From Clytia hemisphaerica (lineage: Eukaryota), in contig NW_027104472.1 in assembly GCF_902728285.1 (NCBI RefSeq), forward strand, positions 935,681 through 999,680: a DNA stretch of 64,000 bases, read 5' to 3'. The notes beneath the pieces are model-generated. The model was given only the letters and a program-made list of their open reading frames with translations. It did not search any database and was not told the DNA's origin. Positions within the stretch are counted from its first letter, which is position 1; every line of letters starts with the position of its first letter. This document shows, one piece after another, positions 1 to 64,000 of the stretch. The translations under genes and the position numbers were made by a program.

Positions 1-55
1 AAAGACCGTTGCATTTTCACGAAAACTATATTTATTTAAAGGAAAGGGAAATCTT

Positions 56-217
56 ATGTATGATAAGAAGATAGACGCAGACCCTGCTTCTGTCCATGTG
101 AAGTGTGAAGAAAATAACAAAAAAGTCGCTGAGATTCTTGAAAGTCTAAAGAAGGCACTTGCAGATACGAAAGAATGCTATCAACATTGCCAAAAAGAGA
201 TGGCTACTGCCAAAATG
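56..217 (+). CDS. Putative exon of an upstream gene (coiled-coil-like sequence MYDKKIDADPASVH...EMATAKM). Donor GT at 218.
   Basis: Open frame ending at a consensus GT donor. Phase is compatible with the 397-480 exon. No homolog recognised. Confidence 0.3.
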
Positions 218-396
218 GTATTGTTTATTTTTTTAGTCTTAAAAATATTGTAATATTAGCTGTCCACCCTTCCATTTAGGTTTTATTAAACAAAATATTG
301 ATATCTAATATAATCTTATAGTATTCAACCCTTTCTCTAATTATTTTCACTTCTGACAGAAAGATAATAATTTTTATTTGATAATCTTTGTTTTAG

Positions 397-480
397 CCTT
401 CAATTGAGGATATTGCAAAAGGAAACACAAAAAAAGAGCCTGCTGGTGAACCATCTGAGGAGTACAAAACTTTAAAAAAA
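397..480 (+). CDS. Putative exon (PSIEDIAKGNTKKEPAGEPSEEYKTLKK) of the same upstream gene
   Basis: ttttag acceptor at 395-396 and gtaattt donor at 481. Phase 0 to phase 0. Confidence 0.3.
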
Positions 481-795
481 GTAATTTTTTCACTGACAAA
501 CTTTCCGTACAGGGTCTGAATTTTCACTCAATGTCTTTAAAAATGTTGTCAGTGACAATCGAATTGTGCTTTTGAGTTCTCAAATAATAATATACATGGC
601 ACACTATCACATAATCATTCACACCAGTAGCTAAGGGCAACTTAAAACCTGACATTATGAAAAAACCACCTGACAATAGCACTAGCCAGGCAAAAATTGA
701 GCAAATTTTTATTGAAGCAATATATTGTGATACAGTCACCAGAAATGATTCTGTGTGCTGTTAAATTTGTATATCTTTCTTTCTAGCAATTACAG

Positions 796-831
796 GCCAA
801 AAATGAAGATCTACGAGTCATCATTGATGAA
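796..831 (+). CDS. Putative short exon (AKNEDLRVIIDE) of the upstream gene. An alternative acceptor at 787 would add Q-L-Q.
   Basis: cag acceptor and gtacgt donor at 832. Confidence 0.25.
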
Positions 832-1759
832 GTACGTCACATTTTCAGTGACATAAATCAGCTTAGTACAACGGTTCCTTATTGAGCATTTTTGAATGGT
901 CTTTTTCCTCATACAACATTTTGTTGAGTGGTGGTAACTGTGTTGACGTTGTGGAAGCTGTGATGGCTGAGCCTGATGATACGGTATTGGAGATGCGAAC
1001 CAATCCATCACCTATGAATTACTTGTATAATTAATGCAACACTAAGAAAATATTGACACAATTGTTTGTAAATCTTGCAAGTTTATAAACAGATATTTTG
1101 ATAAGTTAAATGGTTACGACTGAATTGTGAAGTGTTGGATTGCATGTTTCAAATATTCTTTTATTGATTGCTTGATAATATCCAAGATATGGTGAACATA
1201 GCAGTGGTAATCACAATGATATTCATAGAGCAGAATAATTGTAAGGCATTTGAGTTGGGAAGAAAATGTGAATTTATCTTTTGTAATTATAAGGTGACGA
1301 TAGAAATGATTATTGTCTTATGATTATTTTCTACTGCTCCCCAATGATTTCCTCAATTCTAATTCATACATAACACAAATGAGTGACAAATAATTACAAC
1401 AATTTAGCGTTACCAGCAAGTTACTGAAAATTTTAGAAGCCCTGAAACTAGTTCATGACTTAATTTTTTCGGTCCTTTGAACAGGGCTTGAAATAACGGT
1501 CGGACATCGGACATTGTCCCACCCAAATTGCTCCTTGTCCGACCCAAAAATCATATTTTTCAAGCTAAAGCAACCGTGATCTGATCTGACATTTTGTCTT
1601 GTCTAACCCACTATTTTGAGCCTTGTTTGAGTGATTTTTTTTGATTTATTTTCACATTCTTCATTCACATTACTACGTTCTTTTTAGACACGGACAAAAA
1701 TAAAAACAAAAAGATAAAAAACTTTGAAGTAGATTTTTTTCATCTATTATCTGGGCCTT

Positions 1760-1872
1760 ATGTTTGGTGTTTGCAAAATTGATCAATCGATTCCTATCGA
1801 GCATTTGGATTATAAATTCATTGGCTCTTGTAAAGATGTTGAATTGCTTCAGAAACTTGTCAAAATTTTAAG
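1760..1872 (+). CDS. SPAG1: SPAG1 ortholog exon 1 with the start codon (MFGVCKIDQSIPIEHLDYKFIGSCKDVELLQKLVKIL-R)
   Basis: First in-frame ATG after a TAG at 1730. Matches the human SPAG1 N-terminus 'IPIEHLDFKYIEKCSDVKHLEKILCVLR' (remembered, not searched). Donor GT at 1873. Confidence 0.75.
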
Positions 1873-2171
1873 GTATATTGACATTTCATGATTCAATATA
1901 TTTTCAAAATAGTCAGAGCATTCAATGTCAATTGAATATAAAGAATCTGGCTAGGAAAAGCTAGCAAAAAGTATTTTGGGGATAGAAATCCATTGATAAT
2001 CTACAGCTCTTTTATCTGGTCAACATTGAATAGTAATAACCTCCAATATCTTCCACTCTGCTCTCTGACACAAATTCTCTTCACATAATCAAAACGTTTG
2101 GTTATTTTATTGACACCTTGTAGCAATCAAATACATACTAACTTGCAATAATCTTCTTTGTTTTGTTTCAG

Positions 2172-2246
2172 GTCTGGCGAAGAAGGAATATATCCAGATT
2201 TGACTCATTTTGCAGAAGAACAATTGAGAAAGTTCAGCCCCAAAAA
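2172..2246 (+). CDS. SPAG1: SPAG1 exon 2 (SGEEGIYPDLTHFAEEQLRKFSPK)
   Basis: cag acceptor at 2169-2171 and phase continuity (AG+G=Arg). Matches human 'SGEEGYYPELTEFCEKHLQALAP'. Donor aa|gtaact. Confidence 0.7.
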
Positions 2247-2285
2247 GTAACTTTTTTCTCTATTTTGATTAAAAATCAATATGAA

Positions 2286-2786
2286 CAGGGCTCGAAATAG
2301 CGGTCGGACATCGGACATTGTCCGACCCAATTGCTGAAATGTCCGACCCAAATCGATTCTAGTCGGACATCATGTCCGACCCAATTACTTTCGGTGCCTT
2401 CAAAAAATTTGTCAGATGCGTTGTGAAATTTCCAAAAGAAATATTATAATTTACATAGAATTAGTAACTTCTTTATTTACACACAAAAACTCTCAAAGTT
2501 GCGATCATTAGTGTTAGATATTAATTTTGTGTGATGCTTTTTCTCAACAAATGAAAGCATGCTTCAAGTAAAAATCATGGGCTTCTGACCATTAATTGGC
2601 ATTTTTTTAGCTTCTTCGTGATCAATGTAAAATTCTATCAGAAGCTTGTATTATATTTGAAATATACCCCACAATCGGACATGTCCGACCCATTTTACTT
2701 TAAAAGCCTTAGGACATGTCCGACCCAAATCAATTTTTGATCAGACAATGTGTCCGACCACCTAAATATCGTTATTTCGAGCCCTG
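2286..2786. mobile_element. MITE (about 500 bp). TIR 'ACAGGGCTCGAAATA(G/A)CG' with internal 'gtcggacat/gtccgaccc' repeats. Partial second copy at 1481-1560.
   Basis: Terminal inverted repeats are read directly from the sequence. Flanking 'atga' on both sides. Confidence 0.7.
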
Positions 2787-3429
2787 TATGAAACCATAAC
2801 CTATCGCTTTTGCAACTCTAAAATACAAGAAAAATTTCCATGTTGAGATTTTCTTTCCTTGAATTATCTTGTTGTCTTCTGCTCCAAGGTTTATTTAAGC
2901 TCAACCACTGCCTTTCTAATTCAGATTTACTTGCAACAGCAAAAAATTCTGGGTTCCATAGTACAATAAACACTTTGACATCAGCAAAAGCCAAATTTAC
3001 GTCAACATGTTTGCGTCGGTAATAGCCGAATGCCAACATGAATTAGAATGGCTGAACCAGTGTAGAGCATATCTTCATGTTTGGCACCTTTCTTTTATAA
3101 GAATATACTTTATAAGTATATTGGCCGAAAAATGAAGAATATGCTAAGAATACCACCATCATGGAATTTGACAACTGAACCTAAGAATTCCATTTTCGGG
3201 CATTTTACCTGTAATTTGCTAATTATTCCCCAGCAATGCTATAAAAAATTTTTTGTTTCAGGTATGCATTGCATGCTAGATTCAGGGTAGGTTTGGATCC
3301 TAACCTAGAATACTGTAAGAGTTCTTCAGGAAGATTTTTTTTAACAAAATGTTAAGAATACCATAATGAAATGGAAAAACACAATTTTTATAATATGAAG
3401 CGTGTATAAAAGAATTTCTTCATTTTCAG

Positions 3430-3514
3430 TCCTCTATTGGAGAAAGTCAATCCGGAGAAATCAACTTCTGAACTTGGGAATGAAGAGCAACAAAATATTG
3501 TCAACGACTTAAAG
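3430..3514 (+). CDS. SPAG1: SPAG1 exon 3 (N-PLLEKVNPEKSTSELGNEEQQNIVNDLK)
   Basis: ttttcag acceptor and gtaggt donor. Phase is consistent. A missed exon between 2247 and 3429 cannot be excluded. Confidence 0.55.
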
Positions 3515-3727
3515 GTAGGTATAGTTCCACCAATCAGATGCAATTCTCATTCCTATTTCATTTTATGACAACATGCTAGCCTGGCACAAATGTTTGTGAA
3601 TTTGATAGATTTTTTGGAAATTATCTGTCAAAAATAGTGTTTCAACGTGTGTAATGGAAAAGGTAAAGACAGGTACAGGTAAAGCCAGGTCAAAAACAAG
3701 TAACTCTTTTTTTGTTTGATTTAACAG

Positions 3728-3829
3728 GGGTTTACCAAAGACACAAAGACTTTACAGAATGGAAATAAAGATAATCTGCCACCTGTTCGAAATTCAAAGA
3801 CCTTAAATGTAGATGCTGACAAAGAAAAC
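3728..3829 (+). CDS. SPAG1: SPAG1 exon 4 (GFTKDTKTLQNGNKDNLPPVRNSKTLNVDADKEN)
   Basis: The 'DNLPPVR' motif is conserved in human SPAG1. aacag acceptor and gtgag donor. Confidence 0.7.
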
Positions 3830-4257
3830 GTGAGATTTTTTGATTAAATTTATGAACAAACCTGATGACAAACAATCTGAAACATAGGACCTAATTTACA
3901 TTTTGAGATTTGAAATCAGAGCAAAACTGATTATGTGATTGCCGCAGGTTGTTAATTTTTTTACTTCCAAAAATCTGCAGTGTAAAATTGCACAAGCGAG
4001 GCGAGCTTTGAGCTGTATGAGTATGACAGGTAAAAGAGAAGTCAGACAGGTGCTGTTATTGTTTGGGCAAACTTTGTCTCTGCACCATCAACTTTGCTGT
4101 ACTTTAGTCTGAATTTGCTTTAATCGAAAAAATATAGTCACTTCGTCAAAAATTGTGTCACCACCAGGCTCAATTGGATTTGAGTAACTCATTTATTACC
4201 CCCAATGAGTTTACTGCTTACCTATGACCTCATTTTCCAATTTTACACTTTGTTTAG

Positions 4258-4459
4258 AAACCTGAAGTAAATAAAAAGAGCGACAACAAAAGGGTGACAC
4301 CACGAAGTTATGATGAGTGGAGTAAACTTGATAAGGAAATTGAAAATTCAACAAATGAAGACGACATAGCATCATCAAAAGGAGCCAAAGCTAAAATGAA
4401 TGATACTGGAAAAGGCTCCTTGAAACCAGACGAGATGATTGGAAAATTAAATACAAAAG
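4258..4459 (+). CDS. SPAG1: SPAG1 exon 5 (KPEVNKKSDNKRVTPRSYDEWSKLDKEIEN...GKLNTK)
   Basis: 'PRSYDEWSKLD' matches the 'PRDYAEWDKFD' motif typical of SPAG1/RPAP3. tttag acceptor and gtatgt donor. Confidence 0.8.
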
Positions 4460-4710
4460 GTATGTGGAGAGGAATATAGCTATTGCTTTCATGTTATCAA
4501 CTTGACTGTTTCAAATTTCAAAAAATAAGGTCGCAAGATTTCTCTTTGAATCTCAGAACAAAACTTTTGAACTCAACCATGTATTTTTGGACTCGAATAT
4601 TATCCATTGAGTGATGTAAAAATCATTTTCGCAGTACCTTTTTATCAGAAGTTGTAAATTTTCTCCTTTTCGTAACATGAAAATTCAGTCACCATTTTCA
4701 AATCTTTCAG

Positions 4711-4947
4711 ATCTAACCATTGAAGAACTGGCAGAGCAAGCTGAGAAAGAAAAGAACAAAGGAAACGAAGCATTCCGGTCTGGAGATTACAAAGAAGCCC
4801 TTGTCTATTATAACAGGAGTATTGAATTATCGCCAGCTCCTGCTGTTCACAACAACCGAGCAATGGCTTATATTAAATTAGAAGAATATGAAAAAGCAAT
4901 CATAGATTGTAATTGTGTGTTGAAGGATGAGTCAAACAATATCAAAG
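4711..4947 (+). CDS. SPAG1: SPAG1 exon 6, TPR block 1 (DLTIEELAEQAEKEKNKGNEAFRSGDYKEALVYYNRSIEL...CVLKDESNNIK)
   Basis: Canonical TPR sequence, close to human 'EKEKGNEAFNSGDYEEAVMYYTRSI'. GT-AG boundaries and phase 1 continuity. Confidence 0.85.
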
Positions 4948-5298
4948 GTGATTTTAAAGTGCTACATACTTTTTGTTGTTTCACCATTTCTTAGAGTCAA
5001 TGTCTAATACGTTGATGGTTCAGTGAAAAATTCCACGGGACTACAAATTTTAGTTCCTTTAATATAACAATGTTTACTGGCCTATTTCGATTTTTGTATG
5101 TGTTATTGGTATATGTAAATTAAACTAACACTTTACCTCGGGCTATTCGTTTTAGACTTGAAATGGATTCTTGTTGTAGACTGGTCCTTTCTCCAATATT
5201 GACTATCTTTGTAACCCTTTCATTCCCATGCTGTTGGAGATCTAAAGAAGTTTCTGTTAACCTCACCAACATTTTATTTTTATTGTTTTTTATTTCAG

Positions 5299-5405
5299 CA
5301 TTTCTCAGACGTGGTTTAGCATACCAAGCTCTGAAGAAGTTGGATCTGGCTTTGAAAGACTTTACAATGGTCGTGGAAATAGAGCCTAAGAATAAACGGG
5401 GGAAG
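5299..5405 (+). CDS. SPAG1: SPAG1 exon 7, TPR continuation (AFLRRGLAYQALKKLDLALKDFTMVVEIEPKNKRGK)
   Basis: Matches human 'ALLRRATTYKHQNKLREAREDLKKVLDVEPDN'. tttcag acceptor and gtttgt donor. Confidence 0.85.
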
Positions 5406-6093
5406 GTTTGTGTAGCTTTAACTTGCTTAAGTTTAATACACCAATCAACTCTTTTTGCGAATTACTTAGTTTGATTTAGCAGTAGGCTCACCTTGCAAAT
5501 CCTACCATTGTAACACGCATGCGTAATTTGTCGTTCTTTTAAACCGTAGTTAACTCCCGTGATAAACAAAGAGGATTGAATCCTTAAGAGTGGTACAGTC
5601 ACTTTCGGTCAAGGTTATGGACGGCGAAATTTGTCGTTCTTTATGAGATTTGTCGTTCGTTTTGTCTATTTTTAGTAACGCAGGATTTGTTAGATAGGAC
5701 CCCTCTAGAGCCTACAGTATTATATGAAACACCCAAAGTCCTTTTCCAGTCCAGTCGAAACATTGGTTAATATAGAAGAAATGAAATGATATGAATTGGT
5801 CGATCTTTCTATTTAATTTCTAAATCATCACTAAGAAAGTGAAATTGAAAATTCTAAAAGCATTACTTTATCTATACAAGCTCAGTAAAAAAGTTAGAAA
5901 ATTTATGAGATCCACCCAAGGGAATACAAATGATTATCATTAATCTTTTTGATAATTTGAATTTTTAGTTTCTCGAAGATGCACTTTTTCAGAATTTTTT
6001 TCTTCTATATTTGATAAAACACCTAACCACTTCACTATTGTGGTAATTGAACTATTGTGGTAACTTTAAATTGAATCTGAAATTTCCTTTTAG

Positions 6094-6125
6094 GAGCTGT
6101 ACGAATCGGTTTATAAAGATTTGGA
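6094..6125 (+). CDS. SPAG1: SPAG1 exon 8, short (ELYESVYKDL-E)
   Basis: ttttag acceptor and gtaagt donor. Fits human 'TLSEVERDLK'. Phase 2 links to the next exon. Confidence 0.6.
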
Positions 6126-6596
6126 GTAAGTTTTTTAAGAGCTTTTGAATCTTTATAAAAGTAAAGACACTCACTTCAATCATTCAAAGGCAGTTGTAAT
6201 GTGATGACAGAAAATTTTCCTCTTTCCCCCTTTTTGGAATCTTCCTTTTGTAAAATTTATTCAGGTTTCCAGATTGGAAAAGTGACATAATCTATTTCTG
6301 ATTATCATTTCATGATAATCTTTTTATGAATTCACATGTCGCTACCGTCGAGGCAAAAGATCCAATCTCAAAATAAGTGTCTCAGAAAACTTCTTTTTTT
6401 TACTTTGCTAACTTAAAGATTGGAGAGATTGACCCTTTTCTCTCGGCACCTTTTCCACTCCAAGAAAAGGGCAAATGTTACAACTTTGAGTTCGAAAAGC
6501 AAACTAGTCCTAGCTTTCTCAGACACTAATTTTGAGATTGGATCTTTTCCTCGACAGCAGATTCCAAATGTAATTTTTGTTTGAAATTCTTCATAG

Positions 6597-6925
6597 AAAA
6601 CAAAAAGATAGCGGTGCAAAGAAGAAGGGAGGTGGGAAACGCTTAGTGGTGGAAGAAATTGACTCCACTCAAGACGAAGGCGATAGTAAAACAACTGAAC
6701 CAATGAAAAAGTCGCCTGGCAATCGCATTGTCATCGAAGAAGTTGATAGTGTTAGTGCACCTGTGCAAGAAGTTTCTCAAGGCCCTATCAAACCTGCTGA
6801 AGAAGCACCTGAGACTGTGGAGGTTAAAGAGCAACAACAAATACAAGAACCAACCTTAGAATCAACAGCAAGTACGGGTGGAATTGAAACTCAGGACAAT
6901 ATTATGAACCCGCCCTCTTCTGAAG
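6597..6925 (+). CDS. SPAG1: SPAG1 exon 9, acidic linker (EKQKDSGAKKKGGGKRLVVEEIDSTQDEGDSK...NPPSSE)
   Basis: 'KRLVVEEIDSTQDEGDSK' resembles human 'KRMVIQEIENSEDEEGK'. catag acceptor and gtatat donor. Confidence 0.8.
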
Positions 6926-7483
6926 GTATATTTATCAACCAGAATCTGTTTTTGTGGTTTATCAGCGCTTTTTTTGTGCCTGGGGTACAAAAGGATCTCC
7001 TGGAGCAAGGAACTAGACTTACAATTTAATAGGTGCAATGAGACGATAAACTGGCCTAGATATATTTTTCGTACAGGTGCATCTATTTTACTGAAAGAAC
7101 TGTTACTTTTACTGCAGCTGTTGTCTACCCCTCTGCTTTAAACTCTATCAAGGCCTACTCATTACCATCACAACTAACACATTGGCATTCACACTAATTG
7201 TAGTTGATGGAGCTTTTAAACATTCTACCTGGTCTTTAATATATAATTATTATATACATTTATCCGCAGACACGTGTTTCATCCTTCCCAGGACTCATCA
7301 GTGCGGCTCGGGTAAGCGAGCATAGATTGTTGTCACCAGAGTGCTCAAAACACTAAGTGTTGAGCTTCGCATTATCGCTTGTGGTGAACGGAGAAGCAGA
7401 GCTTGCTCCTCAACAGAGTCTATAGAGTGCTTAAAGAACCAAAGTTCTGAGCGTAAATACTTATTATATATCTATGTCTTCAG

Positions 7484-7636
7484 GTACCACTCCAGCACCA
7501 CCACCACCTGTTGTTTATAAAGAATTGCCACAAGATGCATTGAAATGGAAGAACGAAGGGAATGATCTCTACAAGAACGGGCAATACCAAGAAGCGTACC
7601 AGAAATACACTTTTGCTATACAAATTCTTATGGATG
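7484..7636 (+). CDS. SPAG1: SPAG1 exon 10, TPR block 2 start (GTTPAPPPPVVYKELPQDALKWKNEGNDLYKNGQYQEAYQKYTFAIQILMD)
   Basis: TPR sequence with a GT-AG intron. Confidence 0.85.
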
Positions 7637-8049
7637 GTAAGTGTTTTTTTATTCAATCTGTTTTTCAAAGGACTCTCTTCATCTGTCTTCATTAATAAAA
7701 TCTTGTGTGTTTTATCAATCAATCGATGCGATTACTGACTTATGATTTTGTGACTGTCACTATCTACAAAAGGTTATTTCCCCCCCAAAAATCAAATTTA
7801 CGAGGGACCTAAAAAATCGTATAATGGGCAAAAGCCACGTAATGATTGAGCTGGTGAAGCAAATTAGAAAATAAATTTTCCTTTCAAAAGAATGCGAAAT
7901 TACGATACAAGAATCAATAAAAGGCCCTTTTTTTGTCAGAGTGCAAAAATTAAGTTAAACAATTTTAAAGTCAAGGTGCCAAAACTGACTAGGTAGATTT
8001 TACTTCAAAAATTTTTAAAAATCTTATTCTTACTTACTTTCTCATATAG

Positions 8050-8221
8050 ACGTGACGGGGTATAAAACAGCATTGAGTAGTCTCTTCAATAACCGGGCCA
8101 TTTGTCAGTTGAAGTCTGGAAACTGTTCAGAGTGCATCAAAGATTGTACGAAATCTCTTAAATATCTTGCCAACATCAAAGCTATCCAGAGAAGGGCCAC
8201 GGCTTACGAAACCCTAGAAAA
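8050..8221 (+). CDS. SPAG1: SPAG1 exon 11 (DVTGYKTALSSLFNNRAICQLKSGNCSECIKDCTKSLKYLANIKAIQRRATAYETLEK)
   Basis: Strongly matches human 'SNRAACYLKEGNCSGCIQDCNRALELHP...LLRRAMAYETLEQ'. Confidence 0.85.
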
Positions 8222-8790
8222 GTAAGCTTTATTTTAGAATATATCCGCTCTTTTAATACTGAAATTGATTTTCTCCCATTTTTTTTTACTCCCGAAAGGT
8301 CAGGAAAGGTACTTTTACTCAAAAATGAGAAAAACCTTTCGTAATTTTCAGCCTTTTACGTGTAAGTCAACCAATCAAAATATCCGTGTATATGTTTATT
8401 CCAACTAAATACACCTTTGTCATCTTTTCTTAGGTAAGACCAATTCAAGAAGTCTTTTTCTACGGACACTATAGACCCAAACTGAAAATCTAATTGCTCA
8501 ATGTAGCCCACATTTTTTGAAAAGCTTTGGTTACTCCTCCAAGTTGTCGAGGAGTAAACGCCGACTTTAAAAACTGCAATGTTTTCGCAAGTGAAACATC
8601 TTTTTCATAGCGGTTCGGACTTCACTTTCTATACTGTCAATCAGGCTTTAAAATCTTTGATCCTGTCCATCGATCAACGTTTCCTGTATCCCACTTTGTA
8701 TTCTTCCAGAACTTAGTGTAAATGATGTTTTACTTTATTTTAATTTTTACCGGTCGATCCTTTTTTGGATTTTTTCTTTATTTTTTTCAG

Positions 8791-8868
8791 ATATAAGGAC
8801 GCTTATGCTGACTTCCAGATTGTTTACTCAAGGACACGCGACCCTAAAGTTTCTCAAGCTATGTCAAG
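8791..8868 (+). CDS. SPAG1: SPAG1 exon 12 (K-YKDAYADFQIVYSRTRDPKVSQAMS-R)
   Basis: Matches human 'YGKAYVDYKTVLQID...ANDSVNR'. tttcag acceptor and gtaagt donor. Confidence 0.8.
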
Positions 8869-9109
8869 GTAAGTGCTCCCTGATTAATGGACCCGGTTGT
8901 GAAAATGAGGATAGAAAACAAAGAAAATGATGTAAGATTAACTAGTCTGAGGTTCTGAAGTTTAATCATTTTTTAAGTGAAATATTATTACGATTCCAAG
9001 GTAAATTTTAATCACTTTCTTCACCAACATTTAAGCTTTAAAGAGCTAGCCTAAAACCAAGTCTCAGTTATAATTCGATGGTTTCAGTCCTTTGCTCTCT
9101 CAATGGTAG

Positions 9110-9245
9110 GATATCAAATCATTTAAAATCGGACTACGGACGAGACTGGCATGATAAATTACCTGCAAGAGACGCTCTCGATTGGAATGATGCACCCGCT
9201 TCTGCCATAACATCTCCACCGGTGAAAAGTTCTGTCCAAGAAGAG
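9110..9245 (+). CDS. SPAG1: SPAG1 exon 13 (ISNHLKSDYGRDWHDKLPARDALDWNDAPASAITSPPVKSSVQEE)
   Basis: An acceptor at 9108-9109 is forced, because the alternative upstream AG gives an in-frame stop. 'YGRDWHDKL' resembles human 'DGPNWREKL'. Confidence 0.7.
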
Positions 9246-9639
9246 GTTAGTGAATATACATACATGTGTCGCTCTTTAATTCGATTTTCAAGGTGGAATC
9301 AATCGTTTTTTCCTCGAATAAGGGAGTGTACCGAATAATACAGAACGTCGTTTATGAGTGTTTCTTTTTGACGGTGGCTTTTAATATCATCGAATATTAA
9401 AAAAGTATAAAAACGCAGAATTAAAAATTAGAAATTCGTTTTTCATTCGTTTTTAGAAGAGGAAAGGCAAACTTTGTTATTTAAATCTTTCAATTGCGTT
9501 CAGTGGCTTAAGAGTAGCGAAATGTTAAAATTCACTTTTGAAAGTACCCAAAATCACACCAATGGCAGATACTCCTGCTGACCGCTCCTAACTATTCATT
9601 TAACTATTCATTGTAGCTGTTGATGTGTTTTTGTTACAG

Positions 9640-9891
9640 GAAAACACTAAGCAAGCCTCTACTGTGGAAGATCAAAGTCCGGCATTGGTGAAACAGGCAA
9701 ACAATAATATCGCCTCGCAAACCAAACCTGCTGTCGCCAAGGAAGAGAAAAAACCTGAAATAAAACCAGTCGAGGTGAAACACAAAGTGATAGACCAAAA
9801 ACCTGGAGAGAAACCTCAACCAAAACAAGAGAAGACGATACAAGAGCAGTTTGTGGAAACAAAAGAAAAAGGAAATTCCTTTGTCAAACAG
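9640..9891 (+). CDS. SPAG1: SPAG1 exon 14, Lys/Pro-rich linker and TPR block 3 start (ENTKQASTVEDQ...QFVETKEKGNSFVKQ)
   Basis: gttacag acceptor and gtaata donor. Ends with the TPR start motif 'KEKGNxxFKQ'. Confidence 0.8.
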
Positions 9892-10379
9892 GTAATACTT
9901 TTATAAAGAGATCAGGGATGATTTTTTGTAGATTTTCTTCTTTGTCTTGTTGGCCCAGCGCTAAGCGAGTGGGCCTTTCATTTGCAACGTTCTGTTCGTG
10001 TGTACGTGTGTCTGTCCGTCCGTTTTGGTAGAAACGGCGCTTAAAACCAGTAACACACTTTTTGCCGTCTGGACAGGGAAAAGCTTGCTAAAGTCGGATA
10101 CTGGCTATAAAAGATATATTTTCTGATTCCGCGCTCCTTCAAAACAATTTTGAAAACAAAACAAGATGGCGGTCGAAGCGAGGAGGTTGATTCATACTTT
10201 CTTGAACATTTTCTTTGCTTTAGTAGTCGAGAGATTTTCAAACCAAAGAAATTTTGTAAAGATTTTTCTTTATAAACCTTTTTCAACATTCTGCCATTTC
10301 TTATGGTCTTTGCTCAAGTTTTCATAAAGTTTTATGAGTGAAAATTCTACCTTAAATCACTTTCATTTTTAGTTTCTTG

Positions 10380-11110
10380 TTTTCAAAAAGACTTCATTTT
10401 TAGGAAAAAATGGCATCTGATATAGAAATAAATAAACTGAAATGCAGCTCATGTGTAAATTTGAATAAGATTGGAACATTTTTCTTGATGCTACAGAAGA
10501 AAACAGTCACTTCTGGATCTGTCGCTGTTAACAACGGTCAGTCAGTACAGTGGTGGGACGTGGTATGATTTTCAAACCCAACACATAATTATTTCAAGTA
10601 AACTGATTCTGGAATTTGGTAATAGACACTAAAATGGAGCTCATGTGTAAATTGGAACAAGATTGGAACTTTTTCCATGATGCTTCGCGTGCGTGAAAAT
10701 GATTCTTTCTGGATCTGTCTCGTTTGACGAAAGGTGCGATGGCTTGATTTTTCAAACTCGACACAGAATTATTTCAAATAAGCTGATTATGGAATATGTT
10801 AATGGAGACTAAAATGCAGCTCATGTGAACATTTGAACAAGATTGGGACTTTTTTCATGATTCTACACATTAAATAAAATGGTCATTTCTGGATCTGTCG
10901 CATTAAAACGGTCGGTCGGTTTCAAACTCGACTCACATCGATCACATAATTATTTAAAGTATATAAACTGATTCTGGAATCTGTTAATGAACACTTAAAT
11001 GCAGCTCATGGGTAAATTTGAACTAGATTGAAACATTTTTCATGGTTGCAATGCATGAACAGTGAAAATGGTGGATCTGTCACATTAATTGTTAACTCGA
11101 ACATTAATTG
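10380..11110. repeat. Intronic satellite: about 4 tandem copies of a unit of about 185 bp ('gcagctcatgtgtaaatttgaa...')
   Basis: The motif recurs at 10444, 10638, 10816 and 11003. Confidence 0.75.
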
Positions 11111-11800
11111 AATTTTATTAGCCTGGATATGCAGACCGTAAACTATTTCACACTCTAGTTTTTTTAAGATCATTTTTCTGGTTTACGGTCTGGTCCAACT
11201 AACATACCTGCAGGGATATTAAAGCGCCCACTCACTAAGCAGAATATTTGCCAGATTTTTTTATATTTTTCCAGTTTTTCTATGGGTGCGCATAATTTAT
11301 GGAAAAAGCTGACCTTGTGAAAAAAGATAAGCGAATGAAAATGAAAACACAGGTTCATTTCTAAAGAAAATGGCCGCTGGAAAGTAGCCTTTATAAAATG
11401 TGGCTGATGTTTTGATATATATAGTTTAAAGTAGTTTTGAAAGTTTTTTGAGTTTGTGAAAGAGGTTTCATGGCAAGTTAATTATGTGTGTCTGCCTGGG
11501 TTTTCAAAGTTTTGATAGTCTGTCAAACAAGGGTTCACTCAAAGGCAGTATCAAACAAACTGTACCCAGCTTTTTTAGTTACACCGGACTCTAAAATTTT
11601 AGAAACTTTGTATTGTTTTTTTTTCTGAAATTTTGAGTCTGGATACCCAGGCTAGAATTTTATTGGAAAGTTGAATGTAGTTGAAGACATTTTCGCTGCT
11701 AAGGCCTGGTAAAATTTTTTATTGGCCAAAGACTGACGTTACAGGCAAAACTGTAAAGGCAAAAAATGGGTAAAAAAATTAACGATTTTTGAAACTCGTA

Positions 11801-12874
11801 CTCTTGGGTACCTAATAGCTGCCCCCCCCCGCAAATTAATTTTTCGAAAATAATTTTCTACCCAGGACATTCTTATTCCAACCCCCCTGCTTATTGATCT
11901 TTGCGAAAATGTTTTTAATAGTTCCCTCTTTTGTCCTAATTCTGCTGTATTACATGTTTTTTTATAAGCATAATCGCACGATGGGTTATTTTTTCTTATT
12001 TGGCGCGCCCTCAAAGAGAGCAATTAATCGTTAATTGCATCCTGTAGAGAGCAATTAATCGTTAATCACACTCTCCAATGCGGCGCCAATGTTTACAAAA
12101 TTGATTTTATTGTTTTTTCTTACATTTTTTTGTATCGAACGTTTTAATTGCATTCGAAATTTATTTTGTGAGAAAGAAAATCAATAATCAACAATAAAAG
12201 AAAGACATAGAGAGAAGAGAAAAATGTAAAACTCTCAGTGTAATTTCTGTAATTTACTTTCCTAAATGGGAAAAAGTAGTGAAAGCCATTGTGCGATTAG
12301 CTCGTAATCACATAATAACTCGTACAATTCGAAAATTGCACTCGTGATTTTTTTGTTTCGAATTTTCCTCGTCCTTTCGGACTCGGAATATTAATAACAA
12401 AAAAATCACTCGTGCAATTATATTCGAATTGCACTCGTTATCATGTGATTACATATACTAACAACGTTTATAAGCATACCTCAAGACCTAAATTTGTCTA
12501 AAAAATAAGCATATTACTGAGCTTGCTTTTGAGGTGTGTAAGTGAAAATTTTTTTTTCTATTAGAAAACGTAATGACAAATCTTTGTGTCATTACTTATT
12601 ATCCTCATGTATAGCAATGGCAGATTTTGGAAAAATTGGAGACTCGAATTTTTCGGAAAAATAAGCATATGATAAACATACTAAGTCTAAAATATCTCTA
12701 AGCATAACTGAGCTTGTTTCCCAAAAAACATATGCTTATAAAAAAAACATGTAGCCTCCTTTTCAAAAGTTTTCCACCCAGGACATTTTTATTTCAACCC
12801 CGCCACTTATTAAGTTTTGAGATTTTTTCCAACCTCCCCCCCCCAAAACCCCCCAGCTATTAGGTACCCGAGGA
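11801..12874. mobile_element. About 1.07 kb non-autonomous TIR element in SPAG1 intron 14. TIR 'CTCTTGGGTACCTAATAGCTGCCCCCCC' with internal palindromes (caattaacgattaatc).
   Basis: Inverted ends lie at 11801-11830 and 12845-12874. The poly-C plus 'ttattaattttcgaaaa' motif is shared with the 49218 family. Confidence 0.65.
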
Positions 12875-13459
12875 GAGTATTCAACCGGATGAGCCTTATT
12901 CGCCTGTGTAGTCCCGGTTGGTAGGGGACCATTCAATAAAATTTCAAGCGTCTAACCAATGAGAAGTACCGCGGTTATTTTGAAAAATGTTTTCCTGTCT
13001 TCACTTTGATCCATGTCAACGGGGTCATACATTTGCTGTTTTGCACGCTCGATTTCAACACGTTACTTTTCGCTGGGCCTTCACGCCCAACGGGCTTCTT
13101 GTTTTCTTCTTCATTTTTGCCATCATTTTTCATGTTTAAGGTTATACAAAAATTCATTTTGAGGTTTGCCAAATACAATATAACTTCAATAGGAGACGCT
13201 GGCATGATAAAAGATGTATGTGTCTGACAACTAGGCTTTACAGAATTCATGTTTAGGGTTTGCTAAACCTAAGCCTATCAACCCTAGCGGCGCGGTCAGG
13301 TTTTTAGGAGACTAGTAACAAAAATACAAAAAAATATTTTCGACAAAGTCATGGAAACATATTTTTCCTTTTCATCTCAGGTTTCCTAAAATGTCGACTG
13401 CGAGCTATATGTTTGATAGATGTATTCGCATTCTAGCCTATTTATCCTATTTTCTTCAG

Positions 13460-13567
13460 GCCAAATACAGTGAAGCGATCCCCTTTTACACACAGTGTAT
13501 ATCACTGTTACCGTCAGAAGTACCTAGCTACACCAATCGTGCGTTGTGCTACTTGAAAGTCAAAGAG
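13460..13567 (+). CDS. SPAG1: SPAG1 exon 15 (AKYSEAIPFYTQCISLLPSEVPSYTNRALCYLKVKE)
   Basis: Matches human 'YKDALSKYSECLKINNKECAIYTNRALCYLKL'. cttcag acceptor and gtaaag donor. Confidence 0.85.
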
Positions 13568-14035
13568 GTAAAGTTTATACTGATGGGGGGGGGCTAGTGA
13601 TATGTTATTCTCTGCATTACAGTTTTAGAGTGTTTACTTCATGTTTATCGTTTCTACAGACCTGAACACTTTACAGGCGTCCCACATCCACCAAAGACCG
13701 AAAAACTTTCTTGCTATACCAGAAAAGATTTTCCCATAGTTAAGAGAGTTTTTTGGAAGGCCAATCTATGGACTTTTGCCGAAATTTTAGATACCTGGAT
13801 TTTTTTTCTGATTTAAGAAGACCTCCTGAATTATTTGCCACGTTTTCTGACGGTCCCTGCGGAGGCTCGCCGAAATTTCAATAATTCCCTGGAATGTCTA
13901 CAAAATATTATTAACCCCCTGGATTTTTTAAGTTTTTTATGGTACGTCTTGGACCGAAAATCCGACCTGCTTTTTTTCTAGAATAGCGAGCAGCCCATAC
14001 TACTCTTTTAACAATATTCTCTATTCTTTTTGTAG

Positions 14036-14131
14036 GCTAAACCCTTGAAAGCTGTAGAAGATTGTACTCAAGCATTGAAATTGCAACCAGGAAACATCAA
14101 AGCACTTTTCAGAAGGGCGCAAGGTTACAGG
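14036..14131 (+). CDS. SPAG1: SPAG1 exon 16 (AKPLKAVEDCTQALKLQPGNIKALFRRAQGYR)
   Basis: Matches human 'EAKQDCDQALQLADGNVKAFYRRALAHK'. Confidence 0.85.
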
Positions 14132-14392
14132 GTAATATCACTGACCTTTACATATCCCTGGACCAAGCTATATCCGCTTTATTTGATCGGAGTTTTTTTG
14201 GAATTGGTACCCGAGAAGAAGCCATTGCAATGTTAAAAATTAACGTCTAACGGCGCTATATCATCAAAAGTATTCTAGGAAAAGTAGATCTAGCGTTTTC
14301 GATGCATTTTCATTATTGAATAGTGCTGCAATTATGGTAACAATTTCAAAAAAGCTCCGATCAAAGATGGCGGATATAGCGTGATCTAGGGA

Positions 14393-14826
14393 TCATAGTG
14401 TCCTTCAGGGTCTCTTCCCCCCCATACCTAGAATGAAAATTTTCCATTCCCCCCCCCTCATTTTTCCCCACCCTGCCTCCAAAAATTTCTCTGTCCCCCC
14501 CTCAAGCATAAAAAGCTGTAATTTGATGAATGAATGAAAAGGTAGTTCTAATTCAAGAATAAATGGAAAGGATGGTTGTTTTTCAACCGTAATATCGCTG
14601 GTTGAAATTAATGAGAGAAAAACTACATATGCTATACACCAAATTGAGTGATAGTAAAACCAGATGTTTTTCAATTTTGAATTGATTTTGGTAAGTTTTT
14701 CATTTTCCATTCCCCCCCTCGTTTTCCCCCACCCTGGCTTCAAAAAAAATTCTTTCCCCTCTATACGTCCTTTTGACCTCAAAACCCATTTCCCCCCCTG
14801 AATCCAGGGGGGAGGACACTATGGGG
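14393..14826. mobile_element. MITE with TIR 'ATAGTGTCCT(T/C)C...CCCCCC' and an internal duplicated unit, in a SPAG1 intron
   Basis: Inverted ends at 14393 and 14826. The - strand ORF 14405-14782 is an artefact of this repeat. Confidence 0.6.
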
Positions 14827-15329
14827 ATATATAAAGGTCAGTGGGTAATACTACGAAATTTGACTAAAATGTTTAAGGGATTGTCAGACGATTTGAGATC
14901 TTTGTCCTGTAGTCTTCTCTGTATGATCCATCCGAGCCAGAACTAATTGTTTTATCACGCGAGCTTTTCTACATGATAAGGATAATAAGTATAATAATAT
15001 CCAGGCACTCTTCACAGCTTCTCGAAATCCACTTTTAAATATAATACCTTTAGTATACCGACGAATATCATAACATTTTAAAATACTTTAGAATTTCACT
15101 TCTAAGCGAAAATCATTCTTAATCTTCAAATTTTCAGTAAGCTGGATACAGGAACAAACATGTGAAATGGATGAATCCTTAACGGGCAAAGACAGTTGAT
15201 AGGACTGTAACGCCCTACTTCACACATACATTTTCAATAATAAGGATTGTGACGATGTTAGCTTTTAAATTAGTCGTTATAATATTTTATGGGTGAGACT
15301 TTCGAAGTTTGTCTTAATCTTTATTGAAG

Positions 15330-15443
15330 ATGTTGAAAAAATACAAGGAAGCGCTTGGTGACTTGGCGTCCATCTTGAAAGAAGAGCCGAAAAATAAAGC
15401 AGCTCAAAAAGACATGGATGAATGCAAAGACTTGTATAGAACG
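15330..15443 (+). CDS. SPAG1: SPAG1 exon 17 (MLKKYKEALGDLASILKEEPKNKAAQKDMDECKDLYRT)
   Basis: Final TPR helix pair. gaag acceptor and gtatat donor. The - strand ORF 15277-15516 in the track is spurious. Confidence 0.75.
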
Positions 15444-15485
15444 GTATATCTTCGTTCCAACCATTTTTTTCTAAATTAAACTTCC

Positions 15486-15690
15486 TACTGGGTGTCCCAG
15501 AAAAAAGTCCCCCCATTCTTTAACGGTTCATAGAACTCAAGAAATTTCACTTCAAAGAGGGGGACTTTTTCTAGCCTCGTTTTGGCGAAAACTCGCGACC
15601 ACGCCCTTAAAAATGAAAATTTTCAAAAAATGAAAAAAACACCCCCAGATATTCACCCAAGGAACAAAGTCTCTTGGAACACCCGGTAGG
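15486..15690. mobile_element. Small MITE-like inverted repeat (GGGTGTCCCAGAAAAAAGTCCCCC ... GGAACACCC)
   Basis: Approximate inverted termini. Intronic. Confidence 0.4.
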
Positions 15691-15854
15691 TCGCCCACAG
15701 ACTCAATGGTGTGGCTCCACCAAGAAATTCATCAGACTCATATTCTTAGCGTCATCGTGTAGTATAAATCGTTTTCTGAAGTGCCTTAAATATGACCACG
15801 GTTTCTGACTTTACCGAAGAAATTTGATGTTTTATTTAAATTTCGCCATTTTAG

Positions 15855-15947
15855 GAGTTGAGAGAAATGCAAAGCAAAGCACAACAATCGAGTTCAAGTA
15901 CCAAGAAATCTGGAAAGAAAATGAAGATTGAAGAAGTGACATCAGAC
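15855..15947 (+). CDS. SPAG1: SPAG1 exon 18 (ELREMQSKAQQSSSSTKKSGKKMKIEEVTSD)
   Basis: 'KKMKIEEVTSD' resembles human 'RKIEIQEVNEG'. ttttag acceptor and gtaagt donor. Confidence 0.75.
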
Positions 15948-17244
15948 GTAAGTCTTTTTTACTGAATTATTTGATTGGTTTCGAAAGAACCTTCATCTCT
16001 CTGATTCGAACAACTTCTTCCACTTCTGTTTGTCTTTCCAACGAGCACAAAATCGCTACTTAATTCAAATTCTATCAAAAGTTATCGAGGTTTGAAAAAA
16101 ACTGCCAGCTAATTTGAAATAGACTTTTGTACATTTCAAGGAATTTTTCAAAAATTAGTTTGGATAAGTTCGAGCAATTTGAGAAACCTAAAAATACTTA
16201 TTCAATTACTAGTTTAGGTATAAGTACTTTTCTCTTCTTGATTTTTGCATCAACCAAAGTGCTTTTATCTATACATAAAGCTATTAGTTTAAAAGAACTT
16301 CATCGGACAATATGTAATAGTGTTGTGTTAGCAAAGAACTTATTAAATACAAATTGAACTTGAACACACGTAAACTAGTAAATTTGATAAAGTGTAATGT
16401 CGTCTAATGTCCAATGTCTTTCAATCAGAAAAAGATTATAAACCAAGTCCCCATAACTCAAAATCATTGAGTCGAATAAATTTTCTACCCCCTCCCCTCC
16501 CATATTTGAATTTATCTCGAGATATTTTGGTTTAAATATTGAAAATTATCGATATTTTTTGCTGAGTCAGCAGTTTTTCAGCATATTTACCCACCTTAAA
16601 AATGAATTATCTCGAGATTTAGACATAGAAAGTCAACAAACCATACCATTTTTGGATACTACGAATTCAGGGCTATCCAGCCGTGGGAGTGATTTTTTCT
16701 GAAAATGCTTCTAGGAAAATGCTGACGTCATCCCAAAACGTCGATTTTTCGCCTTAAAAATGCCATTTCTCGGCACCAGGTGGTCGAAAGTTAAAAAATA
16801 ACCCCATTTTCTTTATCTACTTTTCAAGCTGAATCAGTTGGTAGCATCAGATATTTGATTTTCAGACTTCGAAAAACCGTTAGTAAGGGACCCTTGATAA
16901 GTTCTATCGATTAACTAAAAATCGATTCACTCGAAAACTGCAGGAGATTCGAAGGGCAAATTTTTTTTGTCAATTCTACACCCTATTAGGAGCATAATAT
17001 CAAAAATTTGCCCTGATCTAAGGGGTGCCCTACGAAGTGACACAATTCACTACCTCGGCCGCTGGTCTACAACGTTTATCTAAGGTTCACAACGTCCATA
17101 TAACGTTAGATGAACGTTCAAACAACGTTGTATGCCGGCTGGGTACTGTGATAAGCTTAAAGAGGCTCACCAAAAAAAACCTATTCAAATAAAACCGGTC
17201 TTTTGTTTTTCTTTTCATTGTACTACTTACTTATTTAACCATAG

Positions 17245-17367
17245 ACATTGGCGAGCAACAAACCGCCCACGAAACAATCAACGAAAAATAAAACATGTCC
17301 TCTAGCCAAAGGATCCACGACGCCAAGCTCCACCAGTAAATCTTCAACGACCAATAGTAATAAAAAG
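17245..17367 (+). CDS. SPAG1: SPAG1 exon 19, Ser/Thr-rich linker (TLASNKPPTKQSTKNK...TNSNKK)
   Basis: catag acceptor and gtttga donor, phase 0. Low-complexity linker. Confidence 0.6.
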
Positions 17368-17895
17368 GTTTGAATATCTTCATCTTAGTGGAAATTTTGA
17401 TCGGCTTCAAATTTTAGTCACTTCTTTTCTTCGAGCCCTATTCAAGTTTTGCTATCCATAAAAGAAATCGTATGACATAAAGCAAGGCGCAATTTTATTT
17501 CGTTTTCCAAATGACTTAAGGCTGAATCTCAAAATTGATACCTTGTTATAACATTTAAAATTTTGCAGTGGTGTTCACCTTTGAAATTAAGATTCGTTTA
17601 TTTAATTCATTAAGATTTCATTTTTCAATGTTTTCCAATGAGAAAATGTTAAAACAAAACAGAATTGAAAGATTTTCTAGGCACTTATTTTGAGATTGAA
17701 CTTATAGACCTATTGCTAATCATGATATGATTTTTACTTAAATAATGAGCGGGAAAAAAAATTATGTATTGACTCCAAAAATAGTGGCAAGGAAATCCAA
17801 CAAAGGTAGGTTGTGGTATTAGCTGGCTCATTGTGATGGGTGTAAATTATTTTCTAAAAATTCCGTCATTTTCTGGAAACTTTTTCATCCCGTAG

Positions 17896-18001
17896 ATAAA
17901 TGCAGTTGAGTTTATGCAAATGTGGAACGGGATCAAATCGGGGAAAAGTTCAGAATACGCAGAAATATTGAGACAAATTGAACCAACAAAATTACCCGAG
18001 T
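17896..18001 (+). CDS. SPAG1: SPAG1 exon 20, RPAP3_C domain start (INAVEFMQMWNGIKSGKSSEYAEILRQIEPTKLPE)
   Basis: Matches human 'NAYEFGQIINALSTRKDKEACAHLLAITAPKDLP'. Donor tgtaagt. Confidence 0.8.
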
Positions 18002-18248
18002 GTAAGTTTAATTTTAGATTTCTCTCATGATAAGTGATCAGACGATTTTGAGAATTTTATATCTTTTCACCATAGTCTTGCCATGTATTAAGAAATTCAG
18101 AATGCTTTGAAGTAGAATATTCATTCGTGAAGTTTCTTTCAAAAGAAAGAAACGTTACTGGTTCAAAGCTGGGAAAGATAAACCATTTCTTGTCTTTTAC
18201 AAGCTAGGTCTCTTTATTTTAACCTTTGTGCCCTTTCATTTTTTTTAG

Positions 18249-18323
18249 TGCTATCCAATAAACTAGATGGAAAAATCTTGGAGAATTTTGTATGGGCAAT
18301 AAGTGATCATTTTACTTCGAAAG
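18249..18323 (+). CDS. SPAG1: SPAG1 exon 21 (LLSNKLDGKILENFVWAISDHFTSK)
   Basis: Matches human 'MFLSNKLEGDTFLLLIQSLK'. ttttttag acceptor and gtaatt donor. Confidence 0.8.
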
Positions 18324-18669
18324 GTAATTTTTCATTACTCTTATGATGATGATGATGTTATACAAGAGCCCGCATGAGATTCTGGCTAGTCAGAGGAACT
18401 GTCTTTTTTATGGAATTCAGTAAATGCGATTTCGTAGTATATAATACAACAGGACGATAACTTCAAAGTCTATCAAATCAAACAATTGAAAAAAAGTAAA
18501 TTTGGGTAGGAAAATAAATCCTTGGAAATGAATATTACTTGACCTTTGAGTTTTATGGTCACTAGACTTTGACAGTTTTTTATCTGTCACCATCATAAAT
18601 AATATAATAAGGCGTTAAGAATCCATGAGCGATATGACCTTTTATAATTTCCCTTCGTTTTTGTTTTAG

Positions 18670-18881
18670 AAAATTACAAATACGGCATGACCTTACTAAA
18701 ATCTATGCATCGCGTCCAACGTTTCTCTACAATGCTTATGTTCCTTGGAACGCAAGAAAAGACTTTACTAAAATCATCAATGGACACTTTGGAAAGCCGT
18801 GCCAAACAAGACGGTTGTGAAAAGACAGTATTTAATGAGATCAGTCAGTTAAGGTCGCAATATCGATGTTCACCCTTGTAA
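18670..18881 (+). CDS. SPAG1: SPAG1 terminal exon with the stop codon (ENYKYGMTLLKSMHRVQRFSTMLMFLGTQEK...QLRSQYRCSPL*)
   Basis: RPAP3_C-like C-terminus; compare human '...KAERFKMMLTLISKGQKELIE...ALKRQYEL'. TAA stop at 18879-18881. Confidence 0.85.
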
Positions 18882-19291
18882 TGAAACTCAAGATATGTGT
18901 GTCTGGTGTTTTAGCTATTTTGCGGCTCCGGACTTTACAGGTTTTGCTATGGTTAGGCAACTTCCGCCATTATGGAATAGCAAGTGGCGTTTGTTTACGC
19001 AAACGTGATTGCGGAATTTACGTAAGTTTTAACTTAGTCAAACCTTGAAAAACCTCCATAATAAAAACTTAAATCAGTCCGGTAGGATAACAAGGCAAAT
19101 AGTGAAGATTTTATGCTGTTGAAAAATTGTATGATGGATGGAATGTGGTGTATTCGATAATAAGTAGTCTTCTAGCACATTGGATAGTGTAGAGAAAAAT
19201 TCACAGTACGCAATATTTAGTTTTCCATTTTCATTTCGAAAGAATAAGAACAGCGGGGTCTGAGCTATAGTTGTCGTAACAAACGTTTTGC

Positions 19292-19440
19292 CCACAGATC
19301 TGTAAAGCCCGAAGGGCTAGATTTGCGGCTTTTATCGAAAAGTGAAGCCTAGGTTTGGAAGGATTTTTGCTTCACTTTTTTTTGCTGGAGAAAGCTTAAA
19401 GTTGCCTATCTAGCCCTTCGGGCTTTACAGATATCTGTGG
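19292..19440. mobile_element. hAT-like MITE (149 bp). TIR 'CACAGATCTGTAAAGCCCGAAGGGCTAG'. 8-bp TSD GTTTTGCC.
   Basis: Inverted ends and identical 8-mer flanks at 19284-19291 and 19441-19448. Confidence 0.75.
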
Positions 19441-20595
19441 TTTTGCCCTGATGTCAATTTAAATACTATCCACGGTTGGTATGTATTTATTTCGGCTTTC
19501 TTGTGTGGAAACCATGTCGGTGTAATAAGAATTCTCTTTGAGAGTGTTTTTCCGCATGTTTGCAAAAAAGGTGCGGATACTTATTTTGAACAAACCTGAA
19601 GAGGTTCTGAATTTTTCTGGTTAGGTATTGATGATTCTCTGCATACTGTTTCATTTCGTTATATTTGGAGTTCAGTTACATATTGTTTTGCTATAAAAAA
19701 GCAAGGTTCTATAAAATAGGAGTGTGTTTGTAATATATTTTTATAATAATAAGAGAACTTGTTCTAAATTTTCTAATTTTGAGTGAATTTTATAATACCC
19801 TAGACATTTACATTTTGATGTTATTGTCAAATATTGTGATAAAACTTCGACTAGGTTTTTTAACTTTTCTATTTCTCTTATTTGTTCCACAACTCAGCGT
19901 TAGGTCAGTGAAGAATACCATCAAATTAGCCTATCATAGGGTAATTAGACTAATTGAAATAGTCTAATTTGCCGAAAATCGATAAAAATGTCGAATGCTG
20001 AGGGGATATCAATAGTTGCGTCTATTTTTCACTTTTGTTTCATTTCCTAAAGCCAAAGGAAACTTTTTCATCTAATTTGATATAACTTACATTGAACTTT
20101 GAGAACAGAAATATGAAAAAATGGTTTTTCATCGGCTAACTAACCGATTATAGGCTACTTTTTCCGATAAACTTTTCTTTACAATACAGAGCTTGTGAAA
20201 TAACAGCTCCCAGATGACGCACTATACCTTATCGGGCCTTTTTATGCCGGCCCTTTGTAGCGTTATTTTTTGAGGCGTAGAGCCATTATAGCCAGGGAAA
20301 GTGGACTTTTTAAGATTAAAACTTTACTTCCCAGTTGAGGATTTAAAGCCAATTACAAAATCTGTTTAATTGGATTGGTGAGTTATTGCATACTTCTTGG
20401 TTTGATGTGCTTCGTACTGAAGGATTCCGAAACTTTTCAATATTGCACTTGTCACCAGTTTTGATTTGTAGACTATAATGCTCCCCCACCCTTGGATATC
20501 CACAAATATGACCCTCTTTTTTGACTGACCCTCTGGAGTGAACCCTTTCCGTACCCTACCGTATAATATTTTATATACACCAGTTGCTTTTCATT

Positions 20596-20915
20596 TTAAA
20601 GGGATAATCAGGTGGTTTGAGATTTTTTGCTTAAAGAAACCCTCTGTTGTTTTGAGTAAAATCACCAAGTATTTTTATCGAACTATATATTCTAAAGTCG
20701 AGATTTTAAAATCACATTTTAAAGTTTCTGAAAATGGGTTCTCACACGGTTTTTTCGTTGAAATTCTATTGTTTTTTACTAAAATTCAAAAACTTGTAAC
20801 TTAATTATTTCGACTTTGAGAAATATTTAGGCAAAAATATTTGAGGTTTTGTTCAGGACAATAGAAGGATTCCACATGCCAAATATCCCAAACCATCTGA
20901 TTATCCCTTTAACGA
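20596..20915. mobile_element. MITE, TIR 'AAAGGGATAATCAG(G/A)TGGTTTG'
   Basis: Inverted ends at 20596-20622 and 20888-20915. The ORF 20538-20804 is an artefact. Confidence 0.55.
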
Positions 20916-21044
20916 TTTTACTTATTTTTCAGCTGTTTATAGAGAGGAGTCTCCTGAAAAAGTAAAAATATAACAAATAACTGAAAGAATAATGGAATGA
21001 AAATCCGCAACTGCAGTCAAGTCTTAATTCACTGGATAAACTAA

Positions 21045-21293
<249 letters not shown>

Positions 21294-21310
21294 TAATTTG
21301 TCTCTTTTAA

Positions 21311-21457
21311 GGGCTCTGACCATAGTCAAAAAATTGATTTTGGTATTTGAGCATAAAAGTTATGTTTCAGGTTCCTTTACACTTTTAGCAAAGAATTGCC
21401 TTTACAAATTTATAATTTCTACATGACAAATATCAAAATTCACTATGGTCAGAGCCC
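21311..21457. mobile_element. TTAA-flanked MITE (TIR GGGCTCTGACCATAGT) located 18 nt downstream of the METTL21 exon 1 splice donor
   Basis: Perfect 16-bp inverted ends. TTAA at 21307-21310 and 21458-21461. Confidence 0.7.
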
Positions 21458-21914
21458 TTAAGTCTGCTTAAAGATGTAGATTTTCTTATATTTTTATGAT
21501 GTCTGAAATATGAACTATATCTGTTACTTTATTTTAATTCCCTATTCCTTCACTTTTGGCATCATTTATTTAATAGGTATTAAGATTATTAAATGGACCT
21601 TTTTGGCCCTTCTCTAATCCATTTACTGATTATAAAATCTCTAAACTAGAGAATTAGAATGCCCAATGATGTAAACTGACGAAATGAGCAATGTTTGTTT
21701 TAGCAATCGTTTTACTTCACTTTCCCTTCCACTTTTCTCTCTATTCTTTACGCAAGTTGTTATCGTTACCAATTTCTTTCCCATCTGATACTTTACTATT
21801 ACATACGCTCCCTTATTCGATGAATGTCCAATTTCCCTTGAAAATCCAACTAGAGAGCGTCAACTGTATTAGCCTGTCAGCTCTACATTTTCCTTTGTTT
21901 CTTTTCATACTTAG

Positions 21915-22025
21915 AGCGTCCGTCCGAATAACTGATTTAAATGAACTTGTACCATTGATGGAAAAGAACATTGAAGCCAATCAGCATTTATTACAAGGAA
22001 ACGCCAAGGCTGAAAGTTTGAAATG
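21915..22025 (+). CDS. METTL21-like exon 2 (ASVRITDLNELVPLMEKNIEANQHLLQGNAKAESLK-W)
   Basis: Matches human METTL21A '[23 protein letters not shown]'. acttag acceptor and gtatgt donor. Confidence 0.8.
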
Positions 22026-22769
22026 GTATGTTTTATTTAATTTCTTTGCCTTGTCCAAATGCCTTGTACACGCTTTTTTTATAAGAACCAGTAAATCTTG
22101 ACTAAGGCTGGGCTGTTCTTAATTTTTTGAAATTTCCAGGCTTATATATTCTAAAGATCTTTTTAAAACGCTTAGTTTCTTTACTTATAAACTTAAAATG
22201 GGTTTAAAGTCAGTATTTTGACTAAGTAATTTCTGCAATCTGAGGCTTGCATCGTCCTGAATTTGTTCTTAGGTTTTGCCCAATTTTCAGCCTCGTGTTC
22301 TTAAAATGAAATAAAATGATGAAAAAAAATTAAATTATTCTTATAAAAACAAGCATGTATTGGTTAATTTCGGGAGCCTACATCCACTGTTAAGGAGGTC
22401 CCAAACCTTTTTGTGAGCTACCCTTTGTACTACTCAACTAAAAATCATGTAACACCAGAGGAATTTCAGGTGATTTTTGGGTTATCTCTCTGGAGTTTAT
22501 TATTGCGTGCCTGTTTTCGAACAATTCATGATATGCACCACTGGAGAGTCTTCCTACATTTTTCGAAATATTCAACCCAATATGTCACTTTTTTTATTGT
22601 TTAAGTGATGTATTGGGTTGAATATTTTGAAAATTCTCGGAAGACTCCAGTGGTGCATATCATGAATTAATTCCCTTGCAATGAACCTTCTACACGGGCT
22701 TAATCTGTAATCTTCTGAGATTCTTACAAAAAATACTTGTTGTACAAGAGACTCGTATTTTATTTGTAG

Positions 22770-22839
22770 GGGTGTGGATCTTGAGATGAAAATGAAAGCA
22801 GATATCATTTTGATTGCTGATTGTATCTATTATGATGAG
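22770..22839 (+). CDS. METTL21-like exon 3 (GVDLEMKMKADIILIADCIYYDE)
   Basis: Matches human 'FDLILGADIIYLEE'. tttgtag acceptor and gtataa donor. Confidence 0.8.
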
Positions 22840-23280
22840 GTATAATAAGATCATGTTCGCAGGTAACCGTTTGCCTTCGAAACAAAAGAAGCGAACGAAA
22901 CCGTAGCGTGTGAACGTGGTCTTAAGTCTCAATCGCACTTTTTCGAGCAAAGCTTCCACGCTATTGGTCAAAACAAAAATGAAGCAACTCCATTGGCGCG
23001 ATCTGACGTAACGGTTGAAAAAAGTTGAAATGTGTTCAACTTTTTTTTCAAGCGCGCGCTACATTTTTATGACGTAATCTTTTTTCCAAGCAAAAAGGAT
23101 TGAAGCCAAAAAGTGCGATCGCAGCGCGCGTAAGTGGAGACCGACCTTAACACTTCTTTGACACCACTTTCCACAACGTTGTCTATTGTGTAAATACAGT
23201 GTGTACATGGGTAATTTTTTCCAACGGTGTATAGCTTTATAATGATAGCATGAGTATATGCTATGAAATTGTTAAAAGGA

Positions 23281-23456
23281 TACCTTATCGGGGAAAACTT
23301 CGTCGGGGAAAAGTGACGAAATTTTGGACAAGTGACGAATATTTTCCCCGACGAAAATTTTCCCCGGCCTTAATGTGTTTACCAACTACCAGCAAGTGAC
23401 GAATTTTTCACCGACGAAGTTTTCCCCGACGAAGTTTTCCCCGATAAGGTAAAGGG
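23281..23456. mobile_element. Palindromic MITE (TIR 'TACCTTATCGGGGAAAACTTCGTCGGGG') abutting the left TIR of the 2.7 kb element
   Basis: Inverted ends at 23281-23310 and 23428-23456. Confidence 0.6.
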
Positions 23457-23457
23457 T

Positions 23458-26132
23458 TGAGCTCTAGTTTAGACGGCCCACTTTTCGCCCTGCCTATTAT
23501 AATTGTGAATAAACCAGCCGAGGCTGGAAAGTCAGCCAATATAGCTAGATTATTAGTTGGATAGCTTGTAAAGAAGTTAAGTAGCTGCGATGGAAGGAAG
23601 GACTAGATGCACAAAGAGTCAAGCGAAATTGGAAAATTTTAAGAGCTAAAAACCACATTTTGCTTAAAAATGTTTGTCCAGGTTACTCAAAACTCCTAGT
23701 AGTTAGATTGAGTAGAAAATGAACATTCCGTATGTTAAGCATTTAAATTCAACTTTTAACATTTTTGAAGATAAAGTAAAAATCTAGGGACAAATTACAA
23801 ATTACTAAATTTTAGATATGTCCTGTTATAAACCTGTACAAAGATTTTATCAAAAAAATCAAATAGACGAATCATTTACATTTATAAATACAAGTAGTTT
23901 TCTTTTTGAATAATAGTTCATTAAATTTATGCCAGTAGCATGTTTACAATAACCAAGCAAAACAAAACAATATAATTTTTAAAATATGCATGATACAGTA
24001 ATTATGCATGGCTGTATCATTGTTTTTATGCTGGAGTACATAATTATTCAACATGGCTGCCTCTTTAAAAAAAGGTCTATACCTGACCAAATTCTAATGA
24101 CACTTTGTCACAATTCTTCAGGTGCTCCTACTAGAAATTCACACTCTAGAAATTGTAACTGGCTGCCATTAACAATTAAGCTAGTCACATACTCCAGAAA
24201 AACACAATTTGCCTCAAAAACTTTGCGAAAAGTAGTTCAGTCTCTATAAAATTTCAACAGAAACTGTATTTTAGTAGGGTAGGTTACCCTTTTATGGACA
24301 CCCTCTATTATGGACAAACCCTTCTGAAAGATTACAGTACACGTAGTGTTCATATTATATATCATGATAATTTGTATAAAAATTTTATTTTTTTATTTTT
24401 GATATAAAATAAGCAAAAAAGTAAAAATCAAACAGAAAATGTCGAGAAAAAAAATTGACATTATAAACTTTAAAATAATGGACTTGTGGATCTGTATTGT
24501 CTTTTAACAGCATCAAAGTAACTTATTTGACTAATGATTGGTGATGAAATTATGGTAAAATAGTGTTTCAAGTGGGCGGGTCCACCCATTCTCTAACATG
24601 GATGTTTGTTACCTATTATGAACAGGTGGGTGTTTCCAACCAAAAAAGCCCAAAACATGCGCCAAGGTCACAAAACACAATCTGCGTCCAGAGATGTGTG
24701 AACAATAAAAAAATAATATGTGATGGTCGTCATTTTATCCAGTGTTCTGGCGGCAATCAAATACATGTTTCGTTTGTGTCAAAAATCTTCATAAAATAGA
24801 GTCAGTCAGTCGGTCGGTAGTAAATCTAGTCAGGTTTTTAGGAAAATGGTTTCAAAGTTTAGTTTTTAATATTTATTCGCTCGCTTGATGAAAAATTCTG
24901 ACAATTTTCTGACTCCTCCAGCATTTTTGTCTACCAAGTTGGTTGGATTGGTTGGCCGACGCAAACAGCCGGCGCGAACAGAACATATTTTTGATTATCT
25001 CCCTCTGCTGTTGTTGTAGCCAAACACGCCAGTGCAGTATGGATTCCACAAAATCTCGCGTCGAAGATATTTTTCCGTACAGCAAGCCTCACGCCAAGCA
25101 ATATTTCTTTTGTACCAACATTCAATTTTTAATAAGGGTGCAAGATGGGAAAAGAGGCGCATGCGCCAACATAATTAATAATTGACGCAAGCGTAAGCGA
25201 GCAAAAGCAAATTTAGCCAAAATGAAAGCTAAAAATCAATGAATTATTGGAGTCATTCACGCCGAGCTGGAATTATTACTTTACACCAACTGAAAACCAA
25301 ACAATCTTTGTAAGTACCCTTAAACCAATGCGTCAAAAACGTTTCAGTTGCACGTTATAGTTTACACGAAATCCATGCTGGCAAATACGTCCAAGTCCAA
25401 AAACATGATTGCATCCTGTCTTTATCAAATTTAGACAGTAGCTGTACTTTTTTATACTTTATCATATTCCAATAACATTATAACATGATCAATTCCACCT
25501 ACAGCTAGAGGCAAACAGGAAAAATATATGTTTATTTATTATGCAAAAAGCAGAAATTCTTAAAAATAACAAAAACTTGAGCAAATTGCTAAACCTTCAA
25601 CAAATATAAAAAAGAATCCCCTTGATGAAAATCATGTGTTTGATTTGCCAAGTTTCAAAGTCATTATAAAAAAGATATGACAGAAATTGAAGCTTGCAAC
25701 ATGCATTTTACTTCCTGCATTTACACTGACACTGAAAACACTGAGCCGCTTGATCTGCCATCTTGAAACACAACATCTAAAACAACACACGCTAAAAGTA
25801 CACTAAAAGTTAACCCGATCGGATATAAACTTTAGAAATCGGGGAAACACGGCTTACGTAATGAGCATATCGGGGTAACATGTTTTTTTCGATTTTGGTC
25901 TGATGATGATGGGGAAAAGCCTATTTGAATAATCAGCTGTTGGCTGACTAATTAAAGTGGGCAAATAGTTGGCTGTCTAAAGTAAATGCATTGCCCTCTT
26001 TTGACGTCAATGCAATGTCTTCTTTCAATCTTTTCCAAGCAAAGATTTTAACTGCCAACTTTGTGCCCACTTTTAGCCTACTCAAACAATTAGAATAGGC
26101 AGGGCATAAAGTCGGCCGTCTAAACTAGAGCT
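23458..26132. mobile_element. About 2.7 kb non-autonomous TIR DNA transposon in METTL21 intron 3. About 40-bp TIR 'GAGCTCTAGTTTAGACGGCCCACTTTTCGCCCTGCCTATT'.
   Basis: The left TIR at 23458-23500 has an inverted, near-identical copy at 26093-26132. Internal segments are repeated at 33120-35300. No transposase-sized ORF. Confidence 0.65.
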
Positions 26133-26212
26133 GACATACTTTTGAGACAGACCTTGATATATTCCTCGCTGATCAACATTCATCTTTTCCTTTGGTTTCC
26201 AGTCTTTAGAGC

Positions 26213-26332
26213 CTTTGGTCAACACAATGCATTCACTGTGTCATGAAACTACAGTCATCTACATGTCTTATGAAGAACGGAACACTGACCTCAAAATCGA
26301 ATTGGAAAAGAAGTTCTTTAAGGTTTGTTCAT
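26213..26332 (+). CDS. METTL21-like exon 4 (SLEPLVNTMHSLCHETTVIYMSYEERNTDLKIELEKKFFK)
   Basis: Matches human '[37 protein letters not shown]'. ttccag acceptor and gtttgt donor. Confidence 0.8.
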
Positions 26333-27811
26333 TTTTTTTATCGCTTTGAAATTTTAGGATGACCATTTGCCGTAACGCACAAGACCATATTAAGTGTGTC
26401 AAGAATCAAAATAAATTTTCTCGTCAGTAAACACTAAAAGACGGGCGCATAGGCTCTAAATTATGGATAAAGTTATTTCCGTGGTGTTACTTAGAATGGA
26501 GATCTAATTGTGCCTGTTACTCAAACTCTCAGGTTGACGGTGAGGCTTTGCAAAGGTTACAAACAGAAAAGTCCATGCTTTGTACTGAATTTCTTACTCT
26601 GTGGAACATCTTTTGCTAGCATCAATGCAAAACCTATTAGATTAGAGCTCCACAATATCTGACACGCGACACGCCTGCTTGACCGTGCTTTAGATTTAGA
26701 ACGCCAAGTACCCCTCTTTAAAATACCAGTCGATACATCTAATTGGCTGTTACACACTGACCTCTATTATGGATTTTATTGATTATAATTTAAGGATATT
26801 CCTCTCGCTGCGGATCACTTTTTGCCTTTTCTGTAAGGAGTAGGTCTCACCGAGCCTGTAACACGAGGGTGACATGTTACTTCGTATTCATGACATGCAT
26901 AAGTTAAGATAGTCATAAGTCATTTTCTTGCGTAAACGCTCGAAAATGTTTGACCTCTTTTTGGCTATTTTAGTTCAAAACTGGGGGTGTTACCGATGGT
27001 AAAATATAGGTCATCTTAACGCATGCTTTGCCAGCTCAAAGAACCAAGCTGACCAAGTTTTTTTACGCCAATCTCATTAAAAATCTTCAGAAAGGAATGT
27101 GCCTGGACAATAAATAGTATAATTAATTTTGCTTTTTTGATCTGATATCTTTTCATGATTTTTTGTTACTTAAACTCCTATTTTGTTCCTTTAACAATCG
27201 AATTTCGGACACAATAACGTCTGATAATCGGACAGCCTCGACTTTCAAGTCTATTAACCTTTTATATTCTACCATGTTTGATTTTTCTTTCTTCTTCTTA
27301 TTGACTTGATACCAACGTAAAGGACTTTTGGTTGTCATTTCAAATTCATACTGTGTGATTTTCCATTCTGCCCTTTGAAAAATGTCCAATAAGTTTTCAT
27401 TCGCCTGCTCAAGTTGTTCAATGGTTTTCCCCTAAAAGATAATATGAATATAGAATTAGCAAATTACCGGACAGTTACCGCAGTAAGTAGTATGTATGAA
27501 AGCGACCGTAGCATGAAGGTAGAACATTCCGCTACGGTGCACAAGGTTGAGGGTTCGATCCCGAGTTCATACCAAGGATTCCAAAATGGTACTTGATGCC
27601 TCTCTGATTTATTCTTGGCGACTATAGAGGGTAAGTGGAGAAATCCAGGGAAAAGTGGTGCTGCATGATCATTGGGTAGACAACTAAGGAAAAAAGCTTG
27701 CCCTCGACTGAGGTTGCAGACTTACTTTCTATTAAACAAAATCCTTGCGTTCTCACTTATTTCATTTATTAGATTTGAGGCTTAGCCTAATTTCTGGTCT
27801 TACTTGTCCAG

Positions 27812-27919
27812 AATAAGTTATCGAAGATTGTTCGTGTTGCTATTGAAGTTGACACCCATAAGATGTACGAAGGGTTAGAAAAATATATTGAAAAGGCTAC
27901 ATACCAGGTTCTTTTTTAA
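27812..27919 (+). CDS. METTL21-like terminal exon (NKLSKIVRVAIEVDTHKMYEGLEKYIEKATYQVLF*)
   Basis: tacttgtccag acceptor, phase 0. 'D.HKMYEGLEK' resembles the human METTL21A tail 'DVHIYEAQKR'. Weaker than the other exons. Confidence 0.55.
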   Translation, partial: NKLSKIVRVAIEVDTHKMYEGLEKYIEKATYQVLF

Positions 27920-28494
27920 TTTAAGAGTCACATGATCCAACTTTCGTTGTTGAGTTCTATTCTGACGAAAAAGTTTGATCTGTTCTTCATTGAATTTGAG
28001 AAATCCATTTTCTTGCGATAATAATGATGATGATACTGTCTTCTTTTTCCTTTCTTCTGGGCGCTTCTAGAAAAGAACGAGATTAAGACGATTAAAAAAT
28101 TTAAGAATAGTGGTGATAAGCCCACTTTCAGTGAATTGATTTCTGCGTAGACCTAATTTCGCTAAAATGACCTAAAATTGCGAAAATTAATCAAATGCGA
28201 AATTCCGTCCATTTGAGTTTGATTTAGATTTATAGATTTAAATTTCGTTAGAAAAATGTTTTTGGGCTTGAAAGTATTTTAGTTCGTTCAGAATAATATG
28301 ATTATGGTTTGATTTTCATTTATTGAGATGATTGTTGAGAACAAGCAAAGTAAATCAGCTTCCGATGTTCTTAGTTTTTCGAAATTTTCAGGTTCCCTTT
28401 TTCTAACAGTCTCTTGACCTAAGTGACTGAGATTATGTAATTGAAATTTGAGCCTCGGTTTGCACTTAATTCGTTCTTTGCTTTTAGCCAAATC

Positions 28495-28735
28495 TCAGTC
28501 ACAGATTTATAAAGCCTGAAGGGCTAGATGTCGTGCTTTAGGCCATCTCAGGCAATAAAAATTGAGTATCGGAAAAAATATTGTTGCTATTGTTTTCGAA
28601 AACCTGCGAAGCTTCTGATTGGTCAAGCGCTGAAATTCTATTGTAATGTCACGTGACCTAGGTAGGATCCTACCTAACCAAGACACACTTTTCGACATCT
28701 AGCCCTTCGGGCTTTATAAATCTATAATCTCAGCC
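28495..28735. mobile_element. Second member of the same MITE family (TIR 'AGATTTATAAAGCC(T/C)GAAGGGCTAGATGTCG'). Probable 8-bp TSD AATCTCAG.
   Basis: Inverted termini. 'aatctcag' on both flanks. Confidence 0.6.
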
Positions 28736-28749
28736 TCTTACTTTTATTT

Positions 28750-28860
28750 GTTCTTATCCCAGCTGGCACACAACGTTGTTTCAACGTTCATCTAACGTTA
28801 TATGGATGTTTTGAACGTTAAATAAACGTTGAAACAACGTCGTGTGCCAGCTGGGATAAA
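28750..28860. mobile_element. Foldback MITE (about 110 bp; TIR 'CCCAGCTGGCACACAACGTTGTTTCAACGTT'). Other copies at 38286-38397, with partials at 17095-17150 and 57140-57230.
   Basis: Near-perfect hairpin. Four occurrences in the window. Confidence 0.7.
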
Positions 28861-30473
28861 AAAGCGTGTACCTGGTCAGACGACAATTCAGAGAGTTGTA
28901 TATTAGTGTTTCTTTTTCGCTTCTTTATATCACGTTTACTTCGAATTTCCAAATATTCATTCTTATACTCATCACTGATAGTAAAACAATTTTTTACCTT
29001 CTCATCTCGGACTTGGATTTCATTCGATATTCTCATAGGGCTTTTAGATACGATCACAGTACGGCGCATGATTCTTATGGCCTTGCGACGTCGCCGAGGT
29101 GGTATAGGTCGAGGACGCTCTTTTTGTTCATCCTCTGAACTCGATTCTGTTAATCTGCGTCTATGGTTTTCGGTGTTTGTATTGTTTTCCGTGCGAGTAT
29201 TATAAGAACGTCTTTCCTCTCGCATATGCAAGCGGCGACGTCGACGTCGTTGAACAGGTAATTCTTCACTGTTACTCATGATAGATTTTCTTAAAGATGT
29301 GGAGTTCTTGATACTTGGTTGATTTTGTTGATAATTTATAGGAACGAAATGTTATTAGTTTCGAATGGGTTTTAATGGTTTTTTGTTACAGTTTACCATC
29401 ATGTTTCAAGATTGAGAAGCAACTGAGCACCTTATGATATTTTTCATTGACCAAAGTTTTTGTTTGATATTTTATTTGACGTCATTTTTTTTTGACGTGG
29501 ACAATTATATTGATAACGCGTTGCGGATCCCCCAAATAGACCTCTTTGGAAACTTGAAAAAAACCCTAGAACTGTCACAATCGTTTATTGATGAAAAAAG
29601 ACCCATGAAAAGTTCCGCTTTAAATTTTCCGCTCAAAATTCTGACAGAACTAAGATACTCATGAACATTTTTTCCCTCTTATGGCACTTTTTATTTCATT
29701 AATCTAATGCTTCAAAATCTGAAAAAGAAAGAAATTCTGTCAAATTGTCAATAACTTCGGAAACCTCAAGAAATTTCATTTTCTCAGATAACTTATTTTA
29801 CAGAATAGCTAGTCAAAGAAGATGACACATTGATTACCTATCTGAAGCTAGTCTGAATAGCGAAATTGTAAAAAAAGATAGCATGAATCTGTTAGAGTAT
29901 ACCAGCAGCCTAGCCCGAACCCTTAAAGATCAAATCAAAAAAACTATTTTTGCCATTTCTCTACAGCTTTTAGACGGACTTTTCTCCACGGAGCGGATAT
30001 CTCGTGATTTACAAGACCCTCTCTACAACAGTGACGACATCCATATATTGAAAATAAGTCTTTTGAAGAGATGATGACGATATCGTTGGAAAGATTTTCG
30101 TGAGTACAATATATCATATTTTCAAGTCCTTGGAGAGTTCAAACTTATTTTTTTGTTTGATTGTCATCATTCTTGTGAATTTATCTGATCAAACAGGACT
30201 TGGTTCAAACAATATATTCGTTAAACCTTGATCATGGAAATGACGTTCATGATCAAAGTTGATAGTAGATCGTTTTCGTTTGACTCTCATCGTTCCTGCG
30301 AATGAAACATTCACCTGTTCAAAAAAAATTTCGCTAAATTTAAATATGCAAAAGGTTATCATGATCAAAGTTGATAGCAGAATCGTTTTCTACTCATTTA
30401 CTTGAAATGGCTGTTAGGAACATGATTCGTATATGGCTGGAAAGTTGAACTCACAAGGATCAGTTTATTAAAG

Positions 30474-30653
30474 CTCGGTTGGAAAGATATTAGTGAGTGG
30501 AATAATGAGGATGATACAGGGTGCTAACTTCATTATAACAGCATCTTTACATGGTGAATGCTCGGTTGGGAAGATATTAGTGAGTGGAATAAGTACAATG
30601 AAGATGATACAGGGTGCTAACTTCATTATAACATCATCTTTGCATGGTGAATG
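30474..30653. repeat. Tandem duplication of a unit of about 90 bp
   Basis: Two units (30474-30560 and 30561-30653). The - strand ORF 30468-30740 is an artefact. Confidence 0.7.
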
Positions 30654-30780
30654 AGGGTTCACGAAGTTTATTTTGGAACAGATATGAAACTTGGAGAAGA
30701 TTTGATAAAACGTGTATTCTGCAAAATTAAATAATTGCAACTATTGAACTGAACACATATAAAACAATGTTTTCTAAGAT

Positions 30781-31990
30781 TTATTCATAGAATTATATTT
30801 CACAGGTCTATCGACCTCTACGAAATAATTTTAGATTTATAAATTGTCTAATTCTTCATCTGTCGTCCAGTCGTCAGAAGATATGGACAGAAGAGAAGAC
30901 GTTGTTTTGGTCTTTGTCCTAGATTTTCGAACTAGGCGAAGGTTTGTTCTAGGGCTTCCTCTTACATGCCAAACGAAATCGTCATTTTTTGAATTCATTT
31001 TTTTCGCCTTTTGGCACATATCTTTAATGATTTTTCTTTCGTTGATAGTGAAGTCGTCTGTGATGCTAAAGCCACCAATTTCATTGAATCGTTTCAGCTT
31101 ATGCAGATTTTGCATTATCCGTTCTTTTTCCTCTATACTTTTTAAGATCAACTTGATTGGACGCCAATGTAGCCCTTTTTGGTTTTGTCCAATGCGATGA
31201 TGGTGGGACGTTTGATATCTTGAACGCCAATGTTACCTAGTATACCTTCAATATCTATTTTGTCCTGTTCCTGTTGTTCCTCTTTGTTGTCTACCTCTAA
31301 TTCCATCATTCCATGTATATAAATATTCGTTTCCTGATTCGATGTCTCTTTCTTCATTCTTGTTTTCTTGTTGTGTTCTCTCACTGCTGATTTGAAATTA
31401 TCCTTGTGTTTCTTAGTTATTTCAGCGTATGTTTTTTCTGATGTTTTTCTCTATGTAATTCGTCGTTTGCTTTATTTCTTTCTTCTTTTATATCTGCTTG
31501 GTTTTATTTCAAGTCAGCCATCTTATTGGTTAAGATGTTTTCGATATCGTTCTTAAGGCTGCGGTTCTTGGCTAGCTGGTTTTTGAGCTTTTTAATGACG
31601 TCGTCCTTCTTCTCAATCTCCCTCTGCATAATATGATACGAGTTCTCACCTATTTTACTCATTAGAGATCGTGTTATCCGCACGCAATTCTGACATAGAT
31701 ATTGTTCGTTATAAGTGTTGGCAAAAATTTGCAGCTGATAAAGCGGTAATTGTGTGCACTCGTAGTGTACCATGCGGTGGCATTTTCGGCATTTTAGACG
31801 GTTTTGGTCATCGTCATCTGAGCAGGAGGTGGGAGTGCATGTTTGGTTTTGTTTAGCTTCTTCAAATGGTTGTTTTTCTTGCTTTTTGTCGGTTTTTTCG
31901 TTCATGTTTTTGATTTTGCTAAATTTCAACCATTTTTGAAGAACTGCACAAAATGCGTGTTGACTAACTGACGTCAAATAAAAAACTGTT
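30781..31990 (-). mobile_element. ORF1-only retroposon, copy A (HAL1-like): Cys/His cluster, coiled coil, then an L1 ORF1p (Transposase_22)-like C-terminal domain. Frameshifted into three ORFs (31977-31504, 31384-31148, 31151-30837).
   Basis: About 95% identical to the copy at 51508-52717. 'IKLILKSIEEKERIMQNLHKLK...ITDDFTINERKI' resembles the L1 ORF1p core 'IIIKLSKVKDKERILKAAREKK...LSADFSAETLQARREW'. Short AATAAA-type 3' end. Confidence 0.7.
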
Positions 31991-33119
31991 GATTTATGTT
32001 GAGAACAACTGCTACTGGAAGCACAATGTTGATTGCCCGCTAAAGCTCAAATGACATTAATAGAATTGTAAGTTTAACAGATGGAAATTAACGTTTATCG
32101 ACTAAAAGTGGTTCGTGGTTCAAAAAGAAATTGGCATGCACCATCGTCACTTATTGTTGCTTTGGAAACGCTCGGACCTTCTCAACTAAATTTGTATTTA
32201 GGGGTTGAATACTGTCAATAGTTCTATTTATAGCTGAGACGATTAATTTGTCTGAGACGAGCAATTTAGAAAATGAGCATTATGGAGGAATGTACTTTCC
32301 ATTCATGTTTCAATAAATAGGATCTCCTCCACAGATCACATTTTACAAACTACTCGTCTCAGACGATTTTTCCGTCTCAGTATAAATGGAACTAATGGTT
32401 AAGTATAAAGGACACTGACAAAGTTCGTTATCAGAACCGTGTATATTTTTGAATTTTTTTGAACTTTATAATAATAAAACTTTTAACAAAAATTACAAAG
32501 TCTGTAAATTTATGTAAATTCTTAAGTAGACTAAAATTGTATAGGCTATTACCTCAAATCCAAGCTAAAAAAAATCCTTCTCGTTCAAGAGTAATCTGAA
32601 AGTGAACCTGTATTTTTACCCTCTAAAGTAAATTTCCATCCCCTTAAGCTTAATTTATTCACTCGAATCAAATCTCCCTACTGTCATCGCCTGATTGATA
32701 GATAATGCATCATCATCATCTATATAATGATTCTTTTAATGAATAGATGAAAAATGGACCAATCAAAAACTATACCATGAACAATCCCTGAGATATCAAC
32801 TTTTTATATAGAAAAAAATATCTATCTCCGAAATAAATAGCCCAATACAGCCCCACCAATAGCCAAACCCACTCTGTAAACATCTTCGAAAGTCCATGAA
32901 TCATCGGAAATGCCAAGCCACTCGGTGAACGACTTGCAAAACATTTGACAGTTGTTCGAAATCTCGCTATATCTGTGAACGAAAAACATTCGAACTTTTA
33001 CAGGTAATACAGTGTTTTTTATAATAACATCCAACATTTTTTAAACCCTTGGATGTTCTTAATTTTGAGTTTTAACCTAAAAGTGTTCTTAATATGCTCT
33101 TATTTTCGCCATTTTCGAG

Positions 33120-35300
33120 TATTTTTGTCCATCTCAATGCAAATAAACCAGCCGAGGCTGGAAGGTCAGCCAATAGAGCTTAGCTAGATAGCTTTAATAA
33201 GTGGGTTAACAGATGTAAGAGATGTACTGAAGACTAAAAATGTTGAATAATGTACAAAACGTGAAACATTTGATAACTTGATTTAAAACTATTTAAAACA
33301 AGCCTGAGAGCTCCTCCAACCGAACCCCCCCTACCAGAAGATCAAAGTATACTTCTCTTTAGCATTGTAGCACTGTTTCTACGACATCAAACAATTAAGC
33401 TATAGTTCATTACTATAAAAAAGAGAAACATAGTGTAATTAAAACTTTTTGTTAATTTCTACAAAGATGTTTTTTTTTTTTTTTTTTTTATTTTTTTGTA
33501 GACAATATCCATATCTGACCAAAGTGTTATCTAGAAATAAATTAGAAAATTGCCAAAATGTCAGAACCAAAATAAAGATATCCATCAAATATATAGAAAC
33601 TGTACTTTTTGTTTAAGCGCAACTCCAGAAAAACACAATTTGCATCAAAATCTTTGCAAAACGCAGTTCATATTTATAACATATCAACAGGAACTGTATT
33701 TTGGTAGACTTGGTCAAATTACAGAAACCATTTGTCAGTTGTCTGCAAGGCCAATGAGGTACGTAAAAACTGACTGCTATTCAGTCAAAGCCAAAATTTG
33801 GCAAGGTCAGAAAAACATAATTTACATCCAGTCTTCGTAAATAAATTTTGTAGTTTAGTGCCGTCAAGTTACACAGCATGCACACTACCATCTTGAAGAC
33901 TTTGCTGGTCGCAAATGATAATCGAAATCTAAACTTAAAATTCCTAACTATACAGGGAAGCACATTTTTCCCCCATTTTGCTTTAAACTCCCTTTTGATT
34001 GGTCTATGAATTTGGGCAATCGCTTTACCGCCTTAGCGGAGTAAACACACTACCATAATAAATAAATTCAACAGTGCAGCGGAGTAGCAATTAATTTCAA
34101 CTGGGAGTCCACTCTTCTGTGCCAAGCACTGGCAGTGTTTTTTAAACTTTAAAACAATGTTAAATGAAGACCAGATGGATCTGTTTGTTATGACTGTGCA
34201 AGTTGTGACGAGAGTGTGCATGTTGGGTAACTTGACCGTATAATTCATTAAATTCTAGAAACCATTTTTCATAACTTTCTGCAGTCCGCTTTCTGCAAGT
34301 CTGATAAGAGATATGTATGATGTATAAACTGTTATGGCCATTCATTCCATTCCATCATTCAGTCAAAATGTGCGCCAAGGTTAGAAAAGGTTAGAAAAGC
34401 ACAATCTGCGTCCGGAACTGCGTGAAAAATAGTTTGATCAATTTCAACAAGAACTGTATATATTAATATTGATATAATTGATCAAATTCCAAAGACCATT
34501 TGTCATAATTTTGCAAGTCCAATAATAAGGAGATGTGATGTCATCATTTCATTTGGTTCCCGTCATCTGACCGACCCTGATTTATGGTCAGCAGGTAGAG
34601 TTGGAGAGTAGTCGGAAAGCTTTTCCGCTGCTTTGCTGGATTTCCACTGTCGACCTCTGCACGCTCTGTGTTTACAAGTTTTCAAATCGAATGCTAATGG
34701 AGTGTAAACCGAAAACACCAGTTTTTCCACGGTTTCTCAATTTTAAAATTCGGATCAGTCCACACGGATTCCCTTTCAACAAGATGTAGCTGCTTCTTAA
34801 CAGAAAAATATTTTCGACCGAACAATTTTTTGCGATTCGCCTTATCACAAACAAACACGTCCAAGTCCAAAAAAGCACGATTGCATCCGGACTTTATCAA
34901 ATTCCAATAACATTATAACACCATCGATCCCCCTAGAGGCAAACAAGAAAAATATGTTTTTATTGCAAAAACTATTAAAAAGCAGCAATAAAAAGTATCA
35001 GAAAATTCAATATAAACAAAAACTTGAGCAAACGGCTTTAACATTTAAACCTTCAAAAGATGTAGAAAAAGAATCCCCTTGATGAAAATCCTGTGTTTGA
35101 TTTGCCGAGTTAAAAAAATAAATGACAGAAATTGAAGCTTGCAACAGATTTACACTGGAAATACTTTGGTACAACACTGTACTGACTTATCACATCTAAA
35201 TTGAGCCGCCATCTTGGAAACACTACATTATGATCTGTAAAAACAACGCACGCTAAAAGTACCCAAAAAGTTAACCCGATCGGAAGAAAGTTTAGAAATC
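33120..35300. mobile_element. Second, partial copy of the same TIR-element family as 23458-26132. It shares the 'aaataaaccagccgaggctggaa' block and the 25370-25860-like block.
   Basis: 33140-33190 resembles 23505-23560. 33600-33700 resembles 24190-24290. 34850-35300 resembles 25370-25860. Confidence 0.55.
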
Positions 35301-35984
35301 AAAGTGAGATCGGAAAATCGGATTTTTTTTTTGCCGTCTTATGGTGGAAAATTTTACCTATTTGAATGCTCAGCTTCGGCTGACCAATAAGAATTAAATA
35401 TTTGAAATCAGCTCATTTTATAGATTCACCAGTGTTGAAAACTATTTGAAAACGCACTTCTAAGAAAAGAAATTTGGGTGTCAAGTTTTCACCTAAATTA
35501 GTTATTCGGAAATATAGACTAAAATTGATTTTTTAATTTTAAGAGTTAAAATTGATGGAATCACTAAATTTCAGCTCCTAAAATTCTAGATTGTAAGGTA
35601 AAATAGATTTGTAAATATCAATCGTTTTCCAAAACTAAAAATTTCGTAACTGAGAAAAAATACCGTGCAAACATACCCTTATAAAGAGATTTCTATCCAC
35701 GCATCAGATTTTGAGAAACTATTTTTACAACCAATAATCACTTTTAACAAAGGGAATCTGAATAGAAGACGAAGAAGCCAAAGTGAGATATTATTCTATC
35801 TGATAACAGTTCACTGGTATAACACGCCACAGAGCCCTCCCGAATAGACGCCCCCACCCGCTTATTAATTTTCGAAAATCTTTCGGACACTCCCCCCCCC
35901 CCCCCGTTTATTAATTTTCCAGTTTTTGGACCTACCCCGGTGGGGTGGAGGTCCTATAAATTCACCTCTGTCCGTCCGTCCGTT

Positions 35985-36850
35985 CGTTACCAGCTTTTCT
36001 CGAGATTGAATCATAGGAATCATTTGATTTTTGGTACAAAGGTGCAAAACGGTAGTGGCCAAAATGTGATGGAGCCCGATTTTCGAAAAAAAAAATTTTG
36101 CGGCAAATTTGGGCCAAAAAACGGCTAAAAAACGGGTTTTTTGGACTTTGTGAAAAATTGGATCATTAATTTTTTCTGATTTTTTGCATGAAAGTAGGGT
36201 ACCATCATATGTAAAAGATGGCTCAAGCAGATTTTTGCAAGAAAATTTATTTGGCTTAAAAAACGCATGTTTATCTATAAGAATCACTATTAATAAGCAT
36301 ACATCAATGTTCTTAGTCAAATTACTCAATTTCTTTATGAGATAGATGTTTTTTTGCTCATGAGGGCTTACTTTTGAAGAATATGTGTGTTTAGACATGA
36401 AATTTTGGTTGCTTGGCGTGTTTTTATAGAAAAACTGGCCAAGTTCAATATTTTTTTATAAGCACATTATCAATTACTTAGGTATTAGCTTTTCTCGAGA
36501 TTGGCTCTTTCATTCTTTTTGCACAAAGATGCATAACTATAAACCCTCGAATGTGACTGAGCCCAATTTTCGAAAGAAAAAAAATGTTTTTGGGCAAATT
36601 TGGGCCAAAAAACGGCTAAAAAAAGTGTTTTTTGCATGAAAGTAGGTAAAAGATGGGTCAAGCAGATTTAAAAATTTTTCAGCTCAAAAAAACGCATCTT
36701 TATCTATAAGAATCACTATTAATAAGCATACATCAATGTTCTTAGCCAAATTACTCAATTTTTTGATGAGATAGATGTCTTTTTATGCTCTTGAATATGA
36801 AAGAATATTTCAAGAGCATGAAATTTTGGTTTCTAAGCGTTTTTTTATAA
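35985..36850. repeat. Tandem duplication of a unit of about 450 bp
   Basis: Two units of about 450 bp (35985-36430 and 36485-36850), aligned directly. The 177-aa - strand ORF 35865-36398 lies inside and is rejected. Confidence 0.7.
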
Positions 36851-37170
36851 GAAACAAACGACTAATTTTAATAAATCGTCACTATTTGTGTTCTGAATGA
36901 TTGTTTAACGTTCATGCTCACGTAGATATCAATTATAATATATGTGTTAAATGCATAACCCGGTAGGTCCATAAAAGTATCACTTGTTTGTTCAGGCTTA
37001 ATCTATTTCAAACGTTCCAATTTCGTTTTCATAGAATTAGGTAAAAGGAAAGTTCTAAATATTTTCAGCTCCCCCCCCCCCCGTTATTATATTTTGCAAA
37101 AACTTTAGACCCCCCCTTTTATTCAGACCTCCCCCCTATTATTCCGGACCTCAGAGTAATTCACAATCAA

Positions 37171-37531
37171 AATAGGCAGGGCAAAAACCCGGGGGGGGTA
37201 CTACCCTTGTCGACCGACTGGGGTGCTCCGCTGAGGTTCGAAAAATGGACACTACGTGGGACTCGAAATTTGCGAAAAAAGTGACCCTGAATGGGACTGA
37301 AATCCCAAAATGTTCTCAAATTTTCTACTTTTCTCCCAAATTTTCCAAAAATAGGCACCCTACGAGGGACTGATTTTTCTATTTTGGTTTTTCTGCGACC
37401 CTACCTGGGACTCGTGGAGGTTAAAAAAGGTACCCTGACCAGCGGAGCATCCCCGTAACCCATCTTGCCCTAGTACCCCCCCCCCGGGGGGGGCAAAAAG
37501 TGGGCTATCTAAACTAGAGCTCGATCTCACT
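37171..37531. mobile_element. Solo TIR fragment of the 23458-family, interrupted by a nested MITE (37186-37500; TIR CCGGGGGGGGTACTA..., about 6-7 bp TSD 'GCAAAAA')
   Basis: 'aataggcagggcaaaaa' | insert | 'gcaaaaagtgggctatctaaactagagctc'. The insert ends are inverted poly-G/poly-C 'gggggggtactaccc' and 'ccctagtaccccccc'. Confidence 0.5.
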
Positions 37532-38285
37532 GTTACCTTAGTCGTCTTTGATTCCAAGAACATAAAAAATCATCACTCTCTTCAACTGAAACTTCAATGG
37601 GTTGCTGGGATATCTTTTGATAGGTGCCTCTGCTTTTTCTTATTTCACCGTCCTGGAATCGCCTGGATTCTGCGTAAAGGTGACCACTTTTTTTGCTCGC
37701 TTCGTAACAAATCTTCGCAGGGAAACCATTTTCGTAATCTTCACTTAAAAATGAGATTAACAAGATACAATTTCAAATTCTACTGTTCAGAACTGAAAAG
37801 TCTGCAAAATAAATTTCAAGAATAAAACAGAACCCTAAATCTTAACTCAAGGAAAGTATTGGCTTGTGCGTTATTACGTGACAGCACGCAAAAATTATTT
37901 TTCATAACCATCCACATTCGAACTTATTCGAGTTGAAATCACCCCTTTTTTGCAATCAAAACAACGACACAACCTGCTCGAACACAATGTTATTCCTCTC
38001 AGGTTAAAACCAAATTAGCCGGTGGGATAAAATATAAAAGCTAATTGCTAATAACGTTAAAATCTTGTTTTTGTTTGTGGAGATTCAAAATTCTTATTTG
38101 CAGCAAACAAAAAAAAAAACAATATTAATCTCAAAATCTTTCCTAAGTGCGATGAGTAGTTCAGTCCCTGCAGTTTTCCAACTGGGATTAAATTTTGGGG
38201 CATTTTTGTCATCAGGAAGATTGTTTGGTCTATAGTGTCACTGGGTCTGTAATATTGGGGATAGTCTAAATATTGGGGATAGTCT

Positions 38286-38397
38286 ATTCCCAGCTGGCAC
38301 ACAACGTTGTTTCAACGTTCATCTAAAGTTACATGGACGTTGTGAACGTTAGATAAACGTCGAAAAAACGTTGTGTGCCAGCTGGGTTAAAAAAATC
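38286..38397. mobile_element. Foldback MITE, same family as 28750-28860
   Basis: Same inverted termini. Confidence 0.7.
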
Positions 38398-39964
38398 AAC
38401 TCACTCGAAAAAGTCAAGGACAATTGACCAATGTTGTAAAGCATGCGTGGTTGATTCGTTCAGATTTGAGACCTCGACCGGTCTTGAATATTTGTATACA
38501 TCAACAAAATGTGATTTTTCGGCACCGTAATGTTTGCGTCGGGACGGTTTCCATTCTCTAAAAGAATTTAAGAAAATTCTAATGACTGGAGGTATTCTTT
38601 ACTTTTTCATTTGAGTGAATGAGAATTATATAATAACTAACATATTGAAACATTCCTCACACATCGAATTTTACTCCTACAATTTGCTTACACATCATTT
38701 TTAAAGAAAGTACAACTTTCTTCCATTCAGATTTTAAGAAACTCGCTGTTTGCCGCTCCTAAATAAGATCCCTGCAACCACTGCAGTGCAGTCTCCTATG
38801 TCGAAGGAGCGTCCACACTAAGCTCAATGTCACAATGGTTATCATGTAGGAATGCAAGATACACCTGGTTCGATAATGAAGAACGCATTGGTCCAGGGCG
38901 GAAACGCAGCAGGCAAAAGGCTTGTTACAAGCAAACGAGTTTCCTAATTTCTAATCTTTAAAGGTTCCAGTAAAGTGTCAAGAAAATCTTGGTTCGTTAA
39001 AGTTTATACAAACCCAACACTTACCTTTCTTGAATTCGACCCTGATTGTTGTAATATGACATAATCTTTCTTTATAGTTTGTATTCCACACCGACTAAGA
39101 AATGTAAAGCCATTGAGAAAATGTATTATCTTGAAAGATTTTAGCAAAAAGGAAAGAATCTCTTTGCCAAGATGACATGTTACACTTGTCTCCCGAATAG
39201 ATGCCCCCCCCCGCTAATTGTTGAGAGAAAAAAATCCATCCCCCACTCTTATTAAGATCCCCCCTCCCCCGCTAATTAAATTCGAATAATTCAATATGTT
39301 ACTACAGTGTAGATAGACCTTAAACTTGTTAAAATTTTCCTTTTTGTTAGTATTGGTTCTTATTTTACGTGTTCATTTTCTTTTTTGTTGTTGAAATTGA
39401 TATCGGTTAAAAAAATTCTGTCTTCAAATAACCCCCCCTCTTATTCCATCCCCCCGTTTATTAGAATTTAGAAAATTTTCCTACCCCCCTCTTATTCCAT
39501 CCCCAGAGACAAGAGTAAAATCGAAATCTTCAAAGCTGGTAATTTCGATGTGAGATTCGACATGGCCTAAAATTGACATTCTCAAACTGGTAATTAGTAA
39601 GGCATAATAGTTTTTGCCACATGATCATAGAAACACCTCTGTGTTTGACCCCAAACCCACTGGAAGATTTGGCTATTAAAATTTCGTCCCCGGTGGGAAA
39701 AACACCCTACAATTTTAGCCCCACTGGTAAATTAACCTTGATTTCAACCCCATTTGAAATTCAATGGAAAATCGCACTCCAGAACCATCTTTACTGGATT
39801 TTTTGGCCTGTGAGCAATAAAATTTCTGTCTCATTTGGGATCTCGATAGAAATTGTATCCCCACTGTGGGAAGAAGTTCTACCGGGGCTGTGAGACAGGG
39901 GTGTATAGAAGGAATCTTCACGCCAAATATCATATCATATAATAAATAAGTAAAATGCTCTCAT

Positions 39965-40320
39965 TTATAATAAACATTGCCACAGGAAAAAGTATGGAAA
40001 TCACATGCTTGGTAAAACTGATTTCTGTGCATGAATCACATGAAAAAAATCGCAAGCGTGTGAAAATACAATTCACAAGCCATCTTTTCTCGACTTATTA
40101 AATGGGGTGTGACTAGATTTAAAATCACAAATAGGATTGTTTGTCTTTCGTAAAGAGAGAGGTTTAATACCCTAAAAGTAACTCACTTCTATTCTATTTA
40201 ACAAGTGAGAAAAGATGGATTGTGAATTACATTTTCACACGCATGTGATTTTTTGCAGAATCACATGCTCGGAAATTGGTTTTCACGCGCATGTGATTCA
40301 CGGATTTTTTCCTGTGTGCA
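39965..40320. mobile_element. MITE with long inverted repeats ('GGAAAAAGTATGGAAATCACATGC...GAATCACATGCGCGTGAAAA')
   Basis: Inverted arms flank a central region of about 150 bp. Confidence 0.5.
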
Positions 40321-40914
40321 ATGTTAAAAAATCTTTCCATCCGTTGTAATACTTGAACTTTAGAAAATATTCAACCGTAAAACATTTTGTCTCTATAAAG
40401 CTTATTTTAATGCAGCATGGATTTGGTAAGTTAATTAGAAAACACTTTTCTTTGGCCTAAAACTCGACCCAAAATTATTGCAGCCATTAGCAGACCCAAA
40501 ATTATAAAAAAAGTTAATACAAAAACATATTATTTCAATTCTCAACTTCAGTTGAGCTAGAATCTCAGAATGTTTGTGAGTTTGTAGTTTGTGAGTTTGT
40601 CCACAAACTTTTGGGCAGCGTAGAGAGCGGAATAATTGGTTTAAGGAGCTGAAATTTGGCACACGCCCTCCTTATGTTAAAACTTAGGGGTAGTTTTTTC
40701 ATTTTTTGGAATATCGCTTTTTTTCGCGAGTTATCCCCATTTTACCGGGATTTTGCGCTTATTTAACGTCATAAAGACAAAATAATTGACGTCAAATATT
40801 TTTTTAAATAGAAAATAGAAATTTTCAATCATGTTGAAAAATATAAGATTGCTCTACACACGGAAAAAAATTCTTTATTCTAAATTTACCTACGACTGAG
40901 CTTTTTCTAATCCT

Positions 40915-41365
40915 TCTGAGTACTCATCGCTCTGGGTTTTATAATTGAACCTTGTCTTTCCTGAGTGCCCATCAAAGAAGGCTTTTTTCACCCCGCGCTT
41001 GCAATTTAGCTACCTTATCCCGATTATCCATCACTCTGGGCTTACAAGTAAGCTTTCCCTAATTCTGAGTGCCCATCACTCTGGGTTTACAACTGGACCT
41101 TCTCTAATCCCGAACGCCTATCACCCTGGGCTTACAATTGAGCTTTCTCTTATCTTTGAGTAACCATTACCCTGGGTTCACTATTTGACCTTCCTTAATC
41201 TCGAGCGCTTATCACCCTGGGTTTACAACGAAGTTTCTCTTATCCCGAGTAACCGTCACCCTGGGTTTACAATAATTGGACCTTCCTTAATCACGAGCGC
41301 CTATCACAATGGGTTTGCAACGGCCTTCTATTATCATGAGAGCCCATCACCCTGTTTTAAAAAAG
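40915..41365. repeat. Minisatellite with a unit of about 45 bp ('atcaccctgggtttacaa...'), about 10 copies
   Basis: Period read from occurrences at 41027, 41075, 41120, 41165, 41210, 41255 and 41305. Confidence 0.7.
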
Positions 41366-43029
41366 TGTTTACAATTGGGCCTTCCACTTTCACACGTACA
41401 CTGAAGTTGAGCCCAGTGCTTTTGTAACACATTCCCTAAAATTACAGACATGCGAAATGTGTTCAATGGCTAAATGAAAACAAAAATATCACGTGACCAT
41501 ATTGTATAGAACGGACAACGTCATTTCTGAGAATCTATTTTCTGAGAAAACTCAGCGGGAGAGTGTTTTGTTTACCTTGTTTTGTTGTTTTCAAACGATT
41601 TTTAAACACACTCTCCTTCATTGATGCTATAAAGTGACCACGGTTTTAAAGTGGTAGATTCTCTTTGTACCAAAACACACTTGACCCGATGTACTTCAAT
41701 ATTTGTAGTGCCTCCCTTACAAGAATCGTTTGACCGAGGCCAAGTAATATTATCCGGGGGGGTTCTTAGGCAAGAATAGACACTAGGTAGGTGTGTGCCT
41801 TAAGGGCTGGATTTTTCCTCCCTCTTTTCAAGTCTCTCTAGGGTTACTCTTAGGTCCCAAATAAATGGAGGGGGGTTGGAAAATCTTAAAAAATAAGGGG
41901 CCTTCTCTTTGACAGTTGAAAATAATCTTGAAAATTAATAAACTGGGGGGGGGTCCTTATAAGGTCCGCGGGGGTTGGAAAATTTTCGAAAAATTAACAA
42001 GCGGGGGGGGGCGTTTATTTGGAACCTAAGAATACCAAAACAACCAAAACAAAGAACTGTCTCTCTAAAGGTCGTTTTTTTTCACAAACTCGAGTCAAAG
42101 AAGAGTGAAAAGTCAAGAAAGTAAGAAAAGTTTTCGAAAGTATTGGAGATTTTTTTTTTCTTTTCAAATTGAAGAAATTTTTGTGAAGTTCTCTTTCCAA
42201 GGTCACTTTTTAGCAATGACTCAGGGTAAGGGTTTGGAGATCCAGCACACTCATATCCCTCAACCCTAGTACCTCCCCACATATACTGTGCTTAGAGGCT
42301 GTCCACATAGTACGTACGCACTGAGGGGGGGAGGGAGTCTTCTCAAAGGCGTGTGCTTGCGTACAGGGAGAGAGGATGGGTGAAAGGAAAATGTACGTAT
42401 GCAGAGAAAAAATTTTCAAAATTTTTTATGCTTCTCATTGATTGGATTAATCGGATTCAAATTTCCTCGTTTTAGCAAAATTTTAGGAAATTAACTGAAA
42501 AGAAATGCTTTCTTTTTCTTTTATCCTTTAGAGGACAAGCATAAGTACATTATGTGAAAATTTCAAGTCTCTAGCATTTTCCTGTCCGAAATTATCTTGA
42601 TTCCGATTTAGAGGGATCTCAACCGGGATGAGGACGAGATAGAGGGATCCCTCCTATTGTGGTAAATAGAAACAAAATAATATAATACGAAAATGGCTAA
42701 AAAAAACAAGAAAGTTTCTAAACAGGTTTTTGCCACCGAGCGAGCACAGCGAGCATAGGTGGCTTCATAGCTTCACGAGGTTGTGCAGATGGTTTAAATT
42801 TTCGCCGTCTTTTTTTTTTAATTTCGCCTAGCGAAAGTATTACGATAGTCTTTCGCGGCGGTGCGGAAAAAAAATTAGAAAACGAAAGTACTTGATACGG
42901 TGGACGAACTCACTAAATTTAATTTACAAATTACACGCTCGTATAACCACGGACAATTTTCGCGGGTTTTCTTTGGATTACGTCATATATTTTTGTGTCT
43001 TTAGCTTCACAGTTTTGATTTTTTCTTTA

Positions 43030-44075
43030 TTTTCTTATAAGCATATACTTTATAAGATTCAAATCAATAACTCTTGATAGACGGTGATATACCTTTCGAG
43101 AATTAGTTCTTTCAAAGTAAACAAGAGATGGCGCACAATATGAGCATATTCATTTTTCTTATAAGCATATACTTTATAAGAATCAAATCAATAAATCTTG
43201 ATAGACGGTGATATACCTTTCGAGAATTAGTTCTTTCAAAGTAAACAAGGGATGGCGCACAATATGAGCATATTTATTTTTCTTATAAGCATATACTTTA
43301 TAAGAATCAAATCAATAACTCTTGATAGACGGTGACATACTTTTCGGTAATTAGTTCTTACAAAGTTAACAAGGGATGGCGCACAATATGAGCATATTTA
43401 TTTTTCTTATAAGCGTGTACTTTATAAGAATCAAATCAATAGCTCTTGATAGACGGTGATATACCTTACGGTAATTAGTTCTCACATAGTAAACAGGAGA
43501 TGGCGCACAATATGAGCATATTTATTTTTCTTATAAGCATATACTTTATAAGAATCAAATCAATAACTCTTGATATACGGGAATATACCTTTCAGTAATT
43601 AGTTTTTACAAAGTAAACAAGGGACGGCGCACAATATGAGCATGATTATTTTTCTTATAAGCATATACTTTATAAGAATCAAATCAATAACTCTTGATAG
43701 ACGGTCATGTACCTTTCGGTATTTAGTTCTTACAAAGCAAACAAGGAATGGCGCACAATATGAGCATATTTATTTTTCTTATAAGCATATACTTTATAAG
43801 AATCAAATCAATAACTCTTGATAGATGGTGACATACTTTTGGGCAATTAGTTCTGACAAAGTAAACGAGGGATGGTGCACAATATAAGCATATTTATTTT
43901 TCTTATAAGCATATACTTTATAAGAATCAAATCAATAACTCTTGATATACGGGAATATACCTTTCGGTGATTAGTTCTTACAAAGTAAACAAAAGATGGT
44001 GCACAATATGAGCATATTTATTTTTCTTATAAGCATATACTTTATAAGAATCAACTCAATAACTCTTGCTAGAGG
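43030..44075. repeat. Tandem array of a 124-bp unit, about 8.4 copies ('cttataagcatatactttataagaatcaaatcaataactcttgatagacggtgatatacc...')
   Basis: Unit starts at 43034, 43158 and 43282, then every 124 bp. Confidence 0.85.
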
Positions 44076-44396
44076 GTGAAGGCTCGATGTAAAGTAGATT
44101 TCAGATTAGCTTCAATCTCTACTTCTTGTTTTTCCCATGCAATTCAAAGTCTAGGCGAAATTTTCGACTTCAAGTCGTCTTGTTTTTTTTGTCGTACACA
44201 GCTAGCCCGTATTTATAGTATTCCGTATATTGGGGGATTATGGCGTGGGTGTTTGGCTGCGGGCGTACTACGGCCAATATTCTAAAGGTGGACTCACTCA
44301 CAAAGATAAAAAACAGCGCTTTTCTTAATAATTAAAATACGCTAGTGTAAGAAGTGTAACCAAGCCTTTGTAAACATTAATGGCTGCTTGAAACGG

Positions 44397-44943
44397 AAAA
44401 TGTTATATCGGATGGCCAAAAGTCACCTCACCTTCTTTTCTTTTCTTTCCTATCTCTTATCCTATTTTTCTCTTTTCTGACTGTCTGAGTTTCTGAGACT
44501 TAGTTTCTCATTTCTGACTGAGTTTTCATACCTGTCAATCATTTGTCCATCAATTTCGACCAGTCTAATTTTTGCACCGAGTGGGATTCGAACCACCACC
44601 AAAGAAAGACCTTCAGTTTCGGAAGCCAGCGCTCTATCCGTTGAGCCATCGCCGCACAGCAGAACCACGCAATTCATAACATATTATACCGAACTGGCAA
44701 AAGACGGGGGTAATATTATTATAATATGGGTAACAGTACCCCTTTTTTAAACCTGACTGAAATTCGAGCCGTTACTAGCAACCCTGCGGGGCCCACGGCG
44801 CCGAGTATGCACCCGGCACAGTGACAAGCCGTTACTAGCAACCCTGACCCTACCTAACCCCTGGAAAAGTGACTATCAGCGATCCGTGGATAAAAAAATA
44901 AAATTAAAAAATGAAGGTGACTATTGGCCATCCGATATAAGAG
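44397..44943. mobile_element. TIR-bounded element ('TTATATCGGATGGCCAAAAGTCACCT') that contains a degenerate tRNA-like (SINE-head-like) segment at 44575-44660 on the - strand
   Basis: Inverted ends at 44397-44425 and 44915-44943. The internal segment in reverse complement has a D-arm-like 'GCTCAACGGATAGAGC' and a T-loop 'GGTTCGAATCC', but the acceptor stem does not pair. Confidence 0.45.
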
Positions 44944-45345
44944 CATCCGCTTGAAACTAGTTTTCACCGCCTTTTGAAACTTGCTGCTGTTATTATAAAT
45001 TTTTATCATGTTTTCTGGTCTTTTGTAGAGTATTTAAAGAGGTTTATTATTCGTTTACTACTAAGTATTTTATGTTTGTGTAGTTAGTGAATGCACCAAT
45101 AAATTGATAATGCTCAGTAAATAGTACAAAAAGAGTTAATTTTCCACAACAACTCATAGCCCTCTTCTTCACCAAAACTACAAACAGCACAGCCACAGGT
45201 ATGATCTTTTACTTTTATCTGATGAAGTTTGATTGGTTTTCAACCAATGTGTTTGGTTTAAGAAAAAGTTCCAGCTTTTCCTCCCCGATGCCAGCCCAGG
45301 CGATGTCAACCGAACCCTATCAAACCGATTGTCGTATATCATATC

Positions 45346-45694
45346 AGGACCCTGCCGGCGCACCGGACTGTCCAGTGTATTTGTCCGGTGGCAAAAAGTA
45401 TCCTTTCACTACACCGGACGCAATAAGTCTGGTGTAAGTCCGGTGTTGCATACAGGGAATTTTGGACGCCGGACGACATTTATGAAACAAAAAATTAAGA
45501 AACACCGGACGTACCGGACTGGTCATGTCCGGTGTTTTGATTATCCGGTGGGAAAAAATATCCTTCTCCGACACCGGACATCCGACTTCCTTAAGTCCGC
45601 TGTAGAAATTGTCCGGTGGTAAAAGAAATTCTCATTTTACACCGGACTTTTGCATGTCCGGTGTTCGTTAAGTCCGGTGCGTCGGCAGGGTCCT
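45346..45694. mobile_element. hAT-like MITE: TIR 'AGGACCCTGCCGGCGCACCGGAC', 8-bp TSD ATCATATC, internal ACACCGGAC/GTCCGGTG mini-repeats
   Basis: Identical 8-mers at 45338-45345 and 45695-45702. Inverted 23-bp ends. Confidence 0.75.
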
Positions 45695-45989
45695 ATCATA
45701 TCGAACCATCAAATTTCATCGAACGAAATCAAACGGTTAGGTGTTTGATTACCGAACCTGATCGAAGAGTAATCGAACTTTACCAGAAAATCTTCAGTAT
45801 TGATTAAAGTTATATCGCAGTTTGATCAAGTTCAATCAATGTTTTTGTAGCTCAAATGGTTCCAGTTATTGACCTTACCGCCTGACCGCAATTTCTTGGT
45901 TCGATGACTGTTCGATTTGGTTCGGTAATCAAACAGTTCAATTGACATCGCCCGGCCGATGGGTTGATAGATATTTGCCTGCTCTATAA

Positions 45990-48125
45990 ACACATGACTT
46001 AAAAGGTTATGAACAGGTTGAATGTCCGGCTGAATCATCAAAAGGTGGTGTCAAGCTTTATTTTTCTGATAACATCAAAAACTACACTGAAAGGGATGAC
46101 CTGAAAATTTACAAAAAAAGTCAGCTCGAATCAAAATTCATTGAAGTCACAAATTCTAGTAATAAAAAATATATAGTTGGCTGCATTTATAAACATCCAA
46201 AGATGGACATCAATGAATTTAATCTTCTCTACTCTAAAATACTTGACAAAGTAAATTCTGAAAAAAAAGAAATTTTCATTATGGGTGATTTTAACATTGA
46301 TCTACTGAAAATTGAGACTAAACCTCAACATGAAGAATTTTTACAGTGTAACCTTTCCAATGGTCTAAAACCTTACATCATAAGACCTACAAGAATCACT
46401 CCTACTTCCAAAACATTGATCGACAACATCTATTCTAACAACATAGATAATCAAAATATTTCTGGAAATCTTATTTGGGCTATTTCTGATCATCTTCCAC
46501 AATTTCTCCTGGTCAAAGCTCCAAAACAAACAAAGACCTATCCCTATTATTCTTGGCGAGACTTGAGAAATTTTAATGAAAATAATTTTTTGCTTGAGTT
46601 TCAGTACACAAACTGGGACACCTTATTTCATGGAAAATCTATCAATGAAAAATTCAAAATTCTAATTAAAAAAACAAATGAAATTATTGACAGACATGCA
46701 CCCCTCAAAAGATCTAAAATAAATAAAAAAACAAACAAACCATGGATAACAAAGGGCATCTCTAAATCAATTAAACAAAAAAACAAACTCTACAGATATT
46801 TCATGCGTGCCAAAAACCAGAAGATAAAAGCACAAAAACACTTAATTTTCAAAAGATACCGTAATGTTCTGGTAAAGGTCATGAGGAAAAGCAAATCAAA
46901 TTATTACAAAAACTATTTTCAACAAAATGAAAAAAACCTTCGTAAAACCTGGATTGCCATAAACGAGATCTCACATGGAAGACAGAACAAAGAACAACAA
47001 ATAAATGTCATTCAAAGAGAAGACAAATTGTTGGAAAAGCCTGAAGAAATAGCAGAAGAATTCAATTCTTATTACAGTTCGATCGCCACAAAAACAAAAT
47101 CAAGAATACCAAACACAGAAAAGCACTTCTCTAGTTACCTTGACGATCCAGTGTTAGACTCCATTTACTTATACGAAACAAACAAAGAGGAAGTAGACAA
47201 ATTAATTCACAAACTAAAAGATAGCAAAGGCACAGGACCAAACAGTATTCCTACAAAATTTTTAAAAATCTTATCTCCTGCCATAAGCCAGATCATTTCC
47301 AATTTAATCAACATTTCTATTCTGAATGGAATATATCCTGACTGCCTCAAAATTGCTTCTATAAAACCACTACACAAAAAGGATTCCAAACTACTAACTG
47401 GAAACTACAGGCCCATCTCCCTCCTTTCTAACCTGAACAAAATTTTTGAAAAAATAATTCATTGCCGACTTTATCGTTTTCTTGAAAGTAAAAAAAGCCT
47501 CTACAAACATCAGTTCGGTTTCAGAAAAAAACACAGCACAAATCATGCAATCATAGCATTAACCGAAGAAATCAGAGACGCTCTTGACAACGGAGAATTT
47601 GCCATAGGTGTCTTCATTGATCTACAGAAGGCATTTGATACAGTAGAACATTCTATACTTCTTGAAAAACTTGCAAATCATGGCATAAGAGGAACTGCAA
47701 ACCGTCTGTTGACCTCCTATCTAAACAATAGAAAACACTGCACTAAAATTAATCAAAAATCATCAACATATAAAGAATGTAAACATGGAGTACCTCAAGG
47801 ATCGGTACTTGGTCCTCTACTTTTTTTAGTTTATATAAGTGATCTCCATAAAAGCATTACCAATTCCAAAACTTTTCATTTTGCAGATGATACTAGCATT
47901 GTTTGTAGGGGAGCCTCCCTAAAAGACTTAAAACTCCTTGTACAAAATGATCTCTTCGGACTAGTCCATTGGCTTAGAGCAAATAAAATAAGCCTCAATG
48001 CAGGAAAAACTGAGATAATTATTTTCAGATCAAGATACAAAAAAATTGATTGTAAGCTTGTCTTCAAAATGAGTGGTCAGAAATTATTCATCAAAAAGAA
48101 AGTAAAATATAAATTCCCTATATAA
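45990..48125 (+). mobile_element. 5'-truncated, degenerate non-LTR retrotransposon (CR1/L2-like LINE): ORF2 fragment with the C-terminal half of the APE endonuclease (GDFNIDLL, SDHLP) and the reverse transcriptase (FADDTSIV)
   Basis: The frame is open from 45990. The EEP motifs 'GGVKLYFSD...IVGCIYKHP' are followed by RT motifs (PISLLSNLNKIFEKII, FRKKHSTNHAI, QGSVLGPLLF, FADDT). The ORF ends prematurely at 48125, so this is probably a dead copy. Confidence 0.85.
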
Positions 48126-49217
48126 AAGTTGACATCAAAGATGTCTCTAAAGACACCTTTAGAGATCATGTAAAATCATACATAATTGACAAGATGGCCT
48201 AAACATTATTTTCTTTTCCCTAGACCGAGCACTGACTTCTCTGAAATCTTTTCACTTCGAACAATTCATAGTAAGTATTGGTAAGTATCTATTGTTATTT
48301 ATTTCAGTCGTTTCAAAGAAGTATATGTAATGGGAACTCGACAAACCTTGACACTCTCATTTAAAAACAATTAAGTACAGAATGGATCACCTCCCCCTCC
48401 CCCCTTAGTTCTTTTAGGAACTACACTGCCTTTTCTTTTGTTAATAAAACATTCCATATTAGCCAGCAAGGTGGTCATGAAACTTTAGCTAACGCTCCTC
48501 TCATTGGCCTGCCTTCAAACGTGAAGCTATAGTTTCTTATATTTTTATCCTGTAAATATTATACAGCAAAGTAGTTTTTATCATGTATATAACTTGAGCT
48601 ATACGTTGAGAAATATATTTACCTTACCTTACCTTAAGCTTTTTAGTGTGGGCGTCTGCTATTAAGCCGTCGGAAATGGGCAACAAGGTAATAAATGAAG
48701 CTTCAATATAGAACCTCACCGATCTTGATACCTTTTGCTAATCAGGATTTTCATTTTGAATCATTAAAAACTCCAGTGTACCGTTGTTTTGTATAAGATT
48801 CCCATTTCCGCACTAAGATTCTTGATACTTTTCTGGAATCTTTTCCCTATATATATTTTACGGGATAACCAGGAAGAAATTGGGTAGGGTTCGTTTAATG
48901 GGATGCAGTTTAAAGTAGTTGTAAAGGAGTCATTGTTGTGATTTGTACTTATGTAGATTTATTGCATATAGAAAAACCGCTTAGCCCATCATTTTTATTG
49001 GATGGATGTTTATATTGTCATTTTTAAAACCAACCCATCATTTTTATTTATTTAGATATATTCTTTACATTGTTAAAAAATAAAATCTTCATATTATTTC
49101 TTCATGTAACCAAACCTATGCTTATATTTTATATATTATAATATATTTTATTTATTATTATTAGGTGGCACTTAGTGTAAGCTATATCTAGTTTTAATAA
49201 AGCTGAATAAAGAAGTA

Positions 49218-49523
49218 CTCTTAGGTGCCAAATAAACGGTCCCCCCCGCTTGTTAATTTTTCGAAAATTTTCCAACCCCCCCGGACCTTATTAGGACCCC
49301 CCCGTTTATTAATTTTAAAGAATATTTTCAGTTGGCTAAAAGAAGTCCCCTTATTTTGCTCCAAAAAGCCTGATTTTAGCCTATATTTACCTTATTTTTG
49401 GGTTTTCATAAGTACAATTTCCAACCCCCCCGGCAATTAGGTCCCCCCCGTTTATTGAAATTTCAAAAAATTTCGAACCCCCCCGTTTATTCGAACCCCC
49501 CCGTTTATTTGGCACCTAAGAGT
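49218..49523. mobile_element. Poly-C family MITE. Perfect TIR 'ACTCTTAGGTGCCAAATAAACGG' with internal 'CCCCCCCGTTTATTAATTTTCGAAAA' units. Related fragments at 35820-35940, 37060-37145, 39180-39260, 39415-39505 and 41760-42045.
   Basis: The 13+ bp terminal inverted repeat is exact. The motif recurs at least 7 times in the window. Confidence 0.7.
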
Positions 49524-50159
49524 AAACCCACAACTATACTGTAATAACGTAAGAAAGCTTTTGAAATAAAAGAAGCCAAGATAGGATATAAATCACAAAA
49601 TAATCCCGATTTTACAAAAGTTCCAATGAAAGATCACTGTGACATTGAGTTTCATGTATGAAATAAAGGTCTGAACCAAACGATTTGAACTTGAAATTTT
49701 CTTCAACCGAGGGGGGGGGGGGTAAATGAAAAAGTACATAGCACTACTTCGCCACATATCATTAACCGGTCACCTAGTCTGAATCACAGACCTCAAAACC
49801 CAGGAGTAAAAATGTATACAACTCAGTCCAAAAACTACTGGGTCACACTTTTTTACTCATTAGGATTATCTATAATTTGGTCCGAAAATACCAAACACTA
49901 CTTGGTCACGCCTTTTAACTCATTAAAAATGTTCGAAATTCGGACCAAAAACACTAAACACTAAACACTACTTGGTCACGCCTTGTTACTCATTAAAAAT
50001 GTTTACATCTCGGACTTTAACCATATAAGAATGAATTATTTCTTTCGATACGAAATCTGGGTTTCTACCATATAGTAATGAATTTCTTTCGGTGTAGAAT
50101 TTGGGTTTTTACTATATAGGAATAATTCTTTTAGGTGAGAAATCTGGGTTTCTACCATA

Positions 50160-50520
50160 TACACGCTTTTTTTTATAAGAATGGTGTAAATCCATTTCAT
50201 CATGGATATTCTTAAATATTTTGTGAAAATCATCCTAAAATATTCTTACAGCATTCTTATGTTAGGATCCTAATTCAGACTAGCTTTAACATTTAGTACA
50301 TACGTCTCAAGCATAAAATGGCAATTTTGTGAAAGAAGTGAGCCTTACTTGGCGTCTAGGGGGTAATTGACAATTTATAATCGAAAATGCTCTAAAATTG
50401 GCATTCTTAGCTTGAGTAGCAAAATTCCATGATGCTGATATTCTTAGCATTATTCTTAATTTTTTGGCCATTTTCATCATGGACATTTTTATAAAGTGTA
50501 TTCTTATAAAAGAAAAAGCG
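50160..50520. mobile_element. MITE with TIR 'ACACGCTTTTTTTATAAGAATGGTGTAAATCCATTTCATCATGGATATTCTTAA'. Copies also at 51236-51482 and 54443-54712.
   Basis: Three copies with the same inverted termini. Related 'ttataagaa/gttcttaa' MITEs lie at 33020-33130, 55180-55400, 59985-60225, 60430-60675 and 61845-62125. Confidence 0.65.
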
Positions 50521-51507
50521 TGTAGTAATGAATTTCTTTCGGTGTAGATTTTGGGTTTTTACTATATAGGAATAATTCTTTTAGGTGAGAAATTTGGGCT
50601 TTTATTACTAATTTTTCCGTGTAAAATCTGGGCTTTTACAATGTAATAATTCTTTTTTCGGTGAGAAATCCAGGCTTTTCACTACACATTATTTTTTTTG
50701 GATGACCTGAGATTATCAGTGTTTTGGACGAAAATTCGTACAAGTAATCGTATGGTTTGGAGTGCAATTAACGATTAATCACGAGTAACAAAGGAGAAAA
50801 TAGTAATTTGCACGAGTCCGAGGGACGAGTGCAAATTACGGTATTTTCTCCTTTGTTACGAGTGATTAATCGTTAATTGCACGACAAAACATACGATTCC
50901 GAGGTAATCGTCAGTAAATCGTCAGAAAAGAATAAGTGGACAAAAGTGGCCCCCCGCCGAAGAGTGCAAAAAGTGGTAATAGTGCAATTAACGATTAATC
51001 GCACTCCTCTAAACCAATCAGATTCGAGTAATTTTGCACGGCTGACGATTACGATTTTTATCATATCATCGAGGTACGTGGTAATTTTAATTTTAACAAT
51101 TGTTGAAAAATCTGGTTCTTTACCAATTTATAAATAACATTAATAATTGTAGACGATGTTAAATGTGAAAAAAAGACTTGAATGAAATCGGAAAATGAAA
51201 TAATTTTTCAATCATGTTAATAAAATGTTTTCAGTACACGCTTTTTTTATAAGAATGGTGTAAATCCATTTCATCATGGATATTCTTAACTTTTTTGGGA
51301 AAATCATCCTAAAATATTATTACAGCATTCTTAGGTTAGGATCCTAATTCAGACTAGATTTAGCATTTAGTTCATACGTCTCAAAATTCCATGATGGTGA
51401 TATTCTTAGCATATTCTTAATTTTTTGGCCATTTTTATCATGGACATTCTTATAAAGTGTATTCTTTTAAAAAAGCGTGTATCACGATTATTTATTTTTT
51501 TTATTTA

Positions 51508-52717
51508 TTTATTCATAGAATTATATTTCACAGGTCTATCGACCTCTACGAAATAATTTAGATTTATAAATATTGTCTACTTCTTCATCTGTCGTCCAGT
51601 CGTCAGAAGATATGGGCAGAGAAGACGTTGTTTTGGTCTTTGTCCTAGGTTTTCGAACTAGGCGAATGTTTGCTCTAGGGCTTCCTCTTACATGCCAAAC
51701 GAAATCATCATTTTTTAAATTCATTTTATTCGCCTTTTGGCACATATCTTTAATAATTTTTCTTTCGTTGATGGTGAAGTCGTCTGTAATGCTAAAGCCA
51801 CCAATTTCATTGAATCGTTTCAGCTTATGCAGATTTTGCATTATCCGTTCTTTTTCCTCTATACTTTTTAAGATCAACTTGATTGGACGCCAATGTAGCC
51901 CTTTTCTGTTTTGTCCAATGCGATGATGGTGGGACGGTTTGATATCTTGGACGCCAATGTTACCTAGTATACCTTCAATATCTATTCTACCTTGTTCCTG
52001 TTGTTCCTCTTTGTTATCTACCTCTAATTCCACCATTCCATGTATAATAATATTTCGTTTTCTTGATTCGATGTCTCTGTCTTCATTCTTGTTTTCTTGT
52101 TGGTGTTCTCTCACTGCTGATTTGATATTATCCTTGGTTTCTTAGTTATTTCAGCGTATGTTTTTTCTGATGATTTTTCTATGTAATTCGTCGTTAGCTT
52201 TATTTCTTCTTTTATAATCTGCTTGTTTTTATTTCAAGTCAGCCATCTTATTGGTTAAGATGTTTTCGATATCGTTCTTAAGGCTGCGGTTCTTGGCTAG
52301 CTGGTTGTTGAGCTTTTTAATGACGTCGCCCTTCTTCTCAATCTCCCTCTGCATCATATGATACGAGTTCTCACCTATTTTACTCATTAGAGATCGTGTT
52401 ATCCGCACGCAATTCTGACATAGATATTGTTCGTTTTAAGTGTTGGCAAAAATTTGCAGCTGATAAAGCGGTAATTGTGTGCACTCGTAGTGTACCATGC
52501 GGTGGCATTTTCGGCATTTTAGACGGTTTTGGTCATCGTCATCTGAGCAGGAGGTGAGAGTGCATGTTTGGTTTTGTTTAGCTTCTTCAAATGGTTGTTT
52601 TTCTTGCTTTTTGTCGGTTTTTTCGTTCATGTTTTTGATTTTGCTAAATTTCAACCATTTTTGAAGAACTACACAAAATGCGTGTTGACTAACTGACGTC
52701 AAATAAAAATGTGGAAA
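51508..52717 (-). mobile_element. ORF1-only retroposon, copy B: intact 192-aa RRM/CTD ORF (52114-51536) with the upstream Cys/His ORF truncated (52702-52436). A-rich (TAAA)n-like tail at 51480-51510.
   Basis: Aligns end to end with copy A. The tail in reverse complement reads 'aataaataaataaaaaaaataaataa'. Confidence 0.7.
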
Positions 52718-52789
52718 TTACGTTTTTTTAACCATTTTCTGCGCATGTCCTTTGAGAAAACCACAAGCGATTTTTCGCTCAAAACTGTT

Positions 52790-53060
52790 TTGATGTATAG
52801 CTAACCTAGATATTAGGCTTTAATGTGAGCAGTCAAGCTGTAAGTTTCCGTCAGGTGAGGCGTCCCTTCGGAGCGGCCTCGGTCAATCGCAGTGAGTTCG
52901 CACGGTGAAGCACATAGGGTACTTGTGTCATAGTTTCAAATGGTGCCCTGCTGAGCTGTGTGAGTGATCTAAGATCAACCACGTATCTGTGCGAACAATA
53001 ACGAGAGATCGACCGGGAGCCATCGAGCCTAGGCTAGTGAGTGACTGTTCACAAAAACAA
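52790..53060. other. GC-rich island of about 270 bp and unknown function, immediately 5' of retroposon copy B
   Basis: Its composition contrasts sharply with the AT-rich flanks. No ORF. It does not match U1, U2, U4, U5, U6, 5S or 7SL as I remember them. Confidence 0.3.
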
Positions 53061-53097
53061 AAACCTTGTTTAAGATCTCTTTTTCCACATCTCTAAC

Positions 53098-53660
53098 ATC
53101 ACTTTTTGGATTTTGGCTTTATTCAACCTGAATTTTCGAAAATTCCAACCTTGTTTAGCTTGGATTTTGGCTTTTTTCGAACTGAATTTTAAAAAATTCC
53201 AACCTTGTTTAGCTTGGATATTGGCTTTTTTCCAACTGAATTTAAAAAAATTCCAACCTTGTTTTAATTTGGATTTTGGCTTTTTTCAACCTGGATTTTC
53301 GAAATTTCCAACCTTTCCAACCTTGTTTCGTTTGGATTTTGGCTTTTTTCCACCTGGATTTTCGAAGATTCCAACCTTGTTTGGTTTGGATAATTTAGCT
53401 TTTTTCCACCTGGATTTTTGAAAATTCCAACCTTGTTTAGCTTGGATTTTGGCTTTTTTCCAACTGAATTTAAAAAAAATCCAACCTTGTTAAATTTGGA
53501 TTTTGACTTTTTTTCAACCTGGATTTTTGAAAATTCCAAGCCATGGAAAATGCAAAATTTCCAACCTTGGAGAATGTCCCACATTTCCAGGTTGGATTTT
53601 CCATTGGATTTTATCTTTTTTCCAACTAAGAAAACTTGAAATTTCCAACCTTGGAAATCG
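53098..53660. repeat. Minisatellite with a 57-bp unit ('ttggattttggcttttttcaacctgaattttcgaaaattccaaccttgtttagc'), about 9 copies
   Basis: Direct repeats. Both overlapping ORFs (53113-53421 + and 53264-53584 -) are artefacts. Confidence 0.8.
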
Positions 53661-56600
53661 AAAATTTTTTCCTGTGGTTGTCCTCACTTACTAAAATAAA
53701 AACCAAATTTCGGAAGTTGCGCCCTCTCTAAGAAAGTGTGACCAGTAAAAGAATAACAAAATATGATTGGCTATGTTTTCAACCGTTATTAGGATCTGGG
53801 AAATTCAAACTCTCAGCCCATACCATGCTATATATTTCACCATCAGTATATAGAATAAGAAATCATAGCATGGATCTCCAGGCTATAACGGTCGAGGTTT
53901 GGGCACTTCATTTGATAAAAATCTTTCTTGAAAATGTTATTGCTAATTTTGGAAGGGATCGGCTCTAGTTAAAGGAAATTTCAACACCCTCATTAAAAAA
54001 AAAGCTAATGGAAAATTACGGGAATGGTTGACAACGCAAAATTCTTGTTAAATGTTGGCTTGTAAATAGAGATTAAAAATCTTCGATAAAAAATGAAGCT
54101 ATTTTGTGCTTTTATTCAAATATTTATAGACTTTATAGCTACCATTCCGGTACATTTACAATTTACGCCCTTTAAATAAGAGGGTTTCAGGTTAGTTCGG
54201 GTAAGTTGTGCAATTTCCGCCATTATGAAAAAAAGAATCAAAACATAAAACACATTTTCTTTACAGATCTTTATCATGTCTTTTTATAAGTATATTTATT
54301 CAGGGAAAAGGCTCAGTTATGTATGTTTGAAATCAAAGCTATGGTGTGATACTAATCCTCTGAGAAAAAATATATTCCTTTAAAACAGAAAAGAAAATTG
54401 AATCTTCTTATAAGTACAAAATTAATGACGACCAATGACCATACACGCTTTTTTTATAAGAATGGTGTAAATCCATTTCATCAATGGATATTCTTAACTT
54501 TTTTGGGGAAATAATCCTAAAATATTCTTACAACATTCTTAGGTTAGGATCCTAATTGACAATATATAATTGAAAATGCTCTAAAAATGGCATTCTTAGC
54601 TTGAGTAGCAAAATTCTATGATGGTGATATTCTTAGCATATTCTTAATTTTTTGGTCATTTTCATCATGGACATTCTTATAAAGTGTATTCTTATAAAAA
54701 AAAGAAGCGTGTATGCTTTTTTTCACCAAATCCAGCTCTTAATATGTTTACCTTATAACTGTAACTTAACAAAACATGACATACCTCTATAATGCAAATT
54801 GAATATATCCATACATAGTAGAAATTGGCGAGGGCTTCAAAATTTCAAGAATTCAGGTGGGCTAATTTGAAAGAAGATGGATGGGTGGCTTAATAATCAC
54901 TCGATAATCAGATAGATTTAGCTATGAGGAGGCCCCAAATGGTTTGTACGATATGGCGTGATCCCAAAACTCTTTGGTGTGATGGCGTGATAAATTGAAA
55001 GCGTAATCGATTTGGGATATTTTTCGTTTTCTTTTTTGTAATTTTGAGAGCAAAAAGTTTGGTGTGTTATCACCCGTCATCACAGAGGGTTGCCACTGGG
55101 CCCACTGGGCCTCAATAGGAGAGGTGATTTCCTTGGGTTTAGGCTGAAGCAGTGTTGCCCACTATGTACACGTTTTTTTAATAAATTTAAAAACATCCAA
55201 AAAATTTGAAGCCTTCTGATGTTCTTAACTTTTTGAGTTTTAAGCCTAAAGGTGTACTTACTTTAACGGTTTTCTGAGTAGTTTTGCCCATAATCCCACA
55301 TCCCCTGATTTTCCTAAGAAATCCGGTGTTTTAGAGTCCATAAAGCCTTAAAATGTTCTTTACTTGTTCTTTATATTTTGGCCATCGAAGCCTTAACGTA
55401 ATGAAAGCGTGTAATGAAAAAAATGGCTGCATCACTAACAAATTTTACAATAATTCACATTACAATACCATTACAGTTGCCTCTCTCTAATTCGAATTAG
55501 ATAAAGATTCGAATTATAGAGAACATTTTAAACTACTTTTCATCTACAGAGACCAATGTTTTAGTTCGAATTATAGAAAGAATCGGACTATAGAGGTTTG
55601 AAATACTTACTCTGATGAAAGAATAAATAATTTATTTAAAGTTATTCACTTTCAAACACTTGCAAGAACAGGTATCACACGGGAAAAGTGAGCGTAGGAG
55701 TTAGGTAATCGTAGGAAGAATTTGTCAGCTTCAAAGGCTGAAAGCTAAGTTAATTAGCAGCTTCTCATCAAGTTTTTCTCGCTCTCCTAAGCAGCTCATA
55801 TTCTAGCAAACGCCCACCGCCTTTATGTCCCCGCCCTTTGACATGATTAATTCACAGACTAGTTTACTAGTCTAGCAAGAACATACGTTATTCCCCGTTT
55901 TTTCGAGTTGCGTTGCTGTCACACCTCGGGTTATTTATGGTGTATGTCTTTAAAATTACCATAATTTTGAGGTTGCATTAAACGACCGAAAATGATCAAA
56001 CAAAATGATTGAACATGGAGGGTGGTACAATGATGTAGTTCATAACCGACCTGGGCATGTGCTCATTTTCGCGAAAAACTGTAATAACTGATTATGATAT
56101 TATACTGTAAAAAACTAAAGTATGTTCCAAAAAAATTGGCATTACGCGCATGCGTACTTGATGCATATCTCCTAAAGGAGATAAGAATTCGATGTATTAC
56201 CTCGATACAACGACGACTTCAAGCGAATGATTTTTTTCAAAATGTGAATGGGTATTTTCGGTTGCGTGAATGCGTGAATCTTGGCTATTTTGTGCGTGAA
56301 TACGTGAATTTTCCCTTTTTTCCACCGATTATGTGCAGTTTCCCCGATTTTCCAATGTTTTTTCAATTTTCTAAAAATCGTGTTATTGCGTGAAACTCGA
56401 AGAAAATTTGCGTGATTGCGTGAATTGAGGGTCCGCTGGGGGGGGGGTTGCTCCTGAATATCGCTGATTCCAAATACATTTTCAAGATTTTTCATATCCA
56501 TCTTGGATAAAAAAAATAGAGCCCTCCCAACGTGGGCCTATTTCGCCCATTTTTGGCTATTTTTAGCCATTTTTAGCCTACGTCAAAATTTATAAAAATA

Positions 56601-58029
56601 AGAACATGTTAAGAACAATTTTAGACTTGAAACCCGAAAAGTTAAGAATGTCTGAAGGCTTCAAAAATTTTGGATGTTCTTATAAAAGAATGAGTATTCG
56701 AGACCATTGTTCTACTGTAGAGATTTCAAAATCAACAGTTTTCTAGTCATAATTATGATTTTCTAATCCTGGAAACACTTTTTATTTCCTTTTCACGCTG
56801 AAAATAACTGGTCGAATTTTTTTGCAATATTACTCTTAAATATATTAAATATAACTAAAGTAGATGAAGAGGGAATTTTTAATTGGTAAATTACACTTCT
56901 CAATAATTGACGTGATAAGGGTAGAAAATGTCTCTTTGATAAAATGTTATATTCAAAATATAGACATTTCTACTGTTACGCCCTTCAACCGTCAACACCG
57001 CTTTTGTTTTTCGAAATTCGGAATCAGGCTTTTTAACAAAGGAAATAAGGAAGAAAAAGAAAAATCAAGTGGGTTCATATTAGAAAGATAAGGGATGTTA
57101 AAATTTCAACCCCCCAACTTCCTTTTTAAGAGCTTCAGCCAATCTAGAACACAAATGTTGTTTCGACGTTTATCTGACGTCCGTAATGTTACATGAACGT
57201 TCAATTAACGTTGTGTGCTATGTTGGTATGGAGCATAACCCTTATCAGGTAACAATCTTCTTTCTAAAGGGCTTAGCACATAGTTAAGTGACTTTTGACG
57301 TGAATTTTGGACGCGACAATAAGCTTTTTTTTGAAAAAAGGTGATGTCTTGAAGCCACAAGAAAGTTTCTAAAAATTTTTTGCGTTTTTAAGAGTTCTTT
57401 TGATTTAGAGGGTGTTAAATTTTTAAATTTTATTTTAAAGGATTATTTTTTAGCAAAATAAATTTTACAATAGATAGGTGTTCTGCACTTTCATAAAAAT
57501 GCCACCTTGAGATAATTTTAATTTACCTTTTATAACCACCTGCCACTAAATCTTACGTGTGTTTTTTTTTCAAAAGTATAAATTTTGTCTTTTAAAGTTT
57601 TAGGTTTCTTTTGAGCACTGGCAAAGGTCAGAGTGGTTCAAACGAGTCAGTTTGCTTTACTCAAAGAAAGAAAGAAGAGAAGGTGAGATTTTCACTACGT
57701 TTTTTTTTATTTGAAGCCTTCGAGTTCGAAAAGTTCCCGGAGGGGAGGGGGTACTTGCGGACCTTAAGGGTATATTTTTTACCATTTCAGGCAAAATATG
57801 GTCAGATTTTCGAAATTTTACACACTTAGAGTGCAATTTTTCTCATCTTTGCACATTTCGACCCTTATAGTGCACTTTGGGAAGGAAAATGAAAATCTTT
57901 GGGTTGAGTTAAAAGAGGGGGTGCCATGCTTGATACCCCTCTGCCCACTATGGTACTAACATGTTTCAAATAGTGACTACCTTGAGTGCCGGTTACTCAA
58001 GACCACTAAACAGGGCAGAATAGGGCCCT

Positions 58030-58250
58030 ATCGGGGGTGGTGTCAACCTGCCAATAATCAAATACACTTAGTACTAAGGGATACTAGGTGAAAATAGGGT
58101 TGGTCTCAACCTACCAGTAGTCAAATGCACTTTGTACTTTGGGGTACTAAGTGTGATAAGGGGTGGTGTCAATCTGTCAATAGTCAAATGCACTTAGTAC
58201 TTTTGGGTACTAACTGCTAAAGGGTGGTGGGTGTACTCTCAAATTTTCAA
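58030..58250. repeat. Three tandem units of about 62 bp ('tcaacctgccaatagtcaaatgcacttagtac...'). 'cccttacagtgca' mini-repeats occur nearby at 57830-58700.
   Basis: Direct repeats read from the sequence. Confidence 0.6.
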
Positions 58251-59712
58251 TTTTGCAGTTAGTCATCATGATGTCTGGTACCAACTGCATCACCCCCCTG
58301 AATGGTGGACCCTCTTCAATCAAAAATAAATATGACAGCCTAACTTGGCTATCATATCCAAGTTAGGCCATAATCGGCCAACATAGCCTAATTTCCCGGA
58401 TGGGCACTGGGTTTGCGGACTGACGGTATGTGCGGGCCAACAATTGGCTTTTAAAATTGCACCCTTACAGTGCAGCAAAAATCAGCGAAAATCATACCCT
58501 TAGGGTGCATTTTTCCCCAAATTTTCGATCCCTTTCGTGTAAAAAACGGTCAAAATTCTAGCATTTTTAGTCAAAATATCTAGATTGTTCAAGAATTTTC
58601 TGAAATTTCTACCCTTAAAGTGCATCTCTAGTTTTTCCGACCCTTACAGTGCATTTAAAACATATTCGAAAAGGTACCCTTAGGACCCGCACATACCCGT
58701 CGGTCCTTTTGCCCAGCTGCCCCCCGGGCCTAATTTTCAATAGTTCCTGATTGTCAATGGTTTAGACTTGATTTTTCTTTGCGTCAAAGACTTTTTTACA
58801 AAAGATAAATTACTTTAAGATTTAGTCTTTTGATAGGCTTCTGCTCATGCTCTAGCGAAAAGGGTTTCTTATATATAAGGAAATATATCTATAGAGGTCT
58901 GTGATTCAGACTAGTCCTTTGAAGAATATGACCTCAATCCAAGATCTCCACAAAAAACGTCTTCATTCGGAAATTTGATTTTATTATAAGGCAAGGGAGT
59001 TGGCGTTCGAATCAATAATTCAAGGACTAACCCCCTAAAGCTAAAGAGCTCGATTAATAAAATTTTTCCAACGTGTGAGGGATTTTGTATACTTGAGGAC
59101 TGTATATTTAAATGATTTTTACAACACAGCTTGCGGTCAGCCAGCTTCTGCTAACAACACATCTCCTATCCCCACATATCTACTTATCTACCTATTGTAC
59201 TCCTCCCGAGTTGAGAATTAAGTTTTTTTTATCACAATCTTGACTTTTCATATCTTCACATCTTCCGTCAAGGATCATCACGCAGCCAATGTGTGTTTTG
59301 GCTTTGCGCCAATGGATCCTTTTCTGAAATTTCAAGACGCTTTGGAGTCATATTTTCATATGTGACTTCATTATAAAATCATTTTTTCTTTTGAAAAGTT
59401 TTATTTTTAAAGGTTTCAGTTAAACGTGTGATTGGTATTCGAATCCATTATTGAGATCCTGACCCATTCAACCAAAAGCTCGACGAATCCACACTTTAAA
59501 CCTGCGTATAACCATCGCCGACAAGTAAAGTAGCCTCCAGTTTTTTGGGAGCTAAATAGAAAATAAAGTAAAATATTTTAGCTTCACCCGTAACTATAAT
59601 TAACCATTTTGGAGCTAAATTGCAAGAGAAAATCATAACCGCCCCTGTTACACATTCATCGACCACTTTGCATTCATCGCCATTATCACCAACGCAACAA
59701 CATCCTTTTATA

Positions 59713-59964
59713 ATGTCTGGCAAAAAGCAAATGAGTGCATACAGTGATGCTATCTACACAACTGTTACACCAATATTGGGTGGAGTTGTCGTCATTCTTA
59801 ATTCTCTTGAGTTATTTATGATTATGAAAATGCAGAAAAAGAAACGTTCTAAAGTCACCAATTCCTTCATCTTCATCACAAATTTGTGTGTTTCGGATAT
59901 CATGGTTGGAATTGTGATGATTATATTGAAATCAATGGACCCTTATATGAAAACCGATTTGAAG
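59713..59964 (+). CDS. Class-A (rhodopsin-like) GPCR exon 1: N-terminus, TM1 and TM2 (MSGKKQMSAYSDAIYTTVTPILGGVVVILNSLELFMI...NLCVSDIMVGIVMI...KTDLK)
   Basis: TM1 Asn and the TM2 'LCVSD' Asp motif are present. Donor gtgagt at 59965. The track ORF uses a TTG start; the true start is likely ATG 59713 or 59731. Confidence 0.75.
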
Positions 59965-60429
59965 GTGAGTGTGTTTCTTTACACGATTTTTTTATAAGAG
60001 CATCAAAAACTTTTGAAGCTTTAGGGTGTTCTTAACTTTTTGGGTTTAAAGCCTAAAAATGTTCTTAAAATGTTCTTAATAAGTCACAATCTTGTGACCA
60101 TTTTTATTACCCATATTCCTAAGAAAACGGGTGTTTTTGATTCCACAAAGCCTTTAAATTTTCTTAACTTGTTCTTAACATTTTGGCTATCGAAGCCTTA
60201 TATTCTTATTCCTATTATAGTTTGTTTTTATAAAATGAACTAATTTCAATTTGCTTTAACTTGGTCTCTACATAATAGCCAAATGGAATTCACACTTAAC
60301 TCTAAACATGGACTCTTTCATTCTAGGAGAGTTCTCTAATGGACAGAAGAACGGGGATCGCCCTTTTTTAGAGATGATTTGAAAAATTCGTCGGGTTTAA
60401 TGACCCCCCATTTTATCACCTTTACACGT

Positions 60430-60675
60430 TTTTTTTTTTTTTTTTAAAGAAACCACTTTTAAGAAACTGAGGCTCAGAAGCTAAAAACTTGGAAACACAT
60501 AAGAAATGCTGAGGCTGGAATGAGAAATTCATTTTTTAACTCGGTTTTTAGAACCTTCCAATCTTTGCATGAAAAATAGGCTTTATTGTCAAAAGTTCAT
60601 CTTTAAGGTCCCGATTTCTTAAGAAACATTGAGGCTGCTTGGTAAAACTAGTTTCTTAAAAAAAAACGTGTATGT
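60430..60675. mobile_element. MITE in GPCR intron 1 (TIR 'ACACGTTTTTTTT...AAGAAAC')
   Basis: Inverted ends at 60430 and 60675. Confidence 0.5.
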
Positions 60676-60895
60676 TACAAAGTGCCAAAATTGGTTAAAA
60701 ACCTTCACTTTCCTCGGGATATTTATCAAAATCAGATCAATAGCACTTAATTATGACCTCCCCCCATTTTGTTGATTTTTATCTGGAATATCCAAACCCT
60801 GCTTATTCTACCTCCCCTACAAATAAGCACACAAGAGTACTGGAGGTCAAAACTTTGGCAATAGAGGTTGCTAATAAAGATTTCTTTTTTCATAG

Positions 60896-61122
60896 GACGA
60901 CAATACAGCTAAAGAATTTTACGGTATTTTGAAGCACGTCTTTATTCGCCTCTCATTGTTTATATCCATTTTCAACCTTTTGGCCCTGACGCTGGATCGA
61001 TATTTGGCTATTACCGGCCCCCTGAAACATCGCAAGCGAGGGAAATCATTTGTGTACAAGATGATCGCTGCAGTTTGGTTTTTCAGTTTGGCATGTGTCA
61101 TTCTCATCTATTGTATTTCGAG
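60896..61122 (+). CDS. GPCR exon 2: TM3 and TM4 (DDNTAKEFYGILKHVFIRLSLFISIFNLLALTLDRYLAITGPLKHRKRGKSFVYKMIAAVWFFSLACVILIYCIS-R)
   Basis: DRY motif. cattag/catag acceptor and gtatgg donor. Phase 2. Confidence 0.8.
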
Positions 61123-61500
61123 GTATGGGCTTTAATTGAATGAAGTGAATCTCCTTGGTAGAATTTAAAGCCATTAAATCCTACCAAAGTCACACGGCCC
61201 ATCGCGGTCCGCATACCTTTTACGCAAATGCCGGATTGAAAGTAAAACCGCCAGATTTTCAAAAATGTACCACTCAAAAACAAAGAAATCTCTAGATTCA
61301 ATCCATCATCAAAAAGACTGCTCATTTTAAAGGCTTCACTTTTTCTTGCTTTAGAAAGGTTGAAGATTCACTTCTAGCCCTTTGGGCTTATACTTCATTG
61401 TCTATAACTAGCATGGGGAACACAAATCTGTTCGACTCATGGACATTTTGAATTATTGAAATTTGACGCATCTATAAAAAAATCTGATTTTATTTTACAG

Positions 61501-61732
61501 GTTCGAGCTGAGCAATGTTGAAAAGTACAACAATATGGTGTTCCCAATCTCCTCGTACACAACAAGTGTTGTTTTCGTTTTCTGTTATTCCTTCATATAC
61601 AAGGTGGTCCGCGATTCAAGCACTAAAGACATTGCACGATCTAAGTCAACATATGTGAAAAGTCGCAAACGTTCGTCCACCTCCACTTCCGAACAAACAG
61701 AAAAAGATCAGAAATCACCTATTAAACAGGAG
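61501..61732 (+). CDS. GPCR exon 3: ECL2, TM5 and ICL3 (FELSNVEKYNNMVFPISSYTTSVVFVFCYSFIYKVVRDSSTKD...SPIKQE)
   Basis: ttttacag acceptor and gtaata donor. Hydrophobic TM5 is followed by a basic ICL3. Confidence 0.8.
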
Positions 61733-61844
61733 GTAATATTTCATTGTTTTTGTTACACCCAAATGTCGACTGCACAAATTCTTCACTTTTCATACAAAGT
61801 TCGTAAAATCCTGACATGGTATTTACAATCATAACTTTGTATTT

Positions 61845-62125
61845 ACATGTTTTTTTTTTTTATAAGCATACAAAAATCCGAAAACAGGCTCAGAGATGCT
61901 TAGGTTAAAAGCTTAATGAGGCTGAAAAATGCTTGAGGGGATGCTTAAATCTAAAGCATAAATTCAGGGAAATACTGAAAATCCGTGAAATTCCAGCCAA
62001 AAAAAGCCAAAATCAGGAAAAAAATATTTTTATAGGCTCAAGCAATGCTTGCCATATGCTTAATTTTTCCCCATATCTGAGCCTAGATATGCTTATAAGT
62101 GCAATGCTTATAAAAAAAAACATGT
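61845..62125. mobile_element. MITE in GPCR intron 3 (TIR 'TACATGTTTTTTTTTTATAAGCAT')
   Basis: Inverted ends at 61845-61870 and 62100-62125. Confidence 0.55.
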
Positions 62126-62398
62126 ATGACTTAATTCTTTGACTTTATCCAAAAGGGTGCACGTTTTTAGAAAACACCCATTGTAAACTCACAAACAATA
62201 GTGTTCAATTTTATCATTATTGTGGACAAATATTATAGTTGCTCTTGTTATATGTTGTTATAACCCTTCACTCTGTCTCGAGATACTTAACATATATTTC
62301 CTCTGTTTGACCATGGAGGTAGAAAAACCGGAGTTGAATTTGTCGGTAATTGATCTGATCAATTGATAAGTGTAATAAAATATTAACTTTTTTTTCAG

Positions 62399-62632
62399 AT
62401 AAAACTTTTGCGTCTTGCTATTCTAACTGTCGGTGTGTTTTGCATCTGCTGGCTCCCATTTTCGACATGCAATCTTCTGATCGCCGCTGGCCGCTCGTGC
62501 GGTGGAAAAGATGTTGAGCGGACGCTCTTCACGTTGGCATTTTTCAATTCCGTGCTGAACCCAATTGTTTACTTTTTAAACAATTTGAAATACGTGAAAG
62601 AATTTATCAAAGGAGAAAAGGCAAAGAAGTAA
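62399..62632 (+). CDS. GPCR exon 4: TM6, TM7 and helix 8 (IKLLRLAILTVGVFCICWLPF...FFNSVLNPIVYFLNNLKYVKEFIKGEKAKK*)
   Basis: CWLP and NPxxY motifs. The TAA stop at 62630-62632 overlaps a consensus donor AAG|gtaagt. Confidence 0.8.
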   Translation: MKLLRLAILTVGVFCICWLPFSTCNLLIAAGRSCGGKDVERTLFTLAFFNSVLNPIVYFLNNLKYVKEFIKGEKAKK

Positions 62633-63269
62633 GTAATAATCCTACCTGAAATAACGATGGTGGATTGATGGCCGCCCACGTTAAAGTTTTAAAGAGGATC
62701 GGGCCAATTCCCCATCAGAGAGGCATGATAATGGGTCTTTGATGTGCCGCATCTCCACTCGGGTTCAACGGTCCTTGCGTGTAAACCTGAAAATACTTAG
62801 GTTAGACTGTATGCAATAACCGTCCCCATCCAATTTTCCTTTATCCTTTAACTGCAAATTATGGCCTTAAAAGCAACAAAGCATAATAATGGGCTATTCC
62901 AGAAATAGTCTGTACCCCCTATGTTGAAGAGGTGTGACGTCCAGAGGGTCTGGTTTTTCGAGTGTAAAAATCTAGGGTGGTCAGCAGAATAAGGTGGAAA
63001 ATCCAGGGTGGTCAATAAAACGAGATCCAAAACCCAGGGTTGTGGTGGTGATCCAAAAAGTGAGAAAAAAATTGCAAATGGGTCCTGAAAAGTTGAAAAA
63101 AATCCAGGGGGTCAACTTCCCCAAAAAACCCTCTTCGACAAAGGGGCACAATTATTTTTCAGGAATAGCCTACTGTTGGAAAGCTGAAAATGTAATAATG
63201 TAATCTATTGTTTTCTATGGAAAAGTCCATCATATAGGATTTGTATTACTTCTAATAAAAAATTCTTTA

Positions 63270-63347
63270 TATATTCAGATATTCCACCGTTTCAAGTCGT
63301 ACTCAAATCACCAAAGCAAGATCAGAAACCACGACAACGATGGATTC
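63270..63347 (+). CDS. Possible alternative GPCR C-terminal exon (IFHRFKSYSNHQSKIRNHDNDGFNQS*), used only if the 62629|62630 donor is spliced
   Basis: tatattcag acceptor. Open frame in phase 0. Speculative. Confidence 0.2.
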
Positions 63348-64000
63348 AACCAATCGTAAATCAAGCTTAACTACCTCGCAAATTCCAAATAACAAACACC
63401 CTTCTTATGTGTGTAGCTATGACAACGAAGTTTTTTTGAATGATGAATCCTAATGAGCACTATGTGGGCTGGGTGACCTACTTTCCTTAACCCCAGGAGT
63501 GAGAGTACTAGGGTTGCGAGTCGACGGGGATGTGCAGCTCGACTTTCGACCCTCAAACCCTTAGAGGGACTAAAAAGATTTTGTGAATTTTACTTCCCTT
63601 ATCAGGACTAATTTGACCAATTTTCGATCTTTCCTATTTTTCCGACCCTTAGTGGGACTGAGGTTTGATTTTCTAATTTTTCCAATCCTTATAGGGACTG
63701 CCAGGTTCCCTAAAAGCCCCCCCCCCCCCACCGTGCTTTAACCCCAATGTCGAGGAGGTTGTTCCTGGAAGGTTGAACCGACCATGGATTCTAGCTGAAA
63801 TTGTAGATATTCTCATCGTATTTATATCAACTTTTAATATACTAATAGACGTTATCTTGAATTTAGACTCCTTTTAAAATGTCATTGAATTTTTACCGAT
63901 ATTTCAGAGGTTCAGAGACCATTCTCTGGATGTCGAGGGTTTCAATACAGCTTAATGCCTTATGGTGAAAGACCTGAATAGGTTTATCGACGTCAGTAAA

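Follow-up and report, generated by a model that had tools for sequence, protein, structure and literature searches.

The window, a stretch of 64,000 nucleotides analysed at its full length, carries three complete protein-coding genes and the 3' end of a fourth (Table 1). All of them lie on the + strand, in the order upstream gene, SPAG1-like gene (22 exons), METTL21D-like gene (5 exons), a gene-free stretch of about 29.6 kb, and rhodopsin-class GPCR gene (5 exons), with the gene-free stretch occupied by a decayed LINE, two copies of a 1.2-kb unit resembling a LINE ORF1, satellites and MITE-like elements. The three spliced models were built from the window sequence, that of the SPAG1-like gene using reading frame, GT/AG sites and conservation, and their exons add up to 4758 bases or 7.4% of the window. 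An earlier note on this DNA had counted three genes, recoverable only as spliced GT-AG models; three complete genes were indeed confirmed, and to these the 3' end of the fourth gene, at approximately 41-885, has to be added.

Table 1. Genes, mobile elements and repeats in the 64-kb window.
Feature	Position	Strand	Details
Upstream gene, 3' end (begins beyond the window)	41-885	+	two exons, ~41-217 and ~787-885 (ends approximate); stop 883-885
SPAG1-like gene (sperm-associated antigen 1)	1760-18881	+	22 exons, 999 aa; three TPR blocks and RPAP3_C
SPAG1-like exons 1-8	1760-1872, 2172-2246, 3430-3514, 3728-3829, 4258-4459, 4711-4947, 5299-5405, 6094-6125	+	
SPAG1-like exons 9-15	6597-6925, 7484-7636, 8050-8221, 8791-8868, 9110-9245, 9640-9891, 13460-13567	+	
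SPAG1-like exons 16-22	14036-14131, 15330-15443, 15855-15947, 17245-17367, 17896-18001, 18249-18323, 18670-18881	+	
METTL21D-like protein-lysine methyltransferase gene	21060-30074	+	5 exons, 213 aa
METTL21D-like exons	21060-21292, 21915-22025, 22770-22839, 26203-26322, 29967-30074	+	
Rhodopsin-class GPCR gene	59713-63453	+	5 exons, 371 aa
GPCR exons	59713-59964, 60896-61122, 61501-61732, 62399-62628, 63279-63453	+	
Non-LTR (LINE) retrotransposon ORF2 copy, intergenic	45990-48125	+	open frame 711 aa; listed ORF 46203-48125, 640 aa
1.2-kb dispersed repeat, copy 1	30779-31984	-	PHD-like zinc-finger ORF and ORF resembling LINE ORF1
1.2-kb dispersed repeat, copy 2	51507-52709	-	includes 192-aa ORF 51536-52114
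Satellite, intergenic	43026-44079		124-bp unit x 8.5; Tandem Repeats Finder score 1730, 90% matches; family D1
Tandem array, intergenic	53105-53539		54-bp unit x 7.8
Tandem array, intergenic	41014-41354		45/91-bp unit
Tandem array, SPAG1 intron 14 (9892-13459)	10406-11088		~4 units of 180-190 bp; families D6, D9
MITE-like, SPAG1 intron 8	6355-6548		194 bp; 37-nt terminal inverted repeats (TIRs), 92% complementary
MITE-like, SPAG1 intron 16	14154-14393		240 bp; 58-nt TIRs, 84% complementary
MITE-like, METTL21D intron 2	22523-22668		146 bp; perfect 24-nt TIRs
MITE-like, METTL21D intron 3	23281-23451		171 bp; perfect 32-nt TIRs; internal 15-19-bp minisatellite
MITE-like, METTL21D intron 4	28503-28723		221 bp; 31-nt TIRs, 97% complementary
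Palindromic MITE-like, METTL21D intron 4	28751-28862		112 bp; families I2, I3, D15

The gene identities and exon structures are shown by the present data. All 29 introns of the three genes have the form GT...AG (213-3644 nt, median 528), with an AAG/GTAAGT-like donor consensus and a pyrimidine fraction upstream of the acceptors of 0.74 compared to 0.51 window-wide. None of the genes corresponds to one continuous ORF, the longest exon being 329 nt, and splicing restores the domains: the Methyltransf_16 match improved from 7e-8 for the best single ORF to 8.7e-46 for the first four METTL21D-like exons joined (profile positions 6-169 of 174), the 7tm_1 match improved from E=0.0048 for a single ORF to 1.9e-29 for a four-exon draft of the GPCR (positions 10-260 of 260), and the full-length RPAP3_C match spans three exons of the SPAG1-like gene.

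A 968-aa draft of the SPAG1-like product, one exon short, matched TPR_1 (8e-40) and RPAP3_C (3e-20, full-length) in Pfam and aligned end-to-end with the cDNA-like P0017, 17 of the 20 junctions being crossed gap-free. A 3093-nt contig of run SRR21102235 holds a relative of the SPAG1 product as a single ORF, with 55% identity over 100% of the draft and the draft passing 17 of its 20 junctions gap-free. The complete product is identical over its full length to XP_066933706.1 (A0A7M5V3K5; EukProt Clytia P004605). The same holds for the METTL21D-like product, the last exon of which was located by tblastn with METTL21D homologues, compared to XP_066933657.1 (A0A7M5V724), and for the five joined GPCR exons, separated by four GT-AG introns, which give UniRef A0A7M5WM37 of Clytia hemisphaerica (371/371 residues; a shorter NCBI version is XP_066933684.1) with legible DRY, CWLP and NPIVY motifs. 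As had been pointed out, TTG is the first codon of the ORFs listed at 59620 and 60929; the GPCR itself starts with the ATG at 59713, and position 60929 lies within exon 2.

The partial upstream gene consists of two in-frame blocks conserved with a syntenic contig described below (58 and 88% amino acid identity), with conservation at the nucleotide level over 776-885. It may encode a MED30-like protein, judging from two weak signals, a Pfam Med30 match at E=7e-4 that falls short of the curated cut-off and a PDB match to MED30 at E=0.27.

Repeats are abundant between and within the genes. Of the window, 16.4% is repeated within the window itself, and both local inverted repeats (27) and dispersed repeated 16-mers (1173) far exceed the 2.65 and 2.7, respectively, found in dinucleotide shuffles; repeats account for ~41% of the Clytia genome (Leclere et al., bioRxiv 10.1101/369959). 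The LINE copy encodes a reverse transcriptase (RVT_1, 5.7e-35) preceded by the C-terminal part only of an endonuclease (Exo_endo_phos_2, at E=0.0015 not reaching the curated cut-off), and its 5' part seems to have been lost; no second copy was found within the window. The two copies of the 1.2-kb repeat are 96-98% identical, and ORF 31504-31977 in the first copy matched Pfam PHD (2.5e-4). Among the MITE-like elements, the 221-bp element carries AATCTCAG near both ends and is related to an element at 19293-19437, while the family of the 112-bp palindromic element has further members at 38289-38386 and, in SPAG1 intron 18, at 17070-17143. The description of the introns as crowded with MITEs, LINE fragments and satellites was correct in part: MITE-like elements with terminal inverted repeats occupy at least seven intronic places and one array of ~185-bp units is intronic, whereas the sole clear LINE and the large satellites are intergenic, and a tblastn search using the LINE proteins encoded in the window detected no intronic LINE fragment.

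The genes are expressed in the ordinary eukaryotic manner, the spliceosome excising the GT-AG introns after transcription, and an ORF caller of the bacterial type therefore returns exon fragments running into introns, mobile-element ORFs and chance ORFs. The window holds 127 ORFs of 60 aa or more, compared to 48 ± 6 expected from shuffles, and 18 of at least 100 aa in the 64 kb. Exon sequence in frame occurs in only 16 of the 127, all with wrong ends and continuing into introns, which agrees with the earlier view that the ORF track is mostly artefact. The claim that repeats contain most ORFs of 60-200 aa could not be substantiated, since 26 of the 127 lie within repeats or LINE sequence detectable inside the window and 85 in unique non-coding sequence; two spurious ORFs, 53113-53421 (+) and 53264-53584 (-), do arise from the 54-bp tandem array. 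The excess of ORFs over the shuffles, together with one long and real ORF of 640 aa, would fit a prokaryotic, plasmid or phage origin in which the listed ORFs are genuine unspliced genes. However, the 640-aa ORF encodes a reverse transcriptase of the eukaryotic non-LTR retrotransposon type, known exons cover only the small fraction of the window given above, and 74 of the 85 ORFs in unique sequence, all unassigned and without exon overlap, were searched against Pfam with no match in any of them. Moreover, the window showed no tRNA gene, no Rfam family match and no plasmid match, and an exact exon 40-mer was absent from bacterial and archaeal (GTDB) genomes, viral contigs and metagenome contigs. 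Since the three genes equal animal proteins exactly, and only after splicing, we reject such an origin as exceedingly improbable, and the advice to set aside operon, defense-island and CRISPR frameworks was sound. With three intron-rich genes amid mobile-element debris, the bacterial-style ORF list is thus nearly all noise.

A non-metazoan eukaryote, such as a protist or an alga, or a giant virus with host-like genes was also considered, as TPR proteins of the SPAG1/RPAP3 type and Methyltransf_16 enzymes are found outside animals too, and a protein of the fungus Amanita (P0143) matched the window methyltransferase. In contrast, the named proteins among the ten top-scoring SPAG1 matches were all cnidarian (Aurelia, to judge by its EukProt label, along with Rhopilema, Hydra and Nematostella) with other animals next, and in a neighbour-joining tree of SPAG1 the window product grouped with Hydra and four other relatives inside Cnidaria. 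The window also encodes a rhodopsin-class GPCR with DRY, CWxP and NPxxY motifs, and as the spliced products are identical to Clytia proteins, this explanation was rejected, its probability being vanishingly small. The 29 GT-AG introns and the three Clytia proteins bear out the assignment to an invertebrate metazoan, and the suggested comparison with cnidarians such as Hydra was right at class level, Clytia and Hydra both being hydrozoans. The GC content of 35.3% agrees with the 35% published for Clytia (Leclere et al., bioRxiv 10.1101/369959) and not with the 29% of Hydra.

Another hydrozoan or a divergent wild Clytia lineage, sampled in an environmental or host-associated assembly, could be the source instead of the C. 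hemisphaerica reference strain. Relatives do occur in environmental assemblies, namely a marine-biofilm metagenome (L001, 82% nucleotide identity to the window within one exon) and two ENA metagenome contigs (L002 and L006), and the exon 40-mer was missing from all three DNA collections. On the other hand, the three spliced products show 0 amino acid differences from the annotated Clytia proteins in 1583 residues, and the nearest SPAG1 relatives outside Clytia are only 55-63% identical. With a published polymorphism of ~0.9% in Clytia laboratory strains (Leclere et al., bioRxiv 10.1101/369959), amino acid differences would be likely in an unrelated wild individual. We therefore regard a source of this kind as unlikely, and from the identity over 1583 residues we infer an origin from the Clytia reference assembly. 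The EukProt Clytia numbers of the three genes are consecutive (P004605 to P004607), and these entries carry TCONS_... names, which we read as the transcript-based gene set of the Clytia paper, where cufflinks/cuffmerge and TransDecoder were applied to mapped RNA-seq reads to obtain the gene models (Leclere et al., bioRxiv 10.1101/369959). XP_066933706.1, XP_066933657.1 and the shorter NCBI version of the GPCR are assigned to a contig of 1,497,212 bp, which is the most likely source of the window. In summary, the window is almost certainly ordinary nuclear DNA of the hydrozoan jellyfish C. hemisphaerica.

The locus is already annotated in Clytia, and the window brings nothing new: the annotated locus likewise has 35% GC and is repeat-rich, its gene order fits the EukProt numbering, and no difference is detectable at the protein level. 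The 698-kb contig L002 (ENA ERZ25072490) has the upstream gene, SPAG1 and METTL21D in the same order and on the same strand, and is the orthologous SPAG1-METTL21D locus of another animal, probably another hydrozoan. Its exon positions match those of the window, as where an exon ends with ...NIK in both and GT comes next, whereas the exons are only 42-91% identical at the amino acid level, the introns cannot be aligned, and a stretch of ~26 kb in the window has a counterpart of ~15.7 kb in L002, from which intron 9 of the window appears to be absent. Conservation is confined to exons at both the amino acid and nucleotide level, and the single conserved island that seemed non-coding proved to be a missed exon. 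The LINE copy shares with other non-LTR retrotransposons an endonuclease tail followed by RVT_1 in one ORF, but is missing the beginning of the endonuclease and has no ORF1 next to it. In vertebrates, the SPAG1/RPAP3 family acts as a co-chaperone for dynein-arm assembly. The Clytia product, with only ~30-34% identity to vertebrate SPAG1, shares with that family the architecture of three TPR blocks and a C-terminal RPAP3_C domain.

The three complete genes encode proteins that, in an exact-sequence look-up, are all full-length identical to Clytia hemisphaerica proteins, with 0 amino-acid differences from the annotated proteins in 1583 residues, which suggests, judging from sequence identity, that the DNA may come from the reference strain itself. 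The NCBI versions of the three proteins are recorded on a 1,497,212-bp contig, and the methyltransferase product is identical to the NCBI METTL21D-like protein. With its three products standing verbatim in the Clytia hemisphaerica annotation, the window is invertebrate metazoan DNA, as an earlier note on the sequence had claimed. That note had also pointed to a cnidarian such as Hydra; the DNA is indeed cnidarian, and from a hydrozoan like Hydra, but the animal is Clytia and not Hydra itself. The GC profile is flat along the window (0.32-0.41) and the overall value of 35.3% is typical of the Clytia genome, for which 35% has been published, as compared to 29% for Hydra and 39% for Nematostella (Leclere et al., bioRxiv 10.1101/369959).

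Gene modelling combined reading frame and GT/AG sites with conserved blocks and a simple scoring of splice sites, and all 29 introns of the three complete genes proved to be GT-AG, with lengths of 213-3644 nt (median 528), separating exons of 32-329 nt (median 117). The donor consensus is AAG/GTAAGT-like, the pyrimidine fraction at positions -20 to -3 of the acceptors is 0.74 versus 0.51 window-wide, and GC is 39.5% in exons and 34.6% in introns. Once joined, the exons gave uninterrupted frames of 999, 213 and 371 aa free of internal stops, and domain scores rose by 20-38 orders of magnitude. These results, together with the identity of the products to annotated proteins, confirmed the proposal of spliced multi-exon GT-AG genes. 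Clytia gene models were derived from RNA-seq mappings through cufflinks/cuffmerge and TransDecoder (Leclere et al., bioRxiv 10.1101/369959), and the EukProt Clytia entries identical to our three spliced products carry names beginning with TCONS_; reading these names in the light of the published pipeline, we take them as transcript support for the splicing. The number of three genes holds for the complete ones, but a fourth, partial gene has to be added, whose start lies beyond the left edge of the window and whose 3' end has two exons conserved in the syntenic locus L002 and gives sub-threshold hints of a MED30 C-terminus only (Pfam 7e-4; PDB MED30 E=0.27).

The SPAG1-like gene was first modelled as 21 exons, among them a mini-exon of 32 nt (6094-6125) predicted from the cDNA-like protein P0001, which together encode 968 aa without an internal stop. 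The similarity to three metagenome-contig ORFs (P0002, P0003 and P0005) ends at the same point, directly after "...NIK" followed by G, and P0001 runs on past it. A homologue query assembled from three concatenated ORF pieces of this TPR gene returned, besides P0001, fragmentary ENA exon-ORFs only and no named animal protein, whereas the full-length spliced query succeeded, finding P0017, a cDNA-like relative of 953 aa (55% identity, 100% coverage) encoded without interruption by a single ORF of a 3093-nt contig from run SRR21102235. In a global alignment of the draft with P0017, 17 of the 20 junctions were gap-free and the remaining three lay in divergent linkers. One of these three gaps, 24 residues long at junction 17, falls on a 39-nt island 92% conserved with L002. 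This island was considered as conserved non-coding sequence and rejected; it belongs to an exon (15855-15947) whose acceptor is clean and whose donor reads GTAAGT. This exon, recovered by the alignment gap and the nucleotide conservation in combination, gave a final model of 22 exons and 999 aa. The product belongs to the SPAG1/RPAP3 family, having TPR repeats (TPR_1 8e-40 over three blocks) and a C-terminal RPAP3_C domain that spans three exons (3.1e-20, profile positions 3-92 of 92), and its best named matches are SPAG1. In a neighbour-joining tree of SPAG1, which carries no bootstrap values, the window protein groups with Hydra and four other relatives, adjoined by Scyphozoa, then Anthozoa and then Bilateria. 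The 90%-identity cluster of XP_066933706.1 also includes 35-56-aa fragments with bacterial labels, e.g., NCC62897.1 "MAG: hypothetical protein [Verrucomicrobiae bacterium]" and a JGI "pyruvate-ferredoxin oxidoreductase"; either the clustering chained such short pieces together, or metagenome bins contain animal DNA.

Single ORFs gave only fragmentary Pfam matches, namely TPR repeats, Methyltransf_16 (7e-8, 39 profile positions) and 7tm_1 (E=0.0048, 33 profile positions), and this is the appearance of exons to a bacterial ORF caller. Splicing the first four exons of the METTL21D-like gene brought Methyltransf_16 to 8.7e-46 (156.3 bits versus a curated cut-off of 21; profile positions 6-169 of 174). 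Its last exon (29967-30074) was located by tblastn with METTL21D homologues 3.6 kb downstream, in an ORF earlier classed as noise. For the GPCR gene, a four-exon draft raised 7tm_1 to 1.9e-29 (103.4 bits versus a cut-off of 30.5; profile positions 10-260 of 260), and the motifs LDRY, CWLP and NPIVY, corresponding to DRY, CWxP and NPxxY, are readable. A search with the draft led to the Clytia hemisphaerica entry A0A7M5WM37, with 100% identity within exons by tblastn. Comparison with the protein P0137 replaced the exon-2 acceptor at 60935 by 60896 and rejected the in-frame stop at 62633 as the end of the gene, which splices to a fifth exon instead; the five spliced exons equal A0A7M5WM37 in 371 of 371 residues. 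The NCBI name "D(2) dopamine receptor B-like" is an automatic name only.

The ORF track, consisting of ORFs of at least 60 aa with ATG, GTG or TTG allowed as starts, holds 127 ORFs as compared to 48 +/- 6 in shuffled sequence. Exon sequence in frame is present in 16 of these, every one with wrong ends, in agreement with the view that the track is mostly artefact. The bacterial-style TTG starts singled out at 59620 and 60929 are likewise real features of the track, the former lying 93 nt upstream of the true ATG of the GPCR gene and the latter within its exon 2. That most of the 60-200 aa ORFs fall inside repeats could be substantiated in part only: LINE sequence and repeats recognisable from the window itself account for 26 of the 127, but "most" is unproven, as 85 are in non-coding sequence that is unique by a self-comparison blind to repeats present once in the window. 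Pfam gave no match at E<=0.01 for the 74 of these 85 leftover ORFs without exon overlap; one of the 74 was later found to hold the last METTL21D exon, hence absence of a Pfam match does not strictly equal non-coding.

In prokaryotic replicons unspliced genes are densely packed, with typically more than 80% coding sequence. Here, the exons of the three genes amount to 4758 bases (7.4% of the window), only 18 ORFs reach at least 100 aa in 64 kb, and no leftover ORF among the 74 has a Pfam match, so that operons, defence islands and CRISPR are inapplicable frameworks, as had been stated. No gene reads as one continuous unspliced ORF, and the transcript-derived models are spliced. Nor was a prokaryotic replicon matched: megablast of window positions 1-25000 gave no match to plasmids, and an exact exon 40-mer was absent from 185,579 bacterial and archaeal species genomes, IMG/VR and JGI metagenome contigs. 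Across the window no tRNA genes were found, and no Rfam family matched at gathering thresholds.

Self-comparison showed 16.4% of the window to be repeated within itself, and about 41% of the Clytia genome consists of repeats (Leclere et al., bioRxiv 10.1101/369959). Taking as MITE-like those short elements (below about 600 bp) that end in terminal inverted repeats and exceed chance expectation in number, we found 25 local inverted-repeat pairs, many of 86-320 bp overall, and 27 inverted-repeat seed clusters versus 2.65 in dinucleotide shuffles. Possible target-site duplications accompany few elements (AATCTCAG at 28503-28723, TTAA at 20596-20912), and at most three copies of a MITE-like family are visible within the 64 kb. 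Two small families have copies in both introns and intergenic DNA. The description of introns packed with MITEs, LINE fragments and satellites therefore applies to seven MITE-like examples inside SPAG1 or METTL21D introns and to one tandem array, but not to the LINE copy and the large satellites, which are intergenic.

Genes and repeated elements located in the window
Feature	Position	Size or unit	Location or shared feature	Database entries
Upstream partial gene	41-885 (+)			
SPAG1-like gene	1760-18881 (+)	999 aa		XP_066933706.1 "sperm-associated antigen 1-like"; UniRef A0A7M5V3K5; EukProt P004605
METTL21D-like gene	21060-30074 (+)	213 aa		XP_066933657.1 "protein N-lysine methyltransferase METTL21D-like"; UniRef A0A7M5V724; EukProt P004606
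GPCR gene	59713-63453 (+)	371 aa		XP_066933684.1 (NCBI, shorter model); UniRef A0A7M5WM37; EukProt P004607
Tandem array	10406-11088	~4 units of ~185 bp	SPAG1 intron 14; sole intronic array of five	
Tandem array	41014-41354	45/91-bp unit	intergenic	
Tandem array	43026-44079	124-bp unit x8.5	intergenic	
Tandem array	53105-53539	54-bp unit x7.8	intergenic	
Tandem array	58034-58229	63-bp unit x3	not intronic	
MITE-like family 1	28503-28723, 19293-19437		common core AGCCCTTCGGGCT	
MITE-like family 2	28751-28862, 38289-38386, 17070-17143		palindrome ~112 bp	
LINE ORF2 copy	45990-48125 (+)	ORF 46203-48125, 640 aa		
1.2-kb unit	30779-31984, 51507-52709 (-)	two copies		

The LINE ORF2 copy and both copies of the 1.2-kb unit are placed between the METTL21D and GPCR genes, and no further fragments of either were found in the introns of the window genes. 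The ORF of the former, the only long one in the window, is that of a non-LTR retrotransposon ORF2 (RVT_1 5.7e-35, 121 bits); its endonuclease domain matches over the last ~95 profile positions only and, at 18.8 bits, below the cut-off of 27.4, a partial match consistent with 5' truncation. The two copies of the 1.2-kb unit are 96-98% identical; the unit carries one ORF for a PHD-like finger and another resembling LINE ORF1, and neither copy is followed by a reverse transcriptase. Truncation of LINEs usually affects the 5' and not the 3' end, and a unit of this kind without a following reverse transcriptase is therefore unusual. We regard it as rather unlikely that the unit, instead of being the decayed 5' end of a LINE, is a non-autonomous retroelement of young age that is mobilised in trans or an ORF1 gene family domesticated in Clytia.

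The locus is an already-annotated part of a published model-organism genome and hence not novel, and beyond the 1.2-kb unit the window offers no scope for novelty. The value of the result is for triage only: the window should be left out when prokaryotic or viral systems are sought, and whatever else its ORF track has yielded is best interpreted as pieces of exons, ORFs of mobile elements or noise. Minor corrections aside, the earlier observation and its interpretation are both correct, and a call of spliced, cnidarian genes made from the sequence only has proved accurate.

Relatives of the SPAG1-like gene were also present in environmental data. A 783-bp contig (ENA ERZ23498700) from marine-biofilm metagenome PRJNA438384 (SAMN08714533) carries the orthologous SPAG1 exon, with 82% nucleotide identity confined to the exon, which indicates that some of the DNA in this data set came from an animal fairly closely related to Clytia, perhaps a fouling hydroid. 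Another relative, P0022 (1123 aa, ~45-48% identical), is encoded by a single uninterrupted ORF at 10001-13372 of locus L006 (ENA ERZ26222911 ctg941301), a genomic-looking contig of 21.9 kb on which its neighbours are THAP, DDE_Tnp_4 and YqaJ/Viral_alk_exo ORFs; this intronless gene may be a retrocopy or belong to an intron-poor organism. A parallel in gene order comes from the 698-kb ENA contig (ERZ25072490) encoding P0003, from which L002 was taken and whose source animal is probably a hydrozoan. In L002 a Methyltransf_16 ORF lies 8 kb downstream of the TPR gene on the same strand, and translated comparison aligned window positions 41-26322 collinearly with L002 4732-20417 in 26 short conserved plus-strand blocks separated by unalignable sequence. 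Conservation between the two is confined to exons, tblastn and blastn matches starting and stopping within a few bases of the derived splice sites. The upstream gene, SPAG1 and METTL21D are micro-syntenic in the two loci, with conserved exon positions; the L002 locus is more compact, spanning ~15.7 kb as compared to ~26 kb in the window.

What the first reader, a model, noticed from the sequence alone, without database searches (positions are those of the whole stretch)
1760..18881. Complete SPAG1 (sperm-associated antigen 1) ortholog: about 22 exons, three TPR blocks plus an RPAP3_C domain
The exon chain reproduces the human SPAG1 architecture segment by segment: an N-terminal 'IEHLD(Y/F)K(F/Y)I...SGEEG(I/Y)YP(D/E)LT' motif, the DNLPPVR and P-R-x-Y-x-E-W-x-K-(F/L)-D motifs, three TPR blocks, and an RPAP3_C tail. 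Three TPR blocks rather than two distinguish SPAG1 from its paralog RPAP3. SPAG1 is an R2TP-like co-chaperone component and an axonemal dynein assembly factor. The predicted product is about 1000 aa.
Basis: partly seen in the sequence, partly recalled or inferred. Interest (0 to 1): 0.5.

Follow-up and report, generated by a model that had tools for sequence, protein, structure and literature searches.

The report
Intact SPAG1 (DNAAF13) gene, cnidarian-like genome

Summary
The finding is confirmed. On the + strand, window 1760-18881 carries 22 exons joined by 21 canonical GT-AG introns. They give an uninterrupted 3000-nt reading frame and a 999-aa product.

- **Family match.** Full-length human SPAG1 (PDB 9hb4_G) scores E = 1e-114, 388 bits. 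Human RPAP3 scores 4.6e-42, 148 bits. Every species-named protein among the 120 listed database hits is a SPAG1 or SPAG1-like protein. The top hits that carry a species name are cnidarian.
- **Domains.** Pfam finds TPR repeats and a full-length C-terminal RPAP3_C domain (72.8 bits, cut-off 23).
- **Quoted motifs.** All are present and align with human SPAG1: IPIEHLDYKFI, SGEEGIYPDLT, DNLPPVR and PRSYDEWSKLD.
- **TPR blocks.** There are three, and each keeps the K-N-N-K-R carboxylate clamp.
- **Exon structure.** Fifteen of the 21 introns lie at exactly the same codon and phase as in the annotated Rhopilema esculentum SPAG1-like gene.
- **Weak point.** Only the exon 9/10 junction, in an unconserved linker, remains uncertain.

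The best database relative is 50% identical, so this exact ortholog is not in the protein collection searched. It is a routine new member of a well-known family, and interest is low.

The parts
1760..1872 (+). Exon 1 (ATG at 1760; aa 1-38; holds IPIEHLDYKFI)
   Evidence: 113 nt, the same length and phase as Rhopilema exon 1.
2172..2246 (+). Exon 2 (SGEEGIYPDLT motif)
   Evidence: 75 nt, identical to Rhopilema exon 2.
3430..3514 (+). Exon 3
   Evidence: 85 nt, identical to Rhopilema exon 3.
3728..3829 (+). Exon 4 (DNLPPVR motif)
4258..4459 (+). Exon 5 (PRSYDEWSKLD motif)
   Evidence: The donor position is shared with Rhopilema.
4711..4947 (+). Exon 6 (TPR block 1, first part)
   Evidence: 237 nt, identical to the Rhopilema exon.
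5299..5405 (+). Exon 7 (TPR block 1, last repeat)
6094..6125 (+). Exon 8, a 32-nt micro-exon (ELYESVYKDLE)
   Evidence: 9 of 11 residues match transcript-derived P0001. Acceptor TTTTAG, donor GTAAGT.
6597..6925 (+). Exon 9 (acidic/basic linker with KRLVVEEID and NRIVIEEVD). The 3' end is the least certain boundary.
   Evidence: The donor AAG|GTATAT at 6925 is preferred to 6871 and 6877 on splice-site quality.
7484..7636 (+). Exon 10 (start of TPR block 2). An alternative acceptor lies at 7496.
   Evidence: The donor position is shared with Rhopilema.
8050..8221 (+). Exon 11 (TPR block 2)
   Evidence: 172 nt, identical to the Rhopilema exon.
8791..8868 (+). Exon 12 (end of TPR block 2)
9110..9245 (+). 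Exon 13
9640..9891 (+). Exon 14 (linker and start of TPR block 3). An acceptor at 9652 scores equally.
   Evidence: The donor position is shared with Rhopilema.
13460..13567 (+). Exon 15 (TPR block 3)
   Evidence: 108 nt, identical to the Rhopilema exon.
14036..14131 (+). Exon 16 (TPR block 3)
15330..15443 (+). Exon 17 (end of TPR block 3)
   Evidence: 114 nt, identical to the Rhopilema exon.
15855..15947 (+). Exon 18. KKMKIEEVT (15915-15941) aligns with the PIH1D2-CS-binding strand of human SPAG1 (residues 752-762).
   Evidence: PMC13002889.
17245..17367 (+). Exon 19 (Ser/Thr-rich linker)
   Evidence: The donor position is shared with Rhopilema.
17896..18001 (+). Exon 20 (start of RPAP3_C domain)
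   Evidence: 106 nt, identical to the Rhopilema exon.
18249..18323 (+). Exon 21 (RPAP3_C)
   Evidence: 75 nt, identical to the Rhopilema exon.
18670..18881 (+). Exon 22 (end of RPAP3_C; stop codon at 18879-18881)
19060..19065 (+). AATAAA, a candidate polyadenylation signal 179 nt after the stop codon
   Evidence: Read directly from the sequence. Its use is not tested.

Best explanation
Window 1760-18881 (+) is an intact protein-coding gene, the ortholog of SPAG1 (DNAAF13), in a genome whose closest named relatives at this locus are medusozoan cnidarians. The 999-aa product has these parts, in order:

- a SPAG1-specific N-terminal segment (aa 1-62);
- TPR block 1;
- a charged linker;
- TPR block 2;
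- a second linker;
- TPR block 3;
- a short basic-hydrophobic strand (KKMKIEEVT);
- a C-terminal RPAP3_C domain.

By orthology with the human protein it most likely acts as the adaptor of an R2TP-like (R2SP-type) co-chaperone. The three TPR blocks would capture the EEVD tails of HSP70 and HSP90. The strand after TPR3 would bind the CS domain of a PIH-family partner such as PIH1D2. The RPAP3_C domain would dock on the RUVBL1/RUVBL2 AAA+ ring. Together these would bring chaperones and clients, notably axonemal dynein arm subunits, together for assembly in the cytoplasm.

Shown here: gene structure, domain content, orthology, and conservation of the clamp and strand residues. Inferred: every binding event and the role in cilia.
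For: - **Gene model.** 22 exons, 21 GT-AG introns and an open 3000-nt CDS.
- **Exon boundaries.** 15 of 21 intron positions and phases are identical to the annotated Rhopilema esculentum SPAG1-like gene. Nine exons have identical lengths.
- **Collinearity.** The product is collinear with transcript-derived P0001, at 50% BLASTP identity to the draft and 61% in the MAFFT alignment.
- **Family scores.** Human SPAG1 scores 388 bits (E = 1e-114) and RPAP3 scores 148 bits.
- **Single domains.** SPAG1 TPR1 (7bev) scores 97 bits on aa 203-319. SPAG1 TPR3 (6i57) scores 74 bits on aa 678-793.
- **C-terminal domain.** Pfam RPAP3_C scores 72.8 bits over profile positions 3-92 of 92.
- **Clamp residues.** K207/N211/N241/K271/R275, K450/N454/N493/K522/R526 and K682/N686/N717/K749/R753 are all present. 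They are invariant or nearly invariant across ten SPAG1 sequences.
- **PIH1D2 contact.** KKMKIEEVT aligns with human RRKIEIQEV, the segment with NMR contacts to PIH1D2_CS.
- **RUVBL2 contact.** R947 and F948 are invariant at the position of RPAP3 R623 and F624. R623 is needed for RUVBL2 binding.
Against: - No transcript or protein evidence from this organism was available. Expression, the exact exon 9/10 junction and the UTRs are unverified.
- No RFX X-box-like motif was found near the start codon. The two matches in the window are at 27 kb and 32 kb, no more than chance gives. There is therefore no cis-regulatory hint of ciliary expression.
- Two of the four RPAP3 residues needed for RUVBL2 binding differ here (M626 to T, S632 to G). 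They also vary in human SPAG1, whose isolated C-terminal domain binds RUVBL1/2 weakly.
- Partner genes (PIH1D2, RUVBL1/2) could not be looked for in this genome.
Confidence: 0.93

Rival explanations
1. The gene is the ortholog of RPAP3, the canonical R2TP subunit, rather than of SPAG1.
For: RPAP3 shares TPR domains, the NLPPIR and Y-x-x-W-x-K-L-D motifs and the RPAP3_C domain. It is the second-best PDB hit (148 bits).
Against: SPAG1 scores 388 bits against 148. The product has three TPR blocks where RPAP3 has two. The first roughly 60 residues (IPIEHLDYKFI...SGEEGIYPDLT) align with SPAG1, and the RPAP3 alignment only starts at model aa 80. All named top hits are SPAG1.
Confidence: 0.02
2. It is a recently inactivated or unexpressed copy (a pseudogene) that still looks intact.
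For: No expression data were available, and no exact or near-identical protein is in the collection searched (best hit 50% identity).
Against: All 22 exons are open. All 21 introns have GT-AG ends with polypyrimidine tracts. Functionally critical residues are retained: 15 clamp residues, R947 and F948. The dispersed repeats found all lie in introns.
Confidence: 0.03
3. The model fuses two adjacent genes, for example a TPR gene and a separate RPAP3_C gene, across the 3.6-kb intron 14.
For: Intron 14 (9892-13459) is much longer than the others and is full of repeats.
Against: The single transcript contig behind P0001 spans the whole protein without a break. Intron 14 splits TPR block 3 at the same codon and phase as in Rhopilema.
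Confidence: 0.01

Closest known systems
Human SPAG1 / DNAAF13 (926 aa; PDB 9hb4 chain G, 7bev TPR1, 6i57 TPR3)
   Same: The domain order is the same: N-terminal segment, TPR1, linker, TPR2, linker, TPR3, PIH-binding strand, RPAP3_C. The alignment covers nearly the whole length (E = 1e-114). The N-terminal motifs, the clamp residues and the KIExxEV strand are shared.
   Different: Overall identity is about 31-32%. The linkers are unrelated in sequence. This protein has a second G-[KN]-R-h-x-I-E-E-V-D-S copy after TPR1 that vertebrates lack. It has a 2-residue insertion in TPR3 shared with Hydra and P0001.
Cnidarian SPAG1-like proteins (Rhopilema esculentum P0005, Hydra vulgaris P0007/P0008, transcript-derived P0001)
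   Same: These are the best database matches at 36-50% identity. Fifteen of 21 intron positions are shared with the Rhopilema gene.
   Different: The Rhopilema protein is 1467 aa and carries an internal duplication of the TPR2-linker-TPR3 module. Its exon lengths 172/81/~274-301/108/90 occur twice. The gene here has the plain three-TPR form.
RPAP3 (R2TP subunit; PDB 6fo1 chain G)
   Same: It is a paralog with TPR domains that bind HSP70/HSP90, a PIH-binding linker and an RPAP3_C domain that binds RUVBL2. The NLPP[IV]R and Y-x-x-W-x-K-L-D motifs are also present in it.
   Different: It has two TPR domains instead of three, no SPAG1 N-terminal segment, and a much weaker match (148 bits).

Membership tests
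SPAG1 / DNAAF13 | Three separate TPR domains, where RPAP3 has two | tested here: met
   The TPR blocks lie at about aa 203-319, 443-562 and 678-793. The definition comes from PMC5974087 and PMC13002889.
SPAG1 / DNAAF13 | C-terminal RPAP3_C (RUVBL1/2-binding) domain | tested here: met
   Pfam PF13877 scores 72.8 bits against a cut-off of 23, on aa 870-960, covering profile positions 3-92 of 92.
SPAG1 / DNAAF13 | SPAG1-specific N-terminal segment (IPIEHLD[YF]K[YF]I ... LRSGEEGxYPxL), absent from RPAP3 | tested here: met
   It aligns with human SPAG1 from residue 3. I11, P12, L16, D17, S39, E42, G43, Y45 and P46 are invariant in 10 SPAG1 sequences. The RPAP3 alignment starts only at model aa 80.
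SPAG1 / DNAAF13 | Closer to SPAG1 than to the paralog RPAP3 in sequence searches | tested here: met
   Against human proteins the scores are 388 and 148 bits. All named proteins among the best 120 hits are SPAG1. No explicit tree with cnidarian RPAP3 was built.
SPAG1 / DNAAF13 | Carboxylate-clamp residues (K-N-N-K-R) for EEVD binding in the TPR domains | tested here: met
   All 15 residues are present and invariant or nearly invariant in alignment A1. The clamp positions were assigned from my own knowledge of the Hop TPR1 clamp (K8, N12, N43, K73, R77). Binding itself was not tested.
SPAG1 / DNAAF13 | PIH1D2-CS-binding strand downstream of TPR3 (human residues 752-762) | tested here: inconclusive
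   KKMKIEEVT (aa 818-826) aligns with human RRKIEIQEV, and K819 is invariant. The binding function is known only for the human protein (PMC13002889).
SPAG1 / DNAAF13 | Gene structure shared with annotated orthologs | tested here: met
   15 of 21 introns lie at the identical codon position and phase as in the Rhopilema esculentum SPAG1-like gene.
SPAG1 / DNAAF13 | Requirement for axonemal dynein arm assembly, and complex formation with RUVBL1/2 and a PIH protein | not testable with these tools
   This needs expression, interaction and knock-down experiments in the source organism.
RPAP3 | Two TPR domains directly after a short N-terminus, and best reciprocal match to RPAP3 | tested here: not met
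   The product has three TPR blocks and an extra N-terminal segment. RPAP3 is only the second-best match at 148 bits.

The most novel reading that the evidence does not exclude
The protein carries three copies of one short motif, basic residues followed by h-x-h-E-E-[VI]-[DT]. KRLVVEEID and NRIVIEEVD follow TPR1, and KKMKIEEVT follows TPR3. Only the third corresponds to the experimentally mapped PIH1D2-CS-binding strand of human SPAG1.

If all three are CS-domain docking strands, one SPAG1 molecule could scaffold up to three PIH/CS co-chaperones at once. Candidates are PIH1D2, DNAAF2 and DNAAF6. The second copy is present in several invertebrate sequences and lost in vertebrates, which would mark an ancestral extra docking site. 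Alternatively, the internal IEEVD could act as a pseudo-ligand for the protein's own TPR domains.
Probability: 0.12. Interest if true: 0.4.

Novelty: new member of a known kind. Interest (0 to 1): 0.1.

Why it matters
It matters mainly as correct annotation. The window holds a complete ortholog of a primary-ciliary-dyskinesia gene in an apparently unannotated cnidarian-like genome, and its exon-intron structure is largely shared with a jellyfish ortholog. It adds one sequence to the evidence that the three-TPR SPAG1 architecture, the clamp residues and the PIH-binding strand predate the cnidarian-bilaterian split. It opens no new question on its own.

Tried and rejected
- **Ciliary promoter element.** I searched for an RFX X-box-like element (GTNRCCNNRGYAAC, 1 mismatch). 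The window has two matches, at 27 kb and 32 kb, none near the gene, and chance gives 2.7.
- **RNA genes.** An Rfam scan at gathering thresholds and a tRNA scan of the whole window found nothing, so no intronic RNA genes from known families were detected.
- **Hydra locus.** Look-ups of the Hydra SPAG1 isoforms P0007 and P0008, wanted for an intron comparison, were not on record. Rhopilema was used instead.
- **Alternative junctions.**
  - 4463|4649 or 4652 for intron 5 was rejected. It scores lower, and the Rhopilema intron coincides with 4459|4711.
  - 6871 or 6877 with 7496 for intron 9 fits the shorter P0001 linker slightly better. Its splice sites are poorer than 6925|7484. This stays open.
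- **Nested genes.** I looked in the long intron 14 and found only a roughly 180-bp tandem repeat and short dispersed or palindromic repeats.
- **Not attempted.** I did not build an explicit SPAG1/RPAP3 tree, because no cnidarian RPAP3 sequences were fetched. I judged it unnecessary given the score gap and the architecture.


Full report
**Observation**

The window is AT-rich (about 35% G+C) and has the short open stretches typical of a eukaryotic gene with introns. I concatenated the obvious open segments on the + strand between 1760 and 18881 and searched with that 905-aa draft. It hit TPR families and RPAP3_C in Pfam. It also hit 239 database proteins. The best was P0001 (953 aa, 50% identity, 100% coverage, E = 1.4e-259). 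Next came unnamed or cnidarian proteins, then SPAG1 or SPAG1-like proteins of cnidarians, molluscs, echinoderms, amphioxus and vertebrates. P0001 comes from a 3093-nt intron-free contig of a public sequencing run. It therefore stands in for a spliced transcript of a related species.

**Gene model**

tblastn with P0001, P0003 and the Rhopilema protein P0005 placed all matching segments on the + strand in collinear order. For each junction I listed every GT (or GC) donor and AG acceptor that kept the frame open. I scored the joined peptide against the corresponding stretch of P0001. For 20 junctions the best solution was clear and had a good polypyrimidine tract.

The exception is the exon 9/10 junction, which lies in an unconserved linker. 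There I chose 6925|7484 (AAG|GTATAT ... TCTTCAG|G) on splice-site quality. The alternatives are 6871 or 6877 paired with 7496.

The final model has 22 exons, 21 GT-AG introns and a 3000-nt CDS, and it encodes 999 aa with no internal stop. The ATG at 1760 is preceded by an in-frame stop at 1730-1732. It aligns with the first residue of P0001 and P0004. The stop codon ends at 18881. An AATAAA lies at 19060-19065.

**Independent support for the exon structure**

I fetched the annotated Rhopilema esculentum SPAG1-like locus (L002) and mapped its protein back onto the DNA exon by exon. Nine exons have exactly the same length as in my model: 113, 75, 85, 237, 172, 108, 114, 106 and 75 nt. When the junctions are projected through BLASTP alignments, 15 of my 21 introns fall at exactly the same codon position and phase as a Rhopilema intron. 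The other six lie in poorly conserved linkers or inside a region that is one 768-nt exon in Rhopilema. The 32-nt exon 8 (ELYESVYKDLE) is supported by P0001 (ELYETVYKELE).

**Identity**

- Pfam on the final product gives TPR_1 at 135.9 bits and a full-length RPAP3_C domain at 72.8 bits (cut-off 23), on aa 870-960.
- Against all PDB sequences the best match is full-length human SPAG1 (9hb4_G) at E = 1e-114 and 388 bits. It aligns in two stretches, aa 3-582 and 656-971.
- Human RPAP3 (6fo1_G) is second at 148 bits.
- The isolated SPAG1 TPR1 (7bev) and TPR3 (6i57) domains match aa 203-319 and 678-793.
The RPAP3 alignment starts only at model residue 80, so the first roughly 60 residues are specific to SPAG1.
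- A ten-sequence alignment from cnidarians to primates is collinear and has no conserved block missing from the model.

The literature defines SPAG1 by three TPR domains plus RPAP3_C, against two TPR domains in RPAP3 (PMC5974087; PMC13002889).

**Likely mechanism (by orthology)**

Human SPAG1, together with PIH1D2 and RUVBL1/RUVBL2, forms the R2SP co-chaperone. It binds HSP70 and HSP90 and is listed as dynein assembly factor DNAAF13. [quoted passage not shown]

In the product here:

- Each of the three TPR blocks keeps the five carboxylate-clamp residues, and these are invariant or nearly so across the alignment.
- KKMKIEEVT (aa 818-826, exon 18) aligns with the human segment 752-762, whose residues contact the PIH1D2 CS domain in NMR.
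- R947 and F948 are invariant and correspond to RPAP3 R623 and F624. R623 is needed for RUVBL2 binding. The positions of M626 and S632 differ, as they partly do in human SPAG1.

These are sequence-level observations. No binding or expression was tested. No X-box-like promoter element was found near the gene.

**Surroundings**

All dispersed, tandem and palindromic repeats found within the gene lie in introns. No Rfam family or tRNA was detected anywhere in the window. Further downstream the window holds a non-LTR retrotransposon ORF (46203-48125; RVT_1, 121 bits), two copies of an unassigned repeated ORF, and a weak GPCR-like ORF near 59.6 kb.

**Verdict**

The observation and the interpretation are both correct. 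This is an ordinary, intact SPAG1/DNAAF13 ortholog. Its best named relatives are medusozoan, and it shares a 2-residue TPR3 insertion with Hydra and P0001. The source is therefore probably a hydrozoan-like cnidarian, though I could not name the species. No protein more than 50% identical is in the collection searched, so it is a new member of a known family rather than anything new in kind. Interest is low.

Noticed in passing
window 6637-6663, 6721-6747 and 15915-15941 (model aa 332-340, 360-368, 818-826): There are three copies of a basic-hydrophobic-EE[VI][DT] motif: KRLVVEEID, NRIVIEEVD and KKMKIEEVT. The third matches the mapped PIH1D2-binding strand of human SPAG1. The first is conserved in almost all SPAG1 sequences aligned. 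The second, which contains an internal IEEVD like the HSP70 tail, is present in several invertebrate sequences but not in vertebrates.
   Followed up: partly
L002 (Rhopilema esculentum, GCA_013076305.1 SWAQ01000448.1), exons at 8228-12517 and 14358-19208: The annotated jellyfish SPAG1-like gene (1467 aa) repeats the exon series 172/81/~274-301/108/90 nt. This is an internal duplication of the TPR2-linker-TPR3 module, giving five TPR blocks. Other top hits are also long (P0002 at 1558 aa, P0009 at 1349 aa). Whether this is real or an assembly or annotation artefact was not checked.
   Followed up: partly
window 10406-11047 (intron 14): A tandem array of about four copies of a roughly 180-185-bp unit, 69-84% identical to the reference copy, lies inside the 3.6-kb intron.
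   Followed up: no
window 1478-1548 and 2282-2352: Two copies, 89% identical, of a roughly 72-bp element containing GGTCGGACATCGGACATTGTCC. One lies about 210 bp upstream of the start codon and the other in intron 2. It is probably a small dispersed repeat (MITE- or SINE-like).
   Followed up: no
window 6347-6555, 12304-12452 and 19293-19437: These are palindromic or inverted-repeat elements: 74-78% self-complementary in introns 8 and 14, and an 85% complementary 40-nt pair just downstream of the gene. They are consistent with small foldback or MITE-like insertions.
   Followed up: no
window 3094-3420 against 50158-51456 and 54441-54652; 17070-17143 against 28758-28831 and 38289-38360: Intronic segments of the SPAG1 gene are 77-92% identical to sequences elsewhere in the window, on the opposite strand. 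These are dispersed repeat families.
   Followed up: no
window 46203-48125 (+): A 640-aa ORF has a reverse-transcriptase domain (RVT_1, 121 bits) and a weak, truncated endonuclease match. It is a non-LTR (LINE-like) retrotransposon copy.
   Followed up: partly
window 30837-31151 (-) and 51536-52114 (-): Two ORFs with closely similar sequence (...ILKSIEEKERIMQNLHKLKRFNEIGGFSITDDFTINERKIIKDMCQKA...). The longer copy, the only one scanned, has no Pfam match. They probably belong to a repeated mobile element. An adjacent ORF at 31504-31977 (-) has a weak PHD-finger match below the Pfam cut-off.
   Followed up: partly
window 59620-59997 (+): An ORF has a weak rhodopsin-type 7TM match (16.9 bits, below the cut-off). 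It may be the first exon of a GPCR gene.
   Followed up: no
window 1678-1690: A strong acceptor-like site (ttctttttag|acacgg) lies about 70 nt upstream of the ATG. It could be a 5'-UTR intron acceptor or a spliced-leader trans-splice site, as used in hydrozoans (from my own knowledge). This is untested.
   Followed up: no

Follow-up and report, generated by a model that had tools for sequence, protein, structure and literature searches.

Eight poly-C sites scattered over a stretch of 64,000 nucleotides of the Clytia hemisphaerica genome (the window) very probably belong to five related copies of one small, non-coding MITE family that duplicates a TA dinucleotide on insertion. The original prediction had counted them as eight modules of a MITE family. 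C or G homopolymer runs were found at 8 of the 8 listed places, and both the C-runs and the family are real, but the sites are the two ends of three elements (A, B and D) together with two whole elements (E and F) rather than eight modules. As expected of a MITE family, the elements are short and non-coding, carry TIRs and are found scattered as copies that resemble one another exactly as far as TA...TA; in addition, one locus provides a filled/empty allele pair. This is an ordinary kind of mobile element. Its odd trait is that all of its C-runs lie on one strand.

Element F (49216..49524, + strand) is a complete MITE of 309 bp, including the TA at each end, and holds seven C7 runs, all on the + strand. 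A perfect TIR had been claimed for it, and its two arms (49216-49239 and 49501-49524) are indeed 24 nt long and 100% complementary. The left arm, on the + strand, consists of TA and CTCTTAGGTGCCAAATAAACGG; T, C7 and GCTTGTTAATTTTTCGAAAA come next. The inner part of the right arm, on the - strand, is C7 GTTTATT, which is the unit repeated within F. Element E (41845..42034) lies in reverse orientation, with four C-runs on the minus strand, and this 190-bp copy is a deletion derivative of the F type; its TIR is 21 nt long and 90% complementary. Element D (39181..39517, + strand) is a 337-bp subfamily copy, TA-CACTTGTCTC...GAGACAAGAG-TA, with seven C-runs of at least 5 nt on the + strand and a TIR of ~12 nt as judged by eye. 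Elements A and B are both interrupted by unrelated transposons. A (11799..12879, + strand) is a MITE of ~291 bp, TA-CTCTTGGGTACCTAATAGCTG...CAGCTATTAGGTACCCGAGGAGAG-TA, with a 19-nt TIR that is 95% complementary and a core that aligns to the family. It is split by a nested insertion (11957..12746), a different transposon with the TIR TTTTTTTATAAGCATA and ACATG on either side, which stands outside the family. B (~35820..37158, + strand) is a MITE of ~290 bp with the longest runs (C14 and C12) and the right end CCGGACCTCAGAG-TA. A nested sequence of ~1 kb (35923-36975) interrupts it, and its left terminus (~35820) is degenerate, the exact start being uncertain.

The core lengths of the five elements range from 190 to 337 bp, under the ~800 bp taken as the upper bound for a MITE, and BLAST matches the elements to one another. 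F, E and a sixth copy, located in the 3'UTR of SLC25A3, align end to end, with 88% identity between F and E and 86% between F and the SLC25A3 copy, and the similarity stops at TA on both sides. The boundary of this E/F subfamily is TA|CTCTTAGGTNCCAAATAAACG, and its TIRs measure 21-24 nt. The 22-mer TACTCTTAGGTNCCAAATAAAC, used for the TIR statistics, has 4 matches against 0.01 expected. TIR sequences have diverged in A, B and D, and the architecture of the left and right ends is common to the elements. Besides the five copies in 64 kb, more are present in the SLC25A3 contigs (L011/L017) and in L015, a contig that is eukaryotic although it is labelled a bacterial MAG; the flanks are unique to each copy. 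The sole ORF within F is a 70-aa stop-to-stop frame, and when the 139 ORFs of 70 aa or longer in the window were searched against Pfam, no transposase family came up.

The SLC25A3 copy comes from environmental metatranscriptomes, in which the C-rich strand is transcribed as part of the 3'UTR of the Clytia SLC25A3 mRNA. Eight metatranscriptome contigs encode an identical SLC25A3 protein, which agrees with Clytia XP_066930434.1 at 340 of 343 residues. The copy is 295 nt long (TA-[293 nt]-TA in the filled contigs), lies 184 nt past the stop codon and is contained in four full and two truncated SLC25A3 contigs. Another contig, L021, has a precise empty site, GAATG-TA-AGTAG, as opposed to the filled GAATG-TA-[element]-TA-AGTAG. 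This pair shows that a single TA is duplicated on insertion and that the insertion is polymorphic. Metatranscriptome contigs can be chimeric, as in the case of L018; L021 is a separate haplotype because 7 nearby UTR positions differ. Collapse of the contig over shared k-mers was ruled out, the junctions sharing only GTA, and GT-AG splicing was ruled out as well. All of the ends inspected in this and a related family, at least 11 of them, abut TA. The family is still polymorphic in wild animals.

In the 64-kb window, CCCCCCC has 77 overlapping matches against 1.88 expected, a number reached in none of 100 shuffles, and C6NNTTATT has 11 matches against 0.01 expected. The five elements hold 23 of the 48 runs of at least 6 nt. 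About half of the window's long G:C homopolymers come from this family, which explains the apparent compositional oddity of this AT-rich window. The runs themselves are as had been proposed, but their range is not: they span 5 to 14 nt in the window instead of 7-12 nt. Likewise, the quoted 19-mer GTTTATTAATTTTCGAAAA is not the iterated unit, as TTATTAATTTTCGAAAA, with up to 2 mismatches allowed, has 1 match, no more than chance would give. The elements have in common an iterated core, C(5-14)+G[C/T]TTATT. Once per element, A, B, E and F have a long form, GCTTGTTAATTTTTCGAAAA with its variants, which is confined to the place beside the left TIR. The motif also occurs outside the window, and a related family in other marine metatranscriptomes has the TIR TACTCTGAAGTGCCTATTAAAC(G)10-12 and C7GTTTATT units.

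The C-runs take no part in the inverted symmetry: every run lies on one strand of its element, and the top strand of six copies has 32 C-runs of at least 5 nt and 0 G-runs. In the internal poly-C units, the inner stretch of the right TIR is repeated. One internal unit of D, C7 TCTTATTCCAT, has the same sequence as the terminal unit of D; only in D and B do the internal units clearly co-vary with the element's own terminal unit. The left end reads TIR-AATAAAC-G(n)C(m)-GTTTATTAA, that is, two motifs placed head to head with the G:C run in common. The values of n and m are (2,7) in F, (1,9) in E, (1,12) in L011 and (27,1) in L015.

Like the Tc1/mariner-derived MITEs Stowaway of plants, MADE1/Hsmar1 of human and Emigrant/Lemi1 of Arabidopsis, the Clytia elements are short and non-coding, with TIRs of ~20-30 nt, a TA TSD, many dispersed copies and insertion polymorphism. 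To our knowledge, the Clytia TIR is unrelated to the TIRs of Stowaway or MADE1. Unlike the known MITEs of this origin, the Clytia family has an internal motif with a long G:C homopolymer that is repeated on one strand only. In Emigrant, subterminal repeated motifs are bound by the pogo-like Lemi1 proteins (PMC1636448).

Like Tc3 of C. elegans, the family has a TA target. The transposase recognition sequence in the Tc3 ITR contains seven G:C pairs at nt 24-30 from the end (TGTGGGAAAGTTCTATAGGACCCCCCCG, preceded by CAG), and the C7 at the left end of F likewise occupies nt 24-30 after TA. Tc3 has a second, internal transposase-binding site, and its TIRs, of 462 bp, are symmetrical. The Clytia termini, in contrast, read CTCTT/CACTT rather than CAGTG..., the TIRs measure 21-24 nt, and the two ends of the element are not equivalent because the run reads C inward at the left and G at the right. 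Termini and TIR length set the family apart from Tc3. Of the end structure, the two share just a G:C7 tract that lies about equally far from the end, a resemblance that may serve as a lead but does not make the family a member. Like IR/DR Tc1-like elements of the Sleeping Beauty type, the Clytia elements have more than one putative binding motif per end, with inner copies that do not include the terminal cleavage nucleotides. However, the inner repeats of IR/DR elements are mirror-symmetrical between left and right, whereas the Clytia units keep one orientation throughout; with 32 of 32 runs on one strand, the architecture is not that of IR/DR elements.

Because of the TA duplication, which is the only basis for assigning a transposase superfamily, we infer that this is a MITE family of Tc1/mariner (TA) type. 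A 2-bp TA duplication is an established hallmark of IS630/Tc1/mariner/pogo elements (PMC4344528). The elements would be mobilised by cut-and-paste through a DDE/D transposase of the Tc1/mariner/pogo type supplied in trans. Neither an autonomous element nor a transposase with these TIRs turned up in the window, the retrieved loci or two viral-contig scans. The only published Clytia element of Tc1/mariner type that we found is Passer, a member of the pogo superfamily that is also present in Clytia hemisphaerica and, like the MITE, has TA TSDs and short TIRs. Passer has 27-bp TIRs and 18 copies, 8 of them intact, and is described as probably active (PMC9976928). It is not the obvious mobiliser because its TIR, TACCGTAATTTCTCTAATTTAATACG, does not match that of the MITE. 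The transposase might instead come from outside Tc1/mariner/pogo, be it a further lineage that targets TA or one that is not yet described. The terminal CTCTT... is unlike that of Tc1 (CAGT), Tc3 (CAGTG) and Clytia Passer (CCGTA), and the search of Pfam and the window ORFs for a matching transposase was negative, as such an origin would have it. Yet the TA duplication is a hallmark of the Tc1/mariner/pogo group and TIR lengths of 21-24 nt suit it, and we consider an outside mobiliser unlikely.

The poly-C units would most likely be extra sites for the N-terminal DNA-binding domain of the transposase, their number growing by tandem duplication and their C-runs lengthening and shortening by slippage. 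We propose this binding role tentatively, giving it somewhat less than an even chance. It is compatible with the origin of the units as copies of the inner TIR and with the precedents of Tc3 and Emigrant/Lemi1; binding sites of the classical IR/DR type, however, ought to be inverted from one half of the element to the other, which the units are not. It is also quite possible, if doubtful, that the units have no role in transposition and are by-products of slippage and tandem duplication, tolerated since the element is non-coding, with a polarity that stems from local duplication of the right-end unit. F carries a perfect 18-bp tandem duplication of its terminal unit (TTCGAACCCCCCCGTTTA x2.1 at 49472..49509, + strand, with 100% matches in TRF) that is missing from the SLC25A3 copy (L011/L017), where the alignment has a gap, and direct rather than inverted repeats are the natural product of such duplication. 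In the same vein, run length varies from copy to copy (5-14 nt, with 27 in L015) and between assemblies of a single locus, and E, which has only four runs and lacks a large internal portion, transposed or has persisted. However, units are present in the left half too, far from the right end. Moreover, the TIR, the G:C run and AATAAAC are kept together in a clearly different family as well as in A, B and D with their diverged TIRs, which suggests constraint.

Alternatively, the units may matter mainly to the host, as G4/i-motif, poly-C protein-binding or hypermutable tracts that are spread into introns and UTRs and modulate expression. The transcription of the SLC25A3 3'UTR copy as the C-rich strand, the strict strand polarity and the variable run length agree with such an effect, and in a folding model that allows for G4, G7 pairs next to each other in F and B are predicted to form three-tetrad quadruplexes. 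The G-quadruplex potential suggested by the original prediction is weak, however. A canonical motif (four G3+ tracts with loops of 1-7 nt) occurs in none of the five elements, motifs with loops of up to 12 nt are found in F (two), A and B and not in D or E, and the architecture is not conserved. Unit number and spacing also differ between copies, and the SLC25A3 insertion is polymorphic, not fixed; there is no sign of selection. Taken with these points, a mainly host-directed role appears very unlikely. The possibility that the C-runs are sequencing or assembly artefacts of variable length is practically negligible. Exact run lengths do differ between assemblies of the SLC25A3 locus, and two assemblies break within a run. 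The runs, however, recur at the same positions in three kinds of source: the genome window, seven or more metatranscriptome assemblies made independently, and a contig of long-read style from another project. The uncertainty concerns their lengths only. A further reading, which we regard as improbable, is that the one-strand array of units and the head-to-head G(n)C(m) junction restricted to the left end make the two ends functionally different, with hypervariable poly-C tracts being scattered into transcribed regions. If true, this would be a directional transposase-binding architecture undescribed for Tc1/mariner-type elements, and run length in transcribed regions, such as the SLC25A3 3'UTR, could tune expression.

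Clytia hemisphaerica, a laboratory model jellyfish, gains a well-delimited MITE family. Its TA duplication and its presence/absence polymorphism in the wild make the family usable as a marker and hint at a transposase of Tc1/mariner type that is active in the Clytia genome now or was so until recently. Such long G:C tracts are places where assembly and variant calling run into difficulty. The strict polarity of the units and the G:C tract in the presumed binding site, as in Tc3, offer small testable points on how the transposase reads the ends. Across the whole window, Rfam covariance models gave 0 matches at the gathering threshold. The window is identified as Clytia hemisphaerica DNA by three METTL21D exons within it, which match an NCBI protein of this species at 100% identity and with 100% of the query covered.

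The poly-C-bearing sequences belong to a well-defined, real MITE family of Clytia hemisphaerica, an interpretation borne out by terminal inverted repeats (TIRs), TA duplication and a filled versus an empty insertion site. The original prediction had counted eight separate modules of one family. BLAST of the named regions against the window, inverted-repeat detection and alignments uphold the family, but resolve the sites into five elements. Element F (49216-49524, plus strand, 309 bp) has perfect 24-nt TIR arms, as had been claimed for the 49.2-kb element. Element E (41845-42034, minus strand, 190 bp) has an internal deletion and matches F at 88% identity, and element D (39181-39517, plus strand) spans 337 bp. 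The ~291-bp core of element A (11799-12879, plus strand) is interrupted by an unrelated nested 790-bp element at 11957-12746, which has its own TIR, TTTTTTTATAAGCATA, and ACATG on its flanks. The ~290-bp core of element B (~35820-37158, plus strand), whose left terminus is degenerate, is likewise interrupted by ~1 kb of nested sequence at 35923-36975 with an internal duplication of ~450 bp at 69% identity. The family TIR for searching is TACTCTTAGGTNCCAAATAAACG, with variants in A, B and D; the 22-mer TIR TACTCTTAGGTNCCAAATAAAC occurs four times in the window against 0.01 expected. TA adjoins every element end inspected. In folding, single-stranded F forms a TIR-stem hairpin (z = -5.3), as expected of any MITE.

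Empty sites for A to F were sought within the window and none was found; the decisive locus lies elsewhere. A metagenome scan using two adjacent units as query returned L011, a 1789-bp contig. Its complete copy of the element shares 86% identity with F and sits in the 3'UTR of an mRNA for a mitochondrial phosphate carrier. The best named match was Rhopilema (83%), yet horizontal transfer from a scyphozoan-like host is ruled out by the identity of the gene: the L011 protein matches Clytia hemisphaerica SLC25A3 at 340/343 positions (cluster look-up and direct comparison). The identical protein is encoded by eight metatranscriptome contigs. Aligning their 3'UTRs shows the element complete in four contigs, truncated inside its first run in two more, and precisely absent from one, L021 (Ga0314693_10066265). 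The filled contigs read ...TAGAATG-TA-[CTCTTAGG...CCTAAGAG]-TA-AGTAGTTG... and the empty one ...AAGAATG-TA-AGTAGTTG.... With the element taken out, the two alleles are identical at 1476/1483 positions, and all seven differences fall in the UTR near the site, so L021 represents a separate haplotype. A k-mer collapse cannot account for L021, since the junctions have only GTA in common, and no GT-AG intron reproduces its junction. The precise empty site against the TA-flanked filled site therefore demonstrates that the element duplicates TA at its target site and that, in wild Clytia, the insertion is polymorphic for presence and absence.

The motif is not confined to the window, since a further contig, besides L011 with its full copy, carries a solo end. 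This solo end, TACTCTTCGGTGCCTAATAAAC-G27-CGTTTATTAATTTTT, was found by scanning prokaryotic genome contigs and lies in L015 (CBDFNO010000014.1, 727 kb), labelled 'MAG: Flavobacteriaceae bacterium'. The stretch analysed, with ~36% GC, sparse ORFs and LINE endonuclease-like and Mutator-like transposase fragments, is plainly eukaryotic and not bacterial, and L015 is likely a host contig that was mis-binned into a public MAG. The Mutator-like fragment (PF20700, E = 1e-13), at a distance of 3.4 kb from the solo end, was judged unrelated to the family: no target-site duplication of 8-10 bp accompanies the MITE. Marine metatranscriptome contigs (L002, L007, L008, L010 and L012; Ga0307384, Ga0307400), which are transcripts of a marine eukaryote, contain a second, related family of MITEs. 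Its members end next to TA, with TACTCTGAAGTGCCTATTAAAC(G)10-12 as TIR and with C7GTTTATT and C7GTTTAATAGGCAC as internal units. One of its copies adjoins a carbonic-anhydrase-like mRNA (510 aa). Family members were absent from four further ENA contigs with related LINEs (L013, L014, L025 and L026), two scans of viral contigs gave no matches, and Rfam gave none in the window. Sequence-string and keyword literature searches found no published description of this Clytia family.

Long poly-C/G runs, called unusual for an AT-rich genome in the original prediction, are strongly over-represented. In the window (~35% GC), runs of at least 7 C (or G) give 77 overlapping matches against 1.88 expected, and no shuffle reached 77. 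Of 48 C/G runs of at least 6 listed with context, 23 lie inside the regions named in the original prediction. A C6 NN TTATT core occurs 11 times against 0.01 expected. The longer string proposed as the recurring unit does not hold up; TTATTAATTTTCGAAAA has one match in the window at up to two mismatches, which is chance level. Instead, the unit is seen in the layout of the ends. The left end reads TA, CTCTTAGGTNCCAAATAAAC, G(1-2), C(7-12), GCTTGTTAATTTTTCGAAAATTTTCCAA and then C-run units, and the right end (A)AATTTTCCAA C(n) GTTTATT ... C(n) GTTTATT TGGNACCTAAGAG and then TA. From the right end it follows that the iterated unit is the right TIR minus its outer portion. At the left end, AATAAAC-G(n)C(m)-GTTTATTAA has (n,m) of (2,7), (1,9), (1,12) and (27,1) in F, E, L011 and L015, a series which shows that this end consists of two head-to-head motifs with a common G:C tract. 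In six copies, 32/32 C-runs of at least 5 lie on one strand and that strand has no G-runs of at least 5. The runs thus fall outside the inverted symmetry and give the element a polarity, and this one-strand polarity of homopolymer-bearing units is the sole unusual trait of the family.

The SLC25A3 locus also answers the refuting condition, set in the original prediction, that the runs might be sequencing or assembly artefacts. The left-end run there is G1C12, G2C9, G1C11 or G2C10, by assembly; among the other runs, a length of 7 in one assembly is matched by 9, or by 12-15, in another; and two assemblies break off within a run. The C-runs are real, and their exact lengths are unstable or poorly determined. 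Among the SLC25A3 assemblies, L018 is chimeric with another MITE copy, and L022 and L024 break off at the first homopolymer in spurious G-runs; these three show how elements of the family break short-read assemblies.

TA duplication is the established hallmark of IS630/Tc1/mariner/pogo cut-and-paste transposition (see also PMC4344528). On the strength of this duplication, we read the family elements as probable Tc1/mariner-type MITEs mobilised in trans. A Pfam scan of all 139 window ORFs with a length of 70 aa or more gave only RVT_1, TPR, Methyltransf_16, 7tm_1 and PHD, so the window encodes no transposase and no autonomous partner. Passer (pogo) of Clytia was considered as the partner and rejected for TIR mismatch, the family termini being unlike its own. 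The units copy the inner TIR without its outermost nucleotides. In the IS630/Tc1/mariner/pogo superfamily, the inner TIR is the part bound by the paired-like HTH domains of the transposase, and the units would therefore match the putative HTH-bound part. In Tc3, a C7 tract lies at nt 24-30 of the ITR recognition sequence, and the left-end C7 of F is at equal distance, although the family termini are unlike those of Tc3. In the Emigrant MITE, subterminal repeats are bound by Lemi1 proteins (PMC1636448). Both precedents are resemblances, not membership. Unlike the units of IR/DR elements, those of this family are not mirror-symmetrical. A serious rival is that the units arose purely mutationally, by tandem duplication plus slippage. 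Tandem duplication does alter unit number: F has a perfect 18-bp x2.1 tandem repeat and the SLC25A3 copy is without it. Co-variation of internal units with their own element's TIR is convincing only in D and B.

The suggestion of a G-quadruplex-forming motif survives as predicted potential in some copies. No canonical motif (loops up to 7) is present in any of the five elements; motifs with loops up to 12 are found in F (two), A and B, and are absent from D and E. According to G4-aware folding, three-tetrad quadruplexes are confined to F and B, where they form from pairs of neighbouring G7 runs; elsewhere two-tetrad quadruplexes form within single long runs. Quadruplex potential is thus present in the family, though not as a conserved feature.

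Other repeats share the window. A different MITE-like element at 14391-14816 has the TIR CATAGTGTCCT and a 5-bp direct repeat, GGGAT, on its flanks, a length like that of Transib duplications. Its own C7-C9 runs share one strand and follow TTTTCCATT. A 'GAAAATTTTCCA + C-run' module common to this element and the TA family was dropped, as the best local similarity equals the shuffle median. Directly right of B, a short element (37176-37500) has termini C3-5 G8-10 TACTA ... TAGTA C10 G5-8 and an imperfect TIR of ~45 nt; GGGCAAAAA on both flanks may be a 9-bp target-site duplication. Here, for the second time, a transposon terminus carries a C(n)G(m) junction. A 124-bp tandem array (43026-44079; 8.5 copies, 90% identity) contains the ATAAGCATA motif of the nested insertions inside A and B, and another array (53105-53539) has 54-bp and 228-bp periods. 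A 5'-truncated non-LTR retrotransposon ORF (45990-48125) retains an endonuclease remnant and RVT_1 domains, and its full-length relatives have PHD domains. An ENA metagenome has the nearest relative of the window's LINE ORF, a fragment with 94% identity; at the nucleotide level, a 92% identical fragment is present in ENA metagenome ERZ27264644. Look-up of exact-protein records for this ORF, METTL21D and Clytia SLC25A3 returned none. Among host genes, a METTL21D-like lysine methyltransferase (21045-22842) has three exons (21045-21293, ~21985-22095 and 22765-22842) that match a Clytia hemisphaerica NCBI protein with 100% identity and 100% query coverage, which identifies the window as Clytia hemisphaerica. 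A rhodopsin-family GPCR with 7tm_1 matches lies at 59572-62629, and TPR/RPAP3-like exons are present elsewhere in the window.

What the first reader, a model, noticed from the sequence alone, without database searches (positions are those of the whole stretch)
30781..52717. Two copies of an ORF1-only (HAL1-like) retroposon whose ORF1 carries an N-terminal Cys/His cluster
Elements at 30781-31990 and 51508-52717 (both - strand) are about 1.2 kb and about 95% identical. Each ends in an AATAAA/(TAAA)n A-rich tail and encodes only an ORF1: a Cys/His cluster (LKCRKCHRMVHYEC...YLCQNC), a coiled coil, and an L1 ORF1p (Transposase_22)-like RRM/CTD ('IKLILKSIEEKERIMQNLHKLK...ITDDFTINERKI'). Neither copy has ORF2, and the two carry different frameshifts. 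That points to a recently mobilised non-autonomous family, analogous to mammalian HAL1, presumably moved in trans by an autonomous L1/Tx1-like LINE. A zinc-finger-like module ahead of an L1-type ORF1 is uncommon.
Basis: partly seen in the sequence, partly recalled or inferred. Interest (0 to 1): 0.7.

Follow-up and report, generated by a model that had tools for sequence, protein, structure and literature searches.

The report
ORF1-only retroposon family in Clytia
The window holds two decayed 1.2-kb copies of a jellyfish (Clytia-type) mobile element that keeps only the first, RNA-binding gene of a LINE and probably borrows reverse transcriptase from a related full-length LINE; this kind of parasite of a parasite is known, but I found no description of it for this LINE lineage or animal group.

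Summary

Every close relative with readable downstream sequence is also ORF1-only. The copies share the same ends: a 5' head TTTTTATTTGACGTCA, and a 3' stem-loop followed by a short (AAAT)n tail of variable length. One copy sits inside a satellite array whose empty monomers show the insertion, without a target-site duplication.

More distant ORF1 relatives (about 25-34% identity) are followed by APE-RT ORF2s. The nearest of these share the 5' head, and a fragment of that LINE lineage lies in this window (45996-48146).

It is of CR1/L2 style rather than L1/Tx1/HAL1 style. The PHD-plus-L1-type ORF1 architecture is already described as "Type IIC". The partner LINE was not identified.

The parts
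30779..31985 (-). Copy 1 of the ORF1-only element (1207 bp), a decayed copy
   Evidence: It is 97.75% identical (gaps excluded) to the intact relative L010. Its frame is broken by the shared T loss and at least five private indels.
51488..52709 (-). Copy 2 of the ORF1-only element (body 51507-52709) plus its A-rich (AAAT)n tail (51488-51506)
   Evidence: It is 97.84% identical to L010. It carries a TAT>TAA stop in the PHD region, the shared T loss and private indels.
31968..31985 (-). 5' terminal head TTTTTTATTTGACGTCAG, containing a CRE-like palindrome TGACGTCA (31969-31976). The same head is at 52693-52709 in copy 2. Proposed internal promoter.
   Evidence: The head is conserved at the 5' boundary in c1, c2, L002, L003, L007, L008, L010 and L011, and as TTTGACGTCA-N7-8-(G/A)ACG in the LINEs L015-L018. 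The promoter role is inferred.
31919..31933 (-). Mini upstream ORF ATGGTTGAAATTTAG (MVEI*) in the 5'UTR. Copy 2 has it at 52644-52658.
   Evidence: A 4-5 codon uORF sits at the same place in L002, L007 and L011. Its function is unknown.
30837..31905 (-). Disrupted ORF1 of copy 1 (ATG at 31905, stop TAA at 30837-30839). Copy 2 starts at 52630; a 2-nt insertion shifts its stop to 51536-51538.
   Evidence: The intact versions are P0035/L010, 356 aa.
31684..31839 (-). PHD-type zinc finger with C4HC3 ligands (C23, C28, C39, C42, H47, C50, C71, C74 of P0035). Copy 2 has it at 52409-52564.
   Evidence: Pfam PHD E 9e-5 at 22.9 bits, just under the 24-bit cutoff. PHD hits 59 of 100 superfamily members, best E 6e-8. 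A profile of the family hits MLL1 PHD3 and Pygopus PHD in the PDB at E about 0.01. The AF2 model is poor here.
30924..31327 (-). RRM + C-terminal domain of ORF1p (NIIIHG ... LRLVRK). Copy 2 has it at 51650-52054. The coiled coil lies between the PHD and this region.
30796..30827 (-). 3' UTR two-part stem-loop UAUUUCG-UAG-AGGUC-GAUA-GACCU-G-UGAAAUA. Copy 2 has it at 51524-51555. It is followed by UAAUUCUAUGAAU(AAAU)n. Proposed recognition site for the partner's reverse transcriptase.
   Evidence: All 12 pairs form in 6 distinct sequences, with one compensatory U-A to C-G change and one A-U to G-U change. This stretch is 86-94% identical between subfamilies whose proteins are 38-49% identical. 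The recognition role is inferred by analogy with L2-clade LINEs (PMC4176376).
45996..48146 (+). Truncated LINE ORF2 (end of APE plus RT), from the lineage whose ORF1 is the nearest relative of the ORF1-only family. Not part of either copy. It shows that the candidate partner lineage is present in this genome.
   Evidence: Pfam RVT_1 E 5.7e-35. It is 41-49% aa identical to the ORF2 of L018, L016 and L015, against 28-32% to L009 and L013.

Best explanation
These are two dead copies of a protein-coding, non-autonomous LINE ('half-LINE') family of hydrozoans. The window is Clytia hemisphaerica or a very close relative.

A live element is about 1.2 kb. It has a roughly 80-nt 5'UTR that starts with a conserved head carrying a CRE-like TGACGTCA site (probably an internal promoter). 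It has one ORF encoding a 356-aa ORF1p made of a PHD finger, a coiled coil, an RRM and a CTD. It has a roughly 55-nt 3'UTR made of a conserved stem-loop and a terminal (AAAT)n repeat. It has no endonuclease or reverse transcriptase.

Proposed mechanism: the element is transcribed, and its ORF1p coats its own RNA. The ORF2 protein (APE-RT) of a related autonomous CR1/L2-style LINE recognises the 3' stem-loop and tail and copies the RNA into a nicked target by target-primed reverse transcription. The result is full-length or slightly 5'-truncated copies with variable short tails and no regular target-site duplication.

Shown: the unit and its ends, the loss of ORF2, the ORF1p fold, homology to ORF1s of real LINEs, insertion into a satellite, and selective constraint on the ORF and both termini.

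Inferred: promoter activity, RNA binding in cis, recognition of the stem-loop, and the identity of the partner.
For: 1. Discrete unit. The same 5' end (TTTTT(T)ATTTGACGTCA) and 3' end (...GTGAAATATAWTTCTATGAAT, or ...CTATAAAAT in other subfamilies, then a short A-rich repeat) occur in unrelated flanks at c1, c2, L002, L007, L008 and L010.

2. Insertion. The L008 copy lies in a ~179-bp satellite. Uninterrupted monomers show that 13 nt were replaced by the element plus 5 nt.

3. ORF1-only. No RT or APE is found by tblastn in 0.8-2 kb downstream of the ORF in L001, L004 and L008, nor around c1 and c2. Most family contigs are 1.0-1.5 kb.

4. Expression and integrity. L010 has an intact 356-aa ORF. 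L005 starts 17 nt inside the unit and ends in an A run at the unit's 3' end.

5. Constraint. dN/dS is 0.29 at dS 0.70 for L010 against L001. The 3'-terminal 50-66 nt are 86-94% identical where the proteins are 38-49% identical. The stem-loop is 100% paired with one compensatory change.

7. LINE ancestry. Relatives at about 25-34% identity are followed by APE-RT ORF2s: L006, L009, L013, L014 and L015-L018. L015-L018 share the TTTGACGTCA...GACG head. L016 ends in CTATTGAATAAATA(CTA)9, compared with CTATGAATAAAT here.

8. A truncated ORF2 of that same lineage is in the window.

9. Multi-copy in Clytia. At least six NCBI/UniProt gene models of this family fall into two or more subfamilies.
Against: - No autonomous LINE with the same 3' stem-loop was found, so the partner is inferred only.
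- No target-site duplications were seen at any copy.
- Copy number and the 5'-truncation profile in the genome could not be measured. Only one 5'-truncated copy (L001) was seen.
- Covariation support for the stem-loop is thin: one compensatory pair, and 20 of 500 shuffles reach the observed score.
- The CR1/L2 assignment of the related LINEs was not made by RT phylogeny. It rests on ORF1 type, microsatellite tails, the absence of an L1-type CCHC and a C-terminal motif I recognise from my own knowledge.
- I could not verify whether L005 and L010 are RNA-derived contigs.
Confidence: 0.75

Rival explanations
1. It is a host gene family: an ORF1p domesticated by the animal (as L1TD1 was in mammals), intronless, with the two window copies being processed or duplicated pseudogenes.
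For: The ORF is intact and under purifying selection in many relatives. NCBI annotates family members as ordinary 'uncharacterized protein' genes in Clytia. The CRE-like site could be an ordinary promoter element.
Against: Homology between copies starts and stops at exactly the same bases, with the putative promoter inside the repeated unit. One copy is inserted in a satellite monomer. The last 50-66 nt are far better conserved than the coding sequence, and tail repeats vary in length. Several subfamilies and decayed copies coexist in one genome. The 5' head is shared with autonomous LINEs.
Confidence: 0.1
2. It is a HAL1-type element in the strict sense: derived from and mobilised by an L1/Tx1-clade LINE through its poly(A) tail.
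For: The ORF1p fold matches L1 ORF1p. Copy 2 and L007 have A-rich tails. The unit ends in AATAAA. L005 ends in an A run.
Against: c1, L008 and L010 end in only AAAT or AAAAG. There is no target-site duplication. The 3' stem-loop is conserved. The related autonomous LINEs end in (CTA)n or (ATAAC)n microsatellites, and their ORF2 lacks a C-terminal CCHC. L1-type ORF1 also occurs in the CR1 and L2 lineages, with a PHD in Type IIC (PMC4120745).
Confidence: 0.07
3. It is a local segmental duplication, or two independently ORF2-deleted or truncated copies of a full LINE, and not a family in its own right.
For: The two copies are only 20.7 kb apart, in the same orientation, and share one frameshift.
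Against: No flank homology exists beyond the unit. Each copy is closer to the intact L010 (97.8%) than to the other copy (96.4%). The same unit with the same ends occurs in six other loci and several subfamilies.
Confidence: 0.03

Closest known systems
HAL1 (half-L1) of mammals
   Same: A non-autonomous LINE derivative that keeps a coding ORF1 of the coiled-coil/RRM/CTD type and has lost ORF2, and is thought to use ORF2p in trans. This description of HAL1 rests on my own knowledge of Bao & Jurka 2010; the term occurs in papers listed.
   Different: HAL1 derives from L1 and uses poly(A)/L1-type integration. Here there is an N-terminal PHD finger, a conserved 3' stem-loop with a short (AAAT)n tail, and no target-site duplication. 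The related autonomous LINEs are CR1/L2-style.
HeT-A of Drosophila telomeres (Jockey clade; Gag/ORF1 only)
   Same: An ORF1-only non-LTR element of the Jockey superfamily, maintained over long periods with an intact ORF1 and dependent on an RT supplied in trans. This rests on my own knowledge and was not tested here.
   Different: HeT-A has a Type I ORF1 (CCHC knuckles), is telomere-specific and is about 6 kb. The element here is 1.2 kb, dispersed (including within a satellite) and has a Type II-like ORF1 with a PHD.
Type IIC ORF1 of CR1/L2-lineage LINEs (Metcalfe & Casane 2014, PMC4120745): mosquito and amphioxus Crack/Daphne elements, Schistosoma PERERE-2/5/6
   Same: The same protein architecture: an N-terminal PHD (best PDB matches Pygopus/MLL, as in their Table 1) followed by a Transposase_22-like coiled coil, RRM and CTD.
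   Different: Those are ORF1s of autonomous elements followed by ORF2. No cnidarian member is listed there; the Hydra elements listed are Type IIA or IIIA. The family here has no ORF2.
Stringent-type LINE/SINE partnerships (UnaL2/UnaSINE1, ZfL2-1/-2; Hayashi et al. 2014, PMC4176376)
   Same: A non-autonomous element whose most conserved part is a 3' stem-loop followed by a short terminal repeat. That is the feature cognate ORF2 proteins of L2-clade LINEs recognise.
   Different: SINEs are non-coding and transcribed by pol III. This element codes for its own ORF1p and looks like a pol II transcript. A LINE with the identical tail has not been found.
L1TD1 (domesticated L1 ORF1p gene of mammals; PMC4161310)
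   Same: A stand-alone gene encoding an ORF1p-type protein.
   Different: L1TD1 is a single-copy syntenic host gene. This is a multi-copy unit with transposon-like ends, decayed copies and an insertion in a satellite.

Membership tests
L1 ORF1p-type (Type II, Pfam Transposase_22 PF02994) | Sequence match to the PF02994 HMM at or above its gathering score | tested here: not met
   No hit at E<=1 for the window protein. None of 100 superfamily members hits at E<=0.01. hhalign of the family profile against human ORF1p aligns the RRM in register, but only at E 0.009 and probability 4%.
L1 ORF1p-type (Type II, Pfam Transposase_22 PF02994) | Coiled coil followed by a non-canonical RRM and a CTD (fold level) | tested here: met
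L1 ORF1p-type (Type II, Pfam Transposase_22 PF02994) | Trimerisation and single-stranded nucleic acid binding / chaperone activity | not testable with these tools
   Needs biochemistry.
Type IIC ORF1 (PHD + Tnp22) of CR1/L2-lineage LINEs | N-terminal PHD finger (C4HC3) | tested here: inconclusive
   All eight ligands are present and nearly invariant. Pfam PHD gives E 9e-5 but 22.9 bits, below the 24-bit cutoff. 59 of 100 relatives hit PHD. PDB profile hits to MLL1 and Pygopus PHD are at E 0.01-0.1. The AF2 model of this part is unreliable, pLDDT 30-40.
Type IIC ORF1 (PHD + Tnp22) of CR1/L2-lineage LINEs | ORF1 lies upstream of an APE-RT ORF2 in the same element | tested here: not met
   Met for the distant relatives L006, L009 and L013-L018. 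Not met for this family: no ORF2 in c1, c2, L001, L004, L008 or L010. It is therefore a derivative of such LINEs, not an autonomous member.
Type IIC ORF1 (PHD + Tnp22) of CR1/L2-lineage LINEs | RT of the associated LINEs falls in the CR1 or L2 (Daphne/Crack) lineage | not tested
   No reference RT set or RTclass1 was available. Indirect signs only: microsatellite tails, no C-terminal CCHC, and a CR1/L2-like C-terminal motif recognised from my own knowledge.
HAL1 (half-L1) | Only ORF1 retained and coding | tested here: met
HAL1 (half-L1) | Derived from an L1-clade LINE; poly(A) tail and L1-type target-site duplications | tested here: not met
   Tails are AAAT or AAAAG in c1, L008 and L010. No target-site duplication at four sites, and a 13-nt target deletion at L008. 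The relatives are LINEs with microsatellite tails.
Non-LTR retroposon (inserted by target-primed reverse transcription) | Discrete unit with a constant 3' end, unrelated flanks and a demonstrable empty site | tested here: met
Non-LTR retroposon (inserted by target-primed reverse transcription) | Population of 5'-truncated copies; target-site duplications | tested here: inconclusive
   One 5'-truncated copy was seen (L001, about 25 nt short). No target-site duplications were found. The genome was not available for a census.
Stringent-type non-autonomous partner of a LINE | 3' tail (stem-loop plus terminal repeat) shared with an autonomous LINE of the same genome | not tested
   The stem-loop is conserved and pairs in all copies. 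However, the only LINE 3' ends recovered (L015, L016, from other organisms) share just the terminal CTAT(T)GAATAAAT(A). The LINE fragment in the window lacks its 3' end. A viral-contig scan for the tail found nothing.

The most novel reading that the evidence does not exclude
This is an old, self-sustaining lineage of protein-coding 'half-LINEs' in hydrozoans, and not a recent deletion derivative. It lost ORF2 once and has since diversified into subfamilies with 38-98% protein identity. It keeps its own PHD-ORF1p under purifying selection. It may swap 3' modules: the L011 subfamily has a different hairpin and an (ATACA)n tail. Such swapping could let it follow different partner LINEs. That would make it a CR1/L2-side counterpart of HAL1 and HeT-A, and a natural system for asking what ORF1p does in cis for an RNA that has to capture a foreign ORF2p.
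Probability: 0.4. Interest if true: 0.6.

Novelty: new variant of a known kind. Interest (0 to 1): 0.45.

Why it matters
ORF1-only LINE derivatives are rare. To my knowledge, the well-studied examples are HAL1 in mammals and HeT-A in Drosophila.

A compact 1.2-kb coding element with a minimal 5' head and a minimal 3' stem-loop, living beside related autonomous LINEs in a tractable jellyfish model, would allow two direct tests. One is whether an ORF1p acting in cis helps an RNA compete for an ORF2p supplied in trans. The other is which RNA features a CR1/L2-style reverse transcriptase reads.

It also matters for annotation. Clytia gene models named 'uncharacterized protein PF3D7_1120000-like' and 'cilia- and flagella-associated protein 263-like' belong to this transposon ORF1 superfamily. 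Pfam Transposase_22 misses a superfamily of more than 12,000 protein clusters.

Tried and rejected
- A profile search of PDB sequences found only PHD fingers weakly and no ORF1p.
- Target-site duplications: longest common substrings between flanks at c1, c2, L001 and L002 gave nothing convincing.
- Partner search within the window: the tail motif occurs only in the two copies, and the LINE fragment at 45996-48146 lacks its C-terminus and 3' end.
- Partner search outside the window. The metagenome scan returned only 5 loci. The viral-contig scan for the tail returned none. Look-ups of the NCBI Clytia proteins P0009 and P0239 were not on record.
- Rfam and tRNA scans of the window found nothing.
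- The RNA fold of the 3' 82 nt alone is not exceptional (z -1.6). The case for the stem-loop rests on conservation and one compensatory change.
- I considered assembly homopolymer errors as the cause of the frameshifts. I rejected this because several indels are not in homopolymer runs and there is also a substitution stop.
- The AFDB library was unavailable.
Full report
**Observation.** The two regions align as one block of 1212 columns at 95.9% identity, with 35 mismatches and 13 gap openings. Both are on the minus strand, and no other copy is in the window. A base-by-base alignment shows that homology starts at (T)TTTTTATTTGACGTCAG and stops at CTATGAATAAAT, with unrelated sequence on both sides. 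The exact coordinates are 30779-31985 and 51507-52709. Copy 2 continues into a 19-nt A-rich tail (AAATAAAAAAAATAAATAA, to 51488). Copy 1 has only the terminal AAAT. The window has about 35% G+C and no tRNA or Rfam hits.

**Source organism.** The closest protein cluster (at least 90% identity) contains two UniProt entries from Clytia hemisphaerica. One of them is 91.6% identical to the translation of copy 2. The window is therefore from Clytia hemisphaerica or a very close relative.

**The coding content.** Stitching the frames gives a roughly 355-aa protein. Its intact counterpart exists: P0035 (356 aa) and the contig L010, which carries an uninterrupted 356-aa ORF and is 97.8% identical to each window copy.
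- The two window copies are 96.4% identical to each other (gaps excluded), so each is closer to the intact sequence than to the other.
- Copy 1 has at least five private indels.
- Copy 2 has a TAT>TAA stop and private indels.
- Both lack the same T in GACTTTGAA. Both are dead copies.
- Between subfamilies the ORF evolves under purifying selection. dN/dS is 0.29 at dS 0.70 for L010 against L001; more distant pairs are saturated.

**What the protein is.**
- N-terminus: it has the eight ligands of a PHD finger (C-x4-C ... C-x2-C-x4-H-x2-C ... C-x2-C), nearly invariant across 100 relatives. Pfam PHD scores E 9e-5 but 22.9 bits, just under its 24-bit cutoff. It hits 59 of 100 relatives. A family profile finds the MLL1 PHD3 and Pygopus PHD structures weakly.
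Pfam Transposase_22 hits neither the window protein at E<=1 nor any of the 100 relatives at E<=0.01.
- The fold says otherwise. An AlphaFold2 model was built from a 24-sequence alignment (first sequence P0002, 69% identical to the stitched window protein). Its overall pLDDT is 66, and 80-92 in the C-terminal half. It shows one long helix (residues 79-191), a beta-alpha-beta-beta-alpha-beta unit, then a helix and a beta hairpin.
- Foldseek against the PDB ranks human LINE-1 ORF1p structures first to eighth, at E 2.4e-5 to 3e-3 and 146-181 aligned columns for the multi-domain entries.
- The protein is therefore PHD + coiled coil + RRM + CTD.
- That architecture is already described as "Type IIC" ORF1 in the L2 lineage (mosquito and amphioxus Crack/Daphne elements) and the CR1 lineage (Schistosoma PERERE). 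The same Pygopus/MLL templates are the best PHD matches there (PMC4120745).
- An exhaustive HMMER search finds 12,362 cluster representatives at E<=1e-3, most of them 330-450 aa. The superfamily is large.

**Is it really ORF1-only?** Yes.
- Close relatives (38-98% identity) come from contigs mostly 1.0-1.5 kb long.
- Where downstream sequence exists there is no APE or RT by tblastn. This covers L001 (1.2 kb downstream), L004 (0.8 kb), L008 (2 kb) and the window itself.
- L005 begins 17 nt inside the unit and ends in an A run exactly at the unit's 3' end, as a polyadenylated transcript or an A-tailed copy would.
- By contrast, more distant relatives (about 25-34% identity) are each followed within 35-120 nt, or with a short overlap, by an ORF2 with APE and/or RT. 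These are L006, L009, L013 and L014, and the nearest outgroups L015, L016/L017 and L018.
- The family is thus homologous to ORF1 of real LINEs but has itself lost ORF2.

**Is it mobile DNA?**
- The same termini recur in unrelated flanks in c1, c2, L002, L003, L007, L008, L010 and L011 (5' head), and in c1, c2, L001, L002, L005, L007, L008 and L010 (3' end).
- L001 lacks the first roughly 25 nt, as a 5'-truncated copy would.
- The L008 copy (4363-5676) lies within a ~179-bp tandem satellite. Uninterrupted monomers read ...CTGCCAAG-GGATAGGCCAATT-ACAGATTCGG.... The filled site reads ...CTGCCAAG-[element]-TGGCG-ACAGATTCGG.... This is an insertion with a 13-nt target deletion, 5 nt of filler and no duplication.
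- No target-site duplications were found at the other copies.

**The ends.**
- 5' head: TTTGACGTCA (a CRE-like palindrome) followed 7-8 nt later by (C)GGACGTG or a variant (ACACGC in the window copies). It is conserved across the subfamilies.
- Strikingly, it is also found upstream of ORF1 in the autonomous LINEs L015, L016/L017 and L018.
- 3' end: a two-part stem-loop, UAUUUCG/UGAAAUA around AGGUC-GAUA-GACCU. All 12 pairs form in six distinct sequences, with one compensatory U-A to C-G change and one A-U to G-U change. The covariation evidence is real but thin, since 20 of 500 shuffles do as well.
- This terminal stretch is 94% identical between c1 and L008, whose proteins are 38% identical. 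It is 86% identical between c1 and L007, whose proteins are 49% identical.
- In L007 the stop codon lies inside the stem, so the 3'UTR is reduced to this module.
- After the stem-loop comes UAWUUCUAUGAAU (CUAUAAAAU or CUAGAAAAU in the L001/L002/L007 subfamilies) and a short A-rich repeat, (AAAT)n or (AAAAT)n, of 4 to about 35 nt.
- The LINE L016 ends in ...CTATTGAATAAATA(CTA)9, and L015 ends in ...AAATAAATA(CTATAACATATAAC...). Each is preceded by its own larger stem-loop.
- A conserved stem-loop plus a variable terminal repeat is the signature of "stringent" LINEs. In those, the cognate ORF2 protein binds the 3' stem-loop, as shown for L2-clade elements (PMC4176376).
- It is not the poly(A)-dependent mode of L1.

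**The partner.**
- The related LINE ORF2 in L018 is 1012 aa with APE and RT. It has no C-terminal CCHC knuckle of the L1 type. Its C-terminal region looks CR1/L2-like to me, which is my own knowledge and not a test.
- The window holds a 5'- and 3'-truncated ORF2 at 45996-48146. It is 41-49% identical to the L018, L016 and L015 ORF2s, which are 51-55% identical to L018. It is only 28-32% identical to L009 and L013.
- That LINE lineage therefore lives in this genome.
- Its 3' end is not in the window, and I could not fetch Clytia LINEs from outside. The partner remains inferred.

**Most likely mechanism.**
- Shown: a 1.2-kb unit with constant ends, ORF1 only, an ORF1p of the L1 fold with a PHD, selective constraint on the ORF and on both termini, insertion into a satellite, and kinship of the ORF1 and 5' head with autonomous LINEs.
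- Inferred: transcription from the internal CRE-containing head; ORF1p binding its own RNA; and the ORF2p of a co-resident CR1/L2-style LINE recognising the 3' stem-loop and tail and inserting the copy by target-primed reverse transcription. Slippage on the terminal repeat would explain the variable tails.
- Confidence is about 0.75 overall. It is higher (about 0.85) for "ORF1-only retroposon family" and lower (about 0.6) for the kind of partner.

**Rivals.**
- Domesticated host gene with pseudogenes (about 0.1). It is contradicted by the transposon-like ends, the satellite insertion, the shared LINE head and the multiple decayed copies and subfamilies.
- Strict HAL1/L1/Tx1 reading (about 0.07). 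It is contradicted by the tails, the lack of target-site duplications and the related LINEs.
- Local duplication or independently deleted LINE copies (about 0.03). It is contradicted by the star-like divergence and the external copies.

**Comparison and novelty.**
- The element works like HAL1 (mammals) and HeT-A (Drosophila), that is, an ORF1-only element living off another element's RT. Its 3' end looks like those of SINEs partnered with stringent LINEs.
- It fails the defining features of HAL1 (L1 origin, poly(A), target-site duplications).
- It is not an autonomous Type IIC LINE, because it has no ORF2.
- I found no description of such an element in cnidarians or in the CR1/L2 lineages in the searchable literature. 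Repbase could not be consulted.
- I rate it a new variant of a known kind. It is of moderate interest to transposon specialists and useful for annotation.

Noticed in passing
window 45996-48146 (+): A 5'- and 3'-truncated LINE ORF2 (end of APE plus RT; RVT_1 E 5.7e-35). It is 41-49% aa identical to the ORF2s of the LINEs whose ORF1 is the nearest relative of the ORF1-only family. The candidate partner lineage is therefore present in this genome, but this copy has lost its C-terminus and 3' tail.
   Followed up: yes
window 50168-50515, 51242-51476, 54450-54703 (+); partial copy at 62055-62119: A SINE-like short repeat family, with copies 86-95% identical in parts and each ending in an A run. 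Copy 2 of the ORF1-only element lies tail-to-tail with the 51242-51484 copy, 13 nt apart. No tRNA or Rfam match.
   Followed up: partly
window 31919-31933 and 52644-52658 (-); L002, L007, L011: A conserved mini upstream ORF of 4-5 codons (MVEI*, MVNF*, MTEN*, MAENK*), preceded by CTCTTC(A/G)AAAA, in the 5'UTR of the ORF1-only family. It is absent from the related LINE heads. It may control translation.
   Followed up: no
window 29465-29497 (+): TTTTATTTGACGTCATTTTTTTTTGACGTGG resembles the 5' head of the family and its LINE relatives. No ORF1-like coding sequence follows it. It could be a solo head, another element's promoter or chance.
   Followed up: partly
L011 (ORF 138-1199; 3' end about 1200-1310): An ORF1-only subfamily with the same 5' head but a different 3' module: hairpin TAGCAT-AA-ATGCTA and tail (ATACA)4A7. 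This suggests the family exchanges 3' tails, perhaps to use different partner LINEs.
   Followed up: no
L008 1-7750: Apart from the inserted element (4363-5676), the whole contig is a ~179-bp tandem satellite. The insertion replaced 13 nt of one monomer.
   Followed up: yes
window 42906-44197; 58034-58222; 10406-11047: Tandem arrays: a 124-bp unit in about 10 copies (91-95% identity), a 63-bp unit in 3 copies, and units of about 185 bp in 4 copies.
   Followed up: no
window 49215-49500 (+) and 41840-42035 (-): Repeats rich in C runs (e.g. CCCCCCCGTTTATT / TTCCAACCCCC), present as an 89-nt inverted pair at 93% complementarity 7.2 kb apart. They flank the tandem array and the LINE fragment.
   Followed up: no
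Clytia gene models P0009, P0029, P0030, P0069 and P0239 (NCBI/UniRef): Members of this transposon ORF1 superfamily are annotated as 'uncharacterized protein PF3D7_1120000-like' and 'cilia- and flagella-associated protein 263-like'. These names probably arise from the low-complexity coiled coil and are misleading.
   Followed up: partly
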